Of a stretch of 64,000 nt of DNA, positions 1 through 64,000 are shown piece by piece. The notes under the pieces are model-generated. The model was not told where the DNA came from. It worked only from the letters and a program-made list of their open reading frames with translations, and did no database searches. The first letter of the stretch is position 1. Every line of letters begins with the position of its first letter. The translations under genes and the position numbers were made by a program. The stretch is from Malacoraja senta (Eukaryota), in contig CM075989.1 in the NCBI GenBank assembly GCA_038087875.1, positions 7,566,001 through 7,630,000 on the forward strand, read 5' to 3'.

Positions 1-333
1 CTTCTTTTCCACACTTGGTATTGAATACAGCCGCAGCAAAGCTCCTCAAGCTGATGCACATTTAGTCCCAGAGACTTTTGTGACCTTTAATAAATCTGAT
101 TGATTACAATCAGACTGGCTATGTGAAGCGGTTGCTGAATTTGTAGCAGATACTGTACTTTAACCCCATCACTGTACATAAGCTTGTCTTGATGTTAGAG
201 CAAAAAAAATTCACTCTCGTCGATCTCGTCTAAAGCAGTTATCTTAGTTTTAGTTTAGTTTACAACGTGGAAACAGCTCCTTCCGTCCACTGAGTCCGCA
301 CCAATGATCACCCATACACTAGCTCGATCCTAG

Positions 334-930
334 ATAGAAACAAAATGCTGGAGTAACTCAGCTGGACAGGCAACATCTCTGGATAGAAGGAATTGGTGAT
401 GCGTTTAAGAAGGAACTGCAGATGCTGGAAAATCGAAGGTAGACAAAAGTGCTGGAGAAACTCAGCGGGTGCAGCAGCATCTAAGGAGTGAAGGAAATAG
501 GCAATGTTTCGGGCCGAAACGTTGCCTATTTCCTTCGCTCCATAGATGCTGCTGCACTCGCTGAGTTTCTCCAGCACTTTTGTCTACCTAGGAATTGGTG
601 ATGCTTCAGGTTGAGACCCTTCTTCAGATTGAGAGTCAGGGGAGAGGGAGACAGAGATATGGAAGGGTAAGGTGTGAAAATGAGAAAAGGGGGACGAAGA
701 TCAAGGAACATGTAGAATAGATCATTGTTAGCGAGGGGAAGATGACGACAAAGCATACAAAGATAACATTTAATCAGGAGGATAGTCAGACTGGTCGGAG
801 AACTGGGATGGGGGAATGATGGAGAGAGAGAGAGGGAAAGCAAGGGTAATTTGAAGTTAGAGGTCACTATTCATACCGCTGGGTTGTAAGCTGCCCAAAT
901 GAAATATGAGGTGCTGTTCCTCTAATTTGA
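334..930 (-). mobile_element. Older Penelope 3' end containing a nested fold-back insertion (403-589)
   Basis: Minus strand ~930-870 encodes KLEEQHLIFHLGSLQPSGMN (GIY-YIG C-terminus), followed by a pyrimidine-rich tail and a degenerate hammerhead box at ~600-628. Confidence 0.75.
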
Positions 931-1453
931 TTTCTCACACATCCCAAGGACTTGCAGATTTGTAGGTTAATTGTTTTCTGTAAATTGTCCCTTGTGTATA
1001 GGATAGAACCAGTGTACAGGAGATTGTGGGCTGAAGGGCCTGTTTCCACGCTGTGACGCGAACTAATTAAAAGTATTGAAAGGCAGATTCTGGGTTTGAC
1101 CGATGTCCAAATACTTGTTCTCTTTGGATGGTTTGTTTTGAATCGACCTCTGTCCAGTGCTTCTGATTTGTTGTTCTGTGTAGCTCGTGACACATGCTGG
1201 CCACCATCACATGGGACACGTGTAGACCCAAGACAGTGAGCACCAACTTCGCCGCTGTTTAACCACAGGAATGCGGGCCAGCTTCATTGTGTGGCTTCCC
1301 CAGCGGCTTTCATGCCCAACTAGTGCCTCAGAACATGTTCAGTGCCCTGACAACTCTGAACTAACACTTCACCCACTACTCCCACTGCTGCACTCCCAAA
1401 GACCAAGATATGCACATTACTCTTGGATTCCACTGCAATAATGCGCACTATAA

Positions 1454-1650
1454 TGTCTCAGAAGGCAGTGGAGGCCAATTCTCTGGATGCTTTCAAGAGA
1501 TAGTTAGATAGCGGAGATAGCGGAGATAAAGGATATGGGGAGAAGGCAGGAACGGGGTACTGATTGTGGATGATCAGCCATGATCACAGTGAATGGCGGA
1601 GCTGGCTCGAAGGGCCGAATGGCCTACTCCTGCACCTATTGTCTATTGTG
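1454..1650 (+). mobile_element. Short CR1 3' end with TATAA TSD
   Basis: CR1 3'UTR; TATAA at 1449-53 and 1651-55; the empty site is visible in the paralogous copy at 2011-2027. Confidence 0.8.
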
Positions 1651-2441
1651 TATAAAGGCAGCTTCCTCAGTGGCTTTCATAAGATACAATACGATAGAAC
1701 TTTATTTATCCCAGGAGGGAAAGTGATCTGTCAACTGTCATAAAAAACACAAAATACATGAAACATGAAATTAAAGAGACAAATGAAATGGATTGGGGAT
1801 GTGTAAAGTTTGGGGAGGGGGGGAGTCCATCTCAGTCTCAGTCTACCCCATGACAGAAAGGGGAGGAGTTGTACGGTTTGATAGCCACAGGGATGAGCCT
1901 CAGAACATGTTCTGTGCCCCAACAACTCTGAATTAACACTACTCCCACTGCTGCACTCTCTATAGAGACCAATGCACGCACATTACTCTTGGATTTCACT
2001 GCAATAATGCAAACTATAAAGGCAGCTGTGTTTGAATGGATCTATGTGCCGGATGTAGAGGACAATGCAAGCCTCTGTTGTACCGTGCTGTAGTACACGT
2101 GACTGAGGTTGGCTTCTTACCCCCAAGTCTTTAATCGCAGTTTTTTTTGCAACTCTCTCGAACCATACTTTGTTTCTTTATCCTTCCATCGTCTCCTATT
2201 TCCTGCTCACCGGCTTCCTCTCCCCCTGCAGCGCGCTCTCCCTGACAGAAGGGGCACTTGATAAATGTTGCCACGCCGCTCTTAACGATTTACTGCATGT
2301 TGAGAAAATTTGAGCCAAGGCAAATCGCCGCTCGAAGGTCCCCCAAAGGGAAGGGAATACGTATTTTACTTAACAAATGCCAAGTGTCCACTGCCTCTAC
2401 TTTTTTTCTATTCAAATTCCCAGCTGGTCTAACAGAGTTTT

Positions 2442-2737
2442 GGGCAGCACCATAGCACAGCGGTAGAGTTGCTGTCCCACAGCACCAGAGACCTGGGTTC
2501 GATCCTGACTACGGGCACTGAATGTACAGAGTTTGTCATTTCTTCCTGTGACTGTGTGGGTTTCCTCCGGGTGCTCCGGTTTCCTCCCGCACTCCAAAGA
2601 CGTACAGGTTTGTAGGGCTAATCGGTTTTGGTAAAAATGTGCAAATTGTCCCGCGTGTGCAGGATAGAGCTAGTGTACGGGGTGGTCGCTGGTCGGCGTG
2701 GACCCGATGGGGCAAAGGGCCTGTTTTTGCGCTGTGT
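2442..2737 (+). mobile_element. HE1-like tRNA-derived V-SINE
   Basis: A box (TAGCACAGCGG), B box (GGTTCGATCC), V-domain GTGCTCCGGTTTCCTCCC, CR1-like tail. Confidence 0.85.
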
Positions 2738-4125
2738 GTAAACCAACATCTGCGGTTCCTTGTTTCTACAATATAAAATGCTGATTAATGGAAGATATGG
2801 GTTTAGTTTATCACTCACATATACTGCGGTACAGTGAAAAGCGTGCTCTCCAGCCAAAGAATAGACAAAACATGAATACATTCATACGGATAAAGGATAC
2901 AACATATAGTGAAATTGATGCTTATTCCCGAGGTGCTTGACACTTCGTGCAAGCATTGACTTGAAATGTCAACACTCTCTCCTCTGCTTCTGACCCACTT
3001 GCTGGGAGTTTCCTAGAATATCTGTTTTTAGTTCAGATTTACAGCATCCATAACATCCTTCTGTCGTAAACTTCCAGGAATGGCTTCCCAGAAATCCCAC
3101 TTGAATACCAGACCCAACTGCTGCCTCTGATTGCCGTACTTCCCGCACGCGAGCGGGCACATTTTTCTAATTAGCGGAGTTATTAACGTGCCCACCCAAG
3201 CTCCCGTCTCAGCAGCCTTCGCTCCAGTACGAGGGGGAAGCCTTAGCAGGAAATCTTTTTTGCTTTTTTTTTTTTTTTTAACACGTTTTGTTGAGCAGAA
3301 CACCAACATTCCTGCAAAAAGTTCAACAATCACACAAGTAGGTGAGAGTTCAACGGCTTCTGAGTTACGGAAATGCAGCAGATCAGGGTATCATCTGTGG
3401 ATTTGGTGTGACAGCATCAATTTAGGTGCCAGATCCTCGATGTATTGTGCACAGACTAATTCTAGGAATGAGTGGGAAGGCTGACGTGTCAGCTTGTTGT
3501 TTAGTGTGTAACACTGTTTCAAATACAATTGATTTTATATTCTCTCCCCCTTTGCCCGCTGCACCCCCATTTCCATCACTCCTCATTCCCGCCACATCCC
3601 CATTCCTACCACACCCCCCTTCCTGCCACACTCCTGCCCCCCCCCCCCCCAACTATCTGTGATCCTTATAAGTGGAAGCTAGAGCATAGAATGGCACAGC
3701 ACCGTTGTAGGACCTTTGGCCCACAATGTCTGTGCAAAACATGATGCCAAGTTAAGCAAATCTCCTCTGGTATGATATGATCCATACCCCTGCATTCGCT
3801 TCATATCCATGTGCCTATTCAAAAGCAGAACAAGCGCAGCTATCGTAGCTGCCTTCACCACTGCCCCAAGCAGCACATCCCATGCACTCATCTTTCTCTT
3901 TGTAAATAAAACTTGTTCTGCACATCTCCTTTAAGCTTTGTGCCTCTGCTGTGTAAGCTAGTCTAGTCTGCGACATTCCCACCCTGCGGAAAAAAGGTCC
4001 TGACTGTGTACAGTTGTGCAAAGCCTAGTCTTGGAGTGAGCGAATTTTTGAAAAACATTATTACTGTGGATAGTGAGAAAGTCAGACAGTGTAAAGCACC
4101 ATAGACGGAAAGAGGCGGTGAGGAG

Positions 4126-4438
4126 GGGCAGCACTGGGGCGCAGCGGTAGAGTTGCTGCCTTACAGCGCGTAGACCCGAGTTCGATCCAGACTACGGGTG
4201 CTGTCTGTACGGACTTTATATGTTCTCCCTGTGACCACGCGGGTTTTCTCTGGGTGCTCCAGTTTCCTCCCACACTCCAAAGACGTACAGGTTTGTACGT
4301 TAATTGGCTTCGATAAAATATTGTAAATTGTTCCTAGTGTGTAGGGTAGTGTTAGTGCACGGGGATCGCTTGTCGTCGTGGACTAGGTGGGCCGAAGGCC
4401 TGTTTCCACGCTGTATCTCTCAACTGAACTAAACTAAA
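4126..4438 (+). mobile_element. HE1-like SINE
   Basis: A/B boxes, V-domain, (AACTA)n tail. Confidence 0.9.
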
Positions 4439-4567
4439 TTGAGTAATTCTCAAGTAATACTTCACTAGAATTGTGCAAACTGAAGGGTTGTCAAAGGAAG
4501 GAAATGCCAAGGAGGCACTGTTTGAAAAAGAGTACATTTGTGTTCATGACAAATTTTGATTTCAACA

Positions 4568-4805
4568 CATAGAAACATAGAAAATAGGTGCAGGAGTAGG
4601 CCATTCAGCCCTTCGAGCCAGCACCGCCATTCAATATGATCATGGCTGATCATCCAAAATCAGTACCCCGTTCCTGCTTTTCCCCCATATTGCTTAATTC
4701 CGTTAGCCCAAAGAGCTGTATCTAGCTCTCTCTTGAAAACATCCAGTGAATTGGCCTCCACTGCCTTCTGTGGCAGCGAATTCCACAGATTCACAACTCT
4801 CTGGG
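4568..4805 (-). mobile_element. CR1 3' fragment
   Basis: QRVVNLWNSLPQKAVEANSLDVFKRELD; (CATAGAAA)n tail. Confidence 0.85.
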
Positions 4806-5684
4806 AAAACCCAAAGCAGAAACATTGCAACTTAGAGTGACAAAGATAACCGCAGCATCGAACAAACGGAGGCACCAGAATCAGTTGAACCTGAGAGAAC
4901 GTAGGTTTGACAGTGTAAAGCAGGAGGGCTGAAGCACAGGCCACATCTGCGGTGAGAAACAAGAGTCGTGTTTCTGGCCAATGGCCTTTCATCTGGACGA
5001 CTTGTTGACCTGAAATGTTTTGCTCGCCCGACCTGGCACCAATCCCTCAATGGCAAAAGTGTCCTTGAGGTATACAGCACAGAAACAGGCCCTTCAGCCC
5101 AACGCATTAACACCGACCAAGATGCCCCATCTACGCTAGGCCCACGTTTCACCCTCGGAAGTATCCTGTCCAAATGTCTTTTATATGTTGTTATAGGGCC
5201 TGCCTCCACTACCTCCTCTGGCAGCTCGTTCCGTATACCCAACACCCCCCCACCCCGAGTAAAAACATTGCCCCTTAACCAACATCACATAATTTGGAAC
5301 CCTCTTTGCTGACTTGGCTAACTAAAAACCACTCAGTGGGCGAAGGGCCTGTTTCCACACTGTGTTTCTAAACTATTGACAGGGACACTTTTTAAAATCT
5401 GTGTGACACTCTATTTGAAGTCTCCAAGTACTTGAGCCCGATACTGCACTGGATCTTAGTGAGAAGCAAAGAGCAGGTGCTTGAAGTTAACTTTCATGCC
5501 CTGTGTGTGTCCTGAAATACTCCACATAAACTGAAGTACCTTTGAAAGGCTTTGTAATGGAGGCAATACAGTAGTCAATAGTGCATAGCAAGATCATGTG
5601 ACCAATCATGTAAAAATGTGCCTATTAATTGAGGCACAAACTTAACCATATAATTGGAGTAATTCTCTTGTTCCTCAGTTGAGA

Positions 5685-6232
5685 TTTAGTTCAGTTTAGA
5701 GATACAGCGGGAAACAGGCCTTTCAGCCCACCGAGTCCATGCTGACCATTGATCACTAGTGTACACTGATGTTATGTTGCCCCACTTTCGCATCCTACAC
5801 ATTGGGGACAATTTACCGAAGCCAATTAACCTACAAACCTGCATGTCTTTGGAAAGTGGGAGGAATCCAAAGCACCCGGAGAAAACCCAGGTGGTCACAG
5901 GGAGAATGTACAAACTCCACACTTCCCCTACAAAATGTTACCAGGGAACATTTTGCTGAGAGAGGAGACTGAGCATTAGTTCAATGTCAGATGTTTAGAC
6001 TTTAGAGATACAACGCGGAAACCCTTCGCCCACATAGTCCACGCTGACCATGCACTAGCACTATCCAACCCACTAGGAACAATTTACAATTTTTACCTAA
6101 ACCAATTAACCTACGAACCTGTCAGGGGGAGAATGTACAAACTCCCTACAGACAGCACCCGTAGTCAGGATCGAACCCGGGTTCCTGGTGCTTTGAGGCA
6201 GCAACTCTACTGCTGCCCCACTACGCCGCCCT
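5685..6232 (-). mobile_element. Two partial HE1-like SINEs (5685-5921 and 5994-6232)
   Basis: Reverse-complement matches to the other SINE copies. Confidence 0.8.
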
Positions 6233-8849
6233 ACAAATGGTGCTCTGACAGAGCACCATTCCTCCAGTACTGTACTGGAATATTAGACCAAGAATCTGTG
6301 CACAGACTTCATCGCACAACCTTTATACTGAATTTCCAGAAGAGCCGCAGAAAAAACATCGAACTACAGATGCCAGAATCTTACATAGAACATTAAGTGC
6401 TGGAATTACTCAACAGCTCAGGCAGTATCTCTGGAGGACATGGATAGTTGAAATTTCAAGTTGGGATCCTTCTTCAGAGTCACAAATACCCAATAAATAT
6501 AAGCATCACTATTAAGAAATGAGTCCCTTTCTCTACAGGAGTTGCATGTATAGTTTTCAGAACCATTCATAAAATTAATGAATTCATAAGAGCACCAGCA
6601 CAGCAATAAAACAACATCTTTGATCTCTTGATTTTTAAAGATCCGTTTTGATCATCACGGAAACTGCACCAAATTGGATGTAAGGGATGGAAAAAAAATT
6701 AAAGATTGATTTTAATCTTTACCTTGCATTCATTTTGAATTCATTTGAAAACTGTGGGCAGAATATACACTTGATCTCAAACCTGGATGAAATTTGACTT
6801 GAAAAATTAAGCAACTTGCATCTTCTCAGATCGGCTTGTGGTAACACACAGGAAAATACGTGATCATCCGTGTTCAGGGAGGGCTGAGTAGTGAGAATAT
6901 TTCTCTCGGACAGGGAATGACCGTAGCTCCTAGGCTCCAGAGGAGGACTTGGTCAACCACGAAGCTCCGAGCTTACCCAGTGAATTTATTCTCCCCTGAC
7001 CTGGGCTGGTGGGACAACCGTGTTATTTAACCCAACATTAAGTAACTTATGTGCTGACACACAGTGGGTGGTAGAAAGAGCTCAATGTTGAGGTGGTTTT
7101 GAGCATAGTAGAGTCATCTGTAGAACAGTAACATAAATTGAGTGAGGAGGGAAAGACTGCGGTATGTGCCAGAATAATTAAGAACAAGATTGATTGCTTG
7201 CCTTTTGAATGACTATGTTTGAAATGCTTGTTTCAATCAAGAAACTGGAGAGGATCTTAAAGGAAACTGGAAGGATTTAAAAAATCAGTGTGAGGATATT
7301 TTTTAATAAGAAAAACAGGTTTAGGTTCACTGTATCGAAGCACAGCGAAAAGCTTAGTTTTGCAATCAGATCAGATATGCCATGCTTAAATACAATCCAC
7401 GTACTAATGTTATCCATGTTCTCCAGAGATGCTTCCTGACCTGCTGAGTTATTCCAGCACTTTGTGTCCTTTCAAGTCAAACTCAAGTACAACAGGTAGA
7501 GCAAAGGGGAAGGTACAGAGTGCAGAATATACTTTAGATCTCAACATTGTAGCGCATCAGTTTCAATGTCCGCCATGGGGTAGAAGTGAATTCATGTTCA
7601 TAGATTATAGGAACAGAATTATGCCATTCGGCCCATCAAGTCCACTCCGCCATTCAATCATGGCTGATCTATCTTTTCCTCTCAACCCCATTCTCCAGCC
7701 TTCTCCCCATAACAACTGACACTCGTAGAGCCATAGAGTGATACAGTGTGGAAACAGGCCCTTCGGCCCAAGTTGCCCACACTAGCCAACATGTCCCAGC
7801 GACACCAGTCCCTCCTGCCCGCGTTTGGTTAAAAACTTGTTGAAGATGCTCACTTTGCAACTTAAAACAAAAAGCTTATGTAATGTAAATGTGATTTTTT
7901 TAACCAGCTTTTGAAAACCACCTTTTCATTTTTTCTGATGAAGGGTCTCTGTCCTGAAACTTTATCTCTCCATAGAGGCTGTCAGACTTGCTGAGTTTCC
8001 AGCCGGAACGTTGTTTCTATGGTTGTAGGAATTCTTAGATTTTTATAACACATTTCTTTATCCTCGGGTACATCGCAAGCTGCTTCTCATATTAAAATTA
8101 AAATGGTTGAACGTGCTGCGATTATTGTTACCTTTGGCAACTGCGGCAACCCATTTGTGTGCGGATACCCCACGCTGGAGTGAAGTGGTCTGGGTGGTGG
8201 TTGCGGGATGTGTTGGCCAGTTTACAAGTCCTTGACTGCCCTTTGCGACTTGTATCATGGCATCTTTACAATGAAGCCAAAGCATTGGAAGCAGCCTGTA
8301 GTTCTGTCACCTTCATGTGTAAAACACAACGATACGCCCTGATCAACACAGCACAAATGTCAGCCTAAATTTGAAATTACTTCCTTTGGGACTGGCAGAT
8401 GGATTTCAGCTAGATTGTTACCGTAAAGGAAAAAATTGAGAACATTTAAATAAAAATGCTCTCGAGCACACTTTTTAAAATTCCTGTTTCCGTGCCAGTG
8501 GAAAGTAGACTTGCTATCTTTCAAAATGAAATTGGCCAGGCTGGAGACGAGGGCCTCATTCCCTTCTCTGCTGCAGCGGTGATCAAATCTATCACAGACA
8601 TTTCTGTCTCCGGAGGAGGTGATTTGGTCGATGGTGTCTCTGCTGCTGAGTAGGCTCCCTGGGTAAGGCCCACGTCCCAGCTCACCACATAACACATTAC
8701 AGATTTCAAGTACTCTAACAGGTGGTTCTAAAGCTAACTTTCTCTCCTGTTCTTTCCAAGAGGTGCTTCCCACTGCAGTTGGGGGCGAGAGAATATTTTG
8801 TCAGCTCTCCTCTAAACAGTCTTGGCATCAGTGAAAATTGGTAGACTTT

Positions 8850-9150
8850 AGACCTTCGAGATACAGCGCCGAAACAGGCCCTTCAGCCCACAGAGTCCAC
8901 ACTAACCACTGATCACGCCCCACACTAACACTATCCTACACAATTGGGGCAATTTTACAATTTTTCTACCGAAGCCACTCAACCTACATACCTGCACATC
9001 TTTGGGGTGTGGGAGGAAACTGGAGCACGCAGAGAAAACCAGCATGGTCACAGGGAGAATGTACAAACTCCGTACAGACAGCACGCATACTCAGGATCGA
9101 AGCCGGGTCTATGGCTCTGTAAGACAGCAACTCTACCGCTATGTCGCCCA
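8850..9150 (-). mobile_element. HE1-like SINE
   Basis: Reverse-complement match including A/B boxes. Confidence 0.85.
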
Positions 9151-9999
9151 ATGGTAACTCAAAGGTCGACACTTAGCTAATGCGCCAAAGGTACCCTACC
9201 ACATAATTCTATCTAGAATACTTATATCTAAATGAAGTTTCATTTAAAACTTCCTAAACAAAAGGAAACAAATCCCAGCCTGGTCAATATTTCCACATAA
9301 TATAATTTTCCACCTCTGAAAACATGCTCGTAAATCTCCTCTACATCTGACTGGACACTCTGCTGTTGGAAAGATGGAATTAAATTGAAAATACTCCAGG
9401 GAAGATTTACGAGGATGTTGCCAGGATTCAAAGATGTTTCGGGTCGAGACCCTTCTTCAGAAGAAGAACCGTCTGAAGAAGGGTCTCGACCCAAAATGGA
9501 GTCTGAAGCAGGGTCTCGACCCGAAACATCACCCATTCCTTCTCTACAGAGATGCCGCCTGTCCCGCTGAGTTACTCCAGCTTTTTGTGTCTATCTTCGG
9601 TTTAAACCAGCACCTGCAGTTCCTTCCCACACAAAGGTTTAATAGGACCCTGAGGGGGAAACTTTTTTCCACACAGAGGGTGCTGGGTGTATGGAATGAG
9701 CTGACAGAGGGCAAGTTGTACAGTTGGTCAGTTCAAGGGTAGTTTGTAAAAATGCAGGTAAATGGGACTAGCATAGATGGGGCATCTTGCCCAGCTTAAT
9801 GAATTGGGCTGTAGGGCCTGTTTACATGCTGTATGACTATATGACTCCAAGGTGCAGTTATACCCTACTAGTAGTTCAGAAAGTGCTGACTATACAGGTT
9901 CAGCATGACCTCGCTGCTCTATCGTTCTATTCCTTGGCTAATGAAGTAAAATATCTTGTACACAATCAAAGATCCATAGGGTGATGAAGAAGGCATGTT

Positions 10000-10560
10000 C
10001 CTTTCATAGGTCAGGCCACAGAATATAAGAGTTGAGACATTATGCCGCACTTGGAGCATTGTCTGCGATTGCCATCACCAACCCAAGGCAGGATGTGTTT
10101 GCAGAGGAGAGAGTGCAGAGGAGATGCACTCTGAATGTTTCTGGATTGGAGGCTTTTGCTTGAATAGGCTTGACTTGATTTCCGTGGAGACAAGGAGGCT
10201 GAAGAGTAACCTAATGAAAATATGTAAGCTTATGAGATGCATAGATAGGGTCGAAAGTCAAAGTCTTTTCCACATGGTCGGGCCATCAAAAATAAGAGGA
10301 TATAGGTTAACGTGAGAGGTAGGACTTCTGAAGGGCATCTGAGGAAAAGTTGTTTTTATTATGTGCTGATATGTGGAACGTATTGCCAGAGGATGTGGCG
10401 GAATCGGGTACAATTACTGGGTTTAAGAGGCATTTGGAACAACACTTAAATAGGCAAGCATTGAACAACACATCACTGGTGCAGCTGATGGGATTAGGGT
10501 AGCTGGGCAAAAAGGTTAGCATTGATGTTGTGGGCCGAAGGGCCCATTTTATGTGCTGCA
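10000..10560 (+). mobile_element. Old CR1 fragment
   Basis: Degenerate PHLEHC...RRL...F..VG.SK.RG homology to CR1 ORF2 C-terminus and 3'UTR. Confidence 0.6.
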
Positions 10561-11599
10561 CAATTCCACAACACACTGACCTTCAGAAAACCATAAACAT
10601 CCCAAGGTCCCTCTGTAGAAAAAAAACAACTTTCTGGAAGAACTCAGCGAGCCAGATAATATCTGTGACGGAAAATGGACTGACAGGGTTTTGGGTCAGA
10701 AGCCTTCTTCAATCTGATTTCCTTACTTGAAGCTCTTTAATGAACCGGATGAGATTTAATGACAAGCGGATCTCCACACTAAAACTAGCTGAATGAACCA
10801 CTCCACTCTCCTTGTGCGGGTGACCTGTCAACAGATTAAATTATGATACGAGCTTGCATTTGCTTCAAACCTTTCACAGCTTAAATTCATCCCAGTTTAA
10901 TATACAGCCAATGGATTCTTATGAAGTTTAGATGGTGTGATTAGGCAGCATTACTACTCTGGAAAGTCAAAGGAAAAGCATAGCGGGATATGGAGCGAGA
11001 GAGAGAGAGAGAGGGTCAGCTGTGATCATATTGAACGAAAAAGAGACTTCACGGAATAAATGGTGTTCCCTGAAGTTTCTACCTCTGCATGATATTGTCT
11101 GAGGCAATTTTCATCAACGCTTTCTGCAAGAGTTTACAGACTTGTGCTAATGTTTCTCTGCCCCACCATCCCCCTTGGAAAGAGAGGGCTTCTCATCTTT
11201 CTTCTCTTGACGGTAAGGCACATGGGCGGAATGGAAAGTTCATTGCTCATGCAACTTTAGTAGCTTGTCTATGATTCCTTTTTCCAAGTTATCTTTAGGT
11301 TGTTGGCAATCTAGGGAATATTACAAACAGGTTTTTTTTTTTTTCTGACTTCTCGAAGCAGTTATTCGGAAAATTGAGAACTAGTTATTTTTTCCATGAT
11401 CATTCCGTGAATGTTTTTCTCCTGAATCCCAGCAATATGCTGCTACATAGAAATAACACTTAACATTGCCACCGCTCTTGCTCCGGACTCTCTCCTTCCA
11501 TCATGGCTCCGTACTGTACATTGCAGGGTCATTACTCTCTAACAGGAATGTTAATGGACAAACTGCCCTGTGTAAGTTGTTGGGAAGAGCAGCAACCAA

Positions 11600-12066
11600 G
11601 GTGCAGATGTGCTGTTCATTGACTTCAACATCGCGGGGTCCTGGGATCCCTTTGCCGAGGTCCGCCAGCGTTGAATCTCCGCCCAGCGCGGCCTGTGGAC
11701 TTCGGGAGCCGTGGACTCCGGTAGGAGGTGGCCGACTCGGATGTCCAGGCCGCTGTGGATGTCCTCCAGTCCCGACGTCGGACTTCCAACACCCCGACGA
11801 GCGGGCCTGAACATCGAGCCGTCCGTAGCGGCGACAGCGGGGGGTTCGGGAGCCCCCCCCCCCCCGACCACGGGAGGACAACAGAGGAGGATGACTGAAT
11901 TTTGGAGCCTTCCCTCACAGTGGGAAACTTTGATCTCCCTGTGTGGGGATGTTTGTGCTAAGACTTTGTGTTCTGTGCTCTTTATTACTCCTATGGCTGT
12001 ATGGTGACCACACATTTCACTGTACCAATTGGTACATGTGACAAATAAATGTATCTTGTATCTTGT
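11600..12066 (+). mobile_element. GC-rich non-autonomous retroposon with AATAAA and (TATCTTG)n tail; related tails at ~1680-1890, 37598-37870, 37935-38080
   Basis: CpG-rich body; 3' end CATTTCACTG...GTGACAAATAAA followed by a microsatellite, shared with minus-strand copies elsewhere; family not identified. Confidence 0.55.
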
Positions 12067-12387
12067 ACCTACACACATTTGCCCAAGGCATTTCTTGGCT
12101 CTTGTTGACCCTTCGAGAGCCCACTTGAGTTGTTTCCTCCATGCTTTCTATTCCTCAAGTGCCCTGTCTGATTTCATCTTCTTAAACCTCACATACGCTT
12201 CCCTTTTCTTTTTGACCAAATTTACAACCTTTTCGGTCATCCACGGTTCCCTTACCTTGCCATCCTTCTCCTTCCTGGAACATGTCGGTCCTGAACATTG
12301 ATCAATGGCCTTTAGGACTCATCTGAAGAAAGGTCTCGACCCAAAACATTACCTATCCATGTTCTCCAGAGATATTGCCTGACCTGC

Positions 12388-12643
12388 TGAGTTGTTGCCT
12401 CACAACGCCAGAGACCCTCTGGGTGTTGCCTGCATGGAATCTGTACCTTCTCCCTGTGACCACGAGGGTTTTCTCCGGGCGCATCGGTTCCCTCCCACAC
12501 TCCAAAGACGTACAGGTTTGTAGGTTAATTGGCTTCAATAAATTGTAAATTGTCCCTAGTGTGCAGGATAGTGCTAGTCTGTGGGTGATCGCTGGTCAGC
12601 GCGGACTCTGTGGGCCGAAGGGCCTGTTTCCACGCTGTATCTC
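12388..12643 (+). mobile_element. HE1-like SINE abutting the L1 poly(A) tail
   Basis: V-domain and 3' tail ending GCTGTATCTC. Confidence 0.8.
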
Positions 12644-13053
12644 TTTTTTTTTTTTTTTTTTTAATTTTTTATTTTTTAGAAGTACGGTAGATTACAGTAA
12701 TGTACAACACGTATATATTAATACATTTTTTGTACCGCTTCACTTTTTTAAACTTTAAAAAAGAAAAAGAAAGAAGTAAGAAAAGTGAAGAAAGTGCGCA
12801 AAGGTTGTGAAGTGCAAAAGAGTGTTGGGAAAAGAAAGCCCCTTAGAAAAGAGGTTAGAGAAGGAAGTAAAGTTAGAAAATAGACCCTAGAAAAAAAAGA
12901 GAAAGAAAGAAGGAACAATCGCTCTATTATGACTCTTATACCATACTTCATAGAGAAGGAACTACCAACCAAGTCTATTTTTATTTTACCTCCCATTACC
13001 AGGTCCAGATACCTTTTATTTATTTATTTGTTTTTCTAAATTACTATTGCACC

Positions 13054-16000
13054 TCATGCTTGTAATAGGTCCAAAAACGTAGACCACGTCTTTTGAAATT
13101 GATCTGCTTTGCCTACTAGGAGGAATCTCATCTCTTCCAGATGTAATGTTTCCAACATATTTGATGTCCACATTTTTATTGTTGGTGTGGGCGCATTTTT
13201 CCAGAATTTAAGTATAAGCTTTTTTCCCATTATTAGCCCATAATTGAGTAAATTCTTCTGATACACGTTTAATTCAGGAATACCTTCCGATATTCCAAAA
13301 ATAATCCATTCTGGTTTTGGTACCAGTTTTATTTTGATTAATTTTGAAAAAATATCAAATATTTCAAACCAGAATTTTTGGATTTTTGTACAAAAAACAA
13401 AAGAATGTGCTATGGTAGCTTCTTGACATATACATTTATCACAGATTGGTGAGACGTTAGGAAAGATTTTATTTAGTTTGGTTTTTGAATAATATAATCT
13501 ATGTAATGTTTTAAATTGGATAAGCGTATGTCGTACGTTGATCGAGCATTTATGCACCTGTAATAAATGATTATCCCAACTCTCTTTTGAAATTTTTATA
13601 CCTAGATCTTGTTCCCAATCTCTTCTAATTCCATCTGTTGTGGGTATTTCTATATTTAAAATGATATTATATAAGTATGATATTAAATTAGCTGATTCCG
13701 CCTTTGTCTTCATTGCTTCATCTAGTAAGTCGGAAGGCATATTATAATAATCTTTTGTGTGTGTTTTCAAATAGTCACAGATTTGTATATATTTAAAATA
13801 TTGATTATTTTTCAAATTATATTTCAGTTGTAGTTGTTGGAATGATAGTAATTTTTCTAATTCATACAGATCTTCGAGCGTTTTAATTCCCATTCTTTCC
13901 CATTGTATAAATGCTTTATCTATGATTGAAGGTTTAAACGATGGGTTATTGACTATTGGTATTAAGAGAGATAGGTTTCTTAATTTTAGATTCTGTTTTA
14001 TTTGCTTCCATGTTCTAATAGTGCTATATATAATTGGATTTTTATTATAATTTTTATTATTCAAGTTTATTGGAGAGAGAATAATCGCTCCTATATTATT
14101 CGGGGAGCAATCCCCTTTTTCCATTATAATCCAGTCCACCTGCTGGGCAGAATTGTCCAGCAGGTGAATCATATTTTTAATATTTACTGCCCAGTTATAA
14201 TACATAAAGTTAGGGAGCGCTAGACCCCCCAACTCTTTTCGTTTGTTAAGGTGTGTTCTTTGTATTCTGTGGGATTTGTAATCCCATATAAAATTTGTAA
14301 TGTCTGAGTCCAGTTTTTTGAAAAACTTTTTTGGGAGATATATAGGTATTGATTGAAATAGGTAAAGGATTTGTGGTAAGAAAATCATTTTTATAGCATT
14401 TATCCTACCTATTAAGGACATCGGAAGTGTTTTCCAAAATTTAATCAGATTATTTAATTTCTTAAGTAGGGGATTATAATTAGCTTTAAACATATCATGG
14501 TAATTTCTAGTAATCTCAATTCCTAAATATTTGAATTTTTCCATAGCTATTTTAAAAGGGAATTTCCTGAGATGTGTTGAATCTTTTGGTTTAATCGACA
14601 TAATTTCACTTTTGTTCCAATTTATTCTATATCCTGAAAAGGATCCAAAGTCCTCAATTAAGTTTAATATATTTGGTATACTAATTTGTGGTTTTGTGAT
14701 GTACAGTAGTACATCATCAGCATATAGGGATAGTTTGTTGTTTGAATATTTTGTGTTATAACCGTGAATATTCGAGTGTGTTCTTATTTTTTCAGCCAGG
14801 GGTTCAATTACCAAAGCAAATAACAGCGGTGATAGTGAACATCCTTGTCTGTTGCCCCTAGATAATTCGAATTTTGAAGATAATATATTATTAGTTAGTA
14901 TTCTAGCCGTAGGTTTGTTATATAGTAGTTTTATCCATGCAATAAAGTTTTCTCCCAATTGGAATTTTTGCAATACTTTGATCATATAGTCCCATTCTAC
15001 TTGATCAAACGCTTTTTCTGCGTCCAGTGAGATGATAGCTAACTCTTGGTCATAAGATTTATGTGAATGCATTATGTTAAGCAAACGTCTCAAATTATTA
15101 AATGAGTGTCTCTTAGGTATAAATCCTGTTTGATCCTCATGTATTAGTCTACTAACATACTTGCTTAATCTATTGGCTAATGTTTTTGCTATTATTTTCT
15201 GATCCGTATTTAACAAAGCAATAGCTCTATATGATCCTGGTTCTTCTATATTTTTATCTTTTTTAAGTATTAATATGATCGTTGATTCCGCTAGTGTTTC
15301 AGGTAGGTTTTGCTCTTTATAAGCATATGTATACATTTTTTGTAATCGTGGAGTAACTATATCATAAAAAGATTTATAAAATTCATTACTGAATCCGTCT
15401 GGTCCTGGTGTTTTTCCATTTTTTAGTGTTTTTATTGTGTCTTCTATCTCCTTAGAAGTAATTTGTGCTCCCAGTTCCTCTTGTTCCCTGCGTTCTAATT
15501 GTGGTAGATTACAATTATCTAAAAATTCTGAGATTTTATTATTGTCTATTGACGTTTTAGATGTGTATAGATTCTGGTAAAATTGAGCAAATCTTTTATT
15601 AATATCCTTGGGTAGTGTTAATACTTCCCCTCTATCTGATTTAATCTTTAATATTGCATTCTCTTTTTCCCGTTTTTTAAGTTGTCGTGCTAGAAGTTTG
15701 TGGGGTTTATCCCCGAATTCGAAGTGTTCTTGTTTTGTGATTTGAAATAATGTTATAACTTTCTCTGACAGTAATTTATTTAACTGAAATTTCAGTAGTA
15801 GTATTTTATTATGTTTATCCATAGTTGGGTCTTTAGCATTATCTATATCTAACTGTTTTATTTGATCTTCTAAGTGTCTTTGTTCATTCTTATTCTTTTT
15901 ATTTTGATAAGCTTGAAATGAAATAATGACTCCTCTTATAAATGCTTTGAAGGATTCCCATAATAACGTGGGGGATATCTCTGGTGTATCATTTAACTCA

Positions 16001-16854
16001 AAAAATAGATCCATCTGTTTTTTTAGATAGATACTCCCTTGAGGGTCTTTTAAAATTTGTGAGTTAAACCTCCAGAACGGTTTATTCATAGACATTCCTT
16101 CTAGTTTTAGAACAAAAGTTAACGGGGAATGATCTGAGATCGCATTAATATGATATTTAGGATTCAAAGATTGCGAGATTAATTTTGTATCCACTAGAAA
16201 ATAGTCTATCCGTGAATATGTTTTATGCACCATTGAATAAAACGAGTAATCCCTTCCCGTCGGGTTTGCAATCCTCCATACATCTGTTATATTTGTGTTT
16301 TCCATATATGTGTGTAAGAGTTCACTGGTTTTAGATTTCGTCTGACCTTTTTGTTTTTGCATCGATTTATCTAAATAAGGATCTAAAACACAATTAAAAT
16401 CTCCTCCGATTATAACATTTTGATAATTAGATTCTGCAATTATATTCAGAATTTTATTAAAAAATTGAGGGTTATCAAAGTTGGGCGCATATATGTTTAC
16501 CAGCGTGATTGGCATATTATTGATCTCCCCTGCTACTATAAGATATCTCCCTTCCTTATCTAAAATAGTGTTCTTTGATTTAAATGGAATTCCTTTACGA
16601 ATAATAATTGCAGTACCTCTAGATTTAGAGGTAAATGAAGAGTGAAATGTTTGGCCTATCCAGTTCGCCCTCAGTCTTGTCTGATCTTGCTGTTTAAGAT
16701 GTGTTTCCTGTAGAAACGCTATGTCCGTGTTGTATGATTTCAACTGAGCTAGTATCTTGCCCCTTTTAATAGGTTCATTAATCCCCCTTATATTCCAACT
16801 ACATAATGTGATTCCTCCTATTTTCTTTTGATTGTCGTCATGCATTTTTACCAA
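13054..16854 (-). CDS. L1 ORF2p: APE endonuclease + reverse transcriptase + C-terminal Cys/His motif (1266 aa)
   Basis: SWNIRG, LQETH, GGDFN, SRIDYF, SDH (APE); PGPDGF, LDAEKAFD, RQGCSLSP, YADD (RT); CDKC-x7-H-x4-C; uninterrupted ORF. Confidence 0.97.
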   Translation of the reverse strand: MVKMHDDNQKKIGGITLCSWNIRGINEPIKRGKILAQLKSYNTDIAFLQETHLKQQDQTRLRANWIGQTFHSSFTSKSRGTAIIIRKGIPFKSKNTILDKEGRYLIVAGEINNMPITLVNIYAPNFDNPQFFNKILNIIAESNYQNVIIGGDFNCVLDPYLDKSMQKQKGQTKSKTSELLHTYMENTNITDVWRIANPTGRDYSFYSMVHKTYSRIDYFLVDTKLISQSLNPKYHINAISDHSPLTFVLKLEGMSMNKPFWRFNSQILKDPQGSIYLKKQMDLFFELNDTPEISPTLLWESFKAFIRGVIISFQAYQNKKNKNEQRHLEDQIKQLDIDNAKDPTMDKHNKILLLKFQLNKLLSEKVITLFQITKQEHFEFGDKPHKLLARQLKKREKENAILKIKSDRGEVLTLPKDINKRFAQFYQNLYTSKTSIDNNKISEFLDNCNLPQLERREQEELGAQITSKEIEDTIKTLKNGKTPGPDGFSNEFYKSFYDIVTPRLQKMYTYAYKEQNLPETLAESTIILILKKDKNIEEPGSYRAIALLNTDQKIIAKTLANRLSKYVSRLIHEDQTGFIPKRHSFNNLRRLLNIMHSHKSYDQELAIISLDAEKAFDQVEWDYMIKVLQKFQLGENFIAWIKLLYNKPTARILTNNILSSKFELSRGNRQGCSLSPLLFALVIEPLAEKIRTHSNIHGYNTKYSNNKLSLYADDVLLYITKPQISIPNILNLIEDFGSFSGYRINWNKSEIMSIKPKDSTHLRKFPFKIAMEKFKYLGIEITRNYHDMFKANYNPLLKKLNNLIKFWKTLPMSLIGRINAIKMIFLPQILYLFQSIPIYLPKKFFKKLDSDITNFIWDYKSHRIQRTHLNKRKELGGLALPNFMYYNWAVNIKNMIHLLDNSAQQVDWIIMEKGDCSPNNIGAIILSPINLNNKNYNKNPIIYSTIRTWKQIKQNLKLRNLSLLIPIVNNPSFKPSIIDKAFIQWERMGIKTLEDLYELEKLLSFQQLQLKYNLKNNQYFKYIQICDYLKTHTKDYYNMPSDLLDEAMKTKAESANLISYLYNIILNIEIPTTDGIRRDWEQDLGIKISKESWDNHLLQVHKCSINVRHTLIQFKTLHRLYYSKTKLNKIFPNVSPICDKCICQEATIAHSFVFCTKIQKFWFEIFDIFSKLIKIKLVPKPEWIIFGISEGIPELNVYQKNLLNYGLIMGKKLILKFWKNAPTPTIKMWTSNMLETLHLEEMRFLLVGKADQFQKTWSTFLDLLQA

Positions 16855-18064
16855 TTTTAATGACCTTAATTATTGTGGTGCGTTCATACCTCCGGACTCT
16901 GGTTATTTTGGGAGTATTTCTATTATAGACTTCCTTGGTAGTTCTCCTGCGCGATTGTCCTTGAAGAAAAAACACACAGATGTGACATATTGTGATTAAA
17001 AAAAAATATATATATAAATCAAATAAATTTACGGTGTCTAAAATTTCAACACCGTAGTGAGTGGCCCACTCGTCTGTGGGGTACGACATCCATAACGCTT
17101 CCGGCGTAGTTGGTATAAAGTTAGCCCCGCTGTATTTCTTACCCAAAATCTATGGGGTCATTACCGTTTCCAATTCAGTTCTATTTCACCCAGTTACAAT
17201 TTATATATATGTCAAATGTATTCGATTCCATATCCTACTCACTCTTTATCTCTTAACTATTTTAAAATGAATTTAGTATTGTTAAAGTGAGCGGTTTACT
17301 GAGTGGATTAACCGGAGTCAGGTTCCTGGAATTGTGCCAGGTGCCTGATCTCTTCTCCTCTCCACGAGCTGCGAACATAGGTGATAACTGCTGTCTGCGT
17401 TATGACGCAGGCACCACAGTTTTATCAGTTTCAAATATTATTTCTATATTAGTATTGTTAATTATTAATTATGATTAATTCTCAGCATTTTGTAAAACTA
17501 TATAAGCCGTATATATTTTTCATATCAACCTCGAGTGTATATTATCTCTTAACTATTTTAAATTGATTTTAATATTGTTAAAAATGAGCTGTTCGCTGGA
17601 AGGGTTAACGGGAGTCTGGCTCCTGGAGTTATGCCAGGTACCCGGTCTCCCCCTCCCTCCACTCTCGAGCTGCATAGCACTTGCTGTTATCTGCTAAACA
17701 GAGCAGACTGCACATTTTTTATCTATTTCAATTGCTATTTCTATATTAGTATTGTTAATTGTTAATTATTATTAGTTCTCAGTTTTTTCAGTTTTTTATA
17801 AACAATATAAGCCATGTGATGTTTTTCACTCTCAGCCCAGCAGTTCGTCCCGTTATCAGGTTTTCCTCGTTTGAGCACGTAGTGTCCTTGAATTACATAG
17901 CACAATGTTCCAGCGAAGATAATAATGTCTAGCCACGTCTCACTAAGAATCTGTTGCTTGAAGTCAAATAAAAAATAAAAAATCAGTGTTCAGTTAATTC
18001 ACTTTCCTTGTAATATTCTTGTTGGAAGAATAAGCAAGTTCATTTGTTCATGTCGTCTTGGTTT

Positions 18065-19060
18065 TCAGTCTCCAGTTGATGCAGCCTTAGTCGCGATTTC
18101 TTGAGCGTATTTGAGAGATTCATCCGAATTAGTGAATGTTTTTGACACTCCCTCAAAGGTGATACGCATTCTAGCCGGGTAAAACACTCCACACAAAACT
18201 CCCTTAACACCATAAAGAACTTCTCTGGTCTGTGAGAACTTTCTTCTCTTTTGCTCAATCTCATAAGGGTAGTCCCGTAGGAGTTTAATAGTATCACCTC
18301 TGTACATCATCTTCTCTCCGTGGTTGATTTTTTTCATCAGCGCTTCCATTGTTGAGATATCCCGAAGTTTAATTATGATCTGTCGTGGGTAGGCACGTTC
18401 TCCTTGAGATCTTGATTTAAATCTGGGGAGTCGATGTGCTACTTCAATTACAGGTACTTCTGGTAGCTTCAGTACGTGTTTAATTAGGTTGGCAGCGAAC
18501 TCACAAACATTGTCCCCCTCAGCTCCCTCTTTTACACCACGTATTCTTATATTTTGACGTCTTGAGCGAGCTTCTAGGTCAACACATTTATTCGAAACCT
18601 TTGTGACTTGGTTCTTGAGACTATCTATTTCTGACTTCATAGTCTGCATCTCTCCAGCCATCACTTCCACAGCAGCTTCCAAATCTTTCACTGCAGATGC
18701 ATTTGCAGCCACAGTTTCGTGCACAGCCTCAAACATCTTTGTGGTCTCTTCTACCACCTTTTCAATTTTTATCGATAGTCCTTTTTCCACACCTTCAATT
18801 CTTTTTTGGAGAGCCTCAATACCCTCAAGTATTTTATCATTACCGGCTATCAATTTACTGTTCCCAGCTTCCATATCCTTTTTGATATCTCTTACCGAGT
18901 TTCTTAAGTCCTCCATTTCGGTTTTCTCTTTTGCAGATCGAGTAGCCATTGCAGAGACCTCTCCAGAGGTCAGTTCTGAAGTTTCTTGCTGTTCCAGAGT
19001 CTTCAGCAGATGTTTTGAGATTTTCCTCTGTGGGCTCTGACCTGGAGATGTACTTTTCAT
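18065..19060 (-). CDS. L1 ORF1p (coiled coil + RRM/CTD, 331 aa)
   Basis: Heptad-rich N-terminal half followed by DLEARSRRQNIRIRGVKEG, AHR and YPARMRI motifs typical of L1 ORF1p; lies upstream of ORF2. Confidence 0.93.
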   Translation of the reverse strand: MKSTSPGQSPQRKISKHLLKTLEQQETSELTSGEVSAMATRSAKEKTEMEDLRNSVRDIKKDMEAGNSKLIAGNDKILEGIEALQKRIEGVEKGLSIKIEKVVEETTKMFEAVHETVAANASAVKDLEAAVEVMAGEMQTMKSEIDSLKNQVTKVSNKCVDLEARSRRQNIRIRGVKEGAEGDNVCEFAANLIKHVLKLPEVPVIEVAHRLPRFKSRSQGERAYPRQIIIKLRDISTMEALMKKINHGEKMMYRGDTIKLLRDYPYEIEQKRRKFSQTREVLYGVKGVLCGVFYPARMRITFEGVSKTFTNSDESLKYAQEIATKAASTGD

Positions 19061-19252
19061 TTAAAATGACTTTCCCTCCGTTAAAATCGCGGCGCTTACT
19101 GATGACGTCATCAGCACCGCGACATGAAGCTCCGGTAAGTTTTTAAAAACGGTCCCGACCTCCAGACCCGATTTTAACGCGAAAAATCGCGATTTTTTCA
19201 GCGGAGCTAAAAAGTTTGCGACTGCTAGCAGAGCATGTCGCAACCGGAAGTC
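19061..19252 (-). promoter_or_regulatory. L1 5'UTR / internal promoter with CRE and ETS-type motifs
   Basis: CpG-dense; perfect 16-bp palindrome CTGATGACGTCATCAG (19099-19114) containing TGACGTCA; CCGGAAGT at 19244-51. Confidence 0.6.
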
Positions 19253-19261
19253 GCTCTCTGC

Positions 19262-20345
19262 AATTTCCTGTGGTCTTGGGTAGAGCTGCCTCAGCCACTG
19301 AGTTTCTACAGCATTTTGTGTTCCCAAACCAAGCTGTGATACAGCCCGACAGTATGCTTTCTATGATGTAGAAGTTCGTAAGAGTCACTGGAGACAGGCC
19401 AAATTTCCTCGGGAAGTAGAGGTGTTAGTGTGCCACCTTGGCTGTTGAATCAATATGGTTGCTTCTTGACAGATCATTGGTAATATTAACATGAAGCAAC
19501 TTAAAGCTCTCAACCTTTTCAATTTCTGGTTGATTCCGATTGGGGCACGAACTTCATCACACTTCCTGAAATCAATGACTAGCACCATTGTCCTGCTGAC
19601 ATTGATGGGAAGGTTATTGTGCTGACACCATGTCACTAAGTTCTCTATTTCCTCCCTGTACTCTGTCTCATCATTAATCGTGATCCGGCCCATTTTGTGG
19701 TATCATCTGAAAACGTGTACATGGAGTTAGAACAGAACTTGGCCGCACAGTCGTGAGTATATAGGGAGTTTACTAAGGGGCTGAGATGGCACCAGTGTTG
19801 ATAATTATTACGGAGAAGGTGTCACGTCCTCACTGATTGGTGTCTGTGGTTCAGAAAGTTGAGGATCCAGTGGCAGAGGGGGTAGCTGATTCCTGGGTCC
19901 TGAGGTTTGGAAGTGAGTTTCGATGAGATGATGTTGTTGAATACTGAGCAACAGTCAATAAGCAGGAGTCTGACGTTGAGCACTTGTTGTCCAGGTGTTC
20001 CAGAGATGAGGCTAGGGGCATCATCCGCTGTGGACCTGTTGCGACAGTAAGTAAACTGCAGTAAATCCAGACTGGCTGTGAGACTGGAGTTAATGTGCAC
20101 CTTCACCAGTCTCGAAGCAGTCTCATGGAGGTGGATGTCAGAGCCACTGGACTGTCGTCTTGTGGCACCTGGATGATAATGGTCTTTTTTGAAACAGGTG
20201 GGGGCCACAGAATGGAGAAGTGATAGGTTTAAGATGTCTGTGAATACCTCTGCCAGCTGGTCTGCGCAGGTCTTGAGGACATGGCCAGAGACTCCATTTG
20301 GACCAGCTGCTTTCTGTGGAATTGATCTGCGTGAAATGTCTTCTT
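19262..20345 (-). mobile_element. Decayed Rex1/Babar-type non-LTR RT fragment
   Basis: Broken frames give GRITINDETEYREEIENLVTWCQHNNLPINVSRTMVLVIDFRK and [15 protein letters not shown]...[15 protein letters not shown]...LCHWILNFL, typical of Rex1 RT. Confidence 0.8.
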
Positions 20346-21462
20346 AAATGTCTGCGTGAAATGTCTGTGTCACCACGATGTTGTCATCGCTGTGCCATTA
20401 ATCCCTCTGGTACTTCTTCCTCACTGATACAAATTTCCATTGGTTCCTGGTTCCCCAGCATTCCTGGAAAGTTTCTTACGTGCTCTTTTGTGACGACGGA
20501 AATGAAGGATTAATTTAATTTGTTCTATCACTTCCTTCTACTGTTATTTCTCATGGGTAATTACGGGAGCACAAAGGCAGAGCTAGCTAAAGTGAACTGG
20601 CAACCTGCGTTAAAACTTCAATCTGTTGAGGTCTTTTAAGAAGACTTTTAACCACCACATAAAGAAAGATGCATGACAATGAGAAAGAAAGGTTCCAAGA
20701 GCGAGAAATTTGGGTGGGGAAGTGGGAAAGTTCCAAGTGTGGGGTGGTTAACTGAGGAAGCGCAAACTTACTGCATACATTTGTGCAAAGGCAGGTGGCA
20801 GGTCAGAAGTTGGGCAGAATATTAAAAAATGCAAAGAATTATTAAAAGATTAACTTGAAATGGAGCAAGAGACAAAGCCAGCCAGAATTCAACAAACAGA
20901 TAGAAATTTCTCTTGCTATTTCAAGGAAGAAAGAATCTCAAAAGAACTTGGGGTCCTGTTACAGAGGACATTTCTTTCCTCTTTTGGTGGTCTAGAGCAA
21001 GGAATTGCTGTTTAAATAAAATAAAGGGTTCTCTATTTATGACACATGAGAAGGCATTTTGTTTCTTTGTCAGTGTGATCAGTCTTTGAAACTCTCCACT
21101 CCACCGTCCTTGATTTTTAAAGCAGAGATGGATAGATTCTTGATGAGCAAGGGGTGAAGGATTAGGGTGGGGAGATGAGGTGGGTCAGCCATGATGTTTA
21201 GTGGTGGAGCTGGCTGCAGAGACTGCTTCCTGCTCCAACCTTTCTTTCCAATGTATGACTGTCTGTCTGATTAGCGTGACTCTGGGCAAAGAATAGAAAC
21301 TTGCAAAATTACCCCCTTTAAATTTGTCTACTCGATAATCATGTGTGTTTGGGCCTCATTGCTTTGCATCCATCTGCTCCATGACCCATTTATTCACATT
21401 TAAGATGGTGCGCACTGTCTGCTGTTTACACTAGAATTCCCCATGTTTCCAACCTGTCTCCA

Positions 21463-21764
21463 TTTAGTTTAGTTTAGAGATATAGCGCGAAAACAGGCCC
21501 TTCGGCCCACTGAGTCCGAATCGACCAGCAACATTAACATTACCCTACACACACTAGGGACAATTTTCACTTACACCACGCCAATTAACCTACAAATCTG
21601 TACGTCTTTGGAGTGTGGGAGGAAAGCGAAGATCTCGGAGAAATCCCATGCGACCACGGGGAGAACGTAGAAACTCCATACAGACGGCACCCGTAGTCGG
21701 GATCGAACCTGGGTGTCTGGCACTGTGAGGCAGCAACACTACCGCTGCGCAACCGTGCCACCCT
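21463..21764 (-). mobile_element. HE1-like SINE
   Basis: Full-length reverse-complement match. Confidence 0.9.
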
Positions 21765-21879
21765 AATGAGCCCGATTAGCCGGGGGTAGCCACGAGTCCG
21801 TGTGCCTGTTATACCTACTCAAGGAGGCTTTGAGAATATCCCCTTGTCCAACTGGGAATCTCTTGCTGTGACAGAGTAT

Positions 21880-24800
21880 AGATACATAGAAAATAGGTGC
21901 AGGAGTAGGCCATTCGGCCCTTCGAGCCTGCACCGCCATTCAATATGATCATGGCTGATCATCCAACTCAGTATCCCGTACCTGCCTTCTCTCCATACCC
22001 CCTGATCCCCTTAGCCACAAGGGCCACATCTAACTCCCTCTTAAATATAGCCAATGAACTGGCCTTAACTACCCTCTGTGGCAGCGAGTTCCAGAGATTC
22101 ACCACTCTCTGTGTGAAAAAGTTTTTCCTCATCTCGGTCTTAAAGGATTTCCCCCTTATCCTTAAGCTGTGACCCCTTGTCCTGGACTTCCCCAACATCG
22201 GGAACAATCTTCCTGCATCTAGCCTGTCCAACCCCATAAGAATTTTGTACGTTTCTATAAGATTCCCTCTCAATCTCCTAAATTCTAGCGAGTATAAGCC
22301 AAGTCTATCCAGTCTTTCTTCATATGAAAGTCCTGACATCCCAGGAATCAGTCTGGTGAACCTTCTCTGCACTCCCTCTATGGCTATAATGTCCTTCCTC
22401 AGATTTGGAGACCAAAACTGTACGCAATACTCCAGGTGTGGTCTCACCAAGACCCTGTACAACTGCAGTAGAACCTCCCTGCTCCTATACTCAAATCCTC
22501 TTGCTATGAAAGCCAACATACCATTCACTTTCTTCACTGCCTGCTGCACCTGCATGCCTACTTTCAATGACTGGTGTACCATGACACCCAGGTCTCACTG
22601 CATCTCCCCATTTCCTAATCGGCCACCATTTAGATAATAGTCTGCCTTCCCGTTTTTGCCACCAAAGTGGATAACCTCACATTTATCCACATTATACTGC
22701 ATCTGCCAAACATTTGCCCACTCACCGAGCCTATCCAAGTCACCTTGCAGTCTCCTAGCATCCTCCTCACAGCTAACACTGCCCCCCAGCTTAGTGTCAT
22801 CCGCAAACTTGGAGATGTTGCTTTCAATTCCCTCATCCAGATCATTAATATAAATTGTAAATAGCTGGGGTCCCAGCACTGAGCCTTGCGGTACCCCACT
22901 AGTCACTGCCTGCCATTGTGAAAATGACCCGTTTACTCCTACTCTTTGCTTCCTGTTTGCCAGCCAGTTCTCTATCCACATCAATACTGAACCCCCAATA
23001 CCGTGTGATTTAAGTTTGTATCCTAATCTCTTATGTGGTACCTTGTCGAAAGCCTTCTGAAAGTCCAGATACAACACATCCACTGGTTCTCCCCTATCCA
23101 CTCTACTCGTTACATTCTCGAAAAATTCTATAAGATTCGTCAGACACGATTTACCTTTCGTAAATCCATGCTGACTTTGTCCAATGATTTCACCACTTTC
23201 CAAATGTGCTGCTATCCCATCTTTAATAACTGACTCTAGCAGTTTCCCCACTACCGATGTTAGACTAACTGGTCTGTAATTCCCCGTTTTCTCTCTCCCT
23301 CCCTTCTTAAAAAGTGGGGTTACGTTTGCTACCCTCCAATCCTCAGGAACTACTCCAGAATCTAAAGAGTTTTGAAAAATTATCACTAATGCTTCCACTA
23401 TTTCTGGAGCTACTTCCTTAAGTACTCTGGGATGCAGCCTATCTGACCCTGGTGATTTATCGGCCTTTAATCCATTCAATTTACCCAACACCACTTCCCG
23501 ACTAACCTGGATTTCACTCAGTTCCTCCATCTCCTTTGACCCGCGGCCCCCTGCTATTTCCGGCAGATTATTTATGTCTTCCTTAGTGAAGACGGAACCA
23601 AAGTAGTTATTCAATTGGTCCGCCATATCCTTGTTCCCCATGATCAATTCACCTGTTTCTGACTGCAAGGGACCTACATTTGTTTTAACTAATCTCTTTC
23701 TCTTCACGTATCTATAAAAACTTTTGCAGTCAGTTTTTATGTTCCCTGCCAGTTTCCTTTCATAATCTATTTTCCCTTTCCTAATTAAGCCCTTTGTCCT
23801 CCTGGTCTCTGAATTTCTCCCAGTCCTCTGGTATGCTGCTTTTTCTGGCTAATTTGTACGCATCATCTTTTGCTTTGATACTATCCCTGATTTCCCTTGT
23901 TATCCACGGATGCGCTACCTTCCCTGATTTATTCTTTTGCCAAACTGGGATGAACAATTTTTGTAGTTCATCCATGCAGTCTTTAAATGCCTTCCATTGC
24001 ATATCCACCGTCAACCCTTTTAGAACTAATTGCCAGTCAATCTTGGCCAATTCACGTCTCGTACCCTCAAAGTTACCTTTCTTTAAGTTCAGAACCGTTG
24101 TTTCTGAATTAACAATGTCACTCTCCATCCTAATGAAGAACTCAACCATATTATGGTCACTCTTGCCCAAGGGGGCATGCACAACAAGACTGCTAACTAA
24201 CCCTTCCTCATTATTCAATACCTAGTCTAGAATAGCCTGCTCTCTCGTTGGTTCCTCTACATGTTGGTTTAGATAACTATCCCGCATACATTCCAAGAAA
24301 TCCTCTTCCTCAGCACCCCTGCCAATTTGATTCACCCAATCTATATGTAGATTGAAGTCACCCATTATAACTGTTTTGCCTTTGTTGCACGCATTTCTAA
24401 TTTTGTTTGATGCCATCCCCAACTTCACTACTACTGCTAGGTGGCCTGTACACAACACCCACCAGCGTTTTCTGCCCCTTAGTGTTTCGCAGCTCTACCC
24501 ATACCGATTCCACATCCTCCAAGCTAATGTCCTTCCTTTCCACTGCGTTAATCTCCTCTCTAACCAGCAACGCTACCCCACCTCCTTTTCCTTTCTCTCT
24601 ATCCCTCCTGAATATTGAATATCCCTGGATGTTCAGCTCCCAGCCTTGGTCACCCTGGAGCCATGTCTCCGTGATCCCAACTATATCATAATCATTAATT
24701 GCTATCTGCACGTTCAACTCATCCACCTTATTACGAATGCTCCTTGCATTGAGACACAAAGACTTCAGGCTTGTTTTTACAACGCTCTTACCCCTTATAC

Positions 24801-24960
24801 AATTATGTTGAAAAGTGGCCCTTTTTGATTTTTGCCCTGGATTTGTCTGCCTGCCACTTTTACTTTTCACCTTGCTACCTATTGCTTCCGCCCGCATTTT
24901 ACACCCCTCTGTTTCTCTGCTCACCCATTTAAGAACCCCACCACCTCTTATTCTCTGTTT
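21880..24960 (-). mobile_element. CR1 LINE, 5'-truncated, near-complete ORF2 broken by a few frameshifts
   Basis: APE (CLNARSIRNK, GITETW, MGDFN, SDHN) and RT (NYRPVSLTS, LDFQKAFDKV, GVPQGSVLGP, KFADD) across ORFs 24397-25032, 24222-24458, 23781-24218, 22595-23707 and 21968-22582; CR1 3'UTR and microsatellite tail at ~21880. Confidence 0.95.
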
Positions 24961-25721
24961 ATTATTGTTTTCTTCTTTCCCCCCTACGTTGGAGGGTATG
25001 GTCTGGTTTTTGGATGACAGTGACATAGACAAAATGTTTTTTTTTTAAGCTGTTGAATCTGAAAGACTGCAATCTGTGTAGATGGAAGTATCTTTTCAAA
25101 CTTTAGATAGAGATCAACTGTAGAAGGGGCTCGACTCCAAACATCACCCATTCCTTCTATCCAGAGATGCAGTGTGTCTATCATCTGTACTAATATTGCT
25201 TGATAATGGCCAGTGTGACTTTTGCAATGGAACACTACACATAGCCACAAAAACCTAGAACAGGAGCTTAAACTGAAGACAGGAGAGCAATTGGGTATGT
25301 AGCTCGATTCATTGCACTCTCCTGAATCCATCTTCTGGGGGTGGTCTATGGTGAAGATAACTCCGTAGTCCCCAGTGGCTCTGTATCCTTGTTGATGAGT
25401 GACTATGTTCTCTGCCAATTTGTATTATAGGCCGTCATGGAAATCTTGAGTCAAGAGGATTGCAACACCCAGTGTCAATATCTATGGAACTGGTTTTGCT
25501 ACTTCTAAAAATACCTAACTGTGTTACCTGCTTCCTGTGGTTAGTCAAGTCACATTTATTTATATAGCACATTTAAAAAACAACTCTCTTTGACCAAAGT
25601 GCTTTACATTTGTTATAAGAATAGTATAAACAAACAAACTACATACATATATACATACATATAGTCCTCGCTCAGATGATTCTAAGAAGGAAATGTTGGA
25701 GCAGATTCAGCAGTCTCAGTG

Positions 25722-28572
25722 GAGTAGTCACAGAGATGGGACCGGCCCACGCCACCACACCGCCCTCTAGCCCCGCCGACCCCGACTCCACTGCTCGAGG
25801 ACTCCTACCGTCGGGTCCGCCGACCCTCGCCACTGCACCGCCCTCCAGCAGCCCGCAGCCGTCGCCTCACCTGCTGACTGGTCTCTGTACTGGGCCTGAA
25901 GCCTCCACGCTGCTCACTCCCACTCTCCTGGGTTTGACTCCACTGGGTCCTAGTGCTAGTCTGCCTTTACCTGGTTACCTCAGTGTTAGTTCCACTGATT
26001 CTTCCCCATCCTACTCCAACTATGGGACCCCTTCTCTTCCCCACCCACACTACAGCCCTCTCACCTCCCCACCCCCTGACCACCCACCACCCCGCCACCA
26101 CCCCCCCACCACACATCGCCTCGTCCCCATTCCACCCACCTGCCTTCCTCCGGCCCCAACCCCATCCCTGCCGGGTGTTCACCATCCCCCCCGACCTCCC
26201 CCTCTCCGACATCGAACGGTGTGTCCTCAGCAGAGGTCTTACCTTTGTCCCCTTCCGTCCCCACCTCAATGAGTTCCGCGCCCTCCATGACTTGGAACGC
26301 TTCTACCGTCGCCTCCGCCTCACAGCGCACTTCCATGGGAAGGAGTCCTCGCCCCTCACTGATGACCCCTTTTCCCATCTCCAACGCACCCCCTCCTCGT
26401 GGAACCCCCCTCGTAGCCTTCTGGCTTTAGAACTCTTCATCAAATACTGCCGCCGTGACATCAACCGCCTCAACTTCTCCACTCCCCTGTCTCACCACAA
26501 TCTCTCTCCCCCCTGAACGTACTGCCATCGACTCACTCCGCAACAACCTAGATTGGGTTATCAAACCCGCCGACAAGGGAGGTGCCGTGGTAGTCTGGCG
26601 CATCGATCTCTACAAAGCTGAGGCCACGCGCCAACTCTCGGACACCTCCTCCTACATACCCCTGGACCATGACCCCACTGACGAGCACCAAGCCACCATC
26701 TCCAGCACCATCACCGACTTCATCCACTCCCATGCCCTGCCCGACCGAGCCTCCAACCTCATCGTTCCCCAGCCCCGCACGGCCCGATTTTACCTTCTCC
26801 CCAAAATCCACAAACCTGACTGTCCCGGTAGACCCATTGTCTCTGCCTGTTCGTGCCCCACCGAACTCATCTCCGCCTACCTCGACTCCATCCTATCCCC
26901 CTTGGTTAAATCCCTCCCTACCTATGTTCAAGACACCTCAGACACTCTCCGTCGTCTGCGCGCATTCCACTCTCTAGGCCCTCACCCCCTCATCTTCACC
27001 ATGGACGTCCAGTCATTGTACACCTCCATCCCCCACCAGGATGGTCTCGAAGCCCTCCGTTTTTTCCTCGACCGAAGAAGCAACCTATACCTGGCCACTG
27101 ACACCCTCCTCCGCCTAGCGGAGCTGGTCCTTACCTTCAATAACTTCTCATTTGACTCCTCCCATTTCCTCCAAATACAAGGCGTAGCTATGGGCACATG
27201 CATGGGCCCCAGCTACGCCTGCCTCTTTGTCGGGTACGTAGAACAATCCTTGTTCAATACGTACCAGGGCCCCATCCCCGACCTCTACCTCCGCTACATC
27301 GATGACTGTTTTGGTGCCACCTCCTGCACCCACACACAACTGACTGACTTCATCCGCTTCACCACCAACTTCCATCCGGCACTCAAATACACCTGGACCA
27401 TTTCCGACATTTCCCTACCATTCCTTGACCTCACTATCTCCATTGCAGGTGATAGACATCATACCGACCCACTACAAACCTACCGACTCCATGGCTATCT
27501 GGACTACACTTCTTCCCACCCTGCTTCCTGTAAGGACTCCATCCCCCACTCTCAATTTCTCCGTCTACGCCGCATCTGCTCCCAGGATGAGGCATTCCAC
27601 ACCAGGCATCCGAAATGTCCTCATTCTTCAGGGAACGGGGGTTCCCCTCCTCCACCATAGATGAGGCTCGCATCAGGGTCTCTGCCATTACCTGCAATAC
27701 TGCTCTCTCTTCCCATCCCCCCACTCACAACAAGGGCAGAGGCCCCCTAGTCCTCACCTTTCATCCCACCAGCCGTCACATACAACAAGTGATCCTCCGT
27801 CAGTTTCGCCACCTCCAACGTGACCCCACCACTCGCCACATCTTCCCATCTCCCCCCATGTCTGCCTTCCGCAAAGACCGCTCCCTCCGTAACTCCCTTG
27901 TCAATTCTTCCCTTCCCTCCGTACCACCCCCTCCCCGGGGTACTTTCCCTTGCAACCGCAAGAGATGCAACACTTGTCCCTTCACCTCCCCCTCGATTCC
28001 ATTCAAGGACCCAAGCAGTCGTTCTAGGTGCGACAGAGGTTCACCTGCATCTCCTCCAACCTCATCTATTGCATCCGCTGCTCTAGATGTCAGCTGATTC
28101 TACATCGGTGAGACCAAGCGGAGTCTTGGCGATCGTTTCGCCGAACACCTCCGGTCGGTCTGCAATAACCTACCCAGACCTCCGGTGGCTCAGCACTTCA
28201 ACTCCCCCTCCCATTCCGTATCTGACCTCTCTGTCCTGGGTCTCCTCCATGGCCACAGTGAGCAACAACCGGAAATTGGAGGAAATGCACCTCATATTCC
28301 GCTTGGGCAGTCTACACCCTGGGGGCATGAACATTGAATTCTCCCAACTCTGCTAGCCCTTGCTGTCCCCTCCCCTTCATCAGCCCTCTGGTTGTCTCCT
28401 CCCATCCCCCAGCCCTCGGGCTCTCCTCCTCCTCCGCCTTTTTTCCTTTTTTCCTTTCTTCTCCCCACCCCCTATCAGTCTGAAGAAGGGTTTCGGCCCG
28501 AAACGTTGCCTATTTCCTTCGCTCCATTGATGCTGCTGCACCCGCTGAGTTTCTCCAGCATTTTTGTGTACC
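25722..28572 (+). mobile_element. Penelope-like element (Poseidon-type; RT + GIY-YIG), frameshifted, with 16-bp TSD
   Basis: LSRGLTFVP, KPADKGGAVV, LPKIHK, GRPIVS, GVAMG, RYIDD; GIY-YIG region IYCIRC...YIGETKR..DRFAEH...HLIFRLGSL at ~28060-28356; TSD TTCAGCAGTCTCAGTG at 25706-21 and 28573-88. Confidence 0.95.
28480..28507 (+). ncRNA. Minimal hammerhead-ribozyme-like motif in the Penelope 3' region
   Basis: CUGAAGA-A-GGGU[UUCG]GCCC-GAAA-C-GUU: catalytic-core boxes, stem II with tetraloop, and a loopless palindromic stem III (AACGUU); stem I weak. Confidence 0.65.
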
Positions 28573-28862
28573 TTCAGCAGTCTCAGTGTTTGGAGCCCAG
28601 GGTGGAGTGACACGTTTCTCCTTCATTGTCACTGCACTGAGTAGCAATGGAAAGCCGAGTATTTTGTTCTTCAGGCAATGCTATCCAGCTGCAAAAGGCA
28701 CTCGCCGGCCTACACAACGAGTGACTTAGTAAACGCACACTTGCGTAGACAATTCTGTACTCGGTCCCCGAGTGCAACCGAGGCAGTTTGTAATTTTCAC
28801 AACATTGTACGATCACTCAAGTTTACGTTGGACACAAGCCGGCAATGCAGCAGTGCTTACCC

Positions 28863-29175
28863 ATGGCACAGTGGCGCAGCGGTGGAGTTGCTGCCTTGCA
28901 GGGCTTTCAGCGCCAGAGACCCGGTTTGATCGTGACCACGGGTGCTGTCTGTACGGAGTTTATACGTTCTCCCCGTGACCGCCTGGGTTTTCCCTGAGAT
29001 CTTTGCTTTCCTCCCACATTCTAAAGACGTACAGGTTTGTAGGTTAGTTGGCTTTCTATAAATTTAAGTTGACCCTAGTGTGTGTAGGAAAGTGTAAGTG
29101 TGGGGGATCGCTGGTCGGCGCAGATTCGGTAGGCCAAAGGGCCCGTTTCCGCGCTGTTTCACTAAACTAAGCTAA
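28863..29175 (+). mobile_element. HE1-like SINE
   Basis: TGGCGCAGCGG A box, V-domain, tail. Confidence 0.85.
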
Positions 29176-30015
29176 AAGGCCGTGCGCTGCAGAAAATTCC
29201 CCAGACACAGCTGGATGCCGCTGAGACAGTTAACACTCAATAAAATGGAGTAAAGTTAGGGTCCATTGCAGGTGTGGGTGAAGTGAGGCCCAGAGCTGTG
29301 GGAGACTCTGAGTGAGGGCCTGCTGGCGCCATGCGCTGATACTCTCAGTAAGTTATTTCATGCAGGGGATCGGGGTGGTGATTCCTGTAGATGAGATACC
29401 GTTGTGTAAAATCTGACTTGCGTAATGGTTTAAGTAATGTAACCCTTGTGTGATATTTGTGTGTGGTGTGTGTGGGGGGGGGGGGGGGGGGGTGGTGGTG
29501 CCTTTTAACCAATAGCCTCTAAACACAGTGGGCAAAATGTGGGAAAGGTTGACTTTCATTAGCGTTTGTACTTTAGTTACTCCCTGCACTGGGAAGGTTT
29601 TGGTGATGAGAGGGGCTGGCAGATGCCCTGCCTGCCCAGTATCAGAGCAAGTAAACCAGAATTTGCAGAGGGGCAATGTGACAGGGAAAAGTCCACACTA
29701 ACAAGAAGAGTTACGGCCGGAAACGTTACCCATTCCTTCTCTCCAGAGCCTGTCCACCGAGTTACTCCAGCATTTAGTGTCTATCAACCATTTTGCTCCT
29801 TCTGATTCAGAAAACGGAGCTGCCACAAATTCAAGAAGTTTGTGAGAAAACAAAACTACTGGTTGCTGAAGAGTAATAGAGTTGAGGAATACAACATTGA
29901 AACTGCCCCTTCAGCCCAACTCATCCACACCGACCATCATCTCTATCTGAGCTAGTCCCATCTGCCTGCATTTGGCCCATATCCCTCCAAACCTTTCTCT
30001 ATCCGTGACAGGAAA

Positions 30016-30880
30016 TCAAGTCAAGTCAATTTTATTTCTATAGCACATTTAAAACAACTCTCGTTGACCAAAGTGCTTTACATTGGTGCAGGTACTAACG
30101 TGCTACAAACAGTGGTACATAGATCAACAACGCAAACATAGATACATACATACAGCGCTCTCTCAGAGGACCTCAAGAAAGGCTTGAGAGTAGAAATAAG
30201 TTTTAAGTCTAGACTTAAAGAGTCGATGGAGGGGGCAGTTCTGATGGGAAGAGGGATGCTGTTCCATAGTCTAGGAGCTGCAACCGCAAAAACGCGGTCG
30301 CCCCTGAGCTTATGCCTAGACCGTGGGATGGTCAGTAACCCCAAGTCGGCCGATCTGAGGGACCTGGAGGTAGTATGGTGGGTAAGCAGATTTTTGATGT
30401 AGATGGGGGCAAGCCCGTTAAGGGCTTTGTATACATAAAGAAGGAGCTTGAAATTGATTCGGAACCGCACAGGGAGCCAGTGGAGAGAGGCCAGAATCGG
30501 GGTGATGTGGTCCCTTTTTCGGGTGCCCTTCAGGAGTCTCGCTGCGGCGTTTTGGACCAATGGCAGGCGGGACAGGGAAGATTGGCTGATGCCAGTGTAA
30601 AGGGAGTTGCAGTAATCGAGGCGGGAGGAGATAAATGAGTGGATGATCTTTTCCAGGTCGTCAAATTGGAGGAATTGTTTTATTTTAGCTATCGTCCGAA
30701 GCTGGAAGAAGCTAGCTTTTACCACGGCATTGACTTGTTTGTCAAATTTCAACGGGGAGTCAAATATCAAGGTTTTTGACGTGAGGTTTGAGTAGTGGGG
30801 TAAGGCTTCCAAGGCTGCCTGCTATCGTTTTGATTGAGTCCGAGGGGCCGAGTAGGATGACCTCAGACTTACTCTCGTTT
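30016..30880 (-). mobile_element. L2-clade LINE 3' fragment
   Basis: ISSRLDYCNSL...VQNAAARLL...DHITPILASLHWLPVRFRINFKLLLYVYKALNGLAP; (CTTGA)n tail; a related tail sits at ~25544-25690. Confidence 0.9.
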
Positions 30881-31224
30881 CGTTGTGGGAAATGGCATAT
30901 TAACACTCCATGTGTGGACACGTGACTAGGGTTTAATGTTTGGACGGTGTTTTGTGAACCACTGATGCTGTCAGACCGGTTCTGCGTATCACCCAATCTC
31001 TTGCTCTCCATTATATAACGAAACAATACACCTGGATATACTCAGCAATGTCAAGTGATCTCACGACCACAAAGCATGTTCTAATGTTGCATGATAGCCC
31101 TGGGCACTTCACACCTTAGCTCAAACAAAACAAGGCCTGAGTGAGAAACACGATATTGAGACAAGTCATCATTAGCTTGGAATAAAGGAGTGTCAGACAG
31201 GAGGGGAGAGGGACAGAAGCATTT

Positions 31225-31670
31225 TGTTTAGTTTAGAGATGGGGTACGGAAACGGCCTGTTCAGTCCACACCGACCATCGATCACCCATTCACACTAGTT
31301 ATGTTATATGTTATCCCACTTTCTCATCCACTCTCTACACACTCTTTGGGATGTGAGAGGAAACCGGAGCACTTGGAAGGAAAACCCATGTGGTCACAGG
31401 GAGAACGTGCAAACTCCACGTGGACAGCCCCCGAGGTGAGGATCGAACCCGGGTCTCTGGTGCTGTGAGGCAGCATTTCTATCTGCTGTGCGTCTTAGGA
31501 AAGGAATTTGAGACAACAAACCTGAACATCTTGGAGTGTGGGAAGAAACCAGAAATCCAGAAAAAACCCATGCAGGCCATGGGGAGAACGTACAAACTCT
31601 GTACAGATAAGCACCGATAGACAGGGTCTCTGGCGCTGTAAGGAAGCAACTCTACCGCTGTGCCATCGTG
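31225..31670 (-). mobile_element. Two partial HE1-like SINEs
   Basis: Reverse-complement matches. Confidence 0.7.
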
Positions 31671-32244
31671 ACGCCTATTATCAGTTTTAATTTTTAGATC
31701 TGCAGCGGTAGAAACAGAGTCCATGCCGACCATCAATCAACAGTTGACACAGGGTCTGAAGAAGGTTCTCGATCCGAAAGTGACCCATTCCTTCTCTGCA
31801 GAGATGCTGCCTGTCCTGCTGAGTTACTCCAGCATTTTGTGACTATCTTCGGTGTAAACCAGCATCTGCAGTTCCTTCCTACACACCAGTCAACACTAGT
31901 TCTGATAACCCATTTTCTCATCCATTCCTTATGCAGGAGGGCATTTTCACAATCAATCAATCAGTCAGTCACAAAAAGTGTAATCTTATATCAGCAAGTT
32001 AATTCAGGATCGTATCCAACTCGAGTGTGGAGTCTGACAAGGAAGGCAAATCGAAGTGGAAGGTAAGGAACTTGACAAAAGGTGGACTTCAGCATAATCC
32101 TATTTGCCATGCAGCACAGCATCTAGAACTCGGTGCGTGAAGTCGGTGGTGAAGGTGGAAATCCTCCAATTTATAAAAAAATATTGGGCGAGTTCTTTTC
32201 AAGGTTGAATCCACCAGGGAGCCGGGCGTGGGATTAACGAAAGT

Positions 32245-33550
32245 CAGGAGGCTACTGTTAGACAACATCTCAGCCTTCAACACCACAATACCGAATAAAC
32301 CCATCGCTAAACCCCTGGAACTTGCCTTGGGGTCTCCATCTGCAACCGGTTTCTAGACTTCCTGGCCGGCAGAACCCAGTCTGTTAGTATGTAGAAATCA
32401 GGAACTGCAAACGCTGGTTTACATAAAGACAGAGAGAGAAAGTGCCAGAGTAACTCAGTGGGTCTGCAGCATCCCTGGAAAACATTGGTAGGCGGAGTTT
32501 CAGGTTGGGAGCATGCAGGTATAGCAGCAGTGAAGAAAGCGAATGGCATGTTGGCCTTTAGAGGAGTTGAGTATAGCAGCAAAGAGGTCCTTCTGCAGTT
32601 GGTATAGGCCCTAGTGAGACCACACCTGGAGCATTGTATGCAGTTTTGGTCCCCTAATTTGAGGAAGGACATTCTTGCTATTGAGGGAGTGCAGCGCAGG
32701 TTTACAAGGTTAATTCAGCGATGGCGGGACTGTCATATGCTGAGAGAATGGAGTGGCTGGGCTTGTATACTCTGGAGTTTAGAAGGATGAGAGGGTATCT
32801 TATTGAAACATATAAGATTATTAAGGTTTGGACACGCTAGAGGCAGGAAACATGTTCCCGATGTTGGGGAGTCCAGAACCAGGGGCCACAGTTTTGGAAT
32901 AAGAAGTAAGCCATTTAGACAGAGACGAGGAAACACTTTTTCTCACAGAGTTGTGTGTCTGGGGAATTCTCTGTCTCAGAGGGCAGTGGAGGCCGGTTCT
33001 CTGGATACTTTCAAGAGAGAGCTAGATAGGGCTCTTAAAGATAGTGGAGTCAGGGGACATGGGGAGAAGGCAGGAATGGGGTACTGATTGGGGATGATCA
33101 GCCATGGGCACATTGAATGGCGGTGCTGGCTCGAGGCCGAATGACCTACTCCTGCACCTATTATCTATTGTCTGTTGGGAGTCTTCTGCTGTCTGAAGAA
33201 GGGTCGCAGCCCAAAACTTCACTCCATTGCGCTCCAGATTGTTGTCTGACCCGCTGAGTTGCTCCAGTACTTCTATCTCTGTTAGTATTGGTCAGACATT
33301 TCCTCGACCCTGACCTTTGATGCTGATGTCGCCAAGAGCGGTGAGCTCAGACCCTTGCTCTACTCCTGTACATCCATGACTCTGGCCAAGTGTCGTGCCA
33401 AATCGACCTTTAAGTTCACCAAATGATGCCACAAATGTCAGCCCAGATCAACAACAACAGGCATAGGAAAGAGACTGGGAACCTTATGCCGTGGCGTCAG
33501 GACAACAACCTAGCTCTTAATGTCAGGTCGATGAAGGAGTTGGTTGTTGA
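32245..33550 (+). mobile_element. Decayed Rex1-type RT fragment with a nested Penelope-tail fold-back and a CR1 insertion
   Basis: SAFNT-like and LDFL..RTQSV residues at 32270-32390 resume at 33280-33550 (..QDNNLALNVRSMKELVV); inner TSD TCTGTTAGTAT. Confidence 0.7.
32512..33173 (+). mobile_element. CR1 3' fragment with 7-8-bp TSD
   Basis: Homologous to the 3' part of the 21.9-25 kb CR1; GTTGGGAG at 32504-11 and 33174-81. Confidence 0.9.
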
Positions 33551-34159
33551 AAAGAACTCGCCGAATATTTTTTAAATAAATTGGAGGATTTCCAACTTCA
33601 CCACTGGCTCCAGGCGAGTTCTTTTCAAGGTTGAATCCTCCAGGGAATTGGGCCAAGATGGTCAGGATGCACCCTAGCCTGGAATGGCAATTGGAAACGC
33701 ACTTGACCCAGCAGAACCTGTTTTGCATCTTTGAATTTATTGTCACGCATACTATGTACTCGAGGTCCATGTGAACAAGAAATATATTGCACCCTAGTGC
33801 ATGTGCTGCTAAACTAATTGGAATCTGAAGTCCTTTTTTAGCTATCTTGAATATAATGGCTGAATGGCCTCACATTGAGCGGTAATTCTCCAGACTTTCA
33901 CTACCTCTTGCTTTTGTACGTATAGTACCCTCGGGACTTTCTCAACACTATCTCACACAAGGTAAAACACCTCCGAAATGGACTTAACAACGTCTACAAA
34001 ACCCATATTCAGACTTGGATGGATTACACCAGAGTGACAATGGATGACTGGACGTGGGGGGATCGCCTTGAGGAAAGGGGGGAAGAATTGACGACCTCCC
34101 TCTGAAAGCCGCGGTACTTGGTCATCAAGCATATTGAGACTGGATCCAGTGATTGTATT

Positions 34160-35590
34160 ACAGTTGGAATGATATTGGTGTGGCCACACTTGGGTATTTT
34201 GTTCCGGTTTTAGTCTCCCCACTATAAGAAAGATGCTTGAAGCTGGAAAGAGTGCAGAGACGATTTACGGGCACGTTGCCTGGACTTGAGAGCCTGAGGT
34301 ATAGGGAGAGGTTGGGCAAGCTAGTTCTTGAATCTTAGAGCATAGGAGGCTGAGAAATGCATACATTTATGAGGGGAATAGATTAGGCGAATGCATATTT
34401 TTCCAGTGTAGGTGAATCAAGAACTAGAGAGCATAGATTTAAGGTGAGAGTGGAAAGCTTATAGGGGGGTTGCACGTAAGGTCACCGGGTCATAGGTCTT
34501 GACGCACGGAGCCACTCAATCCATCTGGAAGACATCCGTCACTTCCGGTATATGTTATTAATGCAAGAAACGCGTACTTTCCTACCTGTTAAAAACTGCC
34601 AAAATGTTGAATTTTTTCGCTGTAAAAAATTGTGGAAGTCGGGGTAAGTGTGAGAGACATGTACCCAACTTCAGAACTCCAAAAGTGAAGCGAAATGAAG
34701 GTAAATAGAAGCGAGAGCTGAAGGGACAACAACAGCTAAAGTGCTTGGTGAACATTGGCTGTGCAGATATCGTAATTGAAAATATCGGGAATTATCGCAT
34801 TTGCTCACTGCATTTAATCAACGGTAAGGCATTATTTGGTTTTTTTCTTGATTTCTTTGGTATCTAAAAAGTCTCAGAAGTGGTAAATCTGGTTGTAAAT
34901 TTTGCTTCAGAGGCGTTTTATTTTTGTATGTAAAAACCCACGAGAACCAGGGGCGATTTTAAAATTTTACAGCCAGATTTATCCCTTCTGAAACTTTTTA
35001 GATGCCAAAGGAATCAAGAAAAACACAAATAATGCCTTAGTTGATGAAATGCAGTGAGCAAACGGCCAATGTTCGCCAAGCACTCTGGCTGTTGTTGTTC
35101 CTTTCAGCTCTCGCTTCTATCTACCGTCATTTCTCCTCACTTTTTGAATTCTGAAGTTGGCTAAATGTCTCTCACGTTTATCCCGATTTCCATAATTATT
35201 TACAGCGCAAAAATTGACAATTTCGGCGGGTTTTAACGGGCCCGCTACGCTGGAAACAATGGTAAGTACTTACCTGCAGTTCATCGCGTGTAATCCATTT
35301 GGCGTAGCGTAGCAACAATACGGGTCATGGGTCGTGACCCGACTGCCGTGAAACCTCCCTATAGGAACCTGAGGAGTAACATTTTCACAAATGGGTGTTG
35401 AATATATGGAATAGCTGCCAGAGGAAGCAGGTACAATAACAATTAAAATACATTTGGACTGGTACATGGATAGGAAAGGTTTAGTGGGATATGGGCCAAA
35501 CACAGTAAATGAGAATAGCTTAGATAGGGCTCCTTGGCCGGCATAGACAAGTGGGGCCGAAAGGACTGTTTCCATGCTGTATGACTCAAT
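34160..35590 (+). mobile_element. Old CR1 3' fragment split by a DNA element
   Basis: CR1 C-terminal/3'UTR sequence at 34160-34463 continues at 35364-35590 (..gaaagcttata|ggaacctgagg..). Confidence 0.75.
34464..35359. mobile_element. ~900-bp non-autonomous fold-back DNA transposon (superfamily undetermined)
   Basis: Imperfect TIRs GGGGGGTTGCACG / CGTGAAACCTCCC flanked by TATA on both sides; internal inverted repeat ~34585-34903 vs ~34961-35240; no ORF. Confidence 0.8.
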
Positions 35591-35857
35591 GACTATGATT
35601 GTTGGATTCTTGGGGAATGAGGATTTGGAGATGGGTCAGGGGGCAGCACCAGCTGTGATACTGAATGATAGAGCAGGCTTGGGGGCAGAATTGTCTCTTC
35701 CTGCTCCAGTTTCCTCTCCTCTTGAGTAGTGCATTAGTCAGTACATACTCAGTGTGCCGAAGGTCCTGTTTCCGTGCTATATGAGCCCATGACCCTGTGA
35801 TCAGCAGAAAGTGGCCCCAATATTTCATGTGGGGAAAAAATCGGAACTATTTGAGTA

Positions 35858-36248
35858 TGTTGGTTTGTAAATAGCTCGTTCTAAGCTCCCCCCCCCCCCC
35901 CAGTCTAGTTTCAGTCAATAAAATACTGAGTCAAGCACTTGCGCATCTAAATTTTATTTTCGAAAAACACAATAACAGTTCCCCACTACTATACCTAACC
36001 ACCGCGGGTTTGATCCTTGTATCTGCCTGGCCAAGCCCTCCTAGCCTCGTGCAAGCAGAGACAATCCAGAAGGTTACGCAGTCCTAGGCGTTCTCCCAGA
36101 AGATTGACACAGGACCTCGTGGGAGCGGCTTTTAATAGGTCCCCGAACCGTGAGGGGCCGAACCACATGGGGGTGGTCTCTATACAGTCCAATAACAGAT
36201 ATCGATTAACACAGTACATGACAGACATTTCCCTAACCCAATAATACA
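35858..36248 (-). mobile_element. Probable solo LTR (~390 bp)
   Basis: Minus strand runs TG...CA, with a CCAAT box (36189-93), TATTAAAA (~36130-37) and AATAAA (35953-58) in LTR order; CpG-rich; no convincing TSD. Confidence 0.45.
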
Positions 36249-38084
36249 GTGACTAATTTCTAGATGCAAGTTAACAGAGATGAATTGTGCAACATGTGCC
36301 TGGATATTCAAGAAACCCAGACAAGGCTCAGCACTTAACCCAATCAACATCTAGCAAAGTAAAGCTTTGCAACAATATTTACAATGTGTATGTCTGGTTT
36401 GCATTCACCCAATCCGTTTCATGCAATTTACACCTAATTGTCAGAATCTGCAGATGTTCCATTCTTTCCCTGCAACTCTTATCTAGGCTCTAGACAAGCT
36501 GGCACCATTCTGCAGCTTGTCCCATTTCTGCAGAAGGCACATTTAAATTGACCAAATGGCCTAGCAGCCCAGAAGCCTTTACTCAATTTTAGTGTCCTGG
36601 CATCTCCAATTTGGCCAGAATTAACAGGTTGAAGACACAAATTATGAAATATTCGCATCTGTTTAGTTTATCCCCGCACTTTGCAATCTTATTTTGTCTG
36701 GTCAAGTTTAAACTTGTGAAGTTTATTCTTTCAGGTTATCACCATTCTGAGTTTTCAGCCAAAATATTGTAGTAGATTATGCACAATTGTTTTTAAACAT
36801 ACAGTTTGCAAGTAGCAACTTGTTGGAAGTTGTGGACCCAGTGTCCAGGCCCTTGGAATGAACTATGGAGCCATGCGGCACAGAGGGGTCAGTCGGCACA
36901 CTGACTGTGCCAAAGATTAGGCACACATTTAGACCGATTCGTGTTCACCCAGATTCTGCCAGGCGTCCACAAGCAAGAGGCAATTTGCTGCGGTTACTTA
37001 ACCTACCCACCCGCTCATCTCTGGGACGTGGGAGTAATCTGGAGCACCCGGAGGAAACCTACACAGGAAGAGCGGGCAAACCCCACACAGACAGCAGTGA
37101 GATCAGGATTGAAGATGGATGACGGGCTGTGAGGCAGCAGCTCTCTCGCCATGACCCTCAAACCACCAAATTATTTGCGCTTGCCGAATCTGATTAATTT
37201 CCTTCATTATGCTTTAAGGCATGATTTTAAGCCAATTTTATTTGGTGTCCCCGTGTGCTTGCTGTGAGATGCAATTGTAAAAATGCATTTCAATGCAGTG
37301 CCCCAGGCACTGAACATTGCTCCTGCCATTGCACAGAAGTCACTGCATTTTCATTTGCAGAGTTCCACGTGAACACTGACGCACCACATACTCAGGTACA
37401 CGTTCTTCCCTGTGGGGGTACTTGCATTTAAAGCATCTAGTTGTTATGATTCTTCACGATAGCCACGAGGCTATTTGCAAACTAAATTCTTATATCTATT
37501 GCCTGACATTATTTCATTTCCCTGTTCGTATCTGACGAAAGGTGCGTTGTTCCTGTTGACCAACAGATTGTTTGCAGTAAAATTGTGAGTTTTGCATCAA
37601 TCAATCAATCAATCAATCAATCAAAGTTTTATTCGTCACTTGCACATAAAGTGCAAGTGAAATGAATTTGCCAGCACCGGTACAATGAAAAAAGAACACA
37701 CAAAAACACAATAAAAATTTAACACAAACTTCCACCACAGCATTCATCACTGTGGTGGAAGGCACAAAATTTGGCCAGTCCTCCTCCATTTTCCCCCGTG
37801 GTCGGGACCTCAACCCTCCGCAGCCGCCGCTGCGGGCGTCCAGATGTGTAGACAAGGTAAAGTCCAGGTAAGTCCTGAATCTGTGCCTCAGATTAATGTT
37901 CCACAACATGGGCACCACAACTGGCAGCTGCAGTGAATTGCATTGAATTGAAAACTTTAGTGTCTCATGTGACAAGTCACAGTGAAATTCTTTGCTTGCG
38001 AAGGTATGGAAATAGTCACCCATAAAGGGCGCTTACCAAGTTACAAATTCTCCTCCACCCGGCGGCCAGTTCCCTCTTGTTCTT

Positions 38085-38260
38085 TCCCCCCCCCTCCTCC
38101 CTCCCTCACGGCGACCCCCCCCCACCCCCACGCCGGGTCCTCCATTGTCCATTGTTCTTCCCCCTCCCTCAAGGCGACCCCCCCACGCCGGGTCATCCAT
38201 TGGCCATTGTTCTTCCCCCTCCCTCAAGGCGGTCCCCCCCACGCCGGGTCATCCATTGGC
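38085..38260. repeat. C-rich minisatellite, ~56-bp unit x3
   Basis: Repeated CCCCTCCCTCAAGGCGACCCCCCCACGCCGGGTCATCCATTGGCCATTGTTCTTC. Confidence 0.85.
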
Positions 38261-39135
38261 ACTCTGGTGTAATCCATCCAAGTCTTGAATTTGGGTTTTG
38301 TAGACGTTGCAGACATTGTTGATCCGTTTCGGAGGGGTTTTACCTTGTGTGAGATAGTGTTGAGAAAGTCCCGAGGGTACTGTATGTACAAAAGCAAGAG
38401 TTAGTGAAAGTATGGAGATTTACAGTTCAGGGTGAGGCCATTCGGCCCATTATATTCAAGATGGCTAAAAAAGGACTTCAGATTCCAATTAGTTTAGCAG
38501 CACATGCACTGGGGTGCAATATATTTCTTGCTCACATGGACCTTGGAGTACACAGTATACGTGACAATAAAAACAAGGAATGCAAAACAGGTTCTGGCGG
38601 TCAAGTGCGTTCCAATTGCCATTCTAGGCTAGGGCGCATCGCGACCATCCCTAGGCCCAATTCCCTGGAGGATTCAACCTTGAAAAGAACTCGCCCAATA
38701 TTTTTTTTATAAATTGGAGGATTTCCACCTTCACTACAGGCACTGAGTTCTAGATGCTGTGCTGCATGGCAAATAAGATTATGCTGAAATCCACCTTTTG
38801 TCAAGTTCCTTCCCTTCCACTTTGGTTTGTCTTCCTTGTCAGACTGCACACTTGAGTTGGATATGAGCCCGACTGCTGTGTACGTTTGTGATTAACTTGC
38901 TGATGCAAGATTACATCTCTAACTGACTGACTGATTGATTGAAACAGACTCTTCGGCTCACAGAGTCCATGCCAACCATCAATTATCAGTTGACACAGGG
39001 TCTGAAGAGGGTTCTCGACCCGAAACTTCACCCATCCCTTCTCTCCAGAGAGGCTGCCTGTCCCGCTGAGTTACTTCAACATTTTGTGTCTGTTTTCGGT
39101 GTAAATCAGCATCTGCAGTTCCTTCCTACACACCG

Positions 39136-39442
39136 GTCATGGTGGCGCAGCGGTAGAGTTGTTGCCTTACAGCGCCGGAGACCCAGGTTCGTTCCCGACT
39201 ACGGGTGCTGTCTGTACGGAATTTGTATGTTCTCCCGTGATCTGCGTGGGTTTTCTCCGAGATCTTCGGTTTCCTTCCCACACTCCAAAGACGTGTAGGT
39301 TTGTAAATTAATTGGCTTGGTAAATGTAAAAATTGTCCCTAGTGGACGTAAGATAGTGTTAAAGTGCCGGAATCGCTGGTCGGCATGGACCCGGTGGGCC
39401 GAAGGGCCTGTTTCCGCGCTGTATCTCTAAACAAAACTAAAC
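39136..39442 (+). mobile_element. HE1-like SINE absent from the paralogous site at ~31885
   Basis: A/B boxes and tail; the flanks are contiguous in the 31.7-31.95 kb paralogue. Confidence 0.9.
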
Positions 39443-40014
39443 CAGTTGACACTAGTTTTGTTATCCCATTTTCTCATCCACTGTCTATACAGTAGGGGCA
39501 TTTTGCAGAGGCTAATTAACCTACGAATGTGTAAACTCCACACAGACAACACCCGAGGTCAGGATCGAGCCCAGGTTTCTGACGCTGTGGCACAACAGCT
39601 GTGCCAGCTGTGCCACTGAGCCGTCCTTATGACACATTCAACAAATAATGCATTTATTGATGTTCATGTGAACTCTAATTATTCTTGCATATGGAAATCG
39701 CCGGTAACCCAGCACGATCAAACAATGCTTTTTGGAGATAAAGCATTCGTGGGTCAGGCAGCATCTGTGGAGAGGGAATCGTTTTTGGCTGCTGAGCTGT
39801 TGTTGAGCGGCATTCTGCTGCGGAGTGGCTTTCAGAACCACCAGGTGCTGAGTTTGTGTGTTTCCGCTCCGCTCCCTCAGCTGCAACAGGCTGTGAGGCC
39901 AGTCGGCTCGATAAAGAATAGTCTCGCACGGCAGGAGGGCTGGTGCCCTGGGCAACACAGTGATGGGCTCAGCAGGGGGACCAGTGGGTAGATGAGAGTG
40001 TCAAAACTCTTTGC

Positions 40015-40211
40015 CCTCGGGCTCCTCCTCCTCCGCCTTTTTTCCTTTTTTTCTTTCTTCTCCCCATCCCCTATCAGTCTGAAGAAGGGTTTCGGCCCGA
40101 AACGTTGCCTATTTCCTTCGCTCCATAGATGCTGCTGCACCCGCTGAGTTTCTCCAGCATTTTTGTGTACCTTCGATTTTCCAGCATCTGCAGTTCCTTC
40201 TTTAACACTTT
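40015..40211 (+). mobile_element. 5'-truncated Penelope 3' tail carrying an identical hammerhead motif (40079-40106)
   Basis: Near-identical to 28412-28575; TSD AACTCTTTGC at 40005-14 and 40212-21. Confidence 0.85.
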
Positions 40212-40682
40212 AACTCTTTGCTAATGTTTTGGGTTAGTGACCTTTTGATTTGATTTCAAGTTGCAAGATGCCCAGTCAAGCTGAGCAGAATGTAAAGTCG
40301 GCAGTTCACAACAGGTTTTCGGTCTGTAACAATAACATCCCTGCCACTGCCGCTTCCAGGCATTTTCTGCAACCTTCGCAACCATTACACGTGCCTTTTG
40401 ATTGTTCGCTGTCCCCATTAATCCACCAACTAGATGCCATCATCATGACAATCTTCTTCCCCCACGATTTCTAGGCATGAATTCTAAACCATAATCTTGG
40501 TTCACCCCATCGGATTTATTTTTGTGCACCACTCCCCAACTTTCTCTGTGAGTTTAAACCAACCTGCTTTCCAGTTTGGGTAATTATTTTGCAAATTTTA
40601 TTGGTTGTCTAAGTTATGACTATCGGATGGAAGCTGCATACCAAATCTCGTTGCACCTATGTGCAATGACAATAAAAGATAA

Positions 40683-40683
<1 letters not shown>

Positions 40684-40713
<30 letters not shown>
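40684..40713. repeat. (ATT)n microsatellite
   Basis: Directly visible. Confidence 0.9.
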
Positions 40714-40714
<1 letters not shown>

Positions 40715-41154
40715 GGTCAACAACCCAACAAATTGCAACCCTCCTCCCACAGCTGCTGCTTGATTTTCTGAGTGTTTCCAGCATTTTCTGCATTTATTTA
40801 AACAAGCTAGAAAACCCGATTTCCAGTAGAAAAAGGATCAATAACTTGGGGCATGAATGTTTGAGTTTTTATTGTCATGTGTACTGAGGTACAGTGAAAA
40901 GCTTTTGTCGCGTGAGAATCAGTCAGCGGAAAGACAGAAAGGTGACACATGATTACAATTGAGCCATCCACGGTGTACAGATACATGATAGAGGGAATAA
41001 AGGGAATGGCGTTAGGTGCAAGATAAATGTTGCTGTCCGAGGAGAGATTTAAAAGAGTGGAGGGATTATAATGCGTGATTGCAGATCCACTTCTGTGACT
41101 GGCACACACAGTCGTCAGGTTGGGTGCCATCTTGGATACAATTGGGCCAGGAGG

Positions 41155-41467
41155 TTAGTTTAGTTAATTGTCACTTGTACTGAGGTACAGTGAAAAGCAT
41201 TTGTTGCATGCTATCCAGTCAGTAGAAAGACACACATGATCACAATCGAGCCATTTACAGTGTATAGATATATAATAAGGGAATAATGTTTACTGCAAGG
41301 TAAAGCCATCAAAGTCCGATCAAGGATAGCTCGAGAGTCACCAATGAGGTAGATAGTAGTTCAGGACTCCTCTCTAGTTGTTGATAGGATGATTCAGTTG
41401 CCTTATATCAGCTGGAAAGAAACTATCCCTGAATCTGGAGGTGTGCGTTTTCACACTTGTATACCTA
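41155..41467 (-). mobile_element. LINE 3'-end fragment (Rex1/RTE-like tail); related copies at ~40860-41030, 42285-42445, 62655-62810
   Basis: Recurrent TTTATTGTCAC.TGTAC.GAGGTACAGTGAAAAGC... motif. Confidence 0.55.
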
Positions 41468-43409
41468 TTCTGACAAACACTAACAGAGATATAAAGCGCT
41501 GGAACAACTCAGCGGGTCAGACACCAATCTGGAGAATATGGATAAGTGACGTTTTGGGCTGGGACCCTTCTTCAGACAGAAGAAGAGTCCCGACCTGAAA
41601 CGTCGCCTACCCATGATTTCCATGTATCCTGCCTGACCCACTGAGTTACTCCGGCAATTTCTCTCTCTCATTTTGTAAAGCAGCATCTGCAGTTCCTGGT
41701 TTCAACATACTAACTGACTGGGGTCTGGGGCCAGGAAGTCTAGAGGCCGGTTGCAGATGGAGGCCCGAAGGCAAGGTCCAGGGTTTAGCGGTGGGTTTAT
41801 TCGAGATTGTGACGTTGAAGGCTGAGATGTTGTCTAGCAGTAGCCACTGCCGCCCTTCAATGCTATGGTCAGTTTTGAACTCGTGCCCTGGTCAGCAGTT
41901 CAAAGCTATGTTCTGGAATTCATGGTTGGAGAGGCGAGGGAAGCAGACTGGTGAGTGTTGTATACAAAATGTAACTGCAGTGGGGAAGGTACAGGGAGTG
42001 ACTTGGTCAAGCAGAATTCCGTGATGGAGGAATGATGGGAAACACTCAGCATGTCAGGCAGCATCTGTGGAGTGAAAATCCCAGCTCATGTTTTGTGTTA
42101 GTGATCTTTTGATTTGATTTCAACCTTGGTTCACCCCATCGGATTTATTTTTGTGCACCACTCCCCCGCGTTCTCAGTGAGTTAAAACCAACCTGCTTTC
42201 CTAGTTTGGATAAATGGTCAAGATGAGCTAGAAAACCCCATTTCCAGTAGAAAAAGGATAAATAATTTGGGACTTGAATGTTTGAGTTTAGTTTATTGTC
42301 ACGTGTACCGAGGACCTGTGAAAAGCATTTGTTGCGTGCTAACCAGTAAGCGGAAAGACAATACATGTTTACAATCAAGCCGTCCACAGTGTGCAGATAC
42401 ATGATAGAGGGAATAATGTGAACAGCATTCAGTGCAAGATAAATGTTGCTGTCAGAGGAGAGATTTAAAAGAGTGGAGTGATTGTAATGCGTGATTGCAG
42501 ATCCACCTCTGTGACTCGCACACACTGAGTCGTCAGGTTGGGCGCCATCTTGGATGTAATTGGGCCAGGAAGGTGTTACTGGCACAATAGGAGGTGTAAC
42601 TCACGCAGCGGTTCTTGTTTCCTGGAACCTATTACCTGGAATAACCCGATACCTTTCACACACAGTGTAGGAGAGAACTGCAGATGCTGGTTTAAATCGA
42701 AGGTGGACACAAAATGCTGGAGTAACTCAGCGGAACAGGCAGCATCTCTGGAGAGAAGGGAGAAGGGTCTTGACCCGAAATGTCACCCATTGACTCTGAA
42801 GAAGGGTCTCGAGGCAAAACGTCACCCATTCCTTCTCTCCAGAGATGCTGCCTGTTGTGCTGAGTTACTCCAGCATTTTGTGTTTACCTTCCACACGTTA
42901 TCCCAAGGCCGCCGAGCAGTGAATGGGAAGCTGGGATTGAGCGAGAAAACTTATTTTTCAGTCAATGTGGAGATGTTGCATTTATTCTCTGCCTGCAATT
43001 AAGATTTCCTACATTGAAATGTTTTTTTTGTTGTGTAAATCTTTTATTGGGCATACACATGAAAAACAAAAATGCAAATAATGCGAGCTTTGACGTTCAA
43101 TTTTTTGTTTGTTCCTGGTTGAAGGTTTCTCTGGCTTATTATTTAAATGTGCAGCTGTGACACTGTGCATTAGGCTGACGGGAAAGCTCTTGAAATTCTT
43201 GTTTGTTCTCGTTGTTGAAGGATCAATGAACTCGACTCCAAGAAAACAAATGCCCAGTTGTTGCTGAGCTGAATGGAATGTTCAATCAATTGCGGTCTGT
43301 GCAATGGAAAGGCCATTGTGTCCCGGCACTGTCATACGTGCCCTGTGATTTGATATATATGGTATGGTAGGAGAGTGGTTAATTTAGCTCAGCAGTTCAT
43401 CTGGCTCAT

Positions 43410-43720
43410 ATAAGGTCATAAGTGATAGGAGTAGAATTAGGCCATTCGGCCCATCAAGCCTACTCTGCCATTCATTCATGGCTGATCTATCTCTCGGAGA
43501 ACTCCCATTCTCCTGCCTTCTCCCCATAACCTCTTGACACCTGTACTAATCAAGAATCTATCCATCTCTGCCTTAAAAATATCCACTGATTTGGCTTCCA
43601 CAGCCTTCTGTGACAAAGAATTCCACAGACTCTTGACTTCCACAGACTGTGCATTCCACAGACACAGACCACCCTCTGACTAAATAAAGTTCTCCTCATC
43701 TTCCTAAAATAATGTCCCTG
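43410..43720 (-). mobile_element. CR1 3' fragment
   Basis: Homologous to the other CR1 3'UTRs in the window. Confidence 0.75.
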
Positions 43721-44719
43721 ATTTCCCCTCTATCAAGCCCTGATCTACCTAATGCCAACTTTGTGCTTAACAACTTTATTTGTTCTGAGCACTCTTTCAG
43801 AGAATATTCATTCTGCTGTACCACTGATTTATATGTTAAATACTTGTGGAAATAGTTAGCACATTGCATTGTGCTCGCTCGTGGGTTGGTGTTATAATGT
43901 AAAAGCTAACTAAATAACCCGTCAGGACACTCTGCAAACGGTTGGCATTTGGGAAAATTAGACCCACGATGAGTGAACCAAGACACGATCTGTTTCCTCG
44001 CAGGACAAATTTACTCCAGCTAGTTACGGCGTTGAAGATAGACACAAAGTGCTGGAGTAACTCAGCGGGTCAGGCAGCATCTCTGGAGAAAAATAAATGC
44101 TTCTCTTCAGCCCCCCTCCCCCAACCACAATCAGTCTGAAGAAGGGTCCCAACCAAAATGTCGCCTATCCATGTTCTCCAGAGATGCTGCCTGACCCGCT
44201 GAGTTACTCCAGTATTGTGGTCTCTTTTTGTAAACCAGCACCTGCAGTTTGATGTCTCCCCACTGACACTCCGCCAACAATACAATGCACAATGTAACCG
44301 TCTTGCAGAACAATGCAATGTTGGGGCACTGATCCAGAGAGACATTCGATCAGCTGCTTAAAGCAGAGCTCAGATATTGAATCTGAAATTCCATCCCTAA
44401 ATTAAAAGATGGTGAACTCAGATTATAGGATGCACGGTGTGTGGCACTTAGCTGGCAAGGAACCTTGCCATAACTTTGTCCTCACTTGTAACTGAAGATG
44501 TGATGGTACACCTGAGATGGACGTGTTGGTGAAGATTTGTAGGCTGCATCCTCCCTGCCACAGGATACCCACTGATCTCGACTGGCCTGTCCCACATCTA
44601 GTTACCTTCCCCGTAACCTGTGGACACTGGGGCCTGAGTGCAAAGTTAGCATGGCAGAGATTGTAAATCAAAGGGGTTTCTTAATCCATGAAAACTGAGC
44701 TCAGACAAGTCCGTATTAA

Positions 44720-45050
44720 GTGGGAGAGGCACCATGCCCCCAGTGGGGGTATCTTCCTCTGGTGAGGGGCAGTGTACCCCTAGAGAGGGTAGCTTTCTTT
44801 GTGGGAGGGGGCACCATTCGCTGGGTGGGTGGTTTTCACTTTGGGAGGGGTGGTGCGCCCAGTGAGGGTGGCTTTCTCTGTTGGAGGGGTGGGCGGCATA
44901 ATCCTGTTGAGGGCTGTTCTCTAGGAAGGGGCACCATCCCCCCAGAGGGTGGCTTTCTTGTGGGAGGGGCAATGTACCCCAGTTGAGGACATTCTTGGGA
45001 GGGGTCACTGTGCCCCTGGTGAGGGCTGCTTTCTCTGGGGAAGGGGGCAG
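44720..45050. repeat. Degenerate G-rich minisatellite, ~40-bp unit x~8
   Basis: Recurring GGGAGGGGCA..TGCCCC..GAGGGTGGCTTTCT. Confidence 0.65.
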
Positions 45051-47235
45051 GCCTGGGAATCTGAAATTTGGCAACTAGTATTCGTTGGATGTTTTCATTT
45101 GGATTAGTTTAATCAGCAAACAGGAGTCAGTAACTATTGCGAACAGCAGCATGATGGAGCAGATTTTTCTTGTTATTCGGCAGGGAATCAGAGCTGGAAC
45201 AGACTTTGAACCCTGATAGGCAGCGCTCCCATGCCGGCCATGGATCCCAGTTCTCCGTGTCTCTGCACACTGTCCCCTCACTCTCGCTAACTCTAACCTC
45301 CATCTTACACATACCAACAGGACAAATTAAAACACTGTTTGTTTTCTCCCAGTCCCGTGACCTCTCGCCACTGACTGTGTTTCTTTGGCCTCTGATCATT
45401 GACATGCTGGCTCGCATGTTGGACTTCTTCGTCTGAGCCTCCCGCTGGTTTGGTCCCAAGGGAAGAATCCAGACCTTTCCCATGCGACTGCAGTTCCTTA
45501 TTGGGTAGGAAGGAACTGCAGATGCGGGCTTAAACCGAAGATAGGCTGGAGTAACTCAGCAGGACAGGCAGCATCTCTGGAGGGAAGGAATGGGCGACGT
45601 TTCGGGTCGAGACAACTTCTTCAGATTGTGTCTATCTGCAGTTCCTTCTTCCTGGTCACATCCCGGGAAAGCACCTCATGTCTGTCGGAAGCCACTGGTC
45701 GCTGAACCCAGACCAATGATGAAACAAAGACAACGCAGGACTGGAGTAACTCAGGCAGCACTCCCAGAGAACATGGATAGGTGACGTTATGGGTTGGAGC
45801 AGGAAGACAGGTGGGGGCAGGACAAAGCTTTCTTCACACTGATGAAGGGGGTAGAAAGAAAGCTGGAAGAGAGGGGCAGGACAAAGCATCGCAGGTTAAA
45901 GGTAAATATAGGCGAGGTAGGGCGTGTGATAGGCAGGTGGTTGGACAAAGAAGGCCAGAGATGAAAAAAAACAGGTGCGAGATAAATTGTGAAGCCAGAG
46001 GAAACAATTGTGAAGCCAGAAGAACAGAAAAACAATGATCTGTGACCTGTCAACACTCCTCCTTTCATCTCCAACCACAGTGTATAGGCATTGGATGTCT
46101 AGCTGCCTCTTTAAACCACCATATTGATGCCCACCACCCTACGCTGTCCGATCGCTGCCACTGCGGCAGGGAACGTTGGGGGCGGTGCACTGCTGCAGCG
46201 GGTGGGGCTGCTACTTACAGTTCCAGCAACCCTAAATGAGTGGGCAATTGATGGACAAATGAGGGAGAATGAATTGCAAGGAAGGTAGACAAAAAATGCT
46301 GGAGAAACTCAGCGGGTGAGGCAGCTCCATAGATGCTGCCTCACCCGCTGAGTTTCTCCAGCATTTTTTGTCTACCTTAGATTTTTCCAGCATCTGCAGT
46401 TCTTTCTTAAACATGAATTGCAAAGAAATAGTTTGGGAGGGGAGGAGGAGTTATGAAATCCAGCACACACGATAGTCTTCTGCACCCATAAGGAAACATG
46501 ATAAATGTAAATGATATACGGAAATTAATTGAAGCACATAATCTGTCATTATTTCATTGTTGTGAGTGGATTGTGTAGTGGAGGAAGTGGCTTCTCTATT
46601 TAACAGAGCAGGAAATTACTTCAGTTCAAAAGGACATGATTGGCAGTGAAACGCCCTTGGCTGATGTGGGGCTTTCAATGATGCCACACAAACAGACTTC
46701 ATGGTCCTCGCCTCACTGATACACCAAGGCTGTTTTCTCAGGACCATCCTCGCCGCACCTCATTGCTCTGGCAAGGACTGTTATCCTTACAGCCCATCCC
46801 GGTTGTGCAAGAGATTTCCAGCTAGTCCCACTCCCTCTGCCCCCCCCCCTCCCCCTCCAGTCCCGTAAACCTTTCCCACTGAATGCTACCATTAATCCTG
46901 CCATCATGTGTAGTGGAGGAAGTGGCTTCTCAACTTAACAGAGCATACCATTAGTTATGGGCCAGTATCTCTAAACTAAACCACTTCGTTTTTCTAACCT
47001 AGTCATACTTCCCTTTTCCCATTTACTGGAATCTTTGCGTTCCCCACTTCCTGTCTGATCCACAATCCTCCTGAGCTGTTGGATTACTTCCCCTTTTGCC
47101 TTCAACCTTCTCCCAGCTGACTGACTATACTTCATGGGTCAGACATGTTCTTTGTTCACCGGCACTGAAGTTCTGAGACAACACTGCTGAAGTTGGACAC
47201 CTTCATTTTAGATTAAATTCCATGCAGTCTACATA

Positions 47236-47508
47236 GTTTTAGTTTTAGAGATGCAGCCCAGAGACAGGCCCTTCGACCCACCGGGTCCACGCAAACCACC
47301 GATCCCCGCATATTAACACATTATGTCCTACACACACTAGGGACAACTTTCACATTTACCAAGCCAATTTACCTACTTGGTGGGAGGAAACCGAAGATCT
47401 CGTGTAAAATAAAAACCCTGGCAGATCACAGGGAGATCGTTCTCTGGTTCTCTGGCGCTGCAACCACTGTAAGGCAGCAACTCTACCGCTGCGTCACCAT
47501 ACCGCCCT
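47236..47508 (-). mobile_element. HE1-like SINE
   Basis: Reverse-complement match. Confidence 0.8.
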
Positions 47509-47996
47509 ACTATGTGAATTTGGACACAGCTGGTGAATTTCCTCCTTAGTGAAATATCCTCTCCGTCACTTTATAACTGTTTTAGGATTGAAGTTAATGT
47601 TGATTTCTGGTCTTTTTCTGATTGATTTTTTAAAAAGTTTTAATTCTTTCCTGACCTTTCTGTGTTCCTGAATTATAATGGAATCTGTCCTGATGTTACT
47701 CGTACGCTTTCTTTTTGGTCACTGGCTAGTTTTAATATGCTCCCATCATCCTTCAAACGAGGATGTCTTTTCCCTGGATATCTTCCACACCCATGTCTTT
47801 GCTTCAACCTCTAATTACTTTTCACCGTGCCTGGCAGATCTTTTTACACAACCTCTTGCTTGGCCAAACATCCTGTGTTTGATGTTTCCTGGTTCTCTTC
47901 CATAATTGCTTTGACCCAATGATGTTGTGTTCGCTTGGTGATCTCATCTTAAACTGCGCTGCTACATTTTCCAGGACCGGATCCAACAACACAACT

Positions 47997-48283
47997 GGGG
48001 CAGCACGGTGGCGCAGCAGTAGAGTTGCTGCCTTACAGAGCCACAGACCCGGGTTCAATCCTGACTACGGGTGCTGTCTGTACGGAGTTTGTATCTTCTC
48101 CCTGTGAACGTTTGGGTTTCCTCTGGATGCTCCGGTTTCCTCCCTCATTCCAAAGACTTGCAGATTTGTAGGTTAATTGGCTTCTGTAAATTGTCTCTGG
48201 TGTGTAGGATAAAACTAATGTTCGGGTGATCTCTGGTCGGTGAAGGGCTTGTTTCCACACTATATCTCTAAACTAAACTAAAC
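47997..48283 (+). mobile_element. HE1-like SINE
   Basis: A/B boxes, V-domain, tail. Confidence 0.9.
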
Positions 48284-49165
48284 CAACTCATCCTTCCTCA
48301 TTGGATTAGTTCTAATGACTGAGGAACCTTTTGACACCAGAAGTCCCCGATTGGGCATCAGAGATTCCTTTTTCAGTGCACCATTCTGCTCTGGTTTCGA
48401 GTAGGGTGTCCCTATTTATTTGTCCTCTGTTTCGATTACACACTTGGAATGATGAGCATTTGTAGCCCAGTCCATCACACAAACCAGCCTCCTTCCTTCC
48501 TGTGCCTCCCCCACTCCATCTGCACCACACTGCCTCCGGAAAACAGCCAACATAATCAGGGTCCATTTTAGAACCCGATCCTTTTTCTCCAAAGATACTG
48601 CCTGATCTGCTGAGTTACTCCAGCATTTTGTGTCCATTGTTGGAATAAACCAGCATCTGCAGTTCTCTGTTCCTCCATTTTCACCCCAGTCATTCCCTCC
48701 TCTCCATGTGGATGAGTGTGCTTCCCTTGGTTTTCCCAAGCCTCCTCCCTTTATATGTTCCTCACTCTTTCCACTGATTTGCAGTTAGTCCCAGTTCCGT
48801 TCTCCCATCGGATGGTCACCCTGACTTGAGGAAGGGGGCCTTGGGTTGGGAAGGAGGCCGACGAATTTGACCAAATGTAGCTCCAGGTTTTGTCCACCTA
48901 TCCCTTTGTTACCTGGACACCATTCACGGCATTGCCATGGTTCCTTTCCATGAGCTGAAGATGCTTCAAACCCTACTGGCCTTCATGAACCTTCACTGAG
49001 CCCAGCTCGCTGGCTCTCATTAGAGCAACCCTTCAAGGGTTCGCCGCCTCCCTGTCTCTGCAGCTGCCTCTCCTTCAACCTTGGCCTCTTAACCATACCC
49101 AAGTTTCAATACCTCCTGCTGAACCTCGTTGTACAGAGCCATTCCTTTAACTTCTTCGTTGACAT

Positions 49166-49586
49166 TAGAGAGATACAGTGCGGAAACAGGCCCTTCGGCC
49201 CACCTAGTCCGCGCCACACTTCACACTAGGGGCAGCTTACAATTTTACTGAAGCTAATTAGCGTACAAACCTGCACGTCTTTGGAATGTGGGAGGAAACT
49301 AGGGATTCCTGAAGAAAACCCACGCGGTCATGGGAAGAACAGACAAACTCCGTGCAGACAGCACCCATAGTCAGGATCGAACCCGGTTCTCTGGCCCTGT
49401 AAAGCCCCTGTCCCACTTTCCCAAGTTACTCAGGAATTCTCCCGAGTTTTCCCCTTGATTCAAACTCGGGGAATGTCCGTAGTGAGTCTGTAGGAGGCCG
49501 TAGGAGTCCGTAGATATTTCGTAGCGGCTCGTAATGCCAGCCGTAGGTACTCGGGGCATAAGGCAGCAACTCTACCACTACGCCAC
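49166..49586 (-). mobile_element. HE1-like SINE interrupted by a MITE fragment
   Basis: SINE sequence ..CTGTAA|GGCAGCAAC.. split at TAA. Confidence 0.85.
49403..49558. mobile_element. PIF/Harbinger-type MITE remnant
   Basis: Begins AGCCCCTGTCCCACT, ends GGGGCA; TAA duplicated at 49400-02 and 49559-61; internal CCGTAG repeats. Confidence 0.6.
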
Positions 49587-52500
49587 TGAGGCCTGGAGTT
49601 GCCTTCCTGTCCCTTTTTCCTGCTTTAAAACACTCCTTAAAGCCCAATTATTTCAATAGGCTTTTGATTACCAAGCTAATTCCCAATGACTTAGTAGTTA
49701 TAGAATCTTGTAGATTATACGCCCTGTGAAACACTATTGTATGTTTAGCTGTGCGAAAGATGTTCTGTAAATATTCGTTCTTATTGTTGACCACCTCAGT
49801 TGTGGTTGAAGTTAGGAATTAATTGAACTTTTCTTCAAAAGTGCTTAAAAGTTCTTGCGGTTGTCTGAACACTTGTCCACTCCTCAAGCTCACAGTGTGG
49901 TGTTTCCCAGAACCCTGCTTCGTTGTGTAACTCGATTTTCTACATTTCTTTATGCGTTGCCTCTTTCGAATGTTGTGAAAATGCATATTTGAGATATGTA
50001 ATTTTGAAAGAATCAATTGGCCGGGGGATATTGTGGTATTGTCAGTACTCGTACAGAGGGACAGCCCCATAACACTAGGGGAGGTTTGGTGACTGATCGC
50101 AAACATCAAAGGGCCTCATTACCATAATAACCCTATCACTCTCCAATCCACAAAGCAGAATTTCTTTCAAACAGATGCAAAAGCCTTTAGAGTGCAATGT
50201 TTCAACTTTACACCCACATCCACACCCTTGCCTCCAGAGGAAACATTTGGACTGTTCGTTCACTTAAATACAACAACAAAAATGGACTCTCATTTACTCA
50301 GCACGTTTTCAAGTCTTCCCAAAGTGCTTGACATTTACATTTAAATTTAATTTAATTGACGTCTGATTAAAGGTCTCAACCTGAAATGCTTCTCTCCAGA
50401 GATGCTGCCTGATCCACTGAGTTACTCCAGCATTTTGTGTCTATCTTCGGTGTAAACCAGAATCTGCAGTTCCTTCCTACACATTTAATGTATTAGATTG
50501 TAAAAGAGTAATATAATGAAGGAAACAATGAGATTATGTTTCATTTGTACATTTGGGTGAGAGTCTGGGTGTATTGTGTACAGTATGGGTCTCTTTAAGG
50601 AAGAATAGTAAGATTAAACGAGAACTTACCAGTTTGAAGTTTGATCTTTATTTTATGAGGAGTTACGTTGGTGATTACATGAGGAACCCCGCCAGTGCGC
50701 CTGCGCGTCAATCTTCGAAGCAGCGGTGTGAAATCACAAAAAACAACAAACGAAGTAATATAGTAACATAATAAAACAAGTAATTCAAGAACTTCCATCT
50801 GACCTTTATGATAGAGGGTTGGGTCGTGGTGGGCACGTAATCACCAACGTAACTCCTCATAAAATAAAGATCAAAACTTCAAACTGGTAAGTTCGCGTTT
50901 AATCTTACTATTTTACTTCGGAGTCACGTGAGTGACTACGTGACGATTTTAAAGCTTTGTGATTTCATGTCCGCAGACAAATCCCGGCTTCTCACTGCAT
51001 TGATTGACTCGGAACGAGAAATAATCAATAATGCATGAATAATAAAATTTGCCTGACAAATGCAGTAAAAAATTCATTTATTTGAATAAAAGAATTAACA
51101 GTATCCCCTTTAACCCAGGGAAATTTAAGCAGAACTTAATATAGTATCTGCAAACAGCCCCGTATTGGCAATAGGCCGATGGTAAAAGTGTTGAAACACC
51201 AACTTATTAGATCACCCGGCGGCTGTGAAAATATGGTCGACGGGACGTCCTTCGCCCTGGTCGTCAATGTTGCTGCTAAACTGAATGGAATATAAAACCA
51301 TCAATGTTCACACCTGCAGCAACCAAAACTTGTTAAAATAGTCTGAACTGACACTATCTTGTATGGTTTTTCGTGAATGATAAACAATCTTGTTTTCATA
51401 TTTCATAAGACCTTTGTAGCCTCAATGTATTGCAACAAATATGTCTTAACATATAGACATGGATCCATAGAATATGCTAATAAAACACTCTTGCATCCTT
51501 TCACACCTGATCCTACTTCATTTGAGTAGGTCATAAAATGTAAAACATAACATAATCCTGAGGTACTTCCATCCTGTGTATCTGTAACTTTTGTAATGTT
51601 ACAAGTGCCATAAGCATGACTACCTTCATGCTGAACTTGGCCAAATCAGAATCGTACCAAGACTCCATAGATGAAGTAGCTTAAAACAACTCTATATTCC
51701 AGATTCCCTCCTAGGTTTAGAAGGTCTGGAATTTAAATTCCTTTCATTAATCTGGAAATAAAAGAACAAAACTCAACAGGATGTCTTTCCAACCTCATCA
51801 ATAAAAACAAGGAATAATATACTTCTGTCTGAATAAATCGCACTAACTCAACCCCTTAAATAGAGGTAAATCCAACACATTTGAGACATGTGCCATACAA
51901 CATTCCATATTCTTTTGATACACAGAAAATTTCCCCCCTCATTCTTTACATAATGGGAAAGCAGCATTTACAGAGTCACAACTCAGATTCACAAATGTAC
52001 TGCTTTTGAGTACTCTTCCGCCAGACTGCTGTAAGCATGTTCACAGCATGCCCAGACAATCCTCTTTTTTAAAACCTGCATCCATACAGGCATATGACGG
52101 ATGTTACTCTCCAATTATCGAATACACCAGAAACTTCCTTCTTTTGGGAACATTTATCGGAAACTGTGTCATAAATTCCAATATCAAAGGGAACCATGGC
52201 TGCGTAGACCTGTCTGGTACCACGAATACCCCAGAGGCAGCATACTGCTTCATTTTAAGCAGACACCAATTTATGAGACAGGATGAAGTAAAATGCCTAT
52301 AACAACATACCATCCTAATATAGCGAGAAACATCCATCGCTACTGTCTCCCGATGTAGTCCCATAACACATATCTCTGTAACTGGTGATTGAGTCTGGAT
52401 GGAAACAAGTCATATCTGGCTTCCCAAATCTGACTATTATATCATTAAAAAATCTTAAGGTTAAACATCCATTCTTTGTTATCATGGAAATTCCACCCAT

Positions 52501-54543
52501 ACAATTAATACATGCCATTGCTGTAGTGTTGTTAATTTGAAACTGAACATGCAGATTAGTTGTATTAAACAACAAGCTTGTAGCTCATAAGCCTTCCAAT
52601 ACTTTAAAATGTCGATTCTCCATGTCTGTAAAATAATACTTCTTCCATATTCCATCTGTCCACAGATGGATACCTTTTCAGTGGCACCAATCCTAGTACA
52701 CTGATATCAGTCTGTTAAGACCATGGAAGGCTGTTCAATCCGTATCTTGCTTGAACTACTGAAAACATGTTAAATCCACTACTGCAATCAGAAGCAGCAT
52801 TTGTTGTTTAATTGCATGGCCTATCAAAAAATGGCCATCATGCATCTTAGTGTTTTTTCTTTTTGCAGTCTGCAGCTGCTGGTAGTACAATGGCCCATAT
52901 TGTATTGCTGGAAATAACACTAATTCTCCTAACAAGCTGGCCACCTGTCTTAATTGAAGATTGTTGCTTTTCTAACTGCTTAATACAACCATCAATTAGC
53001 TTTACCCTTTACCCTGGGTAAATTACTACCCTTTCAATTGAATCAAATAATCAATTGTTGTAAGTATCGTTAAACTTAATTTCTCTCTGGATGAATTAAA
53101 CCCAACTTTCAAAAGTGGTTTGGATAATTTGAGAGAGATAACTCACTAATTCTCTTGTTCGTCCTAATTAGGACATCATCCAGTTAAGCCACCCACATCT
53201 GTCCTTGGAGTCTAATTAGCCCCAAAATTGGTTTTACCAATTTAGTGAAATTCTAGGAACTGAAGTTAACCCGTTAGACAGAACTTTGAATTGCCATAAT
53301 TGTTCCTTCAGATAATTTTATCTTATAAATGAACAAACACTAAGTAATATACATCTTTCAGATCTATGTGCCATAAAACATCTTTTTTGAAATAAATTGT
53401 TTGGCAGTCTCAAAGTCTCCATTTTGAAGTGTCTATACTTCACAAAATTTTAAAGACTTGTCAGATCTAAAATACTCCTCACCTTTTTAGGTTGAGAAAT
53501 TTTAAACACAATTTGGTGGTTATGATAAACCGACCTTTCAATTACTTGTTTCTAAACAAGTTTTTAATTCAGCTTGAACCTCCATCAATTATTTTATGTG
53601 AAATTGGAGTGTTCTGCTTGGAACATGCTGGATGGCAAACCAGTATTTGAATCGAATCAATTCAAAACCTTTCTATAATACTCAGAATAATAATTGAAGT
53701 AATTTGCTTCCAATATTTGGCTGTTTTTGCCTTAATATGTTCCCATAAGAACCAGGTCCACCTACCTCCTTTGTCATCTGAGTGACCTGTGGTCTCTGGC
53801 TCCTGGCAGGCAAAACCCACACTTTTTTGTTTTCCTGCTGCAGGACATCAACTGCGCACCTGCTTCAATGGTCGATTTGATCCTGATATCGGTCCAGGAT
53901 TTTGTATGATGTCTGAAAGGATACGTCCTCTTTGCAGACTTGACGACCATTGATGTTATGATCAACTTTGCTGTTTTTGCCTCATTATCCAACTCTTTCC
54001 CACGATTCATGAGGTTTTTTCTCTGAAGAATAAGTTGAATGACTGCACATTGCTGGGCTTTACAGAGTTGCTGCAACTTTGGGTTGATGGTGGACCGAAT
54101 GGCATACTTCCTGAAACAATTCATCTTGAAGTGGGTGCTACATAGCAACCTTAGTGCCACTTGATGCATCTCCATCCATGGCCTCCATCCATTGTTTTGC
54201 AAATTGCAGTTGTTCATCAACCCAGCAGCTTCAATATTCTCTGCAGTTTACTTTCCTTAGGCTTACATGCCTTCGCCCATCTGACCCCTTATATCTTGGT
54301 TCACTGCTAGTACTTTCAGCAATACGCAGTTCCTTGGGATCTCGTGCTTTTTTGGCATTTTCATCCATCGTAAGCTACTAGAGCTGATGGCAGACACAAT
54401 AGTTGATCACAGAGGCCACTTCCTTTCCAAGTGGCTCTCCTGACTCTGACGGGGCAGCGAATCATACTGCCAGGAGTAAAACATCTGGTAGCTGCCGTCT
54501 TCGCTTGTATCGGCCTCACCGTCAGACTCAGGGTCAGAACTCT

Positions 54544-57228
54544 TGCTTTGTCCACGTTTACAAAGGTTGTACGAGTATATCTATACTCAACAGAAACTTC
54601 CAGACACCTTAAATGAATCTATAATAACACTTATTCCTAAAGCTGATAAAGATCTGGAAGACCCGGGATCATATAGAGCAATCGCACTTTTAAATACAGA
54701 TCAGAAAATATTAACTAAAATACTAGCGAATAGATTAAGTACAATGATGAATAAATTAATACACCCTGATCAAACAGGCTTTATTCAGAAACGGTACTCA
54801 TATTATAACCTAAGAAGATTATTTAATATTATATATTCCAAGAGAAATATTAATGAAGATCTAGCAATAATCTCACTTGACGCTGAAAAAGCATTTGATC
54901 AGGTCGAATGGTCTTATTTATTTTCGGTGATGGAAAATATGCAGTTAGGGGAGAAATTCTGTACATGGATAAAACTGTTATATACAAATCCCACGGCTAG
55001 AATATTTACAAACCAAAGGTTGTCATCTAAATTTAGTCTATCTAGAGGTTGTAGACAAGGATGCCCGTTATCTCCATTATTATTTGCGCTCGCTATTGAG
55101 CCACTTGCAGAAAGAGTCAGGGGGCATCCGGAAATACACGGATATAACACAAAGGACACAGTGAATAAGATTTCTCTATATGCAGATGATGTATTAATTT
55201 ATATTACAAAACCAGAAATTAGTATTCCAAACTTATTAAAGCTAATAACCCAATTTGGTTCACTTTCAGGATACAGAATAAATTGGAATAAAAGTGAAAT
55301 TATGCCAATAAGGGAACATAACAAACAGATAATACAACAATATCCATTTAAAATAGTAAAGGAAAAATTTAAATATCTAGGTATTTATATAACTAAGAAA
55401 TATACATCATTATTTAAAGCAAATTTTCCACCATTACTAAATAAACTACATAAGAATATTCAATACTGGAAAACACTTCCTATCTCAATGGTAGGCAAAA
55501 TTAATGCCATAAAAATGATTTTTTTACCGCAAATATTATACCTGTTTCAGACATTACCGATATATCTGGCAAAAACCTTTTTTAAAAAACTGGACTCTAT
55601 TGTTAATGATTTTATCTGGGATTATAAGAATCATAGGATAAACAAAAGACATTTGTGTAAATCAAAAATAAATGGAGGCTTGGTTTTACCCAACTTTTTG
55701 TTTTATTTCTGGGCAGTTAATATTAAAAATATGAATTTCTGGTTGGAAGAAATAGATCATCAACCAGACTGGTTAAAAATGGAAAAGGAAGATTGTTTAC
55801 CTTTTGATATCGGTTCGATTTTATTTGCTACGTCTAAATTAAACAAAAAAATTTATAGGGAAAACCCTATAATATTTAGTGCTATACGAATTTGGAAACA
55901 ATTAAAAAAGACATTAAAATTAGATAATTTATCACTTTTTCTTCCAATTGTGAATAACCCTTTGTTTAAGCCTTCATGGTTGGACGGGGGTTTTACACAA
56001 TGGAAGAATTATGGAATTAAAAATATGGGACAACTTTACAAGGAAGGCACTTTTCTGACATTTCAGGAGTTGCAACAGACTTACGGACTTCGAGGAAATG
56101 ATTACTTCAGATATCTTCAACTTAGAGATTACGTAAAATCAAATACTCAAAATTTTAGAATTAGAAATTCAGAAATTCTTGATGAATGTTGGAACAAACA
56201 TCCTAATACAGAAAAATTAATATCATATATATATAATATCTTATTAGACAGTGACATTCCATCGACGGACTTACACAGACAAACATGGGAAAAAGAATTA
56301 AATCAAATAATAACGAAAGATACTTGGGAAGAAAGTTTGCAACACATACATCAATGTTCATTAAACGCCAGACATTCTCTAATACAATTTAAAGTAATAC
56401 ATAGGTTACATTATTCTAAAACAAAACTACATAAAATTTTTCAACATATCTCACCTATATGTGATAAATGTCAACATTTAGAAGCTACCTTATCTCATAT
56501 GTTTGCAAACTGTATAAAAATTAAACAATTCTGGGTAAATATTTTCAGTATAATATCTAAAGTAACCAGCACACAATTGGACCCAGACCCAAAATTAATA
56601 ATACTTGGAATATTAGAATTAAATCAAACATTTAGAACAACACAAAGAAACTTTATTGATTATAGTTTAATAACAGGAAAAAAAATAATTCTAAAATTTT
56701 GGAAAGGCCCCTACGACCCCCACAATCAAAATGTGGATTATAGAAATGACGGAGACCTTAAACGTGGAAAGAATCAGACTCTCCCTGTTGGACAAACAGG
56801 AATTATTCATTGGAACATGGTCTCCTTTTATTGATTACCTAAAGGGTCAGAACAGTTCAGCACAGGAACCTGACTAACACCCGGGCTAAAGAATGGATGA
56901 AATGCTATATCTAGAAATGTACGAATATATCTCGAATGAAGTTTTCTATTTTAATAAATTTTTCCATTCTCCTTTAACTATCTTTTCTCAATTTTTTTGT
57001 TTTTTTTGGGTTTTTTTTGTTTTATTATTATTTTTTTTTTTCTCTTCTCTTTCTTTTCTTTCTTTACTTCATCTTTCTCTTTAGTTCTATTTAGTTTAAA
57101 AAAAAAAAGCAAAAAGTATTGGAGACATTGTAATAATATTTAACAATATTATCAATTTAAAAAATGTAAGACTGTAAGACTGTAATGATGTAACTAGGTT
57201 GTGTACGCATCTCCAATAAAAAAATATT

Positions 57229-57261
<33 letters not shown>
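54544..57261 (+). mobile_element. 5'-truncated L1 (different family from the 12.6-19.2 kb copy) with 8-bp TSD
   Basis: RT (LDAEKAFD, RQGCPLSP, YADD) and CDKC..H..C; AATAAA 57215-20; poly(A) to 57261; TSD AGAACTCT at 54536-43 and 57262-69. Confidence 0.95.
54546..56877 (+). pseudogene. Truncated L1 ORF2 (RT + C-terminal domain) with one +1 frameshift near 56708-56711
   Basis: Open for ~720 codons; after the C run the alternative frame reads TPTIKMWIIEMTETL...TWSPFIDYL..* (stop 56875-77), collinear with the intact ORF2. Confidence 0.85.
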
Positions 57262-57267
<6 letters not shown>

Positions 57268-59349
57268 CTCACAGAGCAGCAAATTGTACTGCCAGGAATA
57301 GCCCATCTGGCAGCTGCCGTCTTCGCTTGTTTTGGAAACTCTGTTGACCCTGTGCACGCGCCTCATCAATGAGGGTGCTATCAAGCAGCCCTTTACTAGG
57401 TGCTGCTGACCTGGCTTCTGGAGCCTGGTTCTGACATCACTCCTCCTGGAGTATGTTTTGTTGGAGCAACCTGTGTACAGGTTCTCCATTTGGAATATCC
57501 ATTGGAATGGCCTAATTCTGATCCTAAAACTTATGAGTTTATGAACAGCACTGGAAACGGTTTAGGAACAGCAGGAACTTTAAGCACTTTTGTGGAAAAG
57601 CACAGGCATTTATTCCCAGCTTCTACCACAACTGAGGTGGTCAACAATAAGAACAAACATTTATAGAACATTGTTAACCGTTCAGAGAGGGGTTACTGGG
57701 GTGGTTAGCTTCATGGGGAAAGGTTACACAGGCTAGGCTTGGGGTCACCGCTCGAAATAAGGGGTGTGTGGGTGTGTGTGTGTGTGGGGGTGGTGGGGGG
57801 GGGGGGGGTTCAGAAGGGTGAGAAGGATTTTGACCGAAATGCATAATACCTGAGTGTTCTTGACAGGGTGGATGTGGAGATTGATGTCCCCGCTTGGGGT
57901 CAACGCTCGAAAATAAGGGGCTCGCTCATTTAGGAATGAGACGGGGCAGATTTTTGCTTCTCTGAAGGAACCCTGCTCCCATTGTCCTTTTGGCAAGCGA
58001 GCGTCTGAAGTTTTTTCATAAGCAGAGGCATATAGATTTGTGATAGTGAGAGATTGGAAGGCTACATCCAGTGTTGAGCTTGCAGTGGGAAAGGCAGAGC
58101 AGCCTCAAGATGCCGGGAGGTGTATCCATGCGAAGATAGACACAAAATACTGGAGTAACGCAGCGGGACAGGCAGCATCTCTGGAGAGAAGGAATGGGTG
58201 ACGTTTTGTCAGGGGAGGGGGCGGTACAGAGATAGAATGTAGTCGGAGACAGTAAGACGGATGGGGGTGGGGATGGAGAGAGAGGGAAAGCGAGGGGCTA
58301 TTTGAAGTTAGGTGTATTCATGCGCCTGGTCTGTGTGTTCATTGTTTAGTTTGCATTGGATTATCAATAGGTTCTGCCTGATCTGGAATATAGGGCGAAA
58401 AATCCTACGGTGCTGCATTTGAAGAGAAGGGGAGATCCCTCTAATGTCCCAGGACCAACACCTCTCATCATATCGGAAGAATATGTGTAGGAATGAACTG
58501 CACATGCTGGTTTAAACCAAAGATAGACACACAATCACCGTCATCCATTCTGTAACTTGGCATCATGTTTAGCACAAACATCGTGGGCCGATGGGCCCGT
58601 TCCTGCGCTGTGTTGTTCTACCACTTGCCAGGCTTCTCTCCCCCCCCTACTACCCCATCAGCCTGAAGGAGAGCTCTGGCCCGAAACGCCACCTGTCCAT
58701 TCCATGCCATGCCAGGTGCCGCAAGACCCGCTCAATTCCTCCAGCACTTGGTGCTTTGCTTAAGATCACAGCATCTGCAGTTCCTTGTGTCTCCATTAGA
58801 CATTTTATCTTTGTGTAGGGGATTTTTTTTTTTTTGTGTGCAACTTCCTGCATGCAAATTGGTCGTTGCCTGCCCTGTGTTCACCAAAGATCCTACAGCT
58901 ATGGGATTCTTTGGTGTTCACCTGTCACTTCCAAAATACCTCTTTGTGACATTCCCGGATGGTGCAATGCCGCCTGAATGTTGTTACCAGAAGGCTGCAC
59001 TGACCCACCAAGTCGTTAAGCTGGTGGCTTTCACTGCCATTGTGCAATGTTGAGCTGTTTCTGAATGGATGTGACGCAATGTGGCCTCTTTGCTCCCCTG
59101 TGGCCTTACAGTAAAACAAGGGTGAAGCATTTCCTGGTTTCACGCTCTCCTGGGGATTTGGCCCCACCCCTTCCTTCAGCTGACTGGTCTTGGGTTTCTG
59201 TGTAATTTCTGATCCTGGTAGCGATCGCCCATACATATGCTTGCCGCAGAGCAGCAGAGAGGAGAGTAGGCAGAGAGCGGGGTGAATGAGGACTGCTGCT
59301 TGCCTCTGAGGTGCAGAGTGGTGTGAGCTCCAGAGTTTCTCCAGCACAC

Positions 59350-59426
59350 ATGAGAGACGCGATGAGAATCATTCAGTGCATCCCTAACATCAGTGCCCCC
59401 ATACGGACTGGTCCTTCCTGGATATG
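59350..59426 (+). CDS. Candidate alternative first coding exon of NADK (MRDAMRIIQCIPNISAPIRTGPSWI-W)
   Basis: ATG at 59350, open for 77 nt (25 codons + 2), then consensus donor TG|GTGAGT. The phase matches the 63780 exon, it lies in non-repetitive sequence 4.35 kb upstream, and there is no homology support. Confidence 0.45.
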
Positions 59427-59684
59427 GTGAGTCTTGAGTGGGGGGGGACCTCGGTTGTAATCCTCTTGTTATTGTACCCGCTGCTTTACATGTACACTGA
59501 CGCTTTACAGAGATCCGTTGTCAAATAAAGTGTCCGCTTTTGGAGGTCCTGACAGGTGTGTGAATCTCAGTCCGAGCTCGCCAACTGACGGAGTCTCCTG
59601 ATCCACAGTGCTCTCCGTTTGGCTGCTGGAGTAGTTTCTGCTGCATTGATGATCCCAGTTTACGATAGACTTTCCCACCGAGGA

Positions 59685-60290
59685 TGCGTGTGTGTGTGTC
59701 TATCCGTCTCTCTCTCTCTCTCTCACTCTCTCTCTGTAATCGCTCTGTCTCTGTCTCTGTCTCTGTCTCGCTCTCTCTCTCTGTCTCTGTCTCTCGCTCT
59801 TCTAGGTCTCTCTCTATCTCTATGTCTTTCTCGCTGTCTCTCTCTGTCTGTCTGTCTCTCTCTCTATGTCTCTATGTCTCTCTACCCTTTCTCTCTGTCT
59901 CTCTCTGGGTCGGTCTCTCTCTGTCTCTCCCTCTGTCTCTCCCTCTGTCTCTCCCTCTGTCTCTCTCTGTGTTTCTCTCTGTGTCTCACTCTCTGTCTCT
60001 CTCTCTGTCTCTCTCTCTCTCTGTCTCTCTCACTCTGTCTCTCTGTCTGTCTCTCTCTCTCTCTGTCTCTCTGTCTCTCTGTCTCTATCTCTGTCACTGT
60101 GTGTGTGTGTGTGTGTGTCTCCCTCTCTCTGTCTGTCTCTCTATGTCTCTCTCGTTCAAGCCTTGGTTTGAATGACTATGAAATTTTGTTCAAGCCTTGG
60201 TTTGAATGACAATAAATAGCATTCAATTCAATTCTCTGTGTCTCTTTCTCTGTCTCTCTCTGTGTCTCTCTCTGTCTCTCTCGCTCTCTC
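59685..60290. repeat. Compound (CT)n/(CTGT)n/(GT)n microsatellite
   Basis: Directly visible; includes a 23-bp direct repeat at 60154-76 and 60188-210. Confidence 0.95.
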
Positions 60291-60464
60291 CGCATTTAAC
60301 GGCCTCGGGTTGTCTACCTTGCAGCAAACTGCAATTGTCGTTTCCAGAAAGGAAGTTTTTGAACTTGATGATGACAGCAGAGAATTTGAACTGCATCAGT
60401 TTTTTTTGCATTTAATGTTCCCTCAGGATGGTGGGGAAACTGAAGAGGTATTGGCCGTTGATCA

Positions 60465-60695
60465 GTTTAGTTTGGTTTAGTTTGGAGTCCACACCGACCA
60501 GCGATCCCTGCACATTAACACTGTTCTACACTAGGGACAATTTTTACATTTATACCAAGCCAATTAACGTACAAATCTGTATCTTTGGAGTGTGGGAGCA
60601 AACCGAAGTTCTCAGAGAAAACCCACACAGGTCACGGGTCGAACCCCAGGTCTCTGGCGCTGTAAGGCAGCAACTCTACCGCTACGCCACCATGC
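60465..60695 (-). mobile_element. HE1-like SINE (another partial copy at ~61483-61626)
   Basis: Reverse-complement match. Confidence 0.8.
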
Positions 60696-60729
60696 TACAA
60701 GATCAGTGGAATAATTTTATGCATCTTTC

Positions 60730-61478
60730 CATAGAAAATAGGTGCAGGAGAAGACCATTCGGCTCTTCGAGCCAGCACTGCTATTCAATGTGATCATGGC
60801 TGATCATCCATTGTCAGTACCCCGTTCCTGCCTTTCCCCCATAACCCTTGATTCCTCTAGCCCCAAGAGCTCTATCTAACCCTCTTTTGAATGCATCCAG
60901 TGGATCGGCCTTTTGAGGCAGAGAATTCCACAAATGCACAACTCTTTGGGTGAAAAGGTTTTTCCCCATCTCAGTTCTAAATGGTCTACCCCTTAATCTT
61001 AAACTGTTGCCCCTGGTTCTGGACTCTCCCAACATCGGGGACATGTTTCCTGCATCTAGCTTGTCCAATCACGTAAGAATTTTATATGTTTCTATAAGAT
61101 TCCCTCTCATCCTTCTAAATTCCAGTGAATACAAGCCCAGTCGTTCCATTCTTCCATCAGATGACAGTCCCGCCATACCGGGAATTAACCTCGTGAACCT
61201 ACGCTGCACTCCCTCAATAGCAAGAATGTCCTTCCTCAAATTAGGAGACCAAAACTGCACACAATACTCCAGGTGTGGTCTCACCTGGGCCCTGCACAAC
61301 TGCAGAAGAAGCTCTTTGCTCCTAAACTGAAATCCTCTTGTTATGAAGACCAACGTGCCATTAGCTTTCTTCACTGCCTGCTATACCTGCATGCTTACTT
61401 TCATGTGCTTACTGATGTACAAGGACACCCAGGTCTCGTTGCACTTCCCCTTTTCCTAATCTGACACCATTCAGATAA
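60730..61478 (-). mobile_element. CR1 3' fragment
   Basis: VRPHLEYCVQFWSP...[11 protein letters not shown]...FTQRVVHLWNSLP; CR1 3'UTR. Confidence 0.9.
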
Positions 61479-63349
61479 TAATAATTTTTACTGAAGCCAA
61501 AGCACCCGCAGAAAACCCACGTGGTTACAGGGAGTACGTACAAACTCTGTACAGACAGCACCCGTAGTCAGAATCGAACCCGGGTCTCGGGCGCTGCAAG
61601 GCAGCAACTCTACTACTGCGCCATCATGCTGACCCTTCCCCTAGTTCTTGATTCCCCCTTTCCCTAAAACTATGGTGAGTAATTTAATAACCGCTTATTC
61701 CCCACAACCATCAGGCTCTTGACCCACCCTGCACAACACTAACCACTACTTCAGAAATTACAATCTTCTATGGACGATGTCATACGCAGAAGGTTTTGAC
61801 CTTGCGATGACCTGGTATTGCAGTTATTAATTTATTGTATTATTAATTACTGGGTTTTTATCTGTGTGTTTTATCTGTGCGTTAATGGACCTGCACCAAG
61901 TAAAAATGTAATTGTTCCATTGTCGCTACATATGACAATTAAACACTTGAAGAGTCTTGGGATCATCAGGGAGCCCTGGTTTTGTCATGTCAGAGTTATT
62001 CCCTTTGTCCTATCCACCCACCACCCTCTGCCATTTGAAATTAACTTGTTTGCTCACTTTTTTTTCAAGACTTTGACTTGAAATGTCAAACCTGGTTCTC
62101 TTTCCACAGATGCTGCCTGACCTGCTGAGCGCATCCTGCATTTCTTGCATTAGTTCCCTCTAATGGTTTTTAAGCCTCGGTCTTAATGTTGCCGGTTGGT
62201 ATTTCTCAGTTCTTCCTTGCTGGGCGTGCCCTGACATCAGTTCTTTTTGGCAGACATTGTTCAGGTCTCTCTGACGGCTGCTTGGAGCTACGTTTTACTG
62301 CATCTGACATTTAAACTGGTCGAACGGCTGTGGGGGACCTTTCTAATTTGGCTTTGTCGTAAACTTTTGCACACAAGACATTTCTAAATATTTTCTCGGC
62401 TTGGACAGTTTGAACGTTGCTGTTTTGACTGGTTTCTCTGGATGCAAGCCAGAGATACCCAAGTCGTACGATACCACTGTGTTTATCATGATGTTCCTCA
62501 GCATGGGGTGAACCACCCAGAACTTTACCCCCTTCCCAGCCAGTAGAAAGGTCTCCTTAGCAGAGGCATTTAGTGGACAGATTGGCATCAGACAGTTATT
62601 CAACGCACACTTGGTGACACCTAGATCAACACTGTCGGCTTTCAGAAGAAGATGTTTAGTTTATTGTCACTTGTACCAAGGTACAGCGAGAAGCTTTTTG
62701 TTGTTGCGTGCTATCCAGTCAGCGGAAAGACTATACAGGATCACAATCAAGCTGTGCACAGTGTACAGAGACAGGGTAAAGGGATAACATCTAGTGCAAG
62801 ATAATGTCTGATTAATGCTGGATATTACAAGGAGAGAAGCCAAACTGATATTGGATCCTCTGTTGATATGTGGGCCTGTGGACTTTGTACTTTAGCGTGT
62901 GTGTGTGCGCACAGGTCAGTTTTTTAAAATTTGCAACAGGTATGTCTTTATTTCAAAGAGCCATGTTTTGTATGCTGGATTAGCCACTCCGTACCATCAG
63001 TGACTGCACTTCACAGTAACATGCAGGGGTTGGAATCAGTGATTGACCGATGAGCCACCATTGACCTGTGGTGCCGTCTGCCTCCTCTGTACATCAACAG
63101 CATCTCCCTCGGCTGCTAGACAGAGGTTCCACAGCTCACGTGAAACAGTTTCATTTCGAGTTGATGTTCAGCTGAGTTTTGAAAGGGCCAACTCTGTCGT
63201 TGCTCCCCCCTCCGATCGATCAGAAGCAAGGTTACACGACAAAGAAGCTCTTCATTATGCCTGCGCTAATAACCTTTGGGGATTTCCTGGAATTCATGAA
63301 TTGTTGCTCAATGTTCCCAACTTCCTTGTGTGTTTACCATGTCTTTGTG

Positions 63350-63680
63350 AGAGTGGATGCAGACGGGATGTTTCCAGTGGTGGGAGAGTCCAGGGCAGAA
63401 TGCACTGCCTCAGAATAAAAGGACATACCTTTAGGAATGGAGATGAGGAGGAATTTATTTAGTCTGAGGGTGGTGAATCTGTGGAATTCATTGCCACAGA
63501 CGGCTGTGAAGGTCAAGTATTTTTAAAGCAGAGATTCATAGGTTTTTGATTATTAAGGGTGTCAAAGGTTACCGGGAGAAGCTAGGAGAATGGGGTTGAG
63601 AGGGAAAAATAGATCAGCCACGATCGAATGGTGGAGTGGACTCGACGGTCCGAATGGCTGAATTCTGTTCCTATGTCTTA
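63350..63680 (+). mobile_element. CR1 3' fragment
   Basis: MFPVVGESR...RVVNLWNSLP-type sequence and CR1 3'UTR. Confidence 0.8.
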
Positions 63681-63779
63681 TAAACTTTGCAAAGCAGTGT
63701 ACCTTTATCTACAGGGCATTGCGCCCTTATCCCCTGTCTTTGAATAAGTAATGATGACCTCTGAATTCTTTCATTGCAG

Positions 63780-63909
63780 GCACATTCAGGATCCAGCCAG
63801 TCAAAAGCTGACGTGGAATAAACCTCCCCGGAGCATCTTAGTCATTAAAAAGATCCAAGATGATCGGTTGCTTCAACCATTTAAGGAACTTTGCATCTTC
63901 CTTATGGAG
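63780..63909 (+). CDS. NADK: NAD kinase internal coding exon (130 bp, phase 2 to phase 0); orthologue vs paralogue not resolved
   Basis: Translates g-HIQDPASQKLTWNKPPRSILVIKKIQDDRLLQPFKELCIFLME, matching vertebrate NADK (human HIQDPASQRLTWNKSPKSVLVIKKMRDASLLQPFKELCTHLME). Acceptor ttctttcattgcAG (63778-79) and donor GAG|GTaatg (63910). Confidence 0.95.
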
Positions 63910-64000
63910 GTAATGTGTCGTAAAACTGTGGAAACCATTTTGGTTGTCGGGCAGTCAGAAAGATAGTTTGAGAGTAGAATCAAAGAACTGCTGATGGTGG

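Follow-up and report, generated by a model that had tools for sequence, protein, structure and literature searches.

Several described systems resemble the repeats analyzed here, the closest being the minimal hammerhead ribozymes of Penelope-like elements (PLEs). Their published consensus (Cervera and De la Pena 2014, PMC4209133) has a core with an extra base, a G10.1-C11.1 pair, a loopless palindrome, and a UH cut site; these hammerheads sit in the pseudo-LTR (pLTR), mostly in solo truncated copies, with several subfamilies per genome. Such solo copies number ≈4,000 in the coelacanth and ≈9,000 in Xenopus, so the abundance of solo PLE hammerheads is a known phenomenon. In the Poseidon element PAc of Anolis carolinensis (Frangieh et al. 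2024, PMC11167929), the hammerhead lies just 5′ of a region of ≈110-120 nt in which reverse transcription starts. According to the sections of that work used here, reverse transcriptase (RT) starts internally at two sites, which makes the tail optional, the RT reaches the 5′ end of its template, both target strands are cut and extended, and the ribozyme cleaves only with protein. Neptune-clade PLEs, as far as the text consulted of Craig et al. (2021, PMC8557442) describes them, combine a C-terminal GIY-YIG endonuclease and a Cys linker with a hammerhead pLTR, a 30-40-bp optional tail, and tandem or inverted insertions, including adjacent inverted 5′-truncated copies. The same parts of these two papers call the role of PLE hammerheads unclear. 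Penelope of Drosophila virilis has a TATA-less, initiator-type promoter in the pLTR 5′ of the hammerhead (Schostak et al. 2008, PMC2377424); transcription begins 46 nt ahead of an intron of 75 nt, whose 3′ end lies right next to the hammerhead. Non-LTR retrozymes (Cervera and De la Pena 2020, PMC7229834; Li et al. bioRxiv 2026.07.22.740005) are related through their type I hammerhead, their short noncoding copies, and their kinship with PLE pLTRs; they are tandem repeats with a complete, mostly canonical hammerhead in each unit and are expressed as circles.

The repeats described below are very probably the 3′ pLTR and tail of a skate PLE family with the known minimal hammerhead, mostly dead insertions that were likely made by run-off. 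This extends a known PLE feature to skates, in copies that are mostly relics, and introduces no new ribozyme class; the 40 species covered in the text of PMC4209133 used here include no cartilaginous fish.

Extent of the repeat family

We searched the window, the whole 64-kb stretch of skate DNA analyzed, with sequence patterns and with an nhmmer model seeded on 10 copies. All 15 sites named in the sequence-only reading hold a copy, with C3 at 627-, 7935+, 9460-/9473+/9503+, 12323+, 28480+, 31756+, 33193+, 39002+, 40079+, 41575-, 42796+, 44136+, 45624-, 50363+, and 58663+. The model found 42 segments in the window, 41 of them with E<0.01, and the family occupies 3,722 of 64,000 bases (5.8%). 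Most copies are insertions of 90-130 bases, and a distal tail block of ≈30 nt is reached by 13 of 26 aligned rows. Apart from the long copies described in the next section, the family comprises the following features (nhmmer, with additional evidence in brackets):

327..633, both strands: cluster of a tail fragment (-) and the decayed hammerhead 627- with long pLTR
401..523 (-) and 502..597 (+): head-to-head subfamily B pair centered on stem II, within that cluster
864..943, -: endonuclease fragment beside the 627- copy (tblastn rather than nhmmer)
6355..6481, -: decayed short copy, absent from the earlier reading
7934..8003, +: decayed short copy
9433..9635, both strands: inverted-plus-tandem cluster with three boxes (9460-, 9473+, 9503+), all cores broken (alignment)
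10627..10711, -: decayed copy, absent from the earlier reading
12320..12395, +: decayed short copy, G12>A (alignment)
25118..25177, +: decayed short copy, absent from the earlier reading
29703..29785, +: copy starting inside the core
31750..31888, +: short copy, local-duplication paralogue of 39002
32398..32512, -: decayed copy, paralogue of 41577
33189..33296, +: decayed copy, paralogue of 41575
38996..39135, +: short copy, G16.2 mutated (alignment)
41470..41703, both strands: head-to-head pair (41575-, 41577+) centered on the base just 5′ of C3
42667..42895, both strands: inverted tail and partial tandem (42757+, 42796+), cores broken (alignment)
44031..44259, both strands: inverted tail and a copy with ≈25 nt of pLTR (C3 44136+, G12>A; alignment)
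45500..45841, -: one short copy (45624-) and one with a long pLTR and a disrupted core (45837-)
46274..46412, both strands: head-to-head pair, tails only
50360..50482, +: decayed short copy
58097..58208, -: copy that retains upstream pLTR but has lost most of its hammerhead
58658..58793, +: old divergent copy with pLTR

The CUGANGA box is present in 22 of the 41 segments, ≈one per 2.9 kb, a higher density than the earlier estimate of one copy per 4-5 kb. If extrapolated, this local density far exceeds the 4,000-9,000 copies per genome given in the part of PMC4209133 used here, and the genome-wide copy number is probably very high. Three pairs of copies (31756/39002, 32398-32512/41577, and 33193/41575) belong to a local duplication that has been rearranged and do not count as independent. 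The nhmmer segments form six head-to-head pairs in the window. An automated search of 26 anchored copies found no clean target-site duplication around the short ones; at 31756, a probable duplication read by eye lies only ≈4 bases from the copy. Pattern scans for further copies in metagenomic contigs and in viral contigs gave 0 matches each.

Two features place the window relative to the host gene NADK:

59350..59427, +: sequence matching the alternative first exon predicted for isoform X2 of skate NADK (81% over 26 aa, E=3e-8)
63781..63912, +: coding exon of the host NADK gene (identity of 44/44 aa with Leucoraja erinacea NADK-like and of 98% with Amblyraja radiata)

Neither a motif scan nor tblastn found upstream NADK coding exons in the window, which leaves the reading of the whole window as NADK intron a presumption. 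The suggestion that copies prefer the NADK sense did not hold: the strand bias is not significant either among the 41 segments (24+/17-, p=0.35) or among box-bearing copies (15 of 22 on the + strand, p=0.13), and sense-strand enrichment was dropped.

The element behind the copy at 28480

One copy of the family closes a 2.85-kb element, with its C3 ≈125 nt past the stop of an RT and GIY-YIG open reading frame, bearing out the proposal that the hammerheads are carried on Penelope-derived tails. The element and a second, closely similar copy comprise:

25706..25721, +: 5′ copy of a 16-bp target-site duplication, identical to 28573-28588
25722..28572, +: PLE, 5′-truncated and frameshifted, with RT, Cys linker, GIY-YIG, and a 3′ pLTR with hammerhead and tail (sequence, Pfam, tblastn)
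26509..27606, +: RT core, single open frame (Pfam, tblastn)
27940..28356, +: Cys linker (CX4CX2C) followed by the GIY-YIG endonuclease, interrupted by frameshifts (three-frame translation; tblastn with the GIY-YIG-bearing relatives P0124 and P0154)
28357..28479, +: pyrimidine-rich pLTR/3′ UTR ending in TCAGT, with A28477 the putative RNA start (sequence, loose-end pile-up)
28478..28509, +: minimal hammerhead of subfamily B with an intact core, cleavage predicted at 28507/28508 (strict descriptor, alignment)
28573..28588, +: 3′ copy of the 16-bp duplication, identical to 25706-25721
40013..40205, +: another copy of subfamily B, sharing 97% identity with the 28.4-kb end, with ≈65 nt of pLTR and a long tail (search, descriptor)
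40077..40108, +: intact minimal hammerhead in that second copy (strict descriptor)

Pfam reports an RVT_1 match in the element (E=1.7e-6), and the closest RT relative, from a shark, is 70% identical. Intact RT and GIY-YIG relatives of 800-950 aa align colinearly by tblastn over ≈26,175-28,325 in several frames. In the frameshifted pieces of the window itself, Pfam detects no GIY-YIG. The CX4CX2C at ≈27950 agrees with the CX2-5CxxC motif of the linker between RT and endonuclease as defined in the sections of PMC8557442 used here. The element likely belongs to the Neptune clade, an assignment made by linker motif rather than by tree. Like those elements, it has the C-terminal GIY-YIG, the Cys linker, the hammerhead pLTR, an optional tail, and adjacent inverted copies; its clean 16-bp target-site duplication differs from the Neptune-clade insertions described in that text. 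Its hammerhead position relative to the presumed region of RT starts matches that of PAc, which belongs to another clade and differs from the skate element with its Cys linker.

Structure and decay of the hammerhead core

Comparison with the published alignment identifies the motif, as proposed, as the minimal, dimer-type type I hammerhead of PLEs: it follows CUGANGA-H-G...C-GAAAN-palindrome-UH, extra nucleotide included, with G10.1-C11.1 and a palindromic 15.2-16.2. In our alignment, the extra A after CUGANGA, the loopless ACGU, and the U-A and U.G variants of stem II all appear as first read. Stem II varies, but the differences between subfamilies, in this stem as in stem I, affect one side of the pairing only. 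Covariation does not rise above shuffles (score 0.154 vs 0.169, with 396 of 500 shuffles equally high). Across helices I and II, 75.8% of 128 cells pair, compared with 8-49% in slid controls, values that come from one window of decayed copies. Stem I, read earlier as 2-4 bp, measures 2 bp, with at most 2-3 further pairs past a 2x2 loop; this is the short end of the range in the portion of PMC4209133 used here.

Only two copies, 28480+ and 40079+, match a strict minimal-hammerhead descriptor; in 100 dinucleotide shuffles, the descriptor averages 0.01 matches and never exceeds 1. It rejects 20 of the 22 box-bearing copies. In the 26-row alignment, the majority letter of every core column is nonetheless that of the core consensus. 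Changes concentrate at G12 (8 of 25 rows) and G16.2 (12 of 25) as opposed to G5 (0 of 20) and G8 (1 of 21; Fisher p=1e-5), showing that the CpG guanines of the cores, catalytic G12 included, decay after insertion. Uniformity across rows is 92% in the core (229/249) versus 79% in the tail (1528/1924), a comparison biased by anchoring on the box, and is consistent with selection on master elements. Two tail blocks are about as conserved as the core.

Rfam returned no hammerhead among 14 matches at E<=5, all under the gathering score, and RNAalifold on 12 copies gave only a 4-bp tail hairpin without two-sided change, the hammerhead fold not being recovered. In folding predictions, the double hammerhead reaches -7.1 kcal/mol against -27.2 for the best two-strand fold, the monomer has a stem I probability of 0.004, and the upstream pLTR pairs with the core; the active fold is therefore predicted to be disfavored without help.

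The 5′ boundary and the origin of the copies

The 22 box-bearing copies fall into two classes by their 5′ ends. Sixteen start a few bases 5′ of the core, rather than at the cut site, and lack the pyrimidine-rich pLTR. Their flanks are about as similar as random pairs (mean score 13.9 vs 11.9); 9 of 120 pairs exceed the 99th percentile, and inverted, tandem, or duplicated copies explain 8 of these 9. The 6 long copies have common upstream sequence (mean score 26.0) with a pyrimidine fraction of 0.75-0.96, ending in CAG or a decayed form of it. The boundary recurs outside the window: loose ends pile up at 28477/28478 in contigs of all 4 public runs examined (227; 285+289; 45; and 26+25 contigs), and the sequences flanking them are unrelated (agreement 0.32-0.39). 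Summed depth in run X1 climbs from 2.9M to 12.8M to 21.6M across 28477/28478; these values, such as 21.6M over the motif against 41-48 for unique flank, do not measure copy number. For 57500-64000, the sequencing runs listed include no RNA run, which says nothing about expression. Contigs of two runs, from other organisms, may be DNA and were left out as expression evidence, and loose ends at 28573/28575 were excluded as 3′-end evidence because the reference copy itself ends there. The inspection covered 24 rows out of 1,734 for loose ends and 12 out of 340 for joints. Three of the 12 joint rows, of unspecified joint kind, meet 28477 through a single extra G in place of the genomic C, and both tandem joints in the window, at 9433..9635 and 42667..42895, read G then A(-3). 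The text of PMC4209133 used here does not describe such a 5′-end pile-up, nor do the sections of PMC11167929 used here describe an RNA start or short run-off genomic copies for PAc.

These ends suggest how the family arose. Copies were likely made by the element's RT initiating within the tail and running to the 5′ terminus of its RNA template. By analogy with the anole PLE, internal start sites of reverse transcription in the tail would give the two classes of 3′ end, at ≈+93 and ≈+120-125 from C3. The pile-up may mark a capped RNA start, at an A three bases 5′ of C3, in which case the copies would be run-off cDNAs with the ribozyme at their 5′ end, in some cases preceded by a G from the cap; we put this slightly below an even chance. 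A template beginning at A(-3) would also account for the 2-bp stem I. The head-to-head pairs could reflect priming on the two strands of the target together with annealing at short palindromes. After insertion, the cores decayed at CpG sites. A fuller scenario, in which skate PLE RNA starts at the capped A(-3), the cut removes a 31-nt capped leader, and at least ≈10^5 "strong-stop" SINE-like insertions arose without a master gene of their own, is a less probable, minority prospect. If true, the insertions would document, like fossils and on a genome scale, where PLE copies were initiated and terminated, and would open a direct route to what PLE hammerheads do; with the start three bases 5′ of the core, uncleaved capped RNA would be the template, and cleavage would decap it.

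The same boundary might instead arise at the DNA level, through the RT stalling as it enters the C-rich pLTR or through cDNA that anneals or folds back on itself at microhomologies and at the palindrome TCAG-T-CTGA. The 41575/41577 pair is centered exactly on that palindrome, the remaining pairs join at other microhomologies, and the upstream pLTR is predicted to pair with the core. Most short copies, however, have no inverted partner at the palindrome, and a stall alone gives no reason for separate joints to carry an identical extra G ahead of the same A, leaving this a minority prospect.

Somewhat less probable still, and in our judgment unlikely, is that the pyrimidine tract and CAG before C3 form a splice acceptor, the end of a Penelope intron, with short copies derived from spliced templates and intronic copies on the sense strand, 28480 and 40079 among them, serving host pre-mRNA as cryptic acceptors. 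By consensus, the TCAGT at the end of the pLTR is both initiator-like and splice-acceptor-like, and the upstream tract of all 6 long copies suits an acceptor. Exons often end in AG or G, and such ends would imitate a pile-up at -2/-3. The idea draws on D. virilis Penelope, where the start precedes an intron that ends at the hammerhead (at helix I in the text of PMC4209133 used here); the skate element would share an initiator-type promoter with that Penelope, but its putative start lies 3 nt before C3. Against splicing, the flanks are unrelated and include no common upstream exon, only ≈4 bases (by eye) separate the copy at 31756 from its probable target-site duplication, and the base added at joints is a G before A(-3) rather than exon.

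The original suggestion of a large retrozyme-like population, transcribed autonomously, self-cleaving, circularizing, and spreading via circular RNA, could cite the dense family, two intact copies on the NADK sense strand, two partial tandem joints, and retrozymes reported by Li et al. in one chondrichthyan genome (bioRxiv 10.64898/2026.07.22.740005), but it is very improbable: the copies are dispersed, minimal, and mostly broken, including both partial tandems; none of 20 TRF rows in the window carries the motif, let alone a complete hammerhead in at least 2 consecutive units; the 2-bp stem I is not the long helix I with loop contacts of a canonical type I hammerhead; the predicted folds are unfavorable; copies begin 5′ of the core where cleaved or circular units would end at the cut site, with no cut-site-bounded row among the loose ends inspected; and NADK sense bias is lacking.

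With the repeats read as PLE pLTRs and tails, any ribozyme function likely resides in master elements, through dimeric and/or protein-assisted cleavage, and not in the dispersed copies. The two intact hammerheads, 11.6 kb apart and both on the NADK sense strand, suit a test of the effect of an intronic hammerhead or acceptor-like leader on a host transcript.

A repeat family of Penelope-like element relics

All 15 sites at which the sequence-only reading had placed dispersed hammerhead motifs carry a member of one repeat family. Using a profile built from 10 seed copies, we found 42 family segments in the window, 41 of them under the cut-off of E<0.01 (24 on the + strand and 17 on the − strand), with a coverage of 5.8%. 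The CUGANGA core box is present in 22 segments, and two of these pass a strict minimal-hammerhead descriptor, namely the copies whose core base C3 lies at 28480 (+) and 40079 (+). Because the same descriptor is passed at a rate of 0.01 per shuffled window (100 shuffles), the motif is not a chance occurrence. Intact copies are rare in the window, and an Rfam search gave no hammerhead match. The motif fits the consensus for minimal hammerheads of Penelope-like elements (PLEs) in PMC4209133, down to its extra base and loopless palindrome.

Copy 28480 forms the terminus of a 2,851-bp element (25722–28572) bracketed by identical 16-bp repeats. Behind its RT (Pfam RVT_1, E=1.7e-6; 70% identity to a shark protein) come a CX4CX2C linker and a GIY-YIG domain, an order colinear with intact relatives of 800–950 aa; the skate copy is frameshifted and is without a 5′ pseudo-LTR (pLTR). 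The hammerhead lies ~125 nt past the ORF stop, with the tail behind it. The element is a PLE, and by its Cys linker motif it likely belongs to the Neptune clade, for which the linker is a defining feature in PMC8557442. The proposed origin of the tails from Penelope is thus borne out by copy 28480, which closes an RT and GIY-YIG element.

The remaining copies are 72–97% identical to the end of this element and comprise at least three subfamilies when sorted by eye. They include six head-to-head pairs in the window, and their 3′ ends fall into two length classes, near +93 and ~+120–125 from C3, the distal block being reached by 13 of 26 aligned rows. These pairs and length classes correspond to features already reported for PLEs, namely inverted copies and an optional tail (PMC11167929, PMC8557442). 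Every subfamily also has a short tail block with a 4-bp hairpin (GCUG...CAGC; for example 28543–28559, +), which equals the ribozyme core in conservation across subfamilies; it may be the RT-binding or start signal.

Box-bearing copies occur once per 2.9 kb in the window. In a skate genome that we take to be ~2 Gb, this would correspond, by extrapolation from a single intron, to several hundred thousand box-bearing copies, about one-tenth of them intact; the depth ratio seen in sequencing run X1, which is not a count, is of the same order. Such a number would be high yet precedented, since strict published counts of minimal hammerheads are ~4,000 in coelacanth and ~9,000 in Xenopus (PMC4209133) and a section title of PMC7229834 puts the axolotl figure at up to 120,000.

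The feature is real, consisting of PLE pLTR and tail relics with a known minimal hammerhead, mostly dead. The earlier identification stands; the accompanying retrozyme and sense-strand inferences do not. In retrozymes, as described in PMC7229834, every unit of a tandem repeat contains a complete hammerhead. A retrozyme-like population in the window is not supported: the motif occurs in none of the 20 tandem-repeat rows, the cores are broken in both partial tandems of copies, and copy boundaries do not coincide with the hammerhead cut site. Retrozymes may occur elsewhere in the skate genome; Li et al. (bioRxiv 10.64898/2026.07.22.740005) report them in one chondrichthyan.

Conservation and predicted folding of the ribozyme

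In a 26-row alignment, the core is more uniform (229/249) than the tail (1528/1924), but anchoring on the box biases this comparison, and two blocks of the tail are roughly as uniform as the core. Guanines in CpG context have decayed, with changes in 8 of 25 rows at G12 and 12 of 25 at G16.2; G5 and G8 together show 1 change in 41 (p=1e-5). Because G12 is the general base of the hammerhead (PMC6155905), copies mutated at this position are predicted to be incapable of activity. Stem II had been described as varying while keeping its pairing; U-A and U.G variants do occur, but between subfamilies stems I and II change on one side only (U-A versus U.G), and covariation stays at or below the level of shuffles.

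For the intact copies, predicted folding gives stem I a probability of 0.004 and places the double hammerhead at −7.1 kcal/mol, whereas the best two-strand fold reaches −27.2 kcal/mol; on these models the hammerhead fold would be rare. The prediction agrees with the low or protein-dependent activity of PLE hammerheads reported in PMC4209133 and PMC11167929, and a rare fold would not exclude activity in master elements.

Copy boundaries next to the ribozyme

The pattern of 5′ ends is the sole part of this analysis that might teach something new. The pyrimidine-rich pLTR is retained by 6 of the 22 box-bearing copies, and 16 start within ~6 bases of C3, including 13 that start no more than three bases from it (boundaries by eye). 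Owing to duplicated or paired copies, these 13 represent ~10 independent events. One rearranged local duplicate (31.7–34.1 kb and 38.2–41.8 kb, both orientations in pieces, 82–89% identical) contains three pairs of hammerhead copies; a CR1-like fragment seemingly interrupts one arm. The flanks of short copies are unrelated to one another and to the pLTR.

Contigs of four public runs compared with 27950–28700 include, among the loose-end rows listed (24 of 1,734), ends at 28477/28478 whose flanks are unrelated, in all four runs, and none at the cut site. Across 28477/28478, summed depth in run X1 steps from 2.9M to 21.6M. Three of the 12 joint rows listed end on A28477 plus one added G where the genome base is C, and the two tandem joints within the window each carry G followed by A(−3), the A three bases before C3.

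A28477 belongs to the motif TCAGT, of which it is the A and which resembles an initiator; an added G is the known mark of cap copying. On this evidence we tentatively favor the idea that the short copies are run-off cDNAs: reverse transcription would begin at an internal tail site and the cDNA would run off at the capped RNA start, A28477, yielding copies that begin at the ribozyme. In vitro, RT runs off 5′-truncated templates (PMC11167929). Two other sources of the boundary are less likely: stalling or annealing at the DNA level on the TCAG-T-CTGA palindrome and, less likely still, a splice acceptor corresponding to the end of the D. virilis intron (PMC2377424, PMC4209133). A search of mainly open-access literature found no publication describing hammerheads of skate PLEs or the 5′-end pile-up.

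NADK context and neighboring elements

Features of the window
63781–63912 (+): NADK exon, identity 44/44 with the NAD kinase-like protein of Leucoraja erinacea and 98% with Amblyraja radiata
59350–59427 (+): match to the predicted alternative first exon of skate NADK isoform X2, 81% identity
12,750–19,060 (−): L1-type LINE, two ORFs, apparently intact
18065–19060 (−): its ORF1-like frame, 331 aa
13054–16869 (−): its endonuclease and RT frame, 1,271 aa, open
54492–56834 (+): second L1-type ORF2 fragment, 780 aa open, RT and zinc-binding domain
21968–25044 (−), 30078–31041 (−), 19822–20343 (−), 32560–33134, 61069–61380 (−): LINE RT fragments, from the ORF list
2442–2616, 5683–6233, 8842–9159, 21461–21765, 47998–48211, 61444–61636, for example: SINE-like repeats, very frequent, both strands
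34585–35240: MITE-like nested inverted repeat, arms 34585–34726 and 35099–35240 (84%), inner hairpin 34848–35019

The window comes from a skate. Upstream coding exons of the long NADK isoform are absent from the window, which therefore probably lies inside one long NADK intron. Many copies had been said to lie in the NADK sense; we found no significant bias across all segments (p=0.35) or among box-bearing copies (15 of 22 on +, p=0.13), and both intact copies are on the NADK strand. The isoform X2 first-exon match falls short of the 100% seen for the next exon, and this predicted exon may be a weak gene prediction. A long TC-rich microsatellite (59675–60290) lies directly downstream of it.

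About 1.2 kb separates the two ORFs of the L1-type LINE. Pfam RVT_1 matches 22598–23848, and the LINE RT fragments (such as 21968–25044) presumably belong to CR1/L2-like and other families. The SINE-like repeats, comprising window repeat families D5, D6, D8, D12, D14, D15, D17, and D18, resemble elasmobranch HE1-type SINEs, and several hammerhead copies lie inside or adjoin them.
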